52,057 bases of DNA from Moniliella sp. 'wahieum' (taxonomy: Eukaryota): the NCBI GenBank assembly GCA_003971905.1, contig RSEE01000051.1, positions 434,001 through 486,057 of the forward strand, in the 5' to 3' direction. The notes under the pieces were generated by a model. That model was not told the DNA's origin, did not search any database, and saw only the letters and a program-made list of their open reading frames with translations. Positions within the stretch are counted from its first letter, which is position 1; each line of letters starts with the position of its first letter. The position numbers and the translations under genes were made by a program. Positions 1-52,057 of the stretch are shown here, piece after piece.

Positions 1-374
1 CTGATCTGATCATCTAGATAAGATACGTATCGATCTGTCTGGTTGCTTGCTTACGCCGTTGCGTATGTCCTCTGTGCACTGCTGCAGGCACCGGACGCAG
101 CACGGTGTAATGGGCTACTCAAAGAACGCTCACACAGCTCAGGCTCTCTCTGCCCTCTCATATTCACCGGCCGCGCGGCAGAGTTGCAACTGAAGATCTC
201 AATGATCGGGATGAGGACGGGGCGGTTGGAGGGGGAATTCTCACTGAGATCTGAGGCCAGAAGCCATTTTCCACCCTTCATTAGGATCCAGGTGCTCCTC
301 TCTGAGATCTGATGGCCATATCCTCCTTGATTGCGCTATGGAGTTAGCAATACTTAGTCTGAACTGGAACGCAA

Positions 375-481
375 GACACTTTAGGGCAGTGGTTACCCCG
401 TTCGCCTGCTATATGGAGCACCTTGCAACAAGGGCCAGCGAATCCTCTCTGAGGGCGTGAGTTCGAATCTCACAGGTGTCG
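375..481 (+). tRNA. tRNA-Ser(GCT) with 25-nt intron (412-436)
   Basis: Acceptor GACACTT/AGGTGTC, D-loop AGTGGTTA, anticodon stem TTCGC/GCGAA around CT-GCT-A, long variable arm, T-arm GTGAG-TTCGAAT-CTCAC, discriminator G, downstream T-run. Confidence 0.93.
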
Positions 482-620
482 TTCTTTTGCAGTTTTATTT
501 TGAGCCACCCAAAATTGAAATCGAGCCGCGCCACCCTCGCCTGCCCAACTTGCGACGCGACGCGTATGAACACCGACACCTGTTTGGCTTGCCTCTGCTC
601 CCACTACCAACCTAGGCTCG

Positions 621-1315
621 ATGAATCGCTCCTACTGGGACATTGACTCGGTTGCAGCTGAGCACCAGGTACGCCCTTCGGTCGCTCCATATGCGTTCAT
701 GCTAACGCGATGCAGCGCATCCCTGTCACGTTCAACATGGCCGTTCCTGGCCTGGGCCATCTCGCGGGTGGGGGTGAAGCGGATCTACCGAGCGGCTCGC
801 GGCTCGATATCCCCTTCTGGATGGCTGAGCCATTACTTCTCGAGCTCGGTGCCAGTGGTGGGGTGACCCTGCAGCGTCCACGGGCGTATGGGCAGAGAGT
901 GCAGAACGCGCTGGACGCCTCGGGTCCCTCGGTCGACCTGCGCCGCCTTTCTCCGGCGTGGTATGCCGTCGGCGCCCGTCTGGCAGCAATTGCCAACGAA
1001 TTGACTGGTCCTGTGCAGCAGGCATACGAGGCCCGCCTTCCTGCCCTGTGGGCCGCTGCCACTCATCTCAGCACCGCTTCCATGGCTGTCTTTTCTGCCC
1101 CGGCTTTTTGTGCGGCCGATGGTCTGGCGGATGCTACGCCAGGAGGTGCCGAGCCCTCTGCCGGTGCCATTTCGAGCGCCGGCACGGGTGGAGGTTCGAA
1201 TGCCTTAACCCAGGAAATGTCTGACTTTCTTCATGGGCTTGATGATCGCGAACAGGCCGTCTTGGGTGCCACCAATGCGGCCAACAACCTCTCCAGAGCT
1301 TACCTCACAGGGTAA
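621..1315 (+). CDS. PSF3: GINS complex subunit Psf3
   Basis: Exon 1 MNRSYWDIDSVAAEHQ, intron 669-715 (GTACGC...GCTAAC...CAG), exon 2 RIPVTFNMAVPGLGHL...LDIPFWMAE...VQNALDASGPSVDLRRLSPAWYAVG. These match recalled fungal Psf3 motifs. Confidence 0.88.
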
Positions 1316-1785
1316 CCAAGTGCATCATCTGTCCCGCCATGTTACTCGTTCTCAGGGGGAGGCATCTTTCTCTCGCTCACTGCAACTACCTCCTCGTGTG
1401 GCCATGAGCATCCTTGTTCCGACAGTGGGAGCTGTGCGGGTTTGCATTTGATCAGCCTCAGAGGGTTTGTACTACATCTATTGCATGCTCATTACAACCT
1501 CCTACGATGTGCTCAGTGGGAGGGGCTAACACCAATAGCGATCGCTACAGCCCCATCCGCCCGTCATGCCCCCGGCGCTGAAAGCCATTCTCCCAGCTAG
1601 CCATTGGTGTCCAATGCGTGGTCGTAGTCGTAGGCCTCGGGATCTGATCTTGTCCAAATATGAGCTCAGGAGGGGGCAGAAGTGATTACGTCCATCCACT
1701 CGCTTTGTGCACCGTCGCCTCCAGTGGGCTCACAGTGGGCTCACAGTGGCCACACCACCATCACGATCCATTCACCGCCACAATC

Positions 1786-2526
1786 ATGTCGACGACAGAG
1801 CAGGAAATCTTCCCTGAGGGAGAGAACGCCAGCCCACACGAAAGACCGCATGGCATGAATTTCTCCACAACGAGGAGATGTACCAGCAGGCCAAGCTGGG
1901 AACGAGCGCGCCCCCAGTCCAGCGCCCGCACCTGCGTCCCGACCCTTACCGCCCTCCGACCCCGAGGCTGCGGCTACCGCGGCGGCCCAGGCGGCCGTTG
2001 CGGCCCAGGAGGCGCAAGCTGTGGCGGCAGCACAGGCAGCTGCGGCATTTGCAACTCCGAGAGGGAGAAGCGCCAGAGTGGGCCAAGAGGCCCTGGACGG
2101 GTCAAAGCGCGCAGCGCAAAACCGCCGCGCTCAGCCGCGTTTCGGCCGCCGTGATCTCAAATTTCGGGAACTTTCTGAGCAGGTTTGCCAGCTTCCTGAT
2201 ATCCAGAACATGCACATCTTCGCCCAGCGCGTTGCCGAAACGCAGGACATGGTCGCCCAGCTCAAATCCAAGAGCAAGAGTCTTTACGCCACGCTGTGAT
2301 GACCTTAGGGGGCGCTCCACCCCCCGGACCCAATCCCCGCCTTTTTCGATGCCCATCTCTCCTTCTGCTCACCAGGCACTCGGTCAGGTGGATGCTACTC
2401 CCTCTGCGGAGATACAGAGAGCCAAGCGTTGCAAGGCTTGATGGATGCCGCGATTGCGGACCGAGAGCTGAGGAGAGCAAGACGGCTGAGGAAGGTTCTA
2501 CACCTCAACTGCCTCAGCCTACATGA
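1786..2526 (+). CDS. bZIP transcription factor (Yap/KapC-type basic region), frameshifted; 3' end approximate
   Basis: At about 2102-2200 reads SKRAAQNRRAQ-(R)AFR..RRDLKFRELSEQ, the fungal bZIP basic motif KRxAQNRxAQRAFR, followed by a helical zipper-like segment. The N-terminus is Ala/Pro-rich. Confidence 0.65.
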
Positions 2527-2691
2527 TCTCCTCAACATTCATTACCCCCCTCGCGTCCACGTTCTCTTCTTGCTTCCGCCTCTCTTTTTTGTCTTGTCTG
2601 TATACGTATGAGACCAAGTAGCGTGGACATAAAGCATTGAGTAGAGAATGGTGGCGTCAGGCCATGCGGTGTGCAGGCACAAGTCATTTCG

Positions 2692-5457
2692 TTAGCGGGT
2701 CTCCAGGCTGGATGCGCGGGCTCCCATGATATCAACCAGCCGCTTCACCCCAAACCACCATGCAGTTCGGCCAGTGCGGAGTTTCATGTCGGCTTCCCTC
2801 GCCATCTCTCGTGCGGTCGTCATTTGAATTGAGGATCCACGGATCGTGATGATCGCTGCCGAAGATGGATCGAAGGGTTCATCAGTCAAGCGCTGTTGCT
2901 GCGCGCGGTAAATCTCAGCTTCGGCGTCTGCTTCTGAGTCCTCCTCGACTTCACGGATTGCCTCCTCGGTGGGCTCATACCACGCTACGTCCCGAGCCAA
3001 TTCGGGACGCGCCTTGCCCTCGATCCATTGGCAGCAACGCAGGGCGAGACGCGTAGCCCGGCACCGGTCCAAGGGAGAAGGTGTCCCACCTTGCAACGTA
3101 TGGCCAAGCGATGCAGAGCGAGCATCAAACAAGGGGTGACCCTCTTCCTTGAAGATGGATGTAAGCACGTCCGTGGTGAACACTTTGCTGGAATGGTCGT
3201 TGCGGAGCACGAGGCGACCCTCGGACTTGCTTGCTTCGTCCAGGCTGTACCTCTTTTTGAGCCATTCCACGTCTTTCTGCAGCTGGAGGCTCAAACCCAT
3301 CTCGGGGATGTAGGTCAGAGAGGCATCGGTGGCCAAGCCTCCGAGCACGGCCAGATATCCACAATTGCCCCCCTGCGTCTCCACCACAACACACGGTTCC
3401 GACTCGCCCGCGCCGATTGCTTGATCGCATCGCAGGCTTGTACCAAGGCGTTGAGGGAAGTATCACACCCAAGGGAGAAATCGTTGAGAGGCACATTGTT
3501 GCTCAGCGTGGCGGGGATGGCAACAAGAGGGATACGGTAGGCAGGGTACTGACCCCGAGCATCGTCCATCAGCTTGACTGCATGGAATGCCTCGAAGCCC
3601 CCAATGAGCATCAGACCATCGAGACCATGGTGCTGCAGCTTGCTTGCTACAGCCCCATAATCAATCGAGGGGAGCACACGGTTGGTTCCCAACTCGGAGC
3701 CGCCACGTACGGTCCAGTTATCGACGCGAAGCCAGTCAACCTCTTGCACATTGTCTTCCAGCAGGCCTGGGAAGCCGTTGGAGATCAAAACGGGAACATG
3801 ACCTCGGGCAATAAAGTACCGGACCATGGTCCGTGTAGCCGCGTTCATTCCGCCGGCAGGAGCACCAATGTGCATGATTCCCACCCGCATCCGACTCTCC
3901 TCATCGACCTTGTAGGCAGGGTTGATCTCAGAGATGTACTTCCAAGCGCTCAAGTCCTCAGCAAACGTCGCCGCGTGCTTTGAGGGCGTCACCGAACCGC
4001 TTCTCCGCAATCGCTTCCGCCACAGCTTTGGTCTGCTCAATCGCATATTTGAGTGGCACACGGATAATCTTGTTTTCCCGTGTGCCAATAACGTACGAGG
4101 GCGTCTCGGGTGTGCCTGAAGCAGAGCCTTGACCGCCTCGACAGCTTGGAGGGTAGATAGAACACGATCATTGGCATCGGGGCTCCCGCCACGCTGCGTG
4201 TGACCAAGTGTGGTGACCCGAGTGTCGAGGCCAAGCTTGTCAGATAGGACGTGAGCGATATCGGTCGCCTTGATTGGGTTCAAGTTCTTGTCGATCGCTC
4301 CCTCGGCGACAATGACGATTGTCTTGCGCTTGCCTGCCTCGCGGTGCTTGTGCAGCACCCGACACATTTCCTGGCCCATCCGTGCTCTCCTTCCTCGCCC
4401 CCCTCGGCTTCGGCATCGTTGCACAGAGGCGGCTGTTCGGGGATGAAAATGTAGTCGGCGCCCGTGGCAATGGCGCATTGCAGGGCGATCCAACCACAGT
4501 TGCGCCCCATCACTTCCACCACAAACGCACGCGAATGCGAAGCGCGGTAGAAGAAATGGAGTCGACCGCCTCACAAGCACGGGTGAGGGCAGTGGAGCAG
4601 CCGATGGTCATGTCGGTGGTGGCCAAGTCATTGTCGATCGACCCGACCAGACCAACGATACGGAGGTGCTTAAACTTGTCGTACTGCACTTGGGTGATCT
4701 TGCCTTCGGCAAGCAGCGCGCTAACGTGGTCTGGCCATTCCTTCCGGAGAATGTCGGTACCAGTCAAACTGCCATCGCCACCCACCACGGCGAGACAGTC
4801 GATTCCATGGGAGATGAGGTTGAATGCAGCTTGACGCCGGTACTCGGCTTGGCGGAACTCGAGGCAGCGTGCGGTACCAATCAACGTACCACCCTAGTGA
4901 GCAGTGTTAGTGTACGAGATTCGGGTGAAAAGGGGCAAACGTACCTGTTCCGACCATCCGCGGACATCGTCCCAGCCCACGCGGATAATATACCGCCCTT
5001 TAAGGCCCGTGTCAGCCGCTCCTCCCACGCCCTCTCGCAGGAGCTCTCCGTATCCATAGGTGGGCACAAAGCGTTGATGCTTGTGGTGGTAAGGTTTTTC
5101 CCACGGGAAGCGATAGCCAGCACCACCGCCAATGGAAAGACTGGGAACGTGGTCGGCCGCGTGAATGTTAGGCGTCATCGCCGGACTGGGCATGGACGAC
5201 TGCACAGGGGTCGGCTGGGGACTGGTATGGGTGGTGGCCGATTCGGCATTCGTGTTTCCCTGGACAAGGCCTGACAGGCCCTCGCGAATGACATAGGCCT
5301 CGCAGCCCTTGTAGAGGGCAAACTTAACCACTGCCCGCACCGCCGCGTTCATCCCAGCGGCGTCGCCGCCAGAGGTCATGACGGCGATGCGGGTCTTGGT
5401 TTTCTGGTTGGCGCCGGGCACAGCCGAAACAGAGCGGCTCTTGGCGTGTAAGGACAT
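2692..5457 (-). CDS. PFK1: ATP-dependent 6-phosphofructokinase (eukaryotic two-half type)
   Basis: [124 protein letters not shown]. Intron 4894-4944; several indels. Confidence 0.96.
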
Positions 5458-6858
5458 GGTGTGCACACAGAAAGGCGGGGGTGGTGAGTCTGCGGGGCCA
5501 AGGGCGCTCGCTGCAAGAAAGGGGCGGGGTATAAAAAGCAAGGCGGCCACAACGTCAGAGTACTTACCCCCATACGAAGTGGGTCCAAACTCACACCTGC
5601 CTCGGGACGCCCACACGCGAATCAAATTGAGCCGGCAAATCCTCAACACAGCCCATGTGCCTGGCCTGTGGCTGAGGCGGTCGTTCAATATGCGATCCAC
5701 CTTTTTCTCAGGGGCGGCTTCTCAGCCGCTCACTTCTTCTTTTCTCAGCTGCCAATTTCACAGCTCCGCGGCAGCACCGGCTACCACCCACACCGGCGCT
5801 AAGATTCAAATTATAAGAGTCCATAGCCAGCTATAGTCTTCTGTTTTGGGTGGTATATAGATATCCCGTTGCCGCAATCATTGTTAGATTGGGTACGCAA
5901 AACAATACTGAAGAAGTATACTTACGCAAAGAAGAGACCACATTAGAAAGGAATCAATCTTGAGAGTGAGAGATATGTGAACTCTGTGTTCCTCTCTCCT
6001 TCCTCCTCACCGAGAGCTCTTCCGGTGCGCTGATGCAGCGGCGGCGCGGCGAGCGGCGGCGCCGTCCCGCATGATTTTATCATATGTACCCTTCGTCTCT
6101 CGCCCAAACACCTAGGTATTATAGGCTGATGGATACGTCTTGCGGATCGTGTGTGGGGGGAAGCGTGGCCTGACAAGGGAGCTGGTGTGGTGCATTTTGG
6201 ACCATCTATAAATTGCAATGTTGAACGTTCAGTTGAACGTTGATCGAAAGGAGACGGTTCTCTCCCTTAGAGTTTGCTTTTTGTGGATTCCCGCTATATA
6301 CGTGTGAGATCAAATCATTAATCATCGACAGTACTGCATAGTGGACAGACTGGACTGTGGTTGTCATTTGTCAGTACTCAGTCTGAGCGTGGGATATGCG
6401 CGACCGCACGTGCGATTCGGACGGGATTGGGTTAGTAGACTGAGAACAGCTCAAGTCAGCCGACTGGAGGTGCCGACGGTGCAGTGAGACGCCCTGTGGC
6501 CATAAAGCGCGAAGTATGTACAGTCTTTGGCTGTGTTTAAATGTTCAGCTTGTTTCTGGAGTCATTTACCCCGGTCTCGTTTCTCATCGTAGTATAGTCA
6601 CGTCGTCATGTGGTTGCTGCGCTGGATCCACCTGGCCGTAGTCATGAATCAGACGACGGGCACATTGATACCAAAAGCCTCTATACAGGGGAAGCTGATC
6701 ACGAGGACGGGGCTAAACGACGAATCTAGGAAGCAGTTTTGAGCCTGCAGAGGAAACTGTCACGGGTGGGCACGACGCCCCCGTGCCCTGTGGAGGGGTT
6801 TCAGGGGTACATCAGTTCCTTAATAAAGAAGTCAAAGGGGAAGACTACTGACATATGG

Positions 6859-7362
6859 TTATTTTGTGCTTTTGGGCAGGAGTGTGCAGTGGTGCATCCG
6901 AATGGAGCTATAGGTACAAGAAATATAGCCTTTCGGAGTATACAAGGCGGCTGCAAGTGTGGCAAGGCTGCGTAGCACCGGCTTGGGCGCAGTACTATAG
7001 CGTGTCTGAAGCTTCTGAAGCCTCCATATATCGGGCCCAAGGTCAGGGAGTGGCAGAGTGGAGAGGACAAACGCTGCCAGAGCTGGATCTGAACTGAGAC
7101 TGGGGGCGGCGTGGCTGGAAGCGGGATCACATGGATCACACGCGGCTGAACTGAGCTGGGCTTCGACGTAATAGCACCTGGGAGAGGCATACGCGAACTG
7201 GGTCGTGTGAGGCACAGAGAGCTGATGAAGAGGGAAGCTGGAGGACAAGGACGGTGCAACTAAAAGAGGAGGAGTTGCCTGTACTTGGTTGATCAAATTG
7301 GCGAGGAGAATAATATATGAGGAGAAGCCAATGGATCGTTGGGGAAAACCAACACGAACCAT
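6859..7362 (-). CDS. hypothetical protein, possible signal peptide
   Basis: 167-aa ATG ORF with a hydrophobic N-terminal stretch (FSSYIILLANLINQVQA) and several Cys; no recognisable domain. Confidence 0.3.
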   Translation of the reverse strand: MVRVGFPQRSIGFSSYIILLANLINQVQATPPLLVAPSLSSSFPLHQLSVPHTTQFAYASPRCYYVEAQLSSAACDPCDPASSHAAPSLSSDPALAAFVLSTLPLPDLGPDIWRLQKLQTRYSTAPKPVLRSLATLAAALYTPKGYISCTYSSIRMHHCTLLPKSTK

Positions 7363-8079
7363 TATATTGCTAAAACAGGCAGGGACTAATAGGGAAACAA
7401 TACACTAGAGGAAGAACGGGGGACAGGGGGAAACAGGTGAGACAGTTGCCGCAAGGACAACCTAAAAGGTAAAAGGTAAACGGGCAAGGCGCGACTATCG
7501 TCAAAAAAGGATACTGACAATCCGGTGCAAAAGGCCTGTAAAGAGCGAATATTGTCGCGCGGATACATGGGACTGATGGCCGCGCGGTTGAGGCTGAATG
7601 GGAACGGGCTCTGCCAGGCTTTGGGGCAGAGACTCCAGGCTTCGGCTTTAACCAGATCAGATCACATCTCCGAGACCCTCTCACGCCTTACTGGGTAATC
7701 TCCTCATCTTCCACTCCAACAAGGAGAGGGGACAGCATATTTTTTTCGAATCACCTACTAGGGTCAGGGTGAGGAAGGACAAAGAGGGCGCGTAGGCCCA
7801 GCCATCAGGCTCACCACAGCCCTCCTTCGCCCGCGTGACACCATCACGCTCCTCTTTTCACCAAGGGGGTCCTCATGCTTATAAACAAGGTAACGGCTTC
7901 CCTCCCCCCCCACACCTGGGGGGAAGGGATAAAGGAGTGTATTACGCTTTACGGACGGATACCGTCGCGTTGATGGGGGTTAGCGGTTAAGAAAGCACAC
8001 TTTATTGGCACAAAAAAGCCCAGCCAAGCGCGAATAAGAGGCATGCTTCAATTTGCTTCAAGCTAGCTACATATCAGTA

Positions 8080-8511
8080 TCACATGTCACATGCATGTCA
8101 CATGTCTCGTTAGATAATTGGGGCTTGTGCGCTTGTGCGCGATAATCGATAGTCGATAATCGATAAGGGAGGGTTACTACCAACCGGTATAGCCGCTGCA
8201 ACCCTCGAAGAGCTCGTTCGTCCAGACGGAGAGAATAAGTGTGCTACTGTCTGGTCCTGGTGTTGCCGGTGATGTGCTCACATGTCACATTATGCTTCTA
8301 TCGTAGAATTGTGGGTTCTGATGGGTGCTCGCATTGTGGGCCCGGCAGGCCCAGATCTCCGAAGTGGAAAAAAGCTGGGAAACGCGATCGATAAGCGATA
8401 GCTATTGGGTCGATAAATTATCGGCATCAATAACTCATCGAGCCATTAATCATTACAACCGCCCTCAAGGTGGCCTTAGGCCTTAGGCCTGCCCTTAGGC
8501 CTTAGGCCTTA
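8080..8511. repeat. cluster of 7-bp-period palindromic microarrays
   Basis: (TCACATG)n at 8080-8107, (TAATCGA)-type at 8140-8166, (GGCCTTA)n at 8472-8511. Confidence 0.85.
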
Positions 8512-8768
8512 TTCTCGGCCTCAGGAACAGAGACGCCCGGAACATCTGTATCCCTGAGCGGAATTATTTCCGTTTTTCCCGCACCCGCGCTGTGACCGGT
8601 GACCTTCAAGCGTCATATCACTTGCAAAGCTAATATCATTTGCAAGTCTAAGACAGGAACAAAGGACCCAACGTCTTAAGCGGGCTGAAAAGTCCGAACC
8701 CTTCGCGTTCGTGCGCCCCCGAGTTCAGCTTTGCTTCCTTCTCTCCCACCACCACTTGCTCCTTCGCC

Positions 8769-10213
8769 ATGCCGCTCGCTGGTGTGCTCGTTTTCATCCG
8801 CCACGGCGACCGTCAGGGCTTTTACCAATCCCCCACTACCTACACTGCAGTCAAGACCAATCTTACCACGCTCGGTGCGCTGGAGCAGTACCGCAATGGG
8901 GCCGACCTACGCGCCAAGTACATCACCTCCACTGACGACCTGCACATTGCCGGTATCAACGAAACCAAAGCCCAGGGCTTTGAGATGTCGGTGGTAGCTG
9001 ATGGGGGCGGAGAGGGGTCGGTCATTGTCGATTCGGCTCAGGCCTTGTTCCAGGGTCTTTATCCCCCCTTCAACGAGACGCAGCTGCTTGCGAACGGCTC
9101 CGTTGTTGCCTGGCCCAATCGCGCCCAGGTACAGGACATGGAGACTGTCGAGGCGGATGAACAACTCTGGTTTGAGGGATACACGTCCTGCAATACCTGG
9201 ACCAAGCGCTTGAACACATGGTACAACAGTACTGCCTTTCTCAACGCGCAAAAGGAGGCACAACCCTTCTTTGATAAGATCAAGCCCCTGGTTGGTGGGC
9301 GCAAGGTCGACATGGCGTCCATGTGGAACGTATGGGATTACATTAACGTGAACAACATCCACAATGCCACCTTTGCCGCAGCGTTCGACCAGGACCCTAC
9401 CTTGCTCCCCCAGGCTCGGTACTGGGGCAGCTACCACGAGTCGGGCTCCTTTTCCGACCCAGACAAGTCGAACATTGGCAATGTACCGGGCACGGCGTTC
9501 CTTCCTCTGCTGCTTGACTCTCTCCAGACGTTGGCCAATGCCAGCGAAGGGGTCAAGTGGGTCACGCTTGCCGGCGCTTACAAACCCTTCTTGGCCCTGG
9601 GCTCACTGATGGAAAATACCAACCTGGAGCAAAACGTGGTGGATTATGCATCCTCGCTCGTCTTGAGGTGAATCAGAACGGGACCGTCAACATTTTGCTC
9701 CGCAATGGCTCCACCGCCGCCGACTGGTCTCCTGTCCCTGTGTTTGGGGGGAGCAACTCGCTCCCGCTAACTGATCTGGTGAACAAGCTCCAGCCATACG
9801 CCATTACTACCCGGGCAATGGTGCGATGCCTGTCAGACCACCGACGCACGCGGCTGCGATGTGTTGGCCAAGTACAATGGGACGGGCGGAGCGGGCTATT
9901 CGTCGATCACCTCCACCTTGGGCCGGCATCGTGTCTCACCCGTCGTGGCGGGTGTGATTGGTGCGATGGTCACGTTGGCTGTGTGGGCATCTTGGCGGTG
10001 GTAGGTTTCTTGTGTGGACCATGCTCGCTTCCCCGCGGCGGGGACATAAGGCCAAGTCCTCCATTGCCCCCCAGTGAGGCCTATGGTCCCGACTCGGCTG
10101 CCTCCACCGCCATTCCGCTCCGCGCCAGCTCGCATCCGAGCTCCTTTGCCCACTCGGACCATCCCACCCAGGGTCGGAGCAGGTCGGGACCACAAGGTCG
10201 GCCATTCCTTTGA
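8769..10213 (+). CDS. histidine (acid) phosphatase superfamily protein with C-terminal transmembrane helix
   Basis: RHGDR catalytic motif at residues 11-15, LTTLG..EQYRNG..LR..Y, DSAQALFQGLYPP, MWNVWDYINVNNIHN. After frameshifts, a hydrophobic segment (VSPVVAGVIGAMVTLAV) and a Ser/Pro tail. Confidence 0.85.
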
Positions 10214-11022
10214 GGCGTGATCAGCCGGCCGTAACCTTTTCGTTTTTCCGGGCTACTATATCCAGCACAACTGCAGGGACGTATATATATACCCTTGAGC
10301 TTTGACCTTGAGACTTGGACACCTCCGTGTGAACACAAAGACAGTAAGAGAGGACCTCGGCTCGAACGCATACCGGTACGGAGGGGGACGTTCCTACCCT
10401 TTCGCTGTACTAGACAATAGTCCAAGGTTTGGAGACGATGAAGTCTGCAAGAAGAGCAGGGCGCATTGCTTACCACCCTCTTCGTCCCATTACGGCACCA
10501 GTGCTGGTGTCCTCCCGTGTTGGTGGGCGTATGCGTGGTCGAGAACGATTGGCTGTAATAGGCGCATGTCATCTACTACACATGGAGCATCCATTCGTGT
10601 GGTACAGGTAGATGTTGTGCAGGTCGCAGGCCAGTAGAAACATTTTCATATACTATCTATATCATGCCTATCGGAGAATAGCTCAATTGCCATGAAAGGG
10701 GTCGGGGAATAGGAGCGACAGAAGAGCCACTACATAAAACTACTTCAGCAAAGGACCCACGGTGGGACAAAAAATGAGATGAATGCAGAAGCGGACAAAG
10801 AGCGCGATCAACACGTATCAAAGTCTGAAGAGCGAGGCGAGGGTCATAACGCACCATGTGCGCACAACGGAATGGTGCCCATGGACCCTCGATCGTAATG
10901 TCGGTTGGGGAAGAACCGAATGAGGTGTTGGGGGGTTATACATGTCAATAATTGGAGTGAGAGAGGAGAAACAACAATGGGAAAAAGCGGGGAGGGGGTT
11001 CAAGCTGTTCAAGGTTCAAGGT

Positions 11023-11166
11023 TCATACGCGCTCCGCGTAGCGCAGGCTCGCATTGCACATGGGGCACCAACTTTGGCTTCCGCTCGCCACGATCCCGCA
11101 CTTTGGGTTGGGGCAGCGGACAGGCTCACTGCCGTAGTTGACCAGAGATTGATGAGGGCAAGTCAT
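11023..11166 (-). CDS. 47-aa putative zinc-ribbon microprotein (below ORF-track cutoff)
   Basis: MTCPHQSLVNYGSEPVRCPNPKCGIVASGSQSWCPMCNASLRYAERV*, carrying CPxxxC-x10-CPxC. Pyrimidine-rich leader and an upstream TATATAAA on the same strand. Confidence 0.55.
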   Translation of the reverse strand: MTCPHQSLVNYGSEPVRCPNPKCGIVASGSQSWCPMCNASLRYAERV

Positions 11167-11440
11167 GCTGGTGGAGAGGGGAAATGGAGAGCTGGACGGT
11201 GACGTTCGGTGTGAGAGAAGTGAAGTTGCGAACGGGGGGGATAAGAAAGTAGTAGTAATGGAACAACGTCAGTTTCTAGCACAAGGATCGGATGGGAGAG
11301 GGTCATGGACGAACAGTGGAAGAAAAGAGAAGCCTGTTATGGCGAGAAGAGTTGGGTCGAGAGAGAAAAGGGAGTTGGTGTCGATGAGGATGCTGTAAAG
11401 AGACAAGTGTTGGCCTCTCGCACCCCACACTCATTTCTTC

Positions 11441-11448
11441 TTTATATA
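11441..11448 (-). promoter_or_regulatory. putative TATA box
   Basis: TATATAAA on the minus strand about 275 bp upstream of the microprotein ATG, followed by a CT-rich leader. Confidence 0.4.
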
Positions 11449-13299
11449 TCTTGTGTTTTGTAGAGAGCGGGGATGGCGTTGGCAATGATTCATGGATTCG
11501 GCATAGCAGCTGCGTGAGTGCCGGAGGCGAGATGGGTAGTCGATACTTTGGTCACTACAAGATGGTTTCCTGTATGGGGCATGGGGCGGGTATAATTATG
11601 CGAGAGAGGGTCGAGACATACGTCAACTGTGTGATCCACAGCGCACACACACCCCGATGCGTGCTGAGCGTGCTGAGGCTACCTGGTCAGAGAGTGGCCG
11701 ATGATCCAGTCCATCGCGCTCAGCCCCAACATGAAGTGGACAGGAGGGCATTCCGCTTGTCTGCCACGAGTAGGTCTTGCGTTGGCGGGAGTCCTTGGCC
11801 GGGTAGCTGGCCAGTACAAAAAGCTGTGGGTATCCCGACAGCGCGGCCAGTGGAACAGCATGACGCGCGAGATGCGGGGTCGGCAGGGGGGCAGTGCGCC
11901 CCCTGGGCTTCGGTGGCGCCCCTCCAGGCGGGGGGCGTCTTGCGTTATATACGCAGCGCCGTGGCGCAGCATCTCTGAGACCTGGGCCCAGCCCCCGGTC
12001 TCAGCCTTCCGGATTTCGCCGGGCAGGAAACACCACCACATCGTACACTGGGGATGGATCCGCACAAAGTGTGGGGGTGGCTACAGCCTACTACAGCGGG
12101 GGGACTGTTGATCATCATCCATCATGCATCATGCGTCATTAATCCGTCATTAATCATTCCAGGTCGGTAGTCGCATGGGCTTTTGTGTATCACAACAGAA
12201 CCAGTGGGGCAGGTGGGACGAGACGTGCGCATTCCACTGGCATCCTCTTGTATTGAGAGCATCCCACAAATGCGAACGAACGCATCCCGAATTGTTGGTC
12301 GCAAAAGCCACATCATCCATCATGCATCAGAGTGCGAGCTCGAGTTACACTGGGGAGCATTAGTTACTCCGCGCCACTCCTGACTACCAGAGCGACTCTT
12401 GACTCGTATGCCTCGATACTCCGTCTGGCGCATACTCGCACTATACTCAGTACTCATCGCTTAACAGGCTAAAACATCGTTTCGCTGGCTCACATGTCAC
12501 AGTCCTCCTCGTTCTCCTATCCCCCCCCTTACTTCATCCACACGCTGTGCTTAGCGCTTATCACCAGCTTTTGACTGACGCTGGACGATCTCTTTCGTAC
12601 GTGACCTTATCTCGTAAAATACGGGCGTATGAGGTTACCACGTAGGCCTCCGTATTAGCCGTATCAACCAGTGTTCAACGTTCAGGGGAGCAGCGGTTCA
12701 CAGCGGCTCAACGCTTTTAGCCCTCTCGTTCTTCTGGCTGTCGATCATCAACGTCACCAACGTTCAACGTTCAACCACCATGCACCACATCATACGCATT
12801 CAGAATCATGCAGGGACGCCCGACCCCCACGACGTCGGATGTTGCCCACTGGTATCTTCCCTGGCTTCGCTCTGACATTTTCAGCCCGCGTTGGTCAAGC
12901 ATCAGTCGTACCACCTTTCTAAGACCGTTCATTAATCATGCGACTTGAACGGGAACCGACGGTAAACCCGGAAACCGTAACCAGCAAGGCAGCACCAGCA
13001 AGCAGTATTGCAAGTGTTTACACTTTCAAGATGACAAGAACGCTGTTGTTGTTGCTGTTGCATCTGTCCATCCTGGAGACCGAAGAGGGCATAATCGGTA
13101 GCTATGGCAGGTGTGCCCCAACCCAGAATCTGCTCCTACGCTTCAAGCTTCAAAGGAGAAGGTAGGAAGAGCAATGAGAGGGGGGTGAGATGCTAGCACA
13201 TGGAATTGTAGACACATGCGACAAGAATGTGTAGGAATCGAGGTGTAACCACAAGGGAACCAGTGAATTGCACGTTCCAGATCGAGCCATTGGGGCGGG

Positions 13300-14330
13300 T
13301 TAGAGGTCAGCTTGAGGTCCAACGACGTTCTCTGTAAGTTGAAGTAACAGTTTGGGAAGCACCTGTGGAGAAGGTTAGGATTTACTCAAAGCCAGTGGGA
13401 GAGGAAGGGGGACGCACATTGTACTCGGGTCCCATGATCTGGACAAAGACAAAGTAAAGGAACATGAAGAGGACGACGGCAAAGCCAAATGGGGAACGTG
13501 AATAGATATCCTTCCACACGAAAGAAGGTGCCTTCTCTCCATTGCGCCAGTGATCCCACGTGTCGCTTCCCGGTTGGAGACGGGTCGGGCGCACGTTCCA
13601 CTCAATCATCTTCTGGGACGGCAGATGGTAAATCGCCAGGGTGGGAGCAGCAATGATGTTGAGTTTGCCAGCCAGGTGAACGCGGGAAAAGGGACGGAGG
13701 TACGCCTCGCCTGAAGTGTCAGTCCTCGAAAGCGTTTCATCAATGTCGGTTTCCCCACCAAGGAGGAAATCCTCGCCATTGTAATAAGCCGAATGGTCCG
13801 CCTCTTCCGCCGGGTCGCCGGAGGAACCATCGTTCCACACCATTGAGACCCACGGCCTCCCCCGCGTCCCGGCCTTGTACCAGTTCTCGTCCACATCCAC
13901 GCTGACATAGATGGCCTTGAACCCGTGTGGATGCTCACGGCAAAAATCGGAGATGCGCTGGACCGGGCCTAGGTCAGCCCCGACTTCCCCTTCGATCGAG
14001 AACAACGACGTACCTGATGATACTCCTTGAGTGCTGGGCCCCCCCATTCGGAGGAAAAGTAAAACCCAACACATTTCACATCCTTGTTAAAGTGCTTGCG
14101 CAGGTCGACGGGCTCACCGGACGAATGAACCAGACGCAAGCGCCTGAGTAGAGGATCCGGGTGCTGGAACTGCTCGGCGGGGGCAACTTGCGGTATTCCT
14201 TGGCGCTCGGCTTGAGGGCGCTTCGGAGTGGGGTGCCGGCACTGGTAGCCGTCTCCCCCTTCTCCTTCTCACCGGCTGTCTCTCCTTCCAGGTTGAAGGA
14301 GACGTTATGCTTGGGCTCGGTACTGGCCAT
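13300..14330 (-). CDS. thioredoxin-fold (nucleoredoxin/tryparedoxin-like) protein lacking CxxC, C-terminal TM anchor
   Basis: Rebuilt VKCVGFYFSSEWGGPALKEYHQ|RISDFCREHPHGFKAIYVSVDVDENWY...PW...LNIIAAPTLAIY. Introns 13958-14013 and 13363-13417; TM FGFAVVLFMFLYFVFVQIM. Confidence 0.7.
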
Positions 14331-15138
14331 GGCGCTGGGAGAAGAAGCGGTGAGAGAGGGGGGAACGCGCAGGCAGGTTTGGAAGCGTTGGTGCGTGTTG
14401 GGCTGGCAAGCGCATGCTCCGCGGCGGAGACGGGCTTATGTAATGGTGGGCTGTCAACTTGGTTTCACCGAGGAGATCACTGACGAAACTCCAGGCGACC
14501 GTGATTGGTCACGTGCCACATGTCACCTCGCGCTCTGCGCTCGCGCTCAGGCTGTGTGCACTCGGCCTGAGTGCTGGCTGAAGCTCAGCAGGACTCGGCC
14601 CTGTTCGGGTGGAAGCGCTATACAAGCGGACATAAACCGCCACTTTGCCGCGGCCCTGTTCAGAGCATGCTCACACGCACAGCAGCCTCGGCATCCATTA
14701 CACCAACACATCGGAGGAGGACCTCCTCTATCCGAACATCAGTTCAACTGGATGCATGCGTTCCATGGTCCTTCTGCCATCTTCTTTAGAGGAGGGGTGG
14801 GTCATTGGTTATTCGATGCATGCACAGCTGCACAAAGTGTGATCATCCGAACTTGAATGCGCCGCGGAAGCCATGCCAGGTGCACTCGAGGATGGGGCCA
14901 CATAGAGGACACCAGAAGCATCCTAATCATCGCAACAGGCTCGAGCACGGGCGCAGGGCGATAAAAGGGGGGGAGGTACAGCGCGGGAGAGGGTAAATGG
15001 GAGGGCCAACCAACGTTCCCGAAATGGTCACGAAGCGAACGTTTGTGCATCGTGGGGAAATAGTGGTCGAGCCCTCCAGCTAGTCAAGCCATAGGACCGA
15101 AAATCAGACAAATTGGCGCCACAAGGGCAGGTTTTTTT

Positions 15139-16271
15139 TTACTTGGGAGACGGCGCCTCGGGAGTCCCATACCCCCATCCCCTGCGGCCACGAGAAGGGA
15201 TGCTTTCCAACGGGTTATCCTCGCTAGCTCGCATCGATGCTGATGGTGGCGACACCTTGAATGCTGAATCATCGTCCCGATAAATGCCTTGGTACTGCAA
15301 GTAGGAACGCACGTCTTCGCCGCTGCTTCCGTCATGGTACGCAGGGTAAGACCCATCGTGAGACAAGCGGTTTCCATTGCGAGCTCGGCCGGTAGGCCGG
15401 GAGCGAGACCTTCCCGCTTGTGCGGCCAGGCGAGCCGATTTCTTCCTCCCCAGCTCGGCTTGGGCATCATCGTCCACTTCACGAGAGCGAGAGTAGCGCA
15501 GAGAATTACCGCGTCCAATTGACTGGACCCGCCGGGCGCCCGAGAGGGTGCGTGCATCTCGTCGCTTGACTGCGACGGTGGCTTGGATCGAGGGGCGCAT
15601 CGATGCTGTAGATAGAGCTTCCTCGGGAATGGTGTCGGTCCGCACGGGCGCCACGAGAGTAACGGGAATGGCGGTTGGGGTCTCGGGTCGCTGGCGGAGG
15701 GCCTACGGTAGGGCGGAGGGGAGAAGAGTGCTGCTCCCGCTTGGTGCGGGTTGGATCGTACTGTAGGTCGTCAGCGCCACCCAAAGGGGCAGCAGCAGCG
15801 AGTAAGGGCTCGGCAAAAAACTGACGGCTCCCATTAGGTGAGTTGGAGGAGCTGCCGCCGGAGTGCGGACGTAGCTGGCTTTGGGCATGGGCAGAGGGTC
15901 CAAGACGCCCTGTTTTCCCTGCAGTGTGCTGGCGAATGCGGGGGTGCGCAGTCCACTGGACCTGGGCTGGGGCGAGAGAAAGGCAAGACAGCTTCCTGGG
16001 TGGGTGCACCACTGGTGTGGGCCAGGATTTGGCTGAGGCCAATCAGGCCAAAAAAGAGCACAATCAGACCCACCAGGAGCGCCACGATAAAGATGAGGCT
16101 GATGCCCGAACGGCCATCCCAGGTCCAGATGCGGCTGCCGTGGACGTCTTTGTGCGTATAGGCAACATAGTTGGTCGAGGTGGGACTGACGGACGACTGG
16201 CTGCCGCTGGAGATGGAGGAGGAGGCATCAGCGGCCAAGCGAAGCACGTGCGTCGCGTATAGCGCAGGCAT
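15139..16271 (-). CDS. hypothetical single-pass membrane protein (frameshifted)
   Basis: ATG after a CT-rich leader; Ser-rich N-terminus, TM ISLIFIVALLVGLIVLFFGLIGL, then a low-complexity Pro/Ser/Arg tail continuing in the 15703-15903 and 15139-15654 frames. Confidence 0.6.
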
Positions 16272-16694
16272 GGTGGAAAGGGAGAGGGGGCGGCTGGCGC
16301 CAGAGGCTCGCGATGGGAACCGGCTGGGCAGGGCGCAGCCAGTGAGAAAGAAGGGGCGCGCCCGCACGAGACAAGATGGGCGGAGCGGATGTGGGTGGTC
16401 GGAGGCGGAGAGAAGTGGTAGTGGGAGGGGCGCATTCGATCGTAACCCCCGAGGCCAACTGGCCCCGGCGGAGAGCTGCGGAGGGTGAGGGACGGGTGAG
16501 GATGGAAGTGCGACGGCTGATACATGAAGCAAGCTGAAGCTAAGCGTATGGTGCAAGGCGGATGGAGCATGATGCTGTGCGTCGGCAGCGAGCTGGTGCG
16601 ACGCTCGGGTGTGGGATGTGGTGGGCCAGTCGGACATTGGGCGCCGGGCGCGGGGCACTGGCGCCGTGCAAGGCGCAATATACAAGTACCCCGA

Positions 16695-17330
16695 TGTGAC
16701 ATGTGATATGTGAACGTTGAACGCGAATGCTGGGCCCCAGCAGCTCAGCCTAGCGCCTGAGCGCCTCAGCCCAAACAACTCGGAACTTGCTGCGGCGCAC
16801 ATCCGCCACCGCAGCACTGAAGCAGACTCAAGTTGCTCAAGTACTGAAGCACTGAGATCTGCGATCTAAAGCTGAAGCTTGGTGCTTTTGAAATCTGAAC
16901 CTCCAGCTGCCACGCATACACGCGGTCTCCAAGGCTATCTCCTCCAGCACCTCTCGGGCGGTGCACCTTGGCGCTATCTTGATGCACCTGAGCCTGACGC
17001 AGACAACATGCACCACCCCCCCACCCTTGGAGCTTGGAGGGCGCTCGGTACTCGGTACTCAGTACCTCAGTGTGCTCAGTCGCAGAGCCGCTCAGCGGCT
17101 CAGCGGCTCAGCTGAGCCACAGCGCGGGAGGTTGAGCAACCTTGGCGCTCCACGTTCGGGCTTGGCACCCGCCGGGGTGCGCGCCCCGCCCGCAGGTGGG
17201 GACACTCAGCCGGTGTTGCTCAGCGCTCCAGCAGCCCGCCCCTGCGACCCCCCTGTATGCAGTACGGCGCACGAGGCCTGGTTTTGCCACCCCTAACAAT
17301 TCAGAATTCAAATTCAGAATTCAGAATTCT
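16695..17330. repeat. dense mixed cluster of TNA/CTNAG-centred short tandem arrays
   Basis: TGTGACATGTGA, TGAACGTTGAACG, CTCGGTACTCGGTACTCAGTAC, (GCTCAGCG)n, (GAATTCA)n. Confidence 0.75.
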
Positions 17331-18088
17331 CACATCACCGATTTATCAATCACTAACACTGAGATCATTGAAACGTTATACATCCCGCATGCTATCCTGG
17401 AGAGTGCGAGCTGCAGTAAATGCCGGATGGGCTCAATGGGTTCAATGAGCGAGCAACCTTCTCGCGAATGGCATAGACGACCGAACGTCAAGTTTCGCAA
17501 CCTTGGTGTGCGATGTTCTCCAAAGCAAGCTTCCACCTTCATAAGTTGGAACCTGTTGGTTGGCACTCTGTTCTCACAGCGAAAGAAAACCCAGCCAGAT
17601 GCCGCCTTGGTCACATGCACATGTCACACTGGGATAAGCGTACGCCACCCTGGTGGCGGCTGTGATTAAGTGATTCATGCCTGCGCCAAGCTAGGCCAAG
17701 CTCCTCATCGATCGTCACGCGTCCTTACCACGCCTCGTTGCTGCCCCATTCCGCACCGCCACGGTCCTATTCCGCCGCGCTGGGGTAAATATGAATGGGC
17801 GATTTCATTTTTATCCCCCTGCGCAGGCGTGCACGGGTGCACGGGCCTGGGAACACACGTCACACTGCCCCCTTGCTCGGTGGGTGTGCTGGGACGGGGC
17901 AGGCGGGGCGCGGGCACAGGGGCACTTGCTTACCCCGACGCGCAGCACATGTCAGCCAGCCTGATTTGAGCCGGATCATGTCAGCCGCGGCCCGTAGTTC
18001 GCAGCATCGTCCCAACGTTCCCCTGCCTTGGCCGTTCCGCGGCCATCCTTGGCTTTGCGCCCCCACCTCCTGAGCTCGCGCGGCCGCC

Positions 18089-20195
18089 ATGTCGCTTCAG
18101 GTCAACTTGACCTCTCCCCAGATCCGCACCGCCTATGAGGCCGTGCGCAATGGCTCGGAGGACTACTCATCCTTTCGTACGAGCGCGGTTTCCAACGACC
18201 TCCGTGTCCAAGCCGAAGGCAGTGGCTCCCTCGCCGACGTTGCCGACGAGTTCAACGATGGCAAGATCATGTACGCCTATGTGCGTGTCACGGATCCCAA
18301 CACCCAGCTCCCCAAGTTCGTGTTGATCAACTGGTGTGGCGAAGGCGTGCCGACGACCAAGAAGGGGCTCTTCCCCTCCCATTCCCAGGCCGTCGCCGTT
18401 TTCTCACCCCGGCCCACGTGACCATCCAGGCTCGTGACGACGATGATGTCGACCCCAAAGCCATCATGAAGAAGGTGACCGACTCGTCGGGCGCCAAGTA
18501 TTCCGTGCTGGTGACGCGGCCCATGCCCCCCGACGCCTATTGCCGCCGTTGGGACGGCCTACAAGCCCATTGGTACGCCCGATATCAAGGGACCAGGCCC
18601 AAGCCAAGCCCGAGCCAATTACGCCTACTGGTACCGCGTACCAGAGCAGGAAAAACGAATTGGCCGAGATTCGTGCGCGCGCCGCGTCCGGACGCCTGGA
18701 TGAGTCGGCATTGCCCGCCCCCGCCGCGCCTAGCAAGCCGACCCCTGCTCCGGCCATCGGTTCGGTGCCCCCGCCCCTCGTGGATTTGGGGCGTCAAGAC
18801 AGCGCCTGCGGAGGACGATGATGATGACTTTGCAGCGCCAAGCCTTTGCCATTCGGGCGGCCAACGCGACCGCGACCGCAGCCACCGCAGCACCCGGTGC
18901 GTTCCGAGGTCCTGCTCCGGTCGTGCGCGGTCCGGCGTTTGGTGCACCCAACCGAGTGTGACACGTTCCGTGCCGCCTCCTGCTGCTGTTCCGGCTCTAC
19001 TCCTGCTCCGGCGCCGGCTGCGCCCAAGCCTAAGGTTGAGGAACCCGAGGAGGCCGACCGGATTCAGCAGTGGGTACCACCTACGAACCGTCAAGCTCAA
19101 GCCGGGCAAGTTGGCCATGAACCGTTTCCCCTTCAACCAGCCTGCTAACCTGAGCCGGCTCCTATCCCGCGTGCCACAACACTGGCAAGCTGACCTGGTC
19201 CCAGCGCCAGGAACAGGCGCGCAAAGCTCGGGAAGCTGAGGAGGCCCAATCCGCCGCTTCGCTCGAGTCACACCCAAGCCTACTCCGTCGTTTGGGGTGT
19301 GGCTACGGGTGCTGCGGTCGGCGCTGGCGCAGCTGCTGGGTTTGGCGCAGCACGGGCCATGTTCAACCACTCGCAAGAAGAGGAGGCAGCTCCGGCCCCG
19401 CCGCCGCCTCCGCCGCCCCCCTGCTTTTGCTGCTGAGCCTGAGCCCGAACCGAAGTCGCCGCCGTACCTCGTCGCTGGTGCCACGAATCTGGGTGGACAA
19501 GGCCCGTGGGCGATTGCGGTGATGACTATGCCGCCGAGGAAGAGGGGGAGCTGACTCTGGAGGAAGGGAGAAGGTGACCAACTTGGACATGACGGATGAA
19601 GGGTGGTGGTCGGGTACGGCGCAGATGGAACGACAGGTCTGTTCCCGGCATCGTATGTGTGGAAGGTGTGCAAGAGCACAGAAGAAGGAGGCCGTCCGCC
19701 GTCCGGCCGCCTCCGCCGCCTGCGCCGGTCCAAGTGGAGCCGGAGGAAGAGGCAGCGCCGCCTCCGCCGCTCCGCCCCGCCTCCGCCTCCTATGCCTCGG
19801 CCGAGGTGGAAGAAGAGGAGCGCTGCACCTCCCCCCTCCTCCTCCGCCGCCCCTCCTGCGCCCGTGCAATGGAGGAAGAGGAAGCCGCCCCGCCTCCTCC
19901 GCCTCCGCCTCCGCCGCCGCCCCCTGCCCCGGCAGCAGAGCCGGAAGAAGATTTGGCTCCGCCTCCACCGCCGCCGCCGCCTCCCCCTCCTGCTGCTGCC
20001 GCTGCATCGGCCGACCAGGGCCAGACAGCGGTAGCGCTGTACGACTACGAGGCGGGCGACGAGACAGAGCTGTCGTTTGCCGAGGGCGACGAGCTGATCC
20101 AGATTGAGTACCCGTCGGACGAGTGGTGGCAAGGCCTCAACCCTCGGACGGGAGGCGAGGGTACTTCCCTGCCAACTATGTCGAGCGCTAAGCGC
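18089..20195 (+). CDS. ABP1: actin-binding protein Abp1/drebrin-like (ADF-H + Pro-rich + two SH3)
   Basis: ADF-H domain: EFNDGKIMYAYVRVTDPNTQLPKFVLINWCGEGVP...HVTIQARDDDDVDP..IMKKVTDSSGAKY. SH3-1: DEGWWSG..GLFPASYV. SH3-2: TAVALYDYEAGDETELSFAEGDELIQIEYPSDEWWQG..FPANYV. Confidence 0.92.
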
Positions 20196-20924
20196 TAAGC
20201 GCTAACCTGAGCCATCTGAGCCTCAGGCGGCAGCCAGGTGAGCCATGCCTGCTGCACATGCAACCTGCACCTTGCCAAAGCTACTAGTAGCCAAAGAGAT
20301 TGAGTTTGTCTCCCCCAGACGGTTGTGCGATGTGGAGCATCAGGCAGGCAGAAGACCATCCGACTGGATGGAAATCGGGAATTGCGCGTGGCTGCTGTAG
20401 GTTATAGGTGGGCCAAAAAGGGATAGATGGGATGGGCGATGGGGGTGACAAGATCCCATGGTACACGCTGGTGCATGGCATTCCAGCGCAGCGCACCGAT
20501 GCACCGCGCGAGCAAGCCGCAACAGTGGCGCAGTGCTGGACAGTGCTATCGGCCGGAGCTGGCGCAGGGGCCTAGCCTGTGAACGTGGCACGTGGCAGCG
20601 GGATCACATCGATCACACTTGGCCCTACTGTGGCGGCCAGGCGGGAATGCAACCCTAGTGCAGGTCGTCGACATTGCACGGGCGAGACGCTACCATGCTT
20701 CATCAGCCAGCGCGCAGCGTATCAGTTGGGCATCGAATTGAACGTTGAACTTGAACGGACTAAACCTTGAACGTTTGAACCTGACTACTGATGTACTGAT
20801 GTACTGGCGAGGCTAGGCAGCCATGAAATGCATGACGTGGGTACGTTGGGCACGCTCTTGTCCGCCGCCCACACCACCGCCACCGCCACCGCCACCGCCA
20901 CTCCCCCCTCGGAGCGAGTCCGCC

Positions 20925-23187
20925 ATGGCCGCTCCTCTCCGCCGCTCTGCCGGCTCTGCCGACCCCGCTCCCATCCATCACACTCGTTCTACCGGAGGCG
21001 ATCCGGCACCCATCCACGCCAGCCAGCACCCCCGTGCCGCCGCTGGCCAGCGTACCGGTGGTGCTCCCGCGCCAGTCGTCTGCCTACTCGACCGCCCACC
21101 TCCTTTCTCCGCCGCCGCCTGGTGCCATCAGTCCCCTCGACCGTCCGTATGTGGCACTGGCGCTGGACCAAGAGGTGTCCGACTCGGAGGAGACGCCGTT
21201 CATCTCTGCTTCCGCCAAACTAGACGAAAAGCATGACCAATCTCCCGCTCTGGCTTCGGCTCAGGCCCCGACCGCGCCCCGGACAGGCTACGATTTGTTC
21301 TGCTGCTGGCCTTCGTTGTTGTGGCAGGGACCCTTGCCATTGTGCGCCCCTCGGTCCCTTGCCCCGGACATGCGCTGAACCGTATGCGCCACGACTACCA
21401 ACACCATGCGCACAGTCCCGCCCAAGCTGTTGCCATGGCCAGCCACAAGGCCAAAGCAGGAAAGAAGACCAATGTGATCTTTATGATCTCTGACGGATAT
21501 GGGCCGGCGAGTGAGACGTTCACTCGCGCCTTTACCCAGGCACGGTCCGGTCCGCCCAGTCCACCGATGCAAGCGCGCCGGTGCACCCGCCCCCTCAGTT
21601 GCCGCTCGACCAGTTCCTCGTCGGCAACACCGGTCGATGAGCACTGACAGCTTGATTACCGACTCGGCCGCTGGCGCTACAGCCTTCGCTTCTGCGGTCA
21701 AGAGTACAATGGTGCGATTGGTGTGGTAGCCAACGTATCTGGGCCGGGGGGCACGAGTCCTGTGGCGACGTTGTTCGAAGCGGCCAAGTTGCAAAAGAGT
21801 CTCTTGACGGGCGTGGTGGTGACGTCGCGCCTGACTGATGCGACGCCCGCCTGCTTTATTTCGCATGCGGACGACCGGTCGATGGAGCCGCTGATCGCCG
21901 AGCATATTGTCCGTGGCAGTCAATGGTCTCTCCACTCGCCCTAGCAAGACCCAGGCCACACGCACCACCACGTACCCTCGCACGGTGGATTGGCCATTGG
22001 AGGAGGCGCCGTGCCTTCCTGCCTTCGACCCACCCTCTCAGCTGCCGCAAGGACACGGTTGACCTCTCGCCGAAGCTCGTCTGGGCGATTGGAACGTAGC
22101 TGCTTCCTGGCTGAATGCAGAGGGGGTTCGGTCCAAGCCTGCAGGCTCAAATGCTCACAGTGAAGCCGAGGTGACTCCCGCTCTTTTGGAAGCAGAAGTT
22201 TCTCTTGGGCTCGGAGACAGCTTTACCTCGGTACCCCAAGTGTTGAAGGCCAAGACGGCGACTGGGAGCGCGCTTCCATTCCTCGGGCTGATGGCACCCT
22301 ACAACACACCGTATGAGGTGGATCGACTGCAACTCCTTGCCGCCCAGCGGGATCTGGATTGGAGGAAGAGGCCCGTGCCCGCTGGCCCTCGCTCAAAGAG
22401 TTGAGCTTGGGTGCCATCCACGCTCTCCACGATGACAAGAGCAACGAAAACGGGTTTATGCTGATGATTGAAGGTTCGCAGATCGATCTGTGTGCGCATG
22501 AGAATGACCCGGCGTGCCATGCGTTCGAGGCGTCCGCGTACCAGGATACCGTCGCTGCGTCTCAGCCTGGGTCGATGCGCACAACAATGAGGAAGAGGAG
22601 ACCATCCTGATTTCCACCTCGGACCACGAAACAGGAGGCTTGACCCTTGGCCGACAACTTACGCCCGCGTACCCCAACTATGCTACTACCCTGAACGCCT
22701 GATCCACGCCAAGGCCAGCGCGGCTACCTTGAGCCGCAAGTTGGTTACCCATGTGACACAAGCGTCCCAAGCGCATACCCTGACCAAGTCTCAGCTGGAA
22801 TCGTGGGTGCGAACCATTCTTGGCCAAGGGGCGCTGGGTTTGGTCCCAAGGCCGGAGGCGCCGTGCGGGATGACGAGGTGGGGGTGTGCTGGCCTGCCTG
22901 GATTGGCTTGAGCCCGAATCAGCCCTGTCCATACGATGGTGCCCCCGATCAACACTCACGATACCTGCCGCCGTGCGATTGCCGACCTCGTATCGCGGCG
23001 GGTCGAGGTGGGATGGTCGACGCAGGGCCATACGGGTGTCGACATTAATGTGTATGCACATGGCGCGCCGGTCCTGGCGGACCTCAAGGGCAACATGGAC
23101 AACACGTACATTGCCCAGTTCATTGCCGATACGCTTCGTCTCGATCTGGGCACGGTCACCCAGCAACTGCAAGCGTCGTACCACTAA
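20925..23187 (+). CDS. PHO8: alkaline phosphatase (Pho8-type, type II membrane)
   Basis: KTNVIFMISDGYGPAS, SLITDSAAGATAFA (catalytic Ser), VVTSRLTDATPACF, GFMLMIEGSQIDLCAHEND, ISTSDHETGGLTLG, VGWSTQGHTGVDINVYA. Multiple indels. Confidence 0.93.
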
Positions 23188-23709
23188 CTTTTTATGTTTC
23201 CCTGTTCCCTGTTCCCTGTGCGCTGCGCACTGTGCACTGTGCCCTCTCCCACTTCATCATCTCCCTTTCTTGCACAACATGTTATGAACCACACTAACGG
23301 TTCCCGGCGTATTGTCTATTTTTCCTCTTCCCGCTCACGCGACCGCGGCGGCGCGATAGCGTCCCAATGTCGCTTTCAATAGTGTATCGAATGTAGTATC
23401 GGGGAGAACCTCTCACCAAGCGGTATTGCAGTGGCGTTGGGCGGAGTGGGCCTCCGCCCTCTTTCTGGACAGGGACAGTAGACGGCCAAGAGCAGTGATG
23501 CATGCCCCTGCTTGAAGCGTGGAGAACCTCTCTGTGCAGGGGATGCATATGCGGGGCCATTTGTAGGCACAACGTTTTTTCGTCGCGAGCAGGACACGAC
23601 ATGATGCATGTCCGGCCCAGCAAGACCGAGAGCGCTGTGTTTTTGGCGCGTGAGCACGGGCTGGTGGACCAGCGGGTGTGGGGCCTGGGGTAGCTAAAAT
23701 AAAAAAAAG

Positions 23710-23805
23710 TGACTGCCCCCAGAATCGAACTGAGAATAACAGAGCTCGGTGAGCTTTATGATTGCGCAACCACAATCTGTCGTGATACCTTTTCACCAGG
23801 CAATC
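23710..23805 (-). tRNA. tRNA-His(GTG) with 25-nt intron (23745-23769)
   Basis: Acceptor GATTGCC/GGCAGTC, D-stem GTGA/TCAC, anticodon stem ACAGA/TCTGT around TT-GTG-G, T-arm CTCAG-TTCGATT-CTGGG, long T-run terminator. Confidence 0.88.
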
Positions 23806-24415
23806 CTTGATGTCACTAATATGTTTGGCATATACATATGCTCTTGGACGGGTGATATCTGGGCAACTTTTTTCTGGCCCCACTCTACTTCTAAAAGGCA
23901 TATACGGGCTCTAGGTGGTGTTCCGTGGTATCTCGGAGGAGGTGCGGCCGCAGGTTAGAAATGATTTTCCTTTCGACATGTAATGACGAACCTACCCCTA
24001 CGGCTATACAGATGCGGCTGCCCACAAAGGCCTCTGATATATTTGCCCGAGAGGAGTTCAAAATACGAAGCGCCAGCGTTTCGGTGCTAGCGAAGTGTGG
24101 GAGTCCTGTGTTGGCAGGGTCATTGAACGGGTGTGTGCACATGTAACCTGCATAGTGCGCCTGTCACAGGCTCTGCTCTTCTCTGTCTAGAGAAGGTTCA
24201 CTTCTCTTAACAACAGTTTCTCTGGACGAGGCCCTTGGCTTCGACTGTTCTACAGAGGTATAATGTTTCTGTCATTCCCATCTGTCGAAACCCCACTTCT
24301 CCACGCCTACCATCATCGGGAGCACGCTCTCAAACAGCATACCTTCCGCTCGGACAAGATCTCTAACAGCTAATAACATCCCGCAAACCTGCCAAAACCC
24401 GACAGACTTACTTAG

Positions 24416-24639
24416 TGTTGAGCCACCGGGTGGCTCGTGCTTTGGCCAATGTCCCTTCAGTTTTTCCTCAGGCCTAGGAGTTCCGTTGTTTTTCCTCTCT
24501 CCTTTTTCCTTGTTCCGCAGCTTAGCTCCTGGTGGCGACTCGCTGCTTGATGTTCCTCAGTAGGCGTTGCTGGTTGGCTCAGACTACCACCACCACTAGT
24601 GCCATTGCATCACCCTCGACTGGACTCCAGGTCTCATCA
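24416..24639 (+). repeat. 5' LTR (224 bp)
   Basis: TGTTGAG...CTCATCA; differs from the 3' LTR by two 2-nt indels and one substitution (by eye). Confidence 0.96.
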
Positions 24640-24756
24640 GAGTTATATATACAACTCTTCGCTCATCCAGTGAGCAACGGTGATCAACCCACAATTCCCT
24701 CTTCCATCCCCTCACCCTCTCCGTATCCATCCCTTTCCATCGGCGTTTTCTCAACA

Positions 24757-27700
24757 ATGAGCGCCATTTCACTTCCTACCCCTCAGCTGTCGAACCCGGA
24801 CTGGGCCGACCAGCACCTTCCATCCCCTTTTCCTAAAGACAGCATTACTTTCACACGTGCCTCGCAATTGGCCAACGAATAACTGAGCCAATACCAGCAC
24901 CCTTTACCATATTCTTGAGGATAACAGTCCTTTGGTGGCCAACACGATGCGTCTGATTTTCAAACACGTCTCACATTATCTCAGGCAAACTATCAACTCT
25001 TGAAGAAAAGATCGTCAAAATGGTCGGCGATCCTACTAAGCGTCTTCCCAGCGATCCATATGTCCAGTCGACAGTGGTGCGCCACTTTGACGAATTGCGT
25101 AGTGTGTTTCGTCGCACTTTGATGCATTTTTGCGAACCGTTTTGGTTCTCCGCTTCTTCTTCTCAACATCTTCCGCAACATCGGAACCGGAGGATCCCGT
25201 TGCGACCCCACGGCCGGCGTCGTCACCTGTGCCACGACGAATCCATTGTTCATACTCCTGTGGCAACAACGACACCATCGCTTCCTCCTCCGATTGACGA
25301 TGCAATCTTGTCAAGTTTGACTAAGCTTTTCCGTTCAGGCGTATCCTCCGAATTCTCGTGACTACAGCCGAGAAACGTTGGGGTACTGACGTGGGCATTG
25401 CCGCTGCTATGGAGGTTATACAGCAACTGCCTTCCGACACTACGCATTCTGCGGCTTCACTGAAGATACATTCCCTGTTTCTCCCTCTACCGTCACTTTG
25501 GATGAAGCAGTCGACTACTTTCGCACCGTCTTCATTGACGGTGGAACGCCTTGGAACCGAATTCACGAATGTGCCGTTAGCAAATATGGTTCGGACCTTG
25601 GGCACCAAGCACAAAGGTTTTGTTCCGGCGACTCCGTGACGAAGGCAAGGATCCTGAGACTTTGTCCGCTCTGAAGACTCTGACGTCCACTTTGGACAAA
25701 GACGACAAGTTCAAGGCCGGACAACCATTTTGGCCGTGGGCCAACCAGGCCCTTGCGACTATGGATCGGGCAATCCCGGGAGCACGGGAGATCGTAGAGC
25801 ATGGACCTACCGGAGCTGGTTATAAGGCCGGTATGGACCGTAAGCTTTTTGATCCCCTTTATGTCCGACTACATCGCACTATTCATGATTCATTTCATGA
25901 AACTGAAGTGGATTCTCGTGCATCATCCCTGTTTGCTCTACTTCGGGAACGCTACGGTCATATCTCCCCATCGGATAAAATCGACACGTTGACAGACCTC
26001 CTGAATCTTTCCTTTGTTTCACGGACGGGGGCCCAATTTGTTCAACAGCATCGCTTGTTGTACAAGACCAACTTGTGGCTGGATTCTCCTCTGCCAGACA
26101 CCGTCCTCCGCACAGCGGTCATTAACGCGATACAGAAGAACGGCATGTTGATTTCCTATTCCGACAAAACATACGAGGAACTCTTGACGCTTGTGGCAAC
26201 TCACTCATCTGCTGTTCGTCGTGCGGCTCGTCTTCTCTCTCTTCTGTTCGCGGAACCGATCATCGCACCAAAAACTCTGGTTCCCGCGGCGGGTCTTCCA
26301 AAGGTGGACGCTCGTCCCGAGGTGACACCTCTTCTTCGGCCCATGCTGCTTCCCTAAGTGGCAATACCGTTCATGAGGGTGGAAGCAGTAGTGCAGAACG
26401 CATTCTGGGTTACCCCCCTTTGCACGGTACCGCACAGAGGGCTACCAATCCTTTAGGCCTCTCTGTTCCCTCAACCAATGCCTCCTACCATGTGAGCACA
26501 AGTGGGGCCGTGCCGCTCGTCTCCGCCAACCAGCAAGGACCTCACTCTCAGGGACCGGCACCTAATAGCGCAGGGGTGAGTTCTGCTGCGTCCACTATTG
26601 CCCCCTCCCGTCATCGGGAATAGGGATACGCGGGGAGTCTTCCGCCAGCCGCCCTCCCTGCGCAACATGATTCGGGCGCGCGCCCGTCTGTCTTCAAGGA
26701 TAAGAACGCATTTACCTCACTACGTCCTAGTCGTGCTCCTATAGTCCTTGCAGGGCGGGTAGTGCAAGCCGATGGCATTGGCACTGTCTCTTTCTATATC
26801 CATACCTGTACCGGTCCCCCCTGTATATGTTCAACTCTCCGACTCTTTCTATTGTTTCTTTTTCCTTACAACTTGGTCAGTGCGTACCAACTCTCGATGG
26901 CCGGGATCGAGAGTTTAGTGGCAGCATGGGGCCAAGGCATCTACCTTTACCGAACGGGTGACATTCCCCGCCTTGTTACGGATGCTAGCTACAAAATGTT
27001 TATCGAACCACTCCTGCCTTCCTCTTCTCCTTCCCCTTCCTCTTCTCCCTCCCCTTTCCCTTCCCACAATGCCCTTTCAATCGAACCCTCTAATACTGTT
27101 TTGGACAAGGTTCAACGTGTCCATGAACAGTGGAATCATATCGCCCTTGACCAGCTCCCACACTTAACCGCATCCATGTCCTTTCCTTATCGTGTTCTAC
27201 CTCAAGATGTCGCGACTGTTCGTCCCCACTGGCATTGCCCTTCCTGTATTCTCTCGCATGCCACAGCCCCTCCTCATTCCCTTTCTCCAACTGCTACCAG
27301 AACCACCCGACCTTTCTCCTTGATCCACATCGATGTGGTCGACATTCCTCGCCAAGGTGGCGGGGGACACGGGTGGGGTTTGGTTATCGTCGACGACTTC
27401 ACCCGGTACGTTTTCTTCCTTCCTCTTTCTTCCAAAGGTGAAGCAACTGCATCTCTTCGTCACTTTATTACCCGTGAGCAGCGTCAGCGCCCTGAAAGAC
27501 CCCTCCAGGTGGTCCACTCTCCGACAATGCTCCAGAATTGATCTCCGCTATGATCGATTTTTACGACGAACAAGGTATCGTGAGTGAACCACCAATCCAG
27601 GCGAAAGTGCTTCGAATGGTATCGCCGAAAGAGCGATCCGGTCCATCATGGATCGTGCTCGCACCTTGCTCGCTTCTACTCGCCTGGATCCCGAAGATTG

Positions 27701-30126
27701 GTGGCATCATGCTCTTCACGCTGCTGCGTACACACACAACCTTGTGCCTCCGAAGGGTTGGGGGGGCAACAGCCGTTTTGTACGTTACCACGATTTCCCT
27801 CCCTCCCTTCCTATGCATGGTTTCGGTACCTTAGCATACCTTCACCTCTTTTCCAACCAGCGTGACGGCGGCAAGTTGGGTCCGCGGGCCGTTCCTGCCA
27901 TGCTCATCGGATACGACGAGCGCCGTGGTCGTAAGGGTTGGCTTTTGCTCTGCATGGCGGCCCTGGCCTAGTTTACTATCGCTGGAAGAAACCTTTCAAG
28001 TGGACCAACCTGTCATACACTGCAGAACATCCCACACATTTCAACCTTATTCCTTCCAACATTGTTTCTCCTCACGGGGCCGGGGGGGTTGAGGAGACAC
28101 CGGACGCAAATTCTCCAAACCTTCCGACTTTACCTGCTCCTCCTACTGTCGCCCCTCCTCGTCCTCCTCCTCTTACTGTAGCCCCTCCTCCTCTTACTCC
28201 CATTGTATCCCCACCTCCTACTGATGCCGCCCCTGTTCCTAACCAACACCAACCTGCGCTGCGTCGTAATCCCGGACGCCGAGAACGACTCCCCGCCCCT
28301 CCCCTTGATCTCTCTCATCCTGCTCCCGATACCCCCAGGATCCATCTTTCATTCCCCTTGCTCTAAAGGTTCCCACCCTCTTTCATCCTCCTGTCTCACT
28401 TTCCACTCTTGACTTACCCACTTTTGTCAACATCTTCGGTCCCATGCCCAATACTTCCCTCATCCCCGACTCGGACCACACTCAACCTCTCTTGCCCTTG
28501 CTCTCGACCACGCGCGAGCGAGGACGCACTCCTTCTTACCACCGATGGTGTTCCCTTGGCGCCCAAGTCCGTGCGGGCTCTCGTCGGCCACCCTGCATTT
28601 GATGTCCTTGCTGCCATGCGCGTTGAACTGACGCGTTTCGATTCCCGCAAGGTGAAGGAGGTGGTGCCCATTCCTCCGGGGGCACGTGTGTTACCCGGTA
28701 TTTGGGTCCTCAGTACCAAGACGGATGCTGAGGGTCGCTTTGTCAAGTATCGTGCGCGTTATGTAGTGGGAGGACATCGCCAGCTTCCCGGCTCCTGGAC
28801 CAAGTCATTTGCTCCCGCGGTTCGCACCTCCGCCGTCAATACTTTGATCGCCGTCTCAGAGGCGGAAGGGCTCCAGCTCTTTACAGCCGACGTTGAGGCG
28901 GCGTATCTGTATGCGGACGTGACCGAAGAGGTCTATGTTAGGCCGCCTCCCTTTTTCCCAGAAGGGAAAGGCAAGTGTTGGAAACTGAAGAAGAGTCTTT
29001 ATGGTCTCCATCAAAGTGGGGCCAATTTTGGTGATTGGCTGCGTACTTTCCTTGTGACCGTCTTGGCTTTACCAGTCTCAAGTCGGAGCCTTGCCTCTTC
29101 ATTCGTCGTACCCAACCCTTGGATCTCATTCTATTGGCCATCCACACTGACGATTTTCTGTTGCTTGCCGTTCGCGGGACATCTACGACTCCTTCCTTGT
29201 TGAGCTTCGCCGTCATATCGAGATTAAATCCAATGGCCCACTTCGTTTCCATCTCGGGTGCCAGTACGACCGCATTGATGGCGCCTCTATGTGAGCCAAC
29301 CCAAGTTCATTGCTGAAACGCTTGCCACCCACGACCTGGTTCACGACCATCCTCGACGTCTCCCGCTCAGTCACACACTTCCTCCTCCCCTACGCCCCGA
29401 GCACCAACCACGATCCACACGCGACGAGAATCACGCCTACCGTTCTATGGTCGGATCTGCCATGTGGTCGGCTCGCATGTCTCGTCCCGACACCTTGTTT
29501 GCCGCCACCTTCTTGGCTCGCTTCTTAGATGACCCTTCCCGTGTTCACCGTGACGCTGCCGTTGGCTTGTTGCGATAACTGAAGGGTACTGCTGACCATT
29601 CCCTCCGCTTAACACCTGACCGCGCAAGACCCCTCCTTGAACTGCATACGGATGCTTCTTTTGCTTCGGACAAGCGCTGCTCACGGTCTGTTCCGTGTAC
29701 GTTGTGTTTGTGTATGGTGTGCCTGTTTCGTGGAATACCAAGACACAGAACCAAGGAGTGAGCAACATAGCCGCTTCCGAATACTTGGCAATGGGTGATG
29801 GTTTGCGCGATGCACTCTTTGTGCGCAATATTCTTTTTGAGCTGGGTATTTGTTCTGCTGAACACCCAATTCAGCTCTTTGTCGACAACACTGCCGCCAA
29901 GGCTCTTGCCGAGAAGCTTGGCAGCCTGGGTAAGATCCGCGAGATCGATGTTTGGTACCACGAGGTGCGAGAACGCATCCATTGTGGCGAGCTTGTTGTT
30001 CATCATGTCCCAGGCGTGGATCATTTATCTGATTGGTTCACCAAACCTGTTGGTCTTCCCAAACTCCTTTCCACATCTCAACAATTCGATTTGGCTCCCC
30101 TTTCTTCTCGTTTGGTTTCTTCTTAA
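24757..30126 (+). CDS. copia Gag-Pol polyprotein (frameshifted in this assembly)
   Basis: Gag with a probable degraded CCHC knuckle near 26240, protease HDSGA (about 26665), pre-integrase HEQWNH...CPSC, rve PFSLIHIDV..VIVDDFTRY, RT ADVEAAYL / LKKSLYGLHQSG / IHTDD, RNase H TDASF, ASEY, VDNTAA, SDWFTKP. Confidence 0.93.
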
Positions 30127-30174
30127 CGTGTTTTGGCCTACGAGTTTCCTTTGTGGTCCCTTGGCCCGGGGGGG

Positions 30175-30398
30175 TGTTGAGCCAGGGTGGCTCGTGCTTT
30201 GGCCAATGTCCCTTCAGTTTTTCCTCAGGCCTAGGAGTTCCGTTGTTTTTCCTCTCTCCTGTTTTTCCTTGTTCCGCAGCTTAGCTCCTGGTGGCGACTC
30301 GCTGCTTGATGTTCCTCAGTAGGCGTTGCTGGTTGGCTCAGACTACCACCACCACTAGTGCGATTGCATCACCCTCGACTGGACTCCAGGTCTCATCA
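30175..30398 (+). repeat. 3' LTR (224 bp)
   Basis: Copy of 24416-24639, preceded by PPT GGCCCGGGGGGG and followed by TSD CTTAG. Confidence 0.96.
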
Positions 30399-31391
30399 CT
30401 TAGTTCCAACACGCTCCCTACCGCCACAATGGGAGCGGGTAGAGCACCAATGTGGTTAGATACCCACCTCTCTCGCAGCAACCTCGCCACTTCCTTCCGC
30501 ACTTCGTTAAAGTGATTTTTTGTGGATGCCTATAAATACGTCCTCTTCACCCACAACCCCTATCGGTCCCCATAACGGCCCTATATGTACCGAAAGGAGA
30601 ACCAAGAAATGCAACAAGAGATTGATGGAAGCAATGTGTGTTGGTTGTGGCACGGCAGTGTGTGTTCGACTATTACATCAGGCTCTCTTCTATGCCTGTG
30701 CCACCACGTATTGCCCTTGTTTACCCACAACCAAATCCGGATTTTGGCTTCAAGCTGCCCACCCTCTTCTCTCGTTCCTCTGGTTGCCAGAGCAATGGGG
30801 ACGAACGGCAATTAAAATGTTATCAAGGTGTAATATCCGAGAGCTTTGTAGTACGGTCTCTGGAAGGGAAAAGCCATGTGCGAACGCTGGTCCATTGAAA
30901 GCATGTGAGCAACTAGTATAGCAGCGCAGGCAAGGTGTGGGGTATATGAGTGGTGAAGCAGTGATGTAGGTGTGATGACATCACTAAGGGAGTGACGTAA
31001 CGCATCTCATCCCAAGCCCCAACAATCAGTACTGAGACTCAGTACGCAGGCCCCCTGGCGGGGAGGAGTTACTATTGCGGCAAGGCAGTGGGAAAGTACG
31101 ATGGTGATTTAGATGTGACATGTGACATGCGACACTAGAGAAACCAAGCACAGGGCCAGTGTAAGCGCATGCGCGTAGTCAGCCAGCATAGTTCGTTCTC
31201 ATCACGTTTTTTTGCCAAATCACCCCGATCGAAACAAAGGGGCGGGCGCGAGGGTTTGCCAACGCACAGCTGACCGACGCGGCCAGCAGACGCCATTCCC
31301 TCAGCTGTTGCTCTGCGCAACGCCCAACCATCCAACGCTTCGGCGTGTCCAGCTCTAGCACGTCGCCGCTGGCCCGCCCCACGCGCCCTCC

Positions 31392-32635
31392 ATGTCTACT
31401 GAACAAGCGGATGCAGCGCATTCCGCCCACCATGTCGATCCTCCCTCTCATACTTCCACCCCGCCTCAGGGGGACGACGAGACGATGAGCAACTCGGTTC
31501 TATCCGCTCTAGACACCAGCCGGATGTCAAAGACCGACAAGCCCAAGGGCAAAAAGCACAAGACCCCGATTGACGATGCGGTGCGACAACGTATCTGTCA
31601 GCATGCAATGGCCAACCCAGGGATGAAGCAGAGGGATATTGCTGCACTCTTTTGTTTGGAACGGAGTACAGTGAGTAAAATCCTAAAAAACAAGGGCAAG
31701 TATTTGGCGATGCGAATCGAGGAACCTTTCCTTGATCGAGATCGGACGATTCGCCGCCCCATTCTCGAGGGTAAGCTGCTGGAGTTTGTGTATTGGATGG
31801 CATCGGAAGGCGCGCCGCCGCCGGACAATGACCTACTCCGCGCCAAGGCAACTGAGATTGACATGAGCCAGCGGGCGAGCCAACCACCAGGGGGGGACGC
31901 AAGTACCTCGGGCAACGATGTACTCACTGGCCCTCCTGACTATCCCTTTGTTCCTTCGGACACATGGCTTTCCTCATTCCGAGCGCGGCACCGTTTGATC
32001 AACCCCACTCAGGCGTTGGCGCCAGATGAGAGCACAAGCTCAAATGGAAAGCGAACTACGAGCACGCATCCCCTCATGCCTGCTGCCAAGCGCCGGTCCT
32101 CCATCCGGGACAACTCGGTACCCATGAGGCCAAAATCCAGCATAGCGAATGTGCCCAACCCGCAGCAGTCGCACTCTACTCCACCTCGGCAGGGGCCCAT
32201 CTCGTTAAGCGAGGCCGACTCCGCGTTGGCTGTACTGCTTCAATTTGTACGCGAACAGCCCGAGGACGTTTGTTCGCCTCAACACCACTTTCTCATGGGG
32301 CATCTACAAGCCACCATTTCGCGCCTCGCTGCTGCTCAGAACGGGAGCGGACAGTCTCCTCCTCCCCCCAACCAGGCGCAAGCCTCCCCACCTCATTATG
32401 CTCCCCCGAGTACCATTCCTTGGGCCATTGGACATGGCTCCGGAATCTCACCTCATCACCAGAGATCGCCCTCTTCTATGCAAGAAAATGGGAGCTCAAA
32501 ACGCACCGGGGACGATGTATCTCCTCATTTGGTCTCCGACCAGCACCGGCAATGGCGTCCAACTCGTTTGCTGCTTCAAACGAGTCTACGTCAAGGGATG
32601 TACCGGCTCCAACACTGCCCCCCCATTCATCCTAA
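31392..32635 (+). CDS. CENP-B/Tc5-type tandem HTH DNA-binding protein, copy A (no DDE domain); 3' end approximate
   Basis: IDDAVRQRICQHAMANPGMKQRDIAALFCLERSTVSKILKNK (psq-type HTH); RPILEGKLLEFV...NDLLRAKA...FVPSDTWLSSFRARH (HTH_Tnp_Tc5-like); C-terminal helix ISLSEADSALAVLLQFVREQ. Confidence 0.85.
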
Positions 32636-33185
32636 ATATGTTAGTTCTACTCCTGCCTGCTTCATAGGATGTTTTTATAGGGATGCCAAGAGTCAGGATT
32701 TGGATGGCATGCCATCAGGATGGCCGGGCAGCAATGTTAGAGAAGTGGTGGGCAGGAGGAACAGACCGGTGGCGGGTTATCGGTTACCCCGCTACCCGGT
32801 TATGGGGGGGTGCCAAAGACCCCACAAAGAAAGGCATTAACCAGATTGAAATTTGAAACGGAGACGTGCACGCCGTCGCGTGATGAGCTTGGGCTTCGGA
32901 CGCCATCAATTTGACACCACCTCACTTGTCTTCACCCCGCCCGCTTCACTTCTTCTTCCCCTCCCTTTTCAGGTCAATTCAACTCGCAACCAACTTCGGC
33001 AACTGGGATATATATGAGTGGCAGAGTCCGTGCCGGATCAATCGCTTGTGTGTTGCCCTCACTATCTTTTCAAGTTTCAGGCCCCACATGCACACACAGT
33101 TATATTGTGGAGAAACGCGTTGCCTTCAGCTGAGAGACAATATATACTTTTCTCAGTACTAAGTGCGCCCCTCCGTTCTTGTTTC

Positions 33186-33368
33186 CTTGAAGCTTGAAGC
33201 TTGAAGCTGACGCTGAAGCTTGAAGCTTGGCTTGACGGGCCTGACGGGTCACATACACATACCCACCGGCTGTGCGTATGACTCTGTTCTAGATCTTCCT
33301 TAAGCTTGAAGCTTGAAGCTTGAAGCTTGAAGCTTGAAGCTTGAAGCTTGAAGAGCTTGAAGCTTCAC
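33186..33368. repeat. (AAGCTTG)n tandem arrays
   Basis: Seven perfect units at 33302-33350 plus further units at 33186-33229 and 33351-33366. Confidence 0.95.
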
Positions 33369-34646
33369 CGGCTTCACCAGCTTGACCGGTTGACGATCAC
33401 TAACGTGTAACGCAGGCAATGAGGTCATGCACATGGGGGGTGGATAGTTCAGAAAGCCTCCAACAAAATGCTGTCACTGACGCTGCCGACATGGCGGACA
33501 CGTGTCTTTAGCTTGAACGTACCGGTACCGGGTACCCCCTTGAGGTACCTTCCTGGGGAAGGATCCTGTAACAAGGACGCCAGCGTCGTCACTGAGTACT
33601 GAATGCTTTCGAAGACCAACACGACGGGCCTGTCCATGCTATCGGGCCTTTAATTTAACGTTTAACGTTTAACGCATAACGTGGTGGGATGTGGGAGGCT
33701 CTCTGTGAAGCATGTGAAGGGCGGAGTAATAGAAGCAATCTTACTGGCATCCAGTCAAATTGCATCGGTGCGGCAGTGTGGGGCTGACACAGTCAGTGAT
33801 GTGACATGGCGATGATTGGATTACATTGATTCTCTAGAGACAAGAAGCGCGACACGGACACTAGGTCACTGCCCTGTCACATGTCACATGTCATCACGCC
33901 TGCGCCTTGGTTTTCCTGGGTTTGCTTTTTCCTTCTGCAGCGTCTCTGGACGACTGACAACGTACCGACATCGCTTCCCCTCGATAGTCGGTAATCGGTA
34001 CCATGTAACACTCCGTGCTCGTGATCAGCTCGCTATCTTTCCCCCAGTCGGGGCCATCTGAGTACTCAGACTGAGTGCGGCCCGTTGGTCACGGCGCAAG
34101 TTCAGCAGCAGCTCAAGGAACCAGTCCATAAGCCCACTGTAGCCATCGCTAGAGAGCAAGGGTGCGCAGGAGGAGGCCTAAGCGCTGGGGAGAAGGGTGG
34201 CGGGCGGCGGGCCGAGAAGGACGGCGGTAGCAAGCGTGGCAAGCGAGTTCGAGACGACGATCCGCCGTCGGAGCCAATGGAGCAGCCCGGCCAAGGGCGA
34301 AAAACGGGAACCAGGATGCAAGTGGGCCAACACCCGCGCTGGGCTGCCGGCGAATGCAAGTGATGCTGGTGGCTGATGCTGGTGACACGCATGCTGTGCG
34401 CTGGTGGCGGCCGCGGTAGACAGTGGCGCTGTGCCGCGGTGATCAAGCCGTGACACAGCTTCAGCGTGCAGCGTGGGGGCAGTGTAGCGCCATGCGCGTA
34501 GTTGGCCACCATCATTCGTTCCCATCACGTTCTTTCAAATCACTCCAATCGAAATAGAAGCAGCAGGCCCGCAGACGCGACCAGCCAGCCAGCCATCCAT
34601 CTGCCTGTCGCTCTGTCCAACCATCCAACGCGCCGACGCGCCCTCC

Positions 34647-36403
34647 ATGTCTGCCGACCAAGTGGAGGCAACGCACTCCGCTCCCCCTCCCCCAGCGCCC
34701 GCGCCCCCATCTACGGTCGTGCCGGAGCCGACGTCCTCGTCTGCATCGGCGTCCGATTCCGCACCCGCGTCTGTGCACGGCAGCTCTGACATTCCTACAT
34801 TAGCCGCTGTCCCGACGTCCACCCCAGAGGTGGATCCTTCCATTTTGCGACCCGTATCAGCCCCAGAGCCAGGTCTAAAAGTAACGCCAAAACCAGATTC
34901 GGTCCCTGTGCCTGAAGCGGTGCCAGTACCAGAGCCAACATCTGTCGTAGGAGCAGTGCTGTTAGCACTGAGCCTCCCTCGCTTCGTGGCGTCGTTCCAA
35001 ATGCCCATGCCATCCACCCTATGTATGCCACCTCACCTGGCCATGAAGTATGTGTCGCTCGCGCTCCTTTGCCCCAACGCTAACCGCGTCACAGCCGGGC
35101 TACGCGCCACTTCCGGGTTTTGGCTTAGATCTAAGTGCGTCGCCCCCACAGCCCATTCCCATCTACACACCCCACACACGTTTCCACCCTCCACAGGGGT
35201 ACGACGAGACGATGAGCAACTCGATTATATCGGGCCCAGACACAAGTATGATGTCAAAGACTGGTAAGCCCAAAAGCAAAAAACACAAGACGCGGATTGA
35301 CGACGCAGACCGACAACGAATCTGCCAGCATGCGGTGGCCAACCCTGGAATGAAGCAAGGGGATATTGCTGCGCTCTTTTGTTTGGAACGGAGCACAGTG
35401 AGCAAAATTCTTAAACACAAGGACCGGTACTTGACGATGCAGGTTGACGAAACCTTCCTTGATCGGAACCGGACAATCCGCCGCCCCGCTCTCGAGAGTA
35501 AGCTGTTGGAATACGTGCGTTCGATGGCGTCGGAAGGCGTCCCTACCGGACAATGACCAACTTCGCGCCAAAGCGACTGAGATTGACATGAGCCAGCGGG
35601 CAAGCCAACCGCCCGAGGGAGACGCAAGTACCTCGGGTAGCCATGTACTCGGGCTCTCCTGACCCTCCCTTTGTTCCTTCGGACAAATGGCTTTCCTCAT
35701 TTCGAGCGCGGCACCGCTTGCACAATCCCGCTCCATCGTCAGACTCGAGTGAGAGCAAAAAGTCCACTGGGAAGCGAGCTGCGAGCGCGCATGCACACAT
35801 GCCTCCTGCCAAGCGTCAGTCTGGCAGTTGGAACTATCCCAGTCCCCTGTACCCGGGGCCCACATGCCCCTATGGTTCACCCACCGCAGTGGCACTCCAC
35901 CCCACCTCCCCAGGGGCCCGTCTCGCTCCACGAGGCCGACACGGCCTTGTCTACCTTACTTCAGTTCTTACGGGAACAGCCAGAGGGGATTTGTTCGCCC
36001 CAGCACCACTTTATGTTGGGGCACCTGCAAGCCACCATTTCGCGCCTCGCTGTGGCCCGGAACGGACCCGCTCCTCGGCAGGCACAGGCGCAGGGGCCCA
36101 TGACCTCACACTATACTTCCGCGGGCACCCCCCAGTGGGCGGTGGACATGGGTTTGTTTCCTCCTCCCCCAAGTCTTGCCTGGTATCACGCCAGAGAACA
36201 GGACGTCAAAACGCGGTGGGCTCGATTCCTCCGCCTCGCCGGCGTCAGCGCATACAGCAGCGCTTGCAGCAGCGCCCACATCCGCGGCTGCTTCGGTTGA
36301 GACCACGCGGGATGTGCCTCCTCCGCCGGAGCCAGCTTCGCATCCTCGTTCGCCTAAAGATGCTAGATTTGCTCCTGTCTGTTGGGGGGGTGCTTCTCCA
36401 TGA
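34647..36403 (+). CDS. CENP-B/Tc5-type tandem HTH protein, copy B (paralog of copy A)
   Basis: MSADQVEATHSA vs MSTEQADAAHSA; IDDADRQRICQHAVANPGMKQGDIAALFCLERSTVSKILK; FVPSDKWLSSFRARH; VSLHEADTALSTLLQFLREQ. Intron 35048-35094. Confidence 0.85.
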
Positions 36404-36846
36404 ATGCTATGGGCTAGAAGGCGGTTCGGCGGCGTGTGGGGTGGCCCTCGCTTGCGTTTGCGTCGCATAGGAGTGGAGCGGTGGACGGGCAGACCCCGGC
36501 CAGCAAACGACTGGGCCGAAAGTGCAATTTGAAAGTGGAAATGGCGACGCGTGCTCCCAGGTGGGGCTGTTGCATGTGGCGTGTGGCATGCGACATGTGG
36601 CATGCGACACGTGGCCTGCGACTAGGGACCGCCACGCGGGGGAGTGTATTAGCTAAGCACGGGGCCCGTGCACCCGGAGTACTAGCACGCGCAGCACATA
36701 ATGGCGCCCTGTCAACGTTTGGCTCGCCCTAGAGCCTCGACGAGACGATAAGCTGGCAAGCGTCGCCAGTGCAGAATACACGAGCGAGTATGGTGCGATC
36801 GGTGTGCCTCAAATACTTCCGATAGTAAAAAGAGCGGTAAAAAGAT

Positions 36847-36932
36847 CTCTCCGACCGGGAATCGAACCCGGGTCTCGTCCGAACGCCCTAGTAAATGACA
36901 GGGACGTGTCATAGCCACTAAACTATCGGAGA
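36847..36932 (-). tRNA. tRNA-Asp(GTC) with 14-nt intron (36882-36895)
   Basis: TCTCCGA acceptor pairs with TCGGAGA, anticodon stem CGTCC/GGACG around CT-GTC-A, T-arm CCGGG-TTCGATT-CCCGG. Confidence 0.94.
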
Positions 36933-37476
36933 TCTCTGCTACCGTTAAAGTGCAAATGCTGTCGTCTTAACTCCACGTCGTAGTTGTCACACCTGCACCC
37001 AACTGTGTGATGAGAAACGTCGTAGTTCTGTCACCCCATGGATGATGCCTTTGGCGTATAAAAGGGGCCAATCAGCTCTCTCCAACAGAGACGATGGGAT
37101 GGTTGCACGTCTCCACTTTCGCCTTCGCCGCGGGTTATGTGGTAGGCCAGCAAGGACGATGAGCAGAGACTAACATCTGGTTAAAGGCTACTTCCTTGTG
37201 CTTCCGTGGTATATGCTGCAGAAGATATATGAAAGAGAGATACTATGAAGATGTACGCTGCGATTCTGGGTTCGTATGTAGAGTGCATCACATGCTCCGG
37301 TGTGCATTCTCATGGTAATCAAAGATCCGTAGGCCAACGCGCCAGAGAGCGTCGGGCTTTAGTGTCGTGCAATCAATCACACAGCAGAGATGGGCAAAAA
37401 ATATGGATGAGACTTGAGTTCAAGCTTGAGTATTACTGAGAGGACTGAGACTTTGCAGGCGGTACACACTTTCCAA

Positions 37477-39106
37477 TTACATTTTGTGTGTCTTGGGCAT
37501 AAACCGCAGTGCTTGACGTACACCCAAGTCGCGAAGAATTTCCTCTGTGCCACCAAGAATAGCGTCAAACTTGGTCCCCATCTGCGCTGCCGAGACAAGC
37601 GCGCCCAGCCCTGTCTTGGTCAAGCCACGGCCTCCAAAGAGGTTAATGGCCTCGTTCGCGCGTTTTAGTGAGATCTCGGTTGCCCATGACTTGAGCAGGG
37701 CCATGTGGCCGGCAAGGTACTTGGACTGTTCCTTGTAGCATTTGGTTCATCTGGAACGTGACCGCCTCCAGCCAGGCTTGCGCAGCTTCGCACTCGGACA
37801 TCATCGCACCCAGTTTTTGCCGCACCACCGCCTGCGATGTCAGCGGTTTTCCGAAAGCCTTGCGCTGCGAGGCCCAAGTGATGCTCTCTTCAAGCATCAG
37901 TCGGGCTCCACGAATCGTACCGCAGCACATGACCAGCGCTCATGGTTAAAGTTTGAGAGAATGACCATGATGCCCATTCCCTCCTCGCCAACCAAGTACT
38001 TGGGGAACATGCACATCGTCAAACGTGACAAATGCTGTGCCCGCGGTTGTGGAGTACTGAGTCTTGATTTGCTTGGTTTCAACCCCCTCAATGCGAGGAA
38101 TGCAGATAACGCCAAAGCCGCCCTCCTCTCCCTCCTCGTCAATAAGCTTGACGAGGGTGGTAAAGTAATCAGCAAAGTGGCCATTGGTAATCCACTAACT
38201 CGTCCAAAAAAACACACGGTCAGTTTGCATCCCCTTTTTTCGGCACACAGAGCGGACACGTACCTTTTTGGTACCGTTGACAATGTACGACCCGTCTTTT
38301 GCTTCCTGGCGGTGGTACGGATTCCCATCACGTCCGACCCGGCAAACGCTTCGGTCACAGCAAGGGCGATGAACTTGTCGCCGGCCAAAACAGATTCAAT
38401 AATCTCCTTCTGCAGATCCGGCGAGCCAAAGTTGACAATGGGGGGCAGACCAATCACCATCCCGCCCTGCAGACCGTCCATCCAACCACGGACACCTGAG
38501 CGTGCCAGCTCTTGGGTGATGATCAACTCGTGGAAATAATCAAACTCCTCCGGCTTGATATCAGCAACGAGTTTGCGGCCCTTAAGCACCTTGCCCGGTC
38601 CCATGCGCATCGCATTGATGCCACGGGCACCCATGTCCTTGACGAGGTCAATGGGCGGCCGCTTGCCGTTAGCTTCACATTCCGAGCGACTTCAATCACA
38701 TTGGCTTCGATGTAAGCGCGATCTCGCGTTGAAGGCGGTAGTGAGACTCTTTGAAGTAAGGCGTCTTGAATACGGGGGCAGCCATGTAGGTTCGGCAAAG
38801 GGGACGGGCGAAACGGCGCCAAGGGCTTTCGCCTTCACATCGGCTCCTCGTCGACAATCTTTCCAACAATCAATCGCTTGGCCATGGGCTTGTCGAGAAT
38901 GTCGCGGCGATGCAGACCAAAGAAGGTCTCCGTCGCATCGTCACCCGCAATGTCCTGGGAGTAGAAGACACTCTCACCACCGGGTGAAGCTCGGCGAACT
39001 TGCTGACATTGTAGATGGTCGAATCAATAATGATCCAGGTGTCGCCGGCTTGTTGTGGGCAGCGACCTGCTCGCGGTGTGTACTCTTTTGAATTCGGCGG
39101 GGGCAT
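37477..39106 (-). CDS. acyl-CoA dehydrogenase with N-terminal cytochrome b5-like domain
   Basis: DTWIIIDSTIYNVSKFAELHP (b5), MRMGPG, FDYFHELIITQE, GMVIGLPP, ALAVTEAFAGSDV, NGTKK|WITNG (intron 38195-38263), ILSNFNHERW, FGGRGLTKTG, FDAILGGTEEIL. Confidence 0.93.
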
Positions 39107-39846
39107 GGCAGAGTGGATGGGAAGGGAAGGTGGTGGGGGCGGGAGAGGAGAAGCGCGGAGGAGCTTTGTAATGATTAGCCGGAGGCGGAGGCGGCCGATA
39201 GGCCAGAGACAGACCTGATGCCTGTCGGGGCTGACGCTGACGCCTCCCATTCAGAGCCTGCTTCCGGTAGCAGAAAAAGCCGGCGGAGCCGGGCGGCAGC
39301 GAAACAAGCGACAGCCGGTGGTTCCTGTGAGCCGCAAGCTGCTGAGACACGATGCCCGCTCCCTTCACGCGTCCCGGAGGGATCTTTGCAAGTTGTAATG
39401 ACGTACACAGCCAATGCGGACACCAATCGGCATTTCAAATTTCATGCATGACCGTTGACGACGTTGACGCGGGACGGGACGCAGGACGCTTGACACTTTG
39501 AAAGTCAATCGAAACAGGGTTGTTTAAACGACACCAGGTAGCTACACTGGCTCTGTGCTTGCCTGCTGCGGCTTCGCCTTCCTAGGGTTGGGCACATCGC
39601 CAGTCTCACCTCCAGCTCGGCACTGCCCGCGACTGGCGGCTGCGCTAGGGTTGGTGCCCCCCTCTGCCTCGGCATACCGATGCTGGCCGTGCGGCTGGCG
39701 TGCCGTTGCGGACCACCACACACAAAGGTCAGTACCGCTCACCCCGAGACGCCGGTACCACCACCATGGCCAGGAAGCACATGAACTTGCTCCCTTGCTG
39801 GTGCTCCGCTTCGAGCATACAGCTGACCCCGTGCAGGTCTTGTGAC

Positions 39847-40285
39847 ATGCAGATCTTGTCAACTCTGTCCAGGGAAACACCCTGACCCTGGCGGTGGCGC
39901 CTGAGGCTACCGTCCAGTCGGTCAAGGCGCTCAACTTTGCGCGCGCCGGCATTCCCGCTGAGGAGCACGTCTTCTCTACGCTGGAAAGCAACTGCTTGAC
40001 GACCGTACCCTGGCTGACTACGGATCCAGAGGACTCTACGTTGCACATGTCGCTGAGGTATGCTTGCCCCCATCTTCCCGTGCTGTCCGAGCTTGTGTGT
40101 CTGAACTGTTCCGGTAGCCTCCTTGGTGGTATCATTGAGCCTTCGCTCAAGGTTCTTGCATCTAAGACCAATGTTGAAAAGCAGATCTGCCGCAAATGCT
40201 ACGCCGCCTCCCTCCCCGGGCCACGAACTGCCGGAAGCGTAAGTGGGCCATCGTCGCAGCTGCGCAAGAAGAGGTTCTTAAGTAA
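39847..40285 (+). CDS. RPL40: ubiquitin-like domain/60S ribosomal protein eL40 fusion (UBL strongly diverged)
   Basis: eL40 [34 protein letters not shown] after a GG junction. Introns 39728-39836 (5' UTR) and 40058-40117. UBL rebuilt across 3-4 single-base gaps. Confidence 0.92.
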
Positions 40286-41225
40286 ACGTCTCACTACTCG
40301 CCTTACTCGATTCTGGTATCCTTTCCTGCCGTACCGTTCTTGGTTGCAGCCCCAACAAAAAATGGATTTTGGAGGATGATCTCCTTTCCTTCCTCGCGCC
40401 ATGTCGTGTCGGATTCCTTGTCCTGTGCGAACCACCTGTCCGGGGGTGAGAGTACTGCGCTTACAACCATGGCCTCCTGTCTCTACATTCATGTCCTCCA
40501 TTCCCTTATGGTCAACACATTCTATCCGTCCCCCCAAGTGCAATGTAGGAGACAGTCGTGATGACCAGTTAGCCGCGAAGACTGTAATCAATTGGGTCTA
40601 CCCTGTCGGGCTTTGTGCGGCTAATCATACCACTGATGAATGAATTTGACCCTACTAGGGCAAGGTTCTAAACAACAATTAAGCAAACCAACTGATAGGG
40701 ATGGGCGTGCCACAGATTTCACCATTCCCGAAGGCTTGAACACGACTGCTATAGTCCTCGGCTTTTGGACATGGGGTACAAGGGACGGCAATATGGGTCA
40801 AGCTCACCTTGGTGCAGATACTGCGCGGCCCCTTTTCCGCTTGGAAGGCCTCCTTGAGTGGGGGGCAATGAACGAAGAGAAACGGAAGGAGATGCTGAGT
40901 GGCCACGAATAAAGCTACTACTTGCAGTTCGCATTCCCTAAATACTCACAGAACGGCTGCAATACCAAAATGCACCGTCGACACCGAGTCCATCGGGCCA
41001 AACATGACGGATGTCGCTCGCCAACAAGCGCAATGGGCGTACATGACAAGGCTCACACTATCTGCTAAGCATCCAGGTTCACGCTTGACGACTGGGCCAT
41101 GAACTTGAGAACACCATCTTTTTGTGGTTCGCGCGCTTCACAATCAATACAACGGCAGGATGGTGGTGTATGGGCATATCTTCCCCATCTTACCATCCAA
41201 CGGTCCTCTTTTGGCTTTTTGAACT

Positions 41226-41274
41226 TCAGAGTGGTCGACGGAGACAAGTCGGAAAGCTTGGCCCAATCAGGCTC

Positions 41275-41307
<33 letters not shown>

Positions 41308-42692
41308 TTGCTTGATCTCCCTCCCCCTGATGGCTGGGGCCCAGCTAGCAGGTTTCCAACAAATTGATCCACCTCCAACTCAATTTCAGTGGTAGGCCCC
41401 AGAACTGATTTTCCACTCTCCCCCTCCTCGGATCTTCGACTAAGCATATCAGAGTGGGACCGCCAAGGGAGGGGAACGCGGTGTTGGCTCTGAGCTTGGG
41501 CGACAGTCAGCATGGCGGGACAGAGTGGTCCTCCTCGTTTATGTCCCAGCTTGCGCTGATGGTCCGCCACCGCACACATATCGCACCGCGGCGACTGAGG
41601 CGTGCATATCGTTTGTCCCAGTCCCACGAGAAGAGGGTTGATATGAGACCAAAGGATGCGGGGTAGGAATGCTTCCAGTTGGGCTCGGGTTGTCTCGGGG
41701 TGCTCTTGGGTTTGGTCAAAGGTTGGGTCCACCCCAATCGGCTGGCAATCCGATGAACATGGGTGTCAACCCCAATTCCTTGTCCTTCTCCTACGGATTG
41801 GAGAAAGAAAGGCCATTTTAGGCCCGATTCCTTGAAATGCAGTCAACTCCTCCAATGTGTGAGGCGGGCGACCACGAAACTCGCCAGGTCGCTCCAACAA
41901 CTGCATCGCTACACCTCGAAGGTATCCAGTCTTGCGGCGCCAAAATCCAACTTGACCAATCGCTTGTTGAATAGTTTCGTCCGAGGCAGCGGCCACCGAC
42001 TCGGCTGTCAGCCCACCAGGTAGCGTTTCCTGTAGCGTTTTGACCGCAGCCGCCGTGACGGCATCTTTAGTCTGCGACGAGAGGACCAGGGCCACCAACG
42101 TGGCAAACTCTCGCCGAACCAAGAGCTCTTGGGCAGAGTACGTCTCGCCTGGTTCCAACTCCAACCCATTGCTTGCCGCAGGGTCCGTTCCCGTTCTAGG
42201 CCGTGCAGAAGCACGAGACGCAGCAAATTCCCGCACCGAGGTGGCACCTGTGGCTTCGCACCCAACCGTGTCCACTGGCGCTGCCATCCAGTCCCTTTCC
42301 GCACTCAGAAGGGCGTACGTGGTCTGCCATCCCGTAGGTGCAGGCCAGCTTGGCGCATTGGATGCACCCGACTCAGATTTGATCTTCAGCTTACTAGGGG
42401 AACGGTTGGTTCGAGACTTCTTACCACCACGGGGCGGTGGAGGCTTGGAATCCTGGTCGACGCTAGGCTGAGTTGGTTGAGATGGGACAAAACCAGGGGA
42501 GCGCTTGCGCTTGGTTGGTGATGGATTGGATGGGGTGCTAGGGCCATCAATCTCTGCCTTCACATCCGATACGGCCGTGCGACGCACCACCCTCGGTACC
42601 ACTGTTGGTGTCGGTGCCGAGGCGGGAGGGATGCTGGTGGATGCTGGTGCGGGCTCAAACAACGTACGAAAGGCCCGGCGTGTGGTAACCAT
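41226..42692 (-). CDS. NTH1: endonuclease III-like DNA glycosylase/AP lyase (HhH-GPD, FeS); 3' end uncertain
   Basis: [71 protein letters not shown]...PRCDMC...LCP. The (CCTGAG)n run suggests an EPEP tail in another frame ending near 41065. Confidence 0.93.
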
Positions 42693-43858
42693 GGTGTAGC
42701 GCGGCACCACAAAGACGCGGGCGAGGGCAAGGGCAAACAGTGGGATCAAGTGAGCTGCGGCGGCGGCGGCGGCAGGCAGGAAGAGCCGGAGCGGGTTGGA
42801 CGTCGGTGGTGGTCGCTGGAAATAACCCTTGGGAGATTGTTTGAAAGTTGAAGGGCACACATATTGAGGCTCATCTTCAGCTTCAACTTGCAACTGATTG
42901 TTTACGATGCACACACACAGCGTGCTAATATCGCTTTTTGCACCGTCGTCCCACAATCCCCTCGTGGCTGATACTCGCTCACGCGCTCACGTCTCATGGG
43001 AGAATACGACCAATTTCGTAAAGACAAAGGCCGGCTTGTCCTCCCCTCGTCGGCTGCCAGCGGACAAGGAACTCGAATTCCGCATTTGACCAGTACCATC
43101 AACTCTCTCTGTTGTGTGGAAGCATCCAGATGGCGATTGCACTGCAGGAGTCCAGTGGTAGGGACAGAGGGGACCAGAACCGTTGTCGCACAATCGTCCA
43201 GTGAGTGGCATTTTAGAGCAGGGAAAACCTCATGCTAGTACTCATACCCGCGCCTTACTGGCATTTTCTCTCATCTGCATCTCGTCCGTTGGCCTCATTT
43301 TTGCATGTCGAAAGCCCACTCGGGCCATACATACTACCATGCCTCGTCGGCTATATCGAGCCATGAATGGGGATTCAAAATGCCTCATTCCGGCTTGGCC
43401 CCAATAAAAGGTATCTATACAACTCTGTGGGTAACGGGTAATGAGACTCATGTCTCGTCCAGAATCGAGGCTGATGACTAGTAGGAAACAGAACAGCTGA
43501 ATTGGTAACCCAAAAAGTTGAAGACGAGGGGAGAGAGAATTTTGACAGTGCCATCAAGTACACGTCTTTGGACCATTACTAGTCAAGAGAGGAATCGAGT
43601 ATGCGGGGTACCACATTCGTGGGACCCTCGTCCAGTCGCCTCCGCTTCATGTTGGGCCCATCAAGTGGATATGCAGGCAACTCATGAGGGTGTTGGCTGG
43701 GAGGGGGGTTCAAGGTAATATCGTCAACCTATTACCATACTACCTCCTCACCCCAACCGACTGATTCGTCGGCCGTCGAGTCGCTCCAAACGGAAGCAGC
43801 CAAAACTGGTTTCGGCTGGGGGTGAATGTAAGTCAAGAGATAAAAATAGGGTAAGGGC

Positions 43859-44474
43859 TTAGGCTCCGGTCGGCGACCCGGCCTGGATACGAGGAAGTGG
43901 AGTGGCTCCCCAGTAGTGAACTAGACCACAGTGACTTGGAACGGAGAGACTGGTGGGGACGAGATATGGCCAAGCCGATACGGGTACGTAACTGGGATCG
44001 TTCTCCCATTCTTCTGGGGAGACCAATGTATGCACGCTTACGGTCGCTGACCCTACCGAAGTGGAGGTTTTGATCGGGTTGGTGGACATGCTCGAATGGG
44101 GCAAGGGAGGGCTGAAACCGGGTTGAACGGGACGTGAACAAAATTGGAGGACGAGACCGAGGAAGTGGCGCTCACAGCTTCTTGGGTTGTGCCAGGTCCT
44201 GCCCATGGATCAGTGAAAGTAAGGTGCGTTGCCTTATTGACACTGTTATTGGTGTGCACATCGCAGTCGCCAGCACGACTGGCAGAGGCGGTGGGAGCCA
44301 TGACAGAGGGGTCAAGGGCAAAATGATGCGTGGACCTAGGCGGCCATGAAGGTGGTGTCGGAAATGGACGCGACCACGCCAGCTGTCAGTGGCAGTGGAA
44401 TCGGTGGAGACGGAGGCCGCCGCGCGGGAGACAGTTTTTTGACCGGTGGTGAATAAGCCGACAGAGAGGGGCAT
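43859..44474 (-). CDS. hypothetical Ser/Thr-rich protein (frameshifted)
   Basis: ATG after a CT-rich leader with overlapping open frames (44172-44537, 44053-44301, 43859-44206); no domain recognised. Confidence 0.3.
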
Positions 44475-45403
44475 TGTGAATGCGGTGGTGTTTTGGAGAG
44501 TCGACGGGACTGGAACTAGGCGAGTAGAGTCTCGCAACCGGTTGGAGAGAGACGGAGTGAAGAAATGTCAGGGAAGACCACAGGGGAGACCGTGATGATG
44601 TCTTCTTGCAAACGCCACACCCAATAGGAAAAGGCGAATAGCCCACAGGAATGAGAAGGTCAATGCGAAGCGCAAGCGCAATGACAAGGGCAGGGGCAAG
44701 AGCAAGAGAAGAAGCAAGGAGCGCGAGTGTGGAGAGGTAATAGAGGCCGAGAGGAGCACTGTGTTGGGGTGTTGGTATATGCGTTGGGGTAGCATGTGAG
44801 AGGGGTGAGTACCGAGTACTGAGCATGGAGTGTGTGACATGACATTGCAACACGGCAGCAGTGCGAGTAAGGCGGGGTACAGCCTGGCACAACCGGGTAC
44901 AGCAGGTTGAGGCGAATGGGCTTAGCAGAAAAGTGGCCTTGTGCCCGGCCCGCCTGTAGTATGCCCACGCGTATGGCTCAGGCGCTGAGGACCCGCGCAT
45001 TATACGCGACGCACGTCAGCGCACGCCACCGCCCGGCTGGGCTGGGCGCCGAATGTGCCTGGAGCCAACGCTTATTAACGCGATTAACGCCCCACTCACA
45101 TCAAGTGCATGACGCTTCGCTAGAAACTTGGCATGCACGACAGGAGTCTCCGTGCGCGTGACTAGTCATCTACTAGTGACCGGCCAGCCTATTCCCTACA
45201 CGTGTCCTCGGCGCTTTCGTTTGCCACGGCCTTACATGTGCTTCTTTGCCCCGCGCGGGGCAACACCCCCCCGCATGGGGTCTGCCAGGCACATCTGTCG
45301 ACCGTCGGTGATCTGTCTCATTTTCTGCTTGCGTACCTCGACAGGTGGGGTTAACGTTTAACTCTGTAGACGCGATGCCACCCGTCGTGGCTGCCCAAAA
45401 AAG

Positions 45404-45486
45404 CGCCCCACGTGGGACTCGAACCCACCCGTGAGATGGACCTCTGTAGTAAGAGTCTCAAATTCTACCGATTGAAATAGCGAGGC
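45404..45486 (-). tRNA. tRNA-Lys(CTT) with 12-nt intron (45438-45449)
   Basis: Acceptor GCCTCGC/GTGGGGC, anticodon stem TGAGA/TCTCA around CT-CTT-A, T-arm GTGGG-TTCGAGT-CCCAC, T-run terminator. The variable loop looks about 2 nt short (possible read error). Confidence 0.85.
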
Positions 45487-45637
45487 ATCTGTTGGCAGCC
45501 GAGGCCTGCATCATTTCTCGCAGCAAGGTGGGAAACGAGCACAGCTCTATCTGGGGCCGCACTGGGGCTGTGAGGCAGCCACTCAGCGTCAGCCTCCCTC
45601 ACTAGTTCAGTGTAGAAACATATGCACCACACGCCAC

Positions 45638-47936
45638 ATGCCACGTGTCACCGCTCACCCCCCTCCCTACATACACCTGCCCCCTCCTTCCGCCGCCTCC
45701 CCACATCCCGCCCCGTCGTCACTACACCCCCCACCCTCCCTCATGGGCACCCTCGGGGACAGCATCCCACGGGCACGGGGCCAACCCGCCCACATCTCCC
45801 CCTCCTCACCCGCCGCTCCACCGGCAACCTCCGGCGCTGGGCCCGCCGCTTTGCCACCCCCGCCGCCTCCTTCCTCGCGCCCCCCACCACACACGCCGCC
45901 CAGCCCAGCCGCCCCAAACGGTTGGGCCCTTTGTCGAAGCCCACCGGTACGCAGCCCTGCCCACCCTCTTCTTGGCCCACACGCACCCAGCCCGACGGTG
46001 GTCTCAGCCATGCCCGATCTCTTAGCTCGTTCCAAGTCCTGCAAGCGGTATTTTCCCATCCAATCATTTCCTCCGCAGACACCGCCTCCCGCAGCTGCAG
46101 CCATAACCCCAGTGTTCCTCCCGAGCCTACCCTCCCCTCCCCAAATCCAAGTGTCGCCTTCCAGAAGTATGGCCCTCCATCTCCCCCAACACAGTCAAAC
46201 CTAGCGGCCCCTAACCATGCGTCATCGACGGCCAACCTAGAATACGCCGCTTGCACTGGCCGCATCGATGCAAACCATTGCGGCGAGAGCGTGGTGGATC
46301 CAGAAAGTACTTCCACACCTCAACTAGTGTTGTGTACCTTGAGTCGGAGCAGCAGCAGCGACAGCCTGACTGACACATCGTGCGATGAGGAGACTTGTAC
46401 TTTTGGAGGGGATCTCTCACTTCTGCCTGATGTGCCAGAGTCACTGGACTCGCTGGTGGGACATGTAAGCGGCAGCGTTCAATCCGGATCATGGAGCAAG
46501 TCGAGCCCTCATTCGGACGATTGGGCTACACCATACGAATTCTCCCCGGTCGGTCCTCTCGGTCTTGGGATTAACCCTCCAGGTCGGTCCCGATCCAGTA
46601 CTGCCCCTCAACTCCCGCTGGACCCGACAAAGAAGGAGATGGTGTGCCCAAGTGAATCCATCCCGAAATCGAGGCTTCCTCCGCAGCCTTCGGTTGGTAC
46701 GATACGTCGTGCAACTTCTGCTCATTTGAGCCGGTCTCGCGGGCGCACTTCTCCCCCGCCATCATCCTGGTTTCTATCTCGCAGAAGGGGGGCACATCAC
46801 CTCAGGACTGGTGCATCGATCAACAATGGCATTCCGGATCAATTGAAAGGGGGAACAAATACTGACTACTACTGTCCCTCCATCCCACTTCGCTCCACGG
46901 ACCACATTCCGCAAGGCCAGTCGAGCGCCACGGCTGACCTATCTAGGTGGAACCAAGGGGAACCCGCTTGACATCCCTTTGTTCTGTCACTGCTGGAGCT
47001 GATCAATCCGAATTGCCTCGACGTCTGCAGCGACCACATACCAGTGGCCAGGTGGAATTTCCCTTGTCGTCTTCCAACCCTCGGGAAAGTGATGTCAATG
47101 GGGCGCCATGCTCGTATCCGATCTTGGACCGCAGGGTCGTATGCTCCTCTCTTTTCGTTTTCTTCACGAGCCTCAGTCTCCTTCTCATCTCCCCTGGTGT
47201 TCACCGGAGCTCGTCATTCGACAGAGCCCAGTCGCCCTCTTCAATCAGTTATTTACCGCCTTCCAAGTTGACTATTACCGAACGCAGGTCGTCGGTTCCA
47301 GCAAGGGTGGGAAGATTGTCTGACCCTCCGTCCGTCAGCCCATTACCAAACCCGCGACCAGTTTGCCTCGCTCTTCGGTCCTAACACCAAGGAGGAATTC
47401 GAGTTTGGGCATGGGACTAAGTACATTGGCCATGTCAATCAAGACTGGGGTTCGGTCTTCCACTTGGTCTTTGCCCTTGGCTCGCAATGGTTCAATACAC
47501 GCAGTGGGAGATGAGTGTGTTACTACTCGTTTCAGCAGGGCTCCCATTCCACGGATGCGATTGGCATGGTACCTTCCGATCGCCGTTTCTCTTCCCCCAG
47601 TCTTTTCTGCAACGAAGAGCCACCTTCTCCCGCAAACGGAAGCAAGCGATGAGCCCCCTTTCTCCCCCCCTTCAACCTCTTCCCCCGTTGGATAGCCGTC
47701 CCGCCATCCCACGTCGCACCCAATCGGCAGCTACCTTGCTGTTGTTCCAGAGGGACAGCGAGTACTTTCCCCTGGTTCACCCAGTTTGGTCGACTCCGCC
47801 CCTGCTCCCTTACCTGTCCACAAACGGTTCAGGGCCTCTTTGTTCGCTCAGGGCTTGCTTCACCTTCTTGATCTTTCTAAATACTTGTCTCACACTGGTT
47901 GTGTGTGCATCTAGTGCGTCTTCATTCTTTCTCTGA
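45638..47936 (+). CDS. large Pro/Ser-rich hypothetical protein with hydrophobic C-terminal segments (frameshifted)
   Basis: Chain of long overlapping ORFs (45638-46204, 45622-46971, 46947-47384, 47487-47936) ending ACFTFLIFLNTCLTLVVC; no domain recognised. Confidence 0.45.
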
Positions 47937-48420
47937 CCCCCGCACTCGGTGGTGCCCCTCTCTTTTTTTGCCCGACAGCGTCTTGTCATTTGTGCTGTCG
48001 GATGTGAGATCTGACTCTTCAATTTTGGGCGTTGCCCACTTCCGTATTGGAAGTTGTATTCTCCACCCTAGACCGGGCTGCTGGTTGGCCTTGTTTCCTG
48101 TGTCCTTTTATGTTACTGTGCCTGAATAATTAGCAGGCGAAGAAACACTATATGATCTACAGGCCGCATACATGTACCACACCCGAAGGATAAACCAAAG
48201 ACAGATTGCACGTTGATACGTTGAGAGAACACAAGGCCGGTAGCTCACCGCATTCGGACCACAAACCCGGCATCTGTCAAGTCGGCGGACATGCGCTCGG
48301 GACCTATACTACTACCTAGTTGGCAGGTGATGTGGCTGAGGCATATCCGATTGCGCTTGGGGCTGCCAACAATGCCAAGCAGACAACACCTCCATCCCCC
48401 AGCGCCCTCCCCCCCCCTTC

Positions 48421-51400
48421 TCATCTGTGCCCCATAAAAAAGGAAACAACGTCTCGTAGAGTCTCAGGGAACGTCCGGGGCTTGCGCAGCCCCCTGGCCC
48501 CGTCCCAGCCGTCGCTGAATCTGGCGAGCCCGAGGTGATCCAGCCGGGCAGACGCGCCTCGATGTCGGAGCGAGCATAGCGCGCGTCCACAAGGAGTAGT
48601 GCGGCATAATCGCCCGCATGTCGGATCGCCCTTCCAATGCTTTGGTTAACGGCCCGCATGCACATGTTCATGTACAGCTCCTTGCCTGCGTCGGTGCTAC
48701 TTGCGCGTGGCTGGTTCTCGCGCGCAAAGCGCATCGTTCTTGTAGTTCGGCGCTTCCGGCGTGCGGAAAGGGGGCCAAGCACCACCACCGCCCGAGCCAA
48801 GTCGTCAGCAAAGTTGATCCCTTCGCTCAGCTTGGCGCCCACTACAGCAAACAAAAGGCGCCGCGCCTTCGTCCACTGGGAGCGGCCTTGACAGCCGCGC
48901 ATACTCCCCCAGCAGCGCCTCTACTTCGCCACTCGAGTTGGTTCGTAGAAGAGGGATTTGCGGTCCGCCAGTTTGCCCAACATACCACTGGCTTGCCATC
49001 GCGCTTTGTACGCCGCCAGGACGGCATAGGAAGGAACGAATACGACCATTCCGTGTGGCACGACGAGGCTACGTTGAGCAAGACTTGACCCAACTCGTCC
49101 GTCTGACAGAAAGAAGCGAGTTCATCCGGATCAGCCAACACACCAAGCAGGACAATAGGAGGGGCACACACCATTTGCGTATCCGATCGTTTCTCGTACG
49201 TCACTCCAACCGTCTTCCCGACGGGCCAACACACAACACTCGTCAGGACATTTTTGGAGGGGATAATGTGCCCGCAGGAAAGCTTATCAACCGCGTCCTC
49301 TGACCGAAGGAAATAGTTGCGCCACCACGGGTGCCATGGGCGACATGGTCCCACCGGCCAAAACGACAGACCGGGCGGATTGGACAACAGGCGCAAACGC
49401 CTTACCCGCATCCAGCAGTTGATACTTGATACTCACGTTGCGACCCAGGTCTGCTTCGCTCCCGGCTTGGACACGCAGAAGGACTCGACCATCTCCATCG
49501 GATCGAGCGAGACTGTCGAGAAAACGGGCAAGGGTGTGAAGAACGGGAAGGCTGCTCCGCAAGTGGGTGGCTGACTACTTGGGTTTGCTTTGCTGCTGCG
49601 TCGAGCGGCAACGTCCGCGTACCCTGCCAATTTCCGAGCAACTTGCTCTCATGAAGGAACCGAGAAAGCGCGAGCTGACTGATCTGGTGGTGTCAGTATT
49701 CGTAATTGGAATTGAAGAGAAGGAAGCGAGAGAAGACGTACGTTGATCAGATCCCCTGTTCCGCCCATCTGCGCGACAAACTTGCTGGCGGTCAAGATGG
49801 CTTCTTTGGGCTTGAAGCGAGTCCCAGAAGGGAAGAGGTCCGGCATGCCATTGCCATTGGACCGAGGGGGTCCTTTTCCCATTTCAAGAAGAGGCGGCTT
49901 TTGATTGCCCTGGCCATGGCCATTAGTCTTGCTGCTCGGTTGCGCCACTGCTTCCAAAGCCCAATTCCGTATGGCTGCCACCATGGCTGTCAGCGCAGCC
50001 ACCAAGCGACGAATTTGGACCTCGTTGTCCCCACGGAGACGAGTAGCAAACCGAGTGAGATAGGCTTGGGTGGCCTCCAGCGCGCTGCGCACATCCGCCA
50101 AAGTGAGCGACAAGGTGTATTGTCCCAGGACCGTATCAACCAGGTTATGGGCCTCATCAATGAGCACCACATTGTCCTTGAGTGTCACGCCCCCTGAATT
50201 TGGCTCCGAGGCACTCAACAACAAGTTGTAGGGTGCGGTAACGAGATGCGCAGTACGGGTGGCAGCGCGCGAGGCAAAATAGGGACATACTCCTAAGTCC
50301 CGTCCAAGTGAGGCAAGGTCCTCAATGTCTCGCACTTGGGCAAACGCATGGGAGCGGAACAGGATGGTGCGTTCTAATCCCTCGGTTGTAGGCGGCGGGG
50401 CAAACGGGCACCGGCAATCCTCTTCGTCAGGCGAATCAGCGAGGGAAGAGGAAGTGGTGGTGCTGTTCGTTTTTCTTCGTTTGTTGGCTTCGGACCGTGG
50501 CGGCGCAGTGAGCAGTTCTGCACCGCTCATTCATCGCCTCTGTCCCCCTGGCCGCACCCAGAGAACGGACCTGGTCATTGATACACAACTGGGCTCGGCT
50601 GCCCAATGCAATGGCCCGCAGGGGGATGGTCTCCCATACCCATCCCTCGGACGCAGGCTTATCGGGTGGAAGACCCTCGGTCGCGGGATCCTCAACACCA
50701 ATCTCGACACGGGGACCCCCACGAAGCGGTGCAACCGAACGAACCGGTTTGACACGAAGCCCATGCTGGGCAAACCGCGTCTTGCGCACTTCAGCGGCAA
50801 ACTGGGTAATTGGCTGTGCGTGCGGCTGGCCAAGATGATTTGGGGTTTGGTTTCCTGGGTCAGCAACTCTTCCAACTCGCGCTCCCGCCTTGATCCGCCC
50901 TCGGATATGGAGGCCAACGCCGTCCGCGTGTCAAACTCGCATGCAGTGCTCCCCGACCCGATCCCGACGTTGCGGACTCGTACGTTCGCAACAGCGCTTT
51001 CAGCTCGGGTGTCAAACCGGCATCGTCTGCTTCGGGCGTGGGGTGCCTAGGAAAGCAGCCATCTCGTCCGCCACCGAGACATTGGTTTCGTGTTCACCCA
51101 GAATAAAACGATCGTCGTCCGCCTCGTCTCCGACATCGATACGCGGACGCGCATGCTTATGCGAGGTAGCGTACGACCTACCAGTCCGCCCGGCTGGAAC
51201 GAGGGTGCGAGCAGGCGCCGTTGCTTTGGCTTGGACCAAGCGTTGCTCCTGTCGACGAGCGGTGGCAATGCGCTGGCTCAAGTCCCGTTCCGCCTCGGCT
51301 GCCCAATCTCGTTCCTTGGCGAGCGCGTGGGCAGTAACCCAGTCGGGTACATCGTCATCGTCGGCCAGGCTGGGGGCGGCATGGTGCGAGGGGGAGAGTT

Positions 51401-51693
51401 GGGTGGACAAAGGTGCAGTCGTAAGGGCACCACGCGTGGAACGCTGCATGTTGCTCGATCCATGTCAGCGCGGCACACGCAAGCGACAGTGACTTGCCCG
51501 TGCCAGTGGGCGACTCGAAGATGCCAGCGTGGCCGTGCTCAATGCAGTGGAACAGGGCGCGCATGAGCGTGAGCTGGATGGTGTACGCCTGGGAATGGGG
51601 GAAACCAAAGGCACGCGAGGCGGCCTCTGCGTCCGACTCGGACGCGGAGGGCGTGGGAAGAACGAGCGCTCCGGCGGATGAAGCACTGGTCAT
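48421..51693 (-). CDS. CHL1: FeS-cluster DNA helicase Chl1/DDX11
   Basis: AYTIQLTLM...[42 protein letters not shown]...[68 protein letters not shown]. Two short introns near 49100-49180 and 49680-49740. Confidence 0.95.
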
Positions 51694-52057
51694 GGCGGCG
51701 GATTGGAGTGGTGGTGGTGGTGGTGCCCATCGATCGAACGAGGCCAGTGGCGAGCGAGGCTACTGCGCCGGAAGGAGCCCCCGCGTCAAGCCATATTAAC
51801 ACCCCAACGAAGTGGCCAAAATTCTCCAACGCGCCGCGTCGATGCATGGAGGACGCGTGTGAACATTGAACATTGAATATTGTCCCCGACACGTGACCAG
51901 TACACAGGCCACCCGGAACTCGCGATAAGAAGGCGGCGAAGAATCGGCACATCGATGGGATAATTGAGGCCTCGAGGAATCAATAGGCGACATGATGGCG
52001 TTTTGCGTCCTGGGTGAGTTGGGTACCAGCCTAAAGCATTGTTCCTGGGCCGGCAAA

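Follow-up and report, generated by a model that had tools for sequence, protein, structure and literature searches.

Palindromic heptamer repeats in intergenic DNA of Moniliella sp. 'wahieum' and their possible origin as hairpin-type scars at TNA sites

Heptamer arrays and many isolated 12-mers occur through the intergenic DNA of the window, i.e., the whole stretch of 52,057 nucleotides that was analysed, and they follow a common rule: a 4-bp palindrome alternates with T-N-A, the palindromic core is templated by the bases flanking TNA at each locus, and the duplicated stretch is limited to 7 bp. We read arrays and 12-mers alike, with a probability of roughly 0.45, as the scars of one recurrent type of breakage and rejoining, of which a cut-and-paste transposon would be the likeliest agent. 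In the literature on fungi that was searched, mostly outside subscription journals, no account of palindromic heptamer arrays or of TNA-centred 7-bp scars was found.

Enrichment of palindromic heptamers in the window

Seven was the commonest TRF period in the window (26 of 88 TRF rows). Exact period-7 tandem duplications numbered 29, against means of 2.7-3.7 (maximum 9) in 200 simulations each of Markov order 1, 3 and 5. In 17 of the 29 the unit was palindromic, i.e., a 6-bp palindrome plus one base, for which the simulations gave 0.26-0.43 (maximum 2-3); the other 12, with non-palindromic units, were also enriched, approximately 4-fold over the 3 or so expected. The palindromic bias was absent at other periods (2 of 46 at period 6, 0 of 5 at period 8, and 0 of 3 at period 9), and a general excess of palindromes was ruled out, their counts outside the arrays being near expectation in the window.

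An earlier note on this DNA had proposed the rule of a 4-bp palindrome plus TNA, and this proved correct. The 10-mer TNA-palindrome4-TNA gave 58 hits at 40 loci, against 5.3-6.2 simulated hits (maximum 12-16); the control with a non-palindromic centre was flat, with 96 hits against 80-103 simulated. The comparison that the note had suggested, with composition-matched and with non-palindromic controls, thus showed enrichment of the palindromic form over the Markov simulations of the window, and none of the non-palindromic form. Among three-base direct repeats around a 4-bp palindrome, the TNA class alone was enriched (32 loci against 1.7, maximum 5), while the other nine classes were near expectation, the largest being CNC/GNG with 20 against 9.7. 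It was also borne out that nearly all of the loci lie outside coding exons: only 2 of 41 were inside Pfam-supported ORF spans, which make up 31% of the window (P=3.6e-5). These spans were used because the signal of the codon-usage coding map was too weak to define exons. The loci were clustered, a few intergenic regions being rich in them (e.g., 11 loci in 12.1-13.2 kb). As a side observation, Rfam returned two tRNA matches only in the window, on one of which ARAGORN agreed.

Anatomy of the basic unit and its variants

The basic unit is a 12-mer and not an array; it reads TNAxy + y'x' + TNAxy, or the mirror image thereof, so that the palindromic core consists of the two bases flanking TNA and their reverse complement. 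As the core is drawn from the flanking dinucleotide in this manner, 14 of the 16 possible cores occur. This disagrees with the suggestion of the earlier note that the core represents the termini of an element, since it is set, locus by locus, by the dinucleotide next to TNA. In rarer variants, two full 7-bp copies (pqTNAxy) enclose 2, 5 or 7 inverted bases. The note's list lacked some 22 isolated two-TNA loci of the window; 20 of the 22 were 12-13 nt long, and 1.7-copy forms dominated. The 7-bp period extended 2-3 bases on one side only in 19 of the 22, the (left, right) extensions being (2,0) in 6, (0,2) in 4, (1,2) in 3, (3,0) in 3, (0,3) in 2 and (2,1) in 1. With the ideal two-copy 14-mer as reference, both mismatches fell on the two outer bases of one side in 14 of 40 two-mismatch 14-mers, where randomly placed pairs would give about 0.9; the 21 one-mismatch 14-mers had theirs at the 4 outer positions in 13 cases and at the 10 inner positions in 8. 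The N of the two TNAs was the same in 46 of the 58 hits, complementary in 8 and neither of these in 4. When the spacer in TNAxy + spacer + TNAxy was classified, it was the reverse complement at 29 loci, the mirror at none, a direct copy at 2, and the complement only at 6, a form that cannot be told from the reverse complement if x = y. This anatomy fits hairpin-repair scars, another of the options in the note.

Loci were also counted under the general model D7 + P(mL) + D7[mR:], and the observed number for each (mL,mR) was compared with the simulated mean: (2,2), 29 against 0.2; (1,1), 14 against 0.2; (0,0), 11 against 0.0; (2,0), 8 against 0.0; (2,1), 5 against 0.1; (1,0), 3 against 0.08; (5,0), 2 against 0.0; and (7,1), 1 against 0.0. 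TNA was central in the 7-bp copy in 9 of 11 period-9 hits; in the (5,2) hits it occupied repeat positions 1-3 in 59 of 91, and positions 3-5 in 3 only. The 12-mers had a duplicated stretch of 5 bp, which rose to 7 bp, the maximum, in the period-9, 7+5+7 and 7+7+6 loci (8-bp forms: 2 loci); this contradicts the 3-bp duplication envisaged in the note. The TNA centre was missing from 19 of 48 loci of the 12-mer type, where about 6 were expected for all types; the target rule is therefore not absolute. Alternative products of end processing were not enriched in the window, be it TNATNA (36 against 31.6), TNA flanking a 2-bp palindrome, as from 1-base palindromes (5 against 5.8), or TNA flanking a 6-bp palindrome; a doubled core occurred once.

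All of the arrays that the earlier note had listed were found, at or within a few bases of where it had placed them, with some corrections to their description. In the catalogue the strand is given as "."; the period-9 variant on CTTCACA at 33704-33719 is read on the minus strand. The plainest members are the 12-mers TCA+TTAA+TCA (6313-6326), TCA+GTAC+TCA+GT (6371-6382), TCA+CATG+TCA+CA (8278-8289), TGA+CCGG+TGA+CC (8591-8604), TCA+TGCA+TCA (12318-12329), TCA+GTAC+TCA (12445-12456), TCA+CATG+TCA (12490-12501), TTA+GCGC+TTA (12549-12560), TCA+ACGT+TCA (12673-12684), TGA+AATT+TGA (32845-32858), TGA+GTAC+TGA (33591-33602) and TTA+ACGT+TTA (45351-45362). A further one, TCA+AATT+TCA, shares 39433-39469 with TCA+TGCA+TGA and a period-9 variant on CGTCAAC. 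TGA+GATC+TGA is found as a 10-mer at 48005-48014 and in two copies within 245-312, the second of which (301-312) is a mirror-type 12-mer; the first (245-254), taken for an array in the note, is a single 10-mer. A two-copy TCA+AGCT+TCA locus lies at 13140-13154 and, as AGCT+TCA at 13140-13153, is new to the list. At 31026-31045, TCA+GTAC+TGA, with complementary N, is contained in a 17-bp palindrome.

Longer arrays with a TNA centre are CGATAAT (TCGA+TAA; 3.9 copies, 8140-8166), GGCCTTA (GGCC+TTA; 6 copies, one unit irregular, 8472-8511), CAACGTT (ACGT+TCA; 2.6 copies, 12758-12775), TTTAACG (ACGT+TTA; 4.1 copies, 33653-33682), TGTCACA (2.7 copies, 33875-33893), and AGCGCTA (GCGC+TAA; 20184-20205), of which the first TAA is the stop codon of an SH3-domain gene. 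The arrays reported at 6221-6243 and 8080-8107 are present, with irregular units inside them: the first (6220-6243) begins with a 7-bp copy, 5 inverted bases and another 7-bp copy (GTTGAAC unit; class (5,0), a long-P variant), followed by a 12-mer, and the second (8080-8106) is a TCACATG array with one doubled CATG core. Two composites carry cores that match their two flanks. At 12113-12158, a CATCATG array (TGCA+TCA; the unlisted 12113-12139) runs into TCA+TTAA+TCA, and at 16694-16722 TGA is constant while the cores are CATG, TATG and ACGT, the left one matching the left flank TG and the right one the right flank AC. AGCT+TGA was correctly recognized at 33186-33366, though as one array where there are really two, approximately 70 bp apart: CTTGAAG (33186-33248), which decays to TGA with varied fillers and has a period-9 variant at 33233, and AAGCTTG (8.9 copies, 33300-33389), followed by period-9 units on CTTCACC. 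TTGAAC units at 20737-20806 are spaced by 7, 6, 16 and 8 and lead into TACTGATG x2.6, a period-8 variant. The array reported at 17045-17065 exists, but two of its three units carry TCG in place of TNA; it belongs to CTCAG-based period-7 and period-8 relatives at 17044-17112 (GGTACTC x3 and AGCGGCTC x3.4; classes (2,1) and (1,0)). Three palindromic arrays lack TNA and were absent from the note: GAATTCA (AATT+CAG, 17298-17329) and GTGCACT (TGCA+CTG, 23216-23242), which are 6-bp palindromes plus one base with CAG and CTG centres, respectively, and the two-copy CACGTGG (ACGT+GGC), which forms the likewise 6-bp-palindrome-plus-one part (20583-20597) of a locus that continues as a period-9 variant on GATCACA (20583-20617).

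Period-9 forms, in which two 7-bp copies enclose 2 inverted bases, were seen at 7005-7020 (TGA central; class (2,0)), at 7125-7140 (TCA central), and, on ATTAACG, at 45074-45089 (TAA central); the 7-mer of 7125-7140 recurs at 20602, where the inverted bases come from the opposite end. The GTTCAAG locus at 10998-11025 (TCA central, unit non-palindromic) starts as a period-9 variant and continues with plain 7-bp copies. The longest inverted inserts are at 37413-37431 (two 7-bp copies around 5 inverted bases; class (5,0)) and at 34057-34076 (a 7-bp copy followed by all 7 of its bases in inverted form and then by 6 bases of the copy once more; class (7,1)). Lastly, a TGAACAT array at 51860-51882 is one base off TGAACGT; as the variant unit is itself repeated, whole-unit copying must occur too. 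An ATGTGAC array has 3 copies at 31113-31134, whereas a paralogous upstream region near 34450 has one unit; this comparison, which rests on a short and weak alignment, is the single internal one that bears on the direction of change.

Proposed hairpin-type scars and the alternatives to them

From this anatomy we infer a hairpin intermediate, a ligation step and a transposon, as follows. The target would be a 7-bp stretch centred on T-N-A (pqTNAxy), both copies of which would be present afterwards, as in a 7-bp target-site duplication, with the two junction bases of one side replaced by the reverse complement of the other side's two; the products would be pqTNAxy + y'x'TNAxy, or the mirror form pqTNAq'p' + pqTNAxy. 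Both flanking ends would be covalently closed hairpins, each nicked approximately 2 nt off the tip, as in P-nucleotide formation, after which one strand would be joined by direct ligation and would serve as template for the other. Whenever the offsets of the two ends are equal, the net gain would be 7 bp, hence the fixed period, and offsets of 2 and 3 would yield the same product (6-bp palindrome + N), because T and A pair. Unequal offsets may account for the rarer period-8 and period-9 forms, long offsets for the 5- and 7-base inverted inserts, and a doubled core, as at 8080-8106, is predicted if both hairpin overhangs are retained. The likeliest agent would be a cut-and-paste transposon whose insertion duplicates 7 bp and whose excision proceeds via flank hairpins, as in hAT elements; the loci are read as excision footprints of such a candidate transposon, or as the work of a nuclease that cuts with this geometry. 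Since each scar holds at least two TNA targets, re-use of the site would add 7-bp units with the same N, and slippage could add others once several copies exist. Excision footprints and site re-use, both proposed in the earlier note, accordingly remain the best source of the pattern, while the 3-bp duplication and the bases from element tips that it had combined with them were refuted. Other routes were worked through on paper, namely a 3-bp duplication with P nucleotides, fill-in of 5' or 3' overhangs, template switching at the palindrome, and flap ligation; none yields the observed 12-mer.

Known systems share parts of this scheme. hAT elements duplicate 8 bp, at targets of the form nTnnnnAn or nnnTAnnn. 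In V(D)J joining, P nucleotides are short palindromic additions, commonly 2 nt, templated by the last bases of an end, the RAG hairpins being opened off-tip; they are a chemical analogue only, belonging to a vertebrate immune process and involving no target duplication. As with the hAT elements Ac/Ds and Hermes, for which the hairpin model assumes ends opened off-centre, both target-site copies are kept at the window loci and the junction bases are inverted, i.e., complementary to their neighbours. The hairpin model of Ac/Ds footprints, as excerpted from PMC2921059, has the base beside the excision point exchanged for its complement. Unlike hAT, however, the duplication here is 7 bp and centred on TNA, the exchange typically involves 2 bases and not 1, and no hAT transposase or element was found in the window. 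The target consensus of Galileo is palindromic and differs from the TNA-centred sites here; excision of the P type yields element ends with long single strands instead of flank hairpins. The 7-bp duplication is nonetheless a likeness to Galileo (PMC3573991, in part) and the P superfamily, and P elements are described as rare in fungi in an excerpt of PMC5751038.

Several observations weigh against a transposon. To our knowledge, there is no hairpin-excising superfamily with a 7-bp duplication. Among the 153 ORFs of 110 aa or more in the window (14 + 139), the Pfam comparison gave no transposase gene, and no match to a hAT, MULE or other DDE transposase apart from a Copia integrase. A search of the window for inverted-end elements with duplications of 2-9 bp, or with TNA-centred 7-bp ones, returned only self-matches of the arrays, and the terminal-inverted-repeat elements with TNA duplications that the note had suggested looking for were absent from the 52 kb searched, at exact 10-nt inverted ends within 6 kb. 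The outcome is also very stereotyped, and untidy end joining might have given the TNATNA and 1-base-palindrome products that are not enriched. The host lineage looks like Ustilaginomycotina, a group that is compact and has few repeats according to the same excerpt of PMC5751038; for such a lineage to carry about 40 scars in 52 kb, the element would have to be very active or to have persisted for long.

The alternative that survives best, although we consider it unlikely, retains the scar chemistry and dispenses with the transposon: a host enzyme (a domesticated transposase or another dimeric nuclease) would cut around TNA in open intergenic DNA, or a repair polymerase would turn around at breaks of this kind, and either route would leave a duplicated stretch with a short inverted insert. 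The predicted anatomy is identical, the absence of a donor element from the window and the repeat-poor lineage are in its favour, and the high density and clustering, as in 12.1-13.2 kb, suit a recurrent process of the host. However, a plain staggered cut would leave single-stranded overhangs and not two complete, hairpin-closed double-stranded copies; the simplest account of 7 bp kept on either side is insertion followed by excision. Moreover, no candidate enzyme was found in the window, and for the 7+5+7 loci no template-switch route backed by microhomology could be drawn.

It is improbable that the loci are ordinary slippage microsatellites in which palindromic units are favoured because looped-out strands fold into hairpins. 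Like slippage micro- and minisatellites, they include head-to-tail arrays, reaching 9 copies, some of which probably grow by whole-unit copying, as the mutated and non-palindromic unit repeated at 51860-51882 indicates; the non-palindromic period-7 duplications are enriched as well. DNA folding weakened the hairpin-stabilised version, in that the longest array alone stood out: the single strand of the AAGCTTG array folds well (z = -5), but the short arrays fold no better than shuffles (z -0.15 to -1.3). The first copy, furthermore, cannot arise by slippage, which would also leave unconstrained units and arbitrary end phases. Here, unit length and sequence are strictly tied to the flanks, and the 17 palindromic units among 29, against 0.3 expected, agree with the remark in the earlier note that slippage does not predict a fixed architecture. 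Slippage does not predict the dominant isolated 1.7-copy forms, 12-mers whose core is a flank dinucleotide with its reverse complement, or a palindromic bias missing at periods 6, 8 and 9, and it leaves TNA specificity and the 7+5+7 and 7+7+6 loci unexplained.

Still less probably, selection in promoters maintains the repeats as clustered sites at which dimeric transcription factors bind, or as other chromatin signals. The loci are intergenic, a few units recur widely (CATGTCA at 18 loci and AGTACT at 20, where 7.5 and 7.2 occurrences were expected), a GTAC-centred palindrome is found upstream of both paralogous genes, and the E-box-like TCACATG, the GATAA within the CGATAAT array and the ACGT cores are presumably similar to known sites. 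A factor would, however, have a fixed recognition sequence, symmetric for dimers, and no protein would specify 14 of 16 cores, each set by its local flank; a dimer site would have complementary N rather than the same N that prevails, and single palindromes outside the arrays are not enriched.

Tc4 and Tc5 of C. elegans, and PIF/Harbinger elements, insert at sites centred on T-N-A with 3-bp TNA or TWA duplications. Footprints of the Tc4/Tc5 type, with two terminal bases per inverted end added to a 3-bp TNA duplication, are very improbable, despite the constant TNA, two window genes with weak CENP-B_N/Tc5-type HTH matches (E = 0.002-0.14, below the Pfam cut-offs) and Atlas leads at 0.84, since about 14 element families with different terminal dinucleotides would be required, cores follow flanks and are not constant per family, the duplicated stretch is 5-7 bp and not exactly 3, the window showed no resident inverted-end element flanked by TNA at exact 10-nt ends within 6 kb, and the HTH proteins have no DDE domain match. 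Elements of the Tc4/Tc5 and PIF/Harbinger kinds leave either bases from their own ends or a precise excision, unlike the flank-derived cores here. Excision sites of mPing are repaired precisely according to the abstract of PMC4561436.

Meaning for the lineage

Returning to hairpin-type scars at TNA sites, it is conceivable, if doubtful, that an undescribed break-and-hairpin system cuts TNA-centred 7-bp sites in open intergenic DNA, and does so often enough for its scars to rank among the main sources of both heptamer microsatellites and new intergenic sequence in this fungal lineage. Its agent could be a new transposon superfamily with a TNA-centred 7-bp duplication, or a nuclease domesticated from such a superfamily. 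With every scar, fresh targets of higher symmetry would arise, and scars would in this way seed their own growth. Any genome can be searched for the D7 + P + D7 rule, and such counts could help to find the responsible enzyme. If the reading as scars is right, a single stereotyped product of repair explains about one insertion in each kilobase of the window's non-coding DNA, and a mutational signature becomes readable from a single genome; scars of a transposon or nuclease can then found microsatellites of fixed architecture, and past mobile-element activity would be revealed in a lineage in which DNA transposons are regarded as nearly absent. Promoters, in that case, would gain ready-made palindromes that could become binding sites.

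Period-7 arrays and the TNA rule

Every one of the heptamer arrays that an earlier note on this DNA had listed was present in the sequence. Period 7 headed the TRF table with 26 of its 88 rows, and exact duplications of at least two copies formed 29 runs at period 7, compared with five at period 8 and three at period 9. When 200 sequences were simulated at each of Markov orders 1, 3 and 5, period-7 runs averaged only 2.7-3.7, with a maximum of 9. In 17 of these 29 period-7 runs, rotating the unit gives a 6-bp palindrome followed by one base, where 0.26-0.43 (maximum 2-3) were expected, and this bias was absent at other periods (2/46 at period 6, 0/5 at period 8, 0/3 at period 9). Palindromes as such were not enriched; long odd palindromes (arms of at least 6) numbered 43 against 13.5 expected, an excess that the arrays themselves supply.

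The rule proposed in the note, namely a 4-bp palindrome (the core) between two TNAs, was also found to be valid for single copies, with 58 matches at 40 loci against 5.3-6.2 matches expected, while non-palindromic cores in the same TNA-4-TNA frame, which the note had suggested as a check, were not enriched (96 against 80-103). Specificity was then assessed on all three-base direct repeats around a 4-bp palindrome, grouped by their outer bases: TNA was the sole outlier class, its 32 loci comparing with 1.7 expected and a maximum of 5 across 200 simulations, and the CNG, GNC and ANT classes were at expectation. Of 41 loci, 34 had C or G as the middle base; as the window contains 1,550 TSA and 553 TWA sites, this preference is mild at most. 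In paired TNAs, the middle base was identical in 46 of 58 cases (complementary in 8, other in 4), and thus the structure is not a perfect palindrome but a palindrome set between direct repeats.

The elementary unit and its flank-templated core

Among the 22 isolated loci (7-bp periodicity of less than 14 bases), 19 were extended by 2 or 3 bases on one side only. To map mismatches, every 14-mer was compared with the 64 ideal two-copy forms. In 14 of 40 two-mismatch windows both mismatches fell on the outermost pair of bases at one side, where about 0.9 would occur at random; of the 21 one-mismatch windows, 13 had theirs at an outer position (four in all) and 8 at an inner one (ten in all). Because of these one-sided extensions and outer-base mismatches, we conclude that the native form is a 12-mer, TNAxy + y'x' + TNAxy or its mirror image, in which the 4-bp palindrome is the two bases after (or before) TNA joined to their reverse complement.

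A spacer control confirmed that the core takes its composition from the flank bases: 29 loci had the reverse complement as spacer and 2 a direct copy, no locus had the mirror image, and a complement-only spacer, which equals the reverse complement when x = y, was present at 6. Since the core is built from the bases flanking TNA, all but two of the 16 possible cores are present, and for the same reason the composite array at 16694-16722 carries two cores, CATG beside the flank TG and ACGT beside the flank AC. This dependence on the flank contradicts the terminal-base model of the note, in which a 3-bp TNA duplication would enclose two terminal bases from each inverted end of a transposon.

Hairpin processing as a proposed mechanism

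The heptamer scars, i.e., the TNA-palindrome loci, could be hairpin-processed ends with a transposon as their source. A 7-bp stretch symmetric about TNA (D7, or pqTNAxy) would be duplicated as a target-site duplication and left behind, and both flanking ends would pass through hairpins, so that junction-proximal bases (P) become inverted between the copies. A hairpin nicked m bases off its tip would shift m bases between strands, and direct ligation of one strand would give D7 + P(m) + D7 without its first m bases; this product is always 14 long, and the period would therefore always be 7. Top-strand ligation would generate one mirror form and bottom-strand ligation the other; both are present, with 24 of 41 loci on the + strand and the other 17 on the - strand. 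Owing to T-A complementarity, m = 2 would lead to the same product as m = 3 (6-bp palindrome + N), whereas m = 4 and m = 5 would lead to the complementary-N form, and unequal offsets to periods 8 and 9. Retention of both overhangs predicts a doubled core, found once, within the TCACATG array at 8080..8106. The simplest source would be an insertion that duplicates 7 bp and is then excised, as by a cut-and-paste transposon. Re-use of the site would add identical, same-N units, because a scar holds two TNA targets, the internal one a perfect 7-bp palindrome. In longer arrays slippage could take over; the repeated unit of the TGAACAT array is a mutated one, so that this array must have arisen through whole-unit copying. 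Two AAGCTTG arrays at 33186-33365 are separated by about 70 bp of unique sequence and, the unit being self-complementary, resemble a small foldback structure.

Other pairings of repeat length with inverted spacer were enriched as well. For each TNA, the bases downstream of D7 were compared with P(mL) + D7[mR:], where P(mL) stands for the final mL bases of D7 in reverse complement, and D7[mR:] for D7 minus its first mR bases. With simulated means in brackets, the cell (2,2), identical to (3,3), held 29 loci (0.2), followed by (1,1) with 14 (0.2), (0,0) with 11 (0.0), (2,0) with 8 (0.0), (1,2) with 8 (0.7), (2,3) with 8 (1.25), (2,1) with 5 (0.1), (1,0) with 3 (0.08), (5,0) with 2 (0.0; 6220-6238 and 37413-37431, both 7+5+7) and (7,1) with one (0.0; 34057-34076). 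In the period-9 class (7-bp repeat, 2 inverted bases, 7-bp repeat), TNA was central in 9 of 11 matches. The repeat reached at most two bases to each side of TNA, except at two loci with 8-bp repeats. TNATNA, and TNA on both sides of a 2-bp palindrome, were not enriched in the window; thus, the product spectrum is narrow, which counts against a transposon.

Two unrelated intergenic regions (7116-7141 and 20593-20618) share a motif of about 26 nt, each holding the same 7-mer twice with two bases between, TG in one and TC in the other, which are the inverted bases of opposite ends; the difference could stem from two resolutions that occurred independently or from just one G/C change. A hexamer array (CTCAGG x5.5, 41275-41307) inside an endonuclease III open frame fits the unequal-offset cells (0,1)/(1,2), although it may be no more than a coding repeat. 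The divergent intergenic region 16740-17110 is closely packed with CTCAG/CTGAG motifs of variable spacing, and a 7+7 palindrome lies in this motif-rich region at 17105-17118.

Genomic setting and possible sources

The 52,057 bases are eukaryotic sequence of 57% G+C. Pfam matches on open frames identified a PSF3-like gene, phosphofructokinase (50-56% identity with many fungal sequences), histidine phosphatase, sulfate permease, a cofilin-plus-SH3 gene, a Copia-type retrotransposon, an acyl-CoA dehydrogenase/cytochrome b5 gene, ubiquitin-L40, endonuclease III and a CHL1-type helicase. Among named relatives, the best for the helicase (36-47% identity) are from Tilletiaria, Pseudozyma flocculosa, Sympodiomycopsis, Violaceomyces and Malassezia. 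These identities make it probable that the DNA comes from a basidiomycete close to Ustilaginomycotina, one that lacks near named relatives in the database. The Copia-type LTR element (24416-30398; rve and RVT_2 matches) has a coding region broken across several frames, LTRs about 97-99% identical that start with TG and end with CA, and a flanking 5-bp duplication, CTTAG, itself an odd palindrome centred on TNA. Two tRNA genes were found by Rfam (375-481, +; 36847-36932, -), both long enough for introns; ARAGORN reported the latter and a separate odd call at 23709-23805. The cofilin/SH3 gene contains a long proline-rich coding repeat (19363-19990; CCGCCT-type units, top-level period 67), and the first TAA of the AGCGCTA array at 20184-20205 is its stop codon, the array placing TAA in all three frames directly past the coding end.

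Pfam-supported ORF spans make up 31% of the window but contain only 2 of 41 loci (P=3.6e-5), one of them the array beginning at a stop codon. Because a +7 insertion disrupts the reading frame, selection alone is enough to explain this avoidance; the agent may conceivably favour open intergenic DNA. The densest scar group surrounds two tandem paralogous genes (31359-32837 and 34488-36467; DNA about 80% identical), the second disrupted and spread over three frames. Their products gave weak CENP-B_N and Tc5-type HTH matches under the Pfam cut-offs, Atlas leads at 0.84 to 'HTH CENPB-type' clusters, and no match to a DDE domain. Three units lie upstream of the first paralogue and one upstream of the second, a single short internal comparison that is the sole basis for the direction of change, which is a further point against the transposon reading.

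Off-centre hairpin opening is the accepted explanation of P nucleotides at V(D)J joints. It is likewise accepted for Ac/Ds footprints, where the bases next to the excision point are exchanged for their complements (PMC2921059); the scars here also have complementary bases at the junction. Several arguments nonetheless stand against a transposon. A Pfam scan of open frames detected no DNA transposase in the window, and the search for TIR elements with TNA duplications, as the note had advised, found none in the 52 kb, nor any whose inverted ends are bordered by a TNA-centred 7-mer. About 40 scars per 52 kb, clustered in few intergenic stretches, imply very many events. We know of no hairpin-excising superfamily that makes a 7-bp duplication: hAT elements duplicate 8 bp, and P elements, by their non-hairpin mode of excision, also differ from the scars here. 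Galileo, of the P superfamily, does share the 7-bp duplication (PMC3573991). An account of Muta1 describes mostly precise excision, with hairpins unmentioned in that text (PMC5225508), and a survey of fungal cut-and-paste elements describes Ustilaginomycotina as compact and low in repeats, and Transib as absent from fungi (PMC5751038). In view of these arguments, we assign a probability of roughly 0.45 to transposon-derived hairpin scars, and regard a host enzyme with the same hairpin chemistry as an unlikely source. Pure slippage would account for the growth of arrays but leaves their origin, the TNA rule, the flank-templated cores and the restriction to period 7 unaccounted for, and short arrays fold no better than shuffles. 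With clusters of binding sites, the location in promoters and the repeated use of a few units would be understandable, but no protein can dictate a core that varies with its flank, and a dimer site should have complementary middle bases.

For fungi, the full-text literature, in which few subscription journals were covered, yielded no description of palindromic heptamer arrays or of TNA-centred 7-bp scars. While the hairpin chemistry is already known, the geometry of the scars, their density and their link to the birth of microsatellites appear to be new.

Follow-up and report, generated by a model that had tools for sequence, protein, structure and literature searches.

A diverged ubiquitin-like domain fused to ribosomal protein eL40 in a fungal genome

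The 52,057-nucleotide stretch of Moniliella sp. 'wahieum' DNA analysed here, hereafter called the window, carries a gene in which a diverged ubiquitin-like domain (UBL), apparently derived from ubiquitin, directly precedes the ribosomal protein eL40. We consider it likely that the locus is a genuine Ub-eL40 gene (UbL40 / RPL40 / UBA52) in a dikaryan fungus, probably a basidiomycete, and that its ubiquitin moiety escaped conservation before a small clade radiated, was kept as a ubiquitin-fold domain and would act as a cleavable leader in cis, the single-base gaps that interrupt the gene in the present sequence being errors of the assembly. Few proteins are as conserved as ubiquitin, and the ubiquitin-eL40 fusion is nearly universal.

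Structure of the UBL-eL40 gene

The gene occupies positions 39847-40285 of the window on the forward strand and is made of two exons, which join a UBL of 76 codons directly to an eL40 of 52 codons. Its parts are the following:

39729..39837, forward strand: putative 5'-UTR intron (GTCAGT ... CTGAC ... CAG), read from the sequence and ending 9 nt before the ATG
39847..40057, forward strand: exon 1, UBL residues 1-71 and two bases of codon 72, placed by frameshift-aware alignment to P0009, P0102, P0103 and P0020
40058..40117, forward strand: intron of 60 nt, GTATGC..CGGTAG, of the GT..AG type, phase 2 in codon 72
40118..40130, forward strand: beginning of exon 2, comprising the final base of codon S72 and the codons for L73, L74, G75 and G76
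40131..40285, forward strand: eL40, 52 codons and a TAA stop at 40283-40285, placed by the PF01020 match and by alignment to P0020 and P0203

With its ATG at 39847 and the last base of G76 at 40130, the gene lies where a preliminary description of this DNA had located it, 40130 being the end coordinate given there, and the splice sites, which had been described as intact, are indeed kept in the GT..AG intron at 40058-40117. The codon for S72 is split across this intron, AG standing before it and C after it, and is followed by LLGG and then by IIEPSLK; the C-terminal tail of the UBL therefore reads LSLLGG, and cleavage is expected after G76. Once eight missing bases are restored, the gene comes to 129 codons, stop included (76 + 52 residues), and yields a precursor of 128 residues, in which a single N-terminal unit of the ubiquitin fold stands directly before eL40. 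Many basidiomycete gene models of Ub-eL40 (P0001-P0003 and others) leave an intron unspliced at this same site in codon 72.

As for the surroundings of the coding sequence, the 15 nt upstream of the ATG, with the acceptor included, translate alike in P0103, the frame of which begins upstream. A divergently oriented gene for a cytochrome b5/acyl-CoA dehydrogenase fusion lies just upstream, and a convergent Nth gene on the other side. Two frames of the opposite strand, 39545-40198 and 39732-40277, lie over the gene; they have no family match and were rejected as chance frames in G+C-rich DNA.

The eL40 part is recognised on its open frame by the Pfam family Ribosomal_L40e (PF01020) with E=4e-11, and its residues 1-46 are those of P0020 at 39 of the 43 readable positions, as counted from the alignment. 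Regarding the cysteine pairs, CRKC and the cysteine of NC are in frame, and the codon of the fourth cysteine is itself broken (TG-). An unusual stretch of this eL40, TNVEK (ASKTNVEK), is also present in Mixia osmundae P0012, beside canonical ubiquitin, and is therefore taken as a lineage variant rather than as a trace of decay. The same stretch of Mixia osmundae P0012 is, besides, a possible hint to the wider lineage of the window. The residues of eL40, like the shared intron site, speak for Basidiomycota, a leaning that the choice of candidates by words may have biased; in cluster searches (Atlas) with other genes of the window, Nth gave an ascomycete cluster at 0.95 and a basidiomycete cluster at 0.93, and PFK mostly chordate clusters. 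In the UBL part, the Pfam ubiquitin matches reach 17.1 and 23.2 bits, just under the cut-off of 25.4, because the frame in which they are found is broken; P0009 matches the window by tblastn with E=2e-17.

Divergence from ubiquitin and the closest relatives

In comparison with canonical fungal ubiquitin (P0020), the UBL is identical at 34 of 65 readable positions (52%), which bears out the rough half identity estimated by eye in the preliminary description. Canonical ubiquitin is near-invariant and has seven lysines, the L8/I44/V70 patch and an LRLRGG tail, whereas in the window UBL four lysines are gone, K6, K11, K29 and K33 being replaced by N6, N11, L29 and R33, V8/L44/S70 make up the patch and the tail is LSLLGG, with the S72 of the latter supplied by the split codon; on lysines, patch and tail alike, the earlier reading was accurate. 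K27 and K48 are kept, and K63, which falls in a break in the window, is present in 3/3 relatives. Judging from the comparison with the canonical fungal protein, the UBL almost certainly differs from the ubiquitin that the organism's other loci specify.

These relatives were found in searches of protein sequences. A first search, for which candidates were chosen by words, gave 101 matches among 127 candidates, nearly all of them canonical Ub-eL40, and contained a single protein with the peculiar residues of the window, P0009 (82 residues). When P0009 was used as the query, 101 matches were obtained among 102 candidates, the close relatives being just P0102 and P0103 (85-86%) and the next matches standing at 61%. 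No member of the window UBL family appeared among the named, annotated proteins matched in these searches. In all three close relatives (P0009, P0102 and P0103), the exon-1 frame is intact and the donor has the same position: they extend from the ATG as far as ...HMSL plus R, after which they either read through the intron or stop, so that the donor follows AG in all three as well. The second exon of the relatives was sought by comparing the window frame with proteins of fewer than 79 residues, and the 4 matches among 6 candidates were all canonical eL40 pieces; as exon 2 was recovered for none of the relatives, it is in the window only that the LSLLGG tail and the fusion as such are read.

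The relatives are 80-85% identical to the window and 82-86% identical to one another, and the family is 52-54% identical to ubiquitin. Among the family-invariant positions, 18 differ from ubiquitin and 33 equal it. Private residue changes number 4 in the window, compared to 2, 4 and 4 in the relatives, so that the window shows no acceleration. A tree was built from 20 ubiquitin-type rows, the window being excluded on account of its frame breaks; in it, P0009, P0102 and P0103 form a monophyletic group with a support of 100/100, and the stem of this group measures 0.70 changes per site against 0.05-0.09 for the tips. Such a long stem with short tips points to an early burst of divergence that was followed by constraint.

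The agreement between the window and its relatives also decides on a reading in which the apparent divergence is a sequencing artefact laid over canonical ubiquitin. Although the window is rich in indel errors, which is what would make such an artefact conceivable, the approximately 31 in-frame residue replacements are beyond the reach of indels, and the same replacements are present in three independent intact proteins. The artefact, to which we attach almost no probability at all, is thereby refuted, and the whole-codon substitutions on which the preliminary description insisted are upheld by the three intact relatives. As read from the aligned proteins, the divergence from ubiquitin is real.

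With regard to the fold, the Pfam ubiquitin family (PF00240) matches the relatives with E ~1e-21 and 72.6-76.7 bits, far above the cut-off. The AlphaFold model of P0102 has a pLDDT of 96.0 and a pTM of 0.82, the underlying alignment including ordinary variants of ubiquitin and hence being biased towards a ubiquitin-like model. When this model was compared with the PDB by Foldseek, the top listed matches were ubiquitin chains, nearly all with a TM of 0.92-0.98 and at ~57% identity. In the same line, the best 60 matches of a PDB sequence search are all ubiquitin or engineered ubiquitin, single units scoring ~79-81 bits. The relatives thus combine a PF00240 match above the cut-off with a ubiquitin-like predicted structure, the latter being that of the P0102 model. 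By its sequence and its modelled fold, both of which find their best PDB matches in ubiquitin, the UBL domain derives from ubiquitin.

Frame breaks in the gene and in its neighbours

Eight single-base repairs are needed to read the UBL-eL40 gene through, four in the UBL and four in eL40, and each of them makes good a 1-nt deletion:

39856/7 (F4), 39966/7 (Q41) and two within 40022-40031 (G60-K63), forward strand: bases missing from the UBL, from frameshift-aware alignment
~40203/4 (after Y24), 40244/5 (fourth cysteine), 40249-53 (H/S 41-42) and 40272/3 (terminal KKK), forward strand: bases missing from eL40, from the alignment and the translated frames

The preliminary description had rightly noticed single-base gaps in the UBL and had put their number at three; there are four missing bases, the stretch G60-K63 having 10 nt for 4 codons. 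It had also called eL40 intact, a statement that the four single-base breaks listed above contradict. Three of the eight breaks are necessarily contractions of runs of 2-3 bases, and another four may be. Reading along the shifting frame reveals no in-frame stop, and the start codon, the splice sites and the stop are all kept.

Breaks of this sort extend to housekeeping genes of the window, namely those for PFK, the cytochrome b5/acyl-CoA dehydrogenase fusion, Nth and a DEAD_2 helicase, which are interrupted by frame changes of a single base where no gap of intron size occurs:

2716-5394, reverse strand: PFK (phosphofructokinase), 795 codons aligned to P0206, the best match of its protein search, at 64% identity (49% by HMMER)
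37480-39250, reverse strand: cytochrome b5/acyl-CoA dehydrogenase fusion, with at least two frame changes
41229-42986, reverse strand: Nth-type DNA glycosylase, with two frame changes between ~41690 and 41800 and no gap in the matched human NTHL1 residues
49652-50930, reverse strand: DEAD_2 helicase, with at least one frame change

In the 2385 aligned nt of PFK, four frame breaks are robust (4545, 4118, 3972 and 3389) and four others, near introns, are doubtful; seven of these eight are 1-nt deletions. Indel errors in this assembly thus amount to roughly 0.2-0.4% per base and are biased towards deletions. Over 91 matched codons, a cofilin frame at 18074-18418 has no frame break.

The UBL-eL40 gene is more densely broken than these neighbours, with 8 breaks in 379 nt (2.1%) versus 0.17-0.37% in PFK and Nth, that is, 5-10 times as many, and by our own Poisson estimate a clustering of this kind has P ~1e-4 at a background of 0.35%. 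This density would be expected if the present copy were dead or dying, its breaks being real mutations and a functional eL40 gene, either canonical or another UBL-eL40 copy, residing elsewhere in the genome; the Copia-like and Tc5/pogo-like open frames at 26.6-36.5 kb point in the same direction, and the nearest transposon-like gene, ~3.4 kb upstream of UBL-eL40, was accordingly counted against the explanation that we prefer. Nevertheless, we hold a dead copy to be quite improbable. The eight breaks are exactly 1-nt deletions, the same kind as those of PFK; reading frame and signals are kept as described above; private residue changes amount to 4, in comparison with 2-4 in the intact relatives; and eL40 matches at 39/43 readable positions, whereas neutral decay lasting long enough for eight indels should also have left many substitutions and stops. 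Since all the breaks are 1-nt deletions and short-run contractions, stops are absent, the signals are kept and substitutions are not accelerated, error is favoured over decay, and the eight single-base gaps are most likely assembly errors and not mutations.

Some further observations concern the rest of the window. A Copia-type retroelement remnant is present at 26624-29200 on the forward strand, its integrase core, SH3-like and RVT_2 portions being found in distinct frames, and the HTH of Tc5 transposase is weakly matched by two frames at 31359-32837 and 35592-36467, both on the forward strand. Within the window, G+C content is highest at 18000-20200 (0.66); the cofilin/ADF frame at 18074-18418 and an SH3 domain frame at 19593-20195 possibly belong there to one Abp1-like gene, and the same region contains a 538-residue frame of the opposite strand without family match.

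Known divergent fusions and the presumed role of the UBL

According to the available portion of Dalhuisen et al. 2023 (PMC10457151), divergent ubiquitin encoded by UbL40 was formerly known only from Giardia, namely Giardia lamblia (Catic & Ploegh 2005, as cited there), to which the authors add the Vivax and Ovale lineages of Plasmodium, and divergence of the eL40-linked ubiquitin is described as extremely rare. The window gene is thus not as new as the preliminary description implied, all the more since L40 proteins of dermatophytes offer a further parallel. The Giardia and Plasmodium UbL40 genes resemble that of the window in being of the same gene type, with a diverged ubiquitin part, a conserved L40 and a predicted fold that is kept (PMC10457151, same portion). 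In Plasmodium, 14.5-30% of the residues differ from ubiquitin, and mostly all seven lysines and the 8/44/70 patch are kept (PMC10457151), whereas ~48% of the readable residues differ in the window UBL, four lysines are lost, V70 is changed to S, neither R72 nor R74 remains, and the gene belongs to a fungus. By sequence and model, the window gene has what characterises divergent ribosomal-fusion ubiquitins, that is, a diverged protein in the position of ubiquitin next to a conserved ribosomal part and with the fold conserved, and it is a more extreme case within the known, rare class of divergent UbL40.

Two other ribosomal fusions are worth comparing. Divergent ubiquitin encoded by UbS27a is widespread, occurring in Caenorhabditis and many protists (Jones & Candido 1993 and Catic & Ploegh 2005, both as cited in PMC10457151). 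There too, a ribosomal-fusion ubiquitin has escaped conservation, which is interpreted as a failure of gene conversion, but the partner is eS31/S27a, and the phenomenon is widespread where the L40 case is extremely rare; moreover, a chaperone-only role was proposed for the divergent ubiquitin encoded by Giardia UbS27a (PMC10457151, as far as the available portion goes). The second fusion is that of FUBI, to which the preliminary description had likened the UBL. FUBI is fused to eS30, found in Holozoa only and absent from yeasts, is 36% identical to ubiquitin with a single lysine, and is processed by USP36 (PMC8354635, in the portion available) and also by USP16 (PMC10611586). The FUBI-eS30 precursor (FAU) shares with the window gene a diverged leader, a GG end, a ribosomal partner, the requirement for cleavage, few lysines and the lack of established conjugation enzymes, and the pair FUBI-USP36 offers a precedent for the cleavage of a tail devoid of the arginines (PMC8354635, same portion). 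Identity with FUBI was rejected, the partner of the window UBL being eL40 and not eS30, and the best 60 PDB sequence matches being ubiquitin or engineered ubiquitin throughout; the domain is nearest to ubiquitin itself.

Dermatophytes provide a fungal parallel in three annotated L40 proteins:

P0030: Microsporum canis CBS 113480
P0038: Trichophyton interdigitale
P0042: T. benhamiae

Like the window gene, these encode a fungal UBL-eL40 of 128 residues in which GG is kept, R72 and R74 are both replaced and eL40 is normal. Their UBL is identical to ubiquitin at 41/76 positions (54%) and ends in LVLDLPGG, as counted from the alignment. N11, L13, P19, F31, R33, E40 and G60 are states common to the dermatophyte UBL and the window family, as read from the alignment rows; nevertheless, the two are identical at just 30/71 positions (42%), and the dermatophyte eL40 is of the ascomycete type. 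The tree of 20 rows does not join the two UBLs with support, both being on long branches, so that it bears out neither a common origin nor the independent derivation supposed in the preliminary description. No description of a fungal case of diverged ubiquitin on L40, be it the window family or the dermatophytes, was found in the literature searched; a published survey (PMC8122580) admitted only ubiquitin moieties with an identity of at least 80%.

As regards function, the 128-residue precursor would be translated and then cut after G76 by a protease of the deubiquitinase type, thereby freeing eL40 for the 60S subunit. The UBL would mainly be a cleavable leader that aids the production of eL40 in cis, and the supply of ubiquitin would rest on other loci. 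This scheme follows what is reported for yeast Ubi1/2, in which the ubiquitin moiety increases the output of eL40 in cis and has to be cleaved off for 60S subunits to be functional (PMC8122580, in the portion available). Since GG is kept directly before eL40 and the fold is kept as well, the same cleavage and the same leader role are predicted for the window gene.

Among the positions replaced in the UBL, residue 72 has a role in the choice of the E1 enzyme. More precisely, the C-terminal peptide, and residue 72 notably, sets the E1 choice between ubiquitin and NEDD8 (PMC3731359, in the portion available). Because S72 and L74 replace R72 and R74, S70 stands in the patch and four of the seven lysines are gone, the UBL is probably, to judge from these residues, ill suited to charging by the ubiquitin E1 and to the building of chains. 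The same residues argue against the idea that the released UBL is more than a leader, namely a new conjugatable modifier with an E1/E2 cascade of its own or borrowed from another system. Indeed, K27, K48 and K63 are kept across the family, as is the GG end, and the tree indicates constraint after the initial divergence; with these three lysines retained, a use as a modifier could still be accommodated. However, R72 and R74 are lost although residue 72 sets the E1 choice (PMC3731359), V70 has become S, and no candidate enzyme is present within the window, and we therefore give very little weight to this idea.

The leader role, to which we return, also has to be seen in the light of copy number, since a second explanation differs from the preferred one in this respect alone. 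It supposes that the gene is a functional extra, a relaxed or specialised paralogue beside a canonical Ub-eL40, in which case the organism would neither depend on UBL-eL40 for its eL40 nor be without eL40-linked ubiquitin. Many fungi do have two Ub-eL40 genes, for instance UBI1 and UBI2 in yeast (PMC8122580), and the absence of the family among the named, annotated proteins found would fit a gene missed by annotation as well as a rare paralogue. On the other hand, a tblastn search of the 52 kb window, which covers only part of the genome, detected no second ubiquitin or eL40 locus, and the diverged UbL40 of Plasmodium is the ordinary UbL40 gene (PMC10457151, in the portion available). Such a paralogue is possible, albeit doubtful in our opinion.

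At its boldest, the preferred explanation of a cleavable leader would mean that the only eL40 gene of a small, unannotated fungal clade bears a ubiquitin-derived domain which the E1 refuses and which is still precisely cut in spite of the missing R72 and R74. We think this rather unlikely to hold in full. If it did, these fungi would possess a protease that either does not require R72/R74 or has co-evolved, and the synthesis of eL40 would be uncoupled from the supply of ubiquitin; taken with the dermatophyte case, it would moreover imply a repeated loss of the ubiquitin identity of UbL40 in fungi. Already as they stand, the dermatophyte parallels suggest that such escapes are commoner in fungi than described. 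A fungal family that is about half identical to ubiquitin, has lost the arginines of the tail and has kept GG raises the question of which protease cuts a tail without R72 and R74, and constitutes a natural experiment in which the leader or chaperone role of ubiquitin may be considered apart from its role as a modifier.
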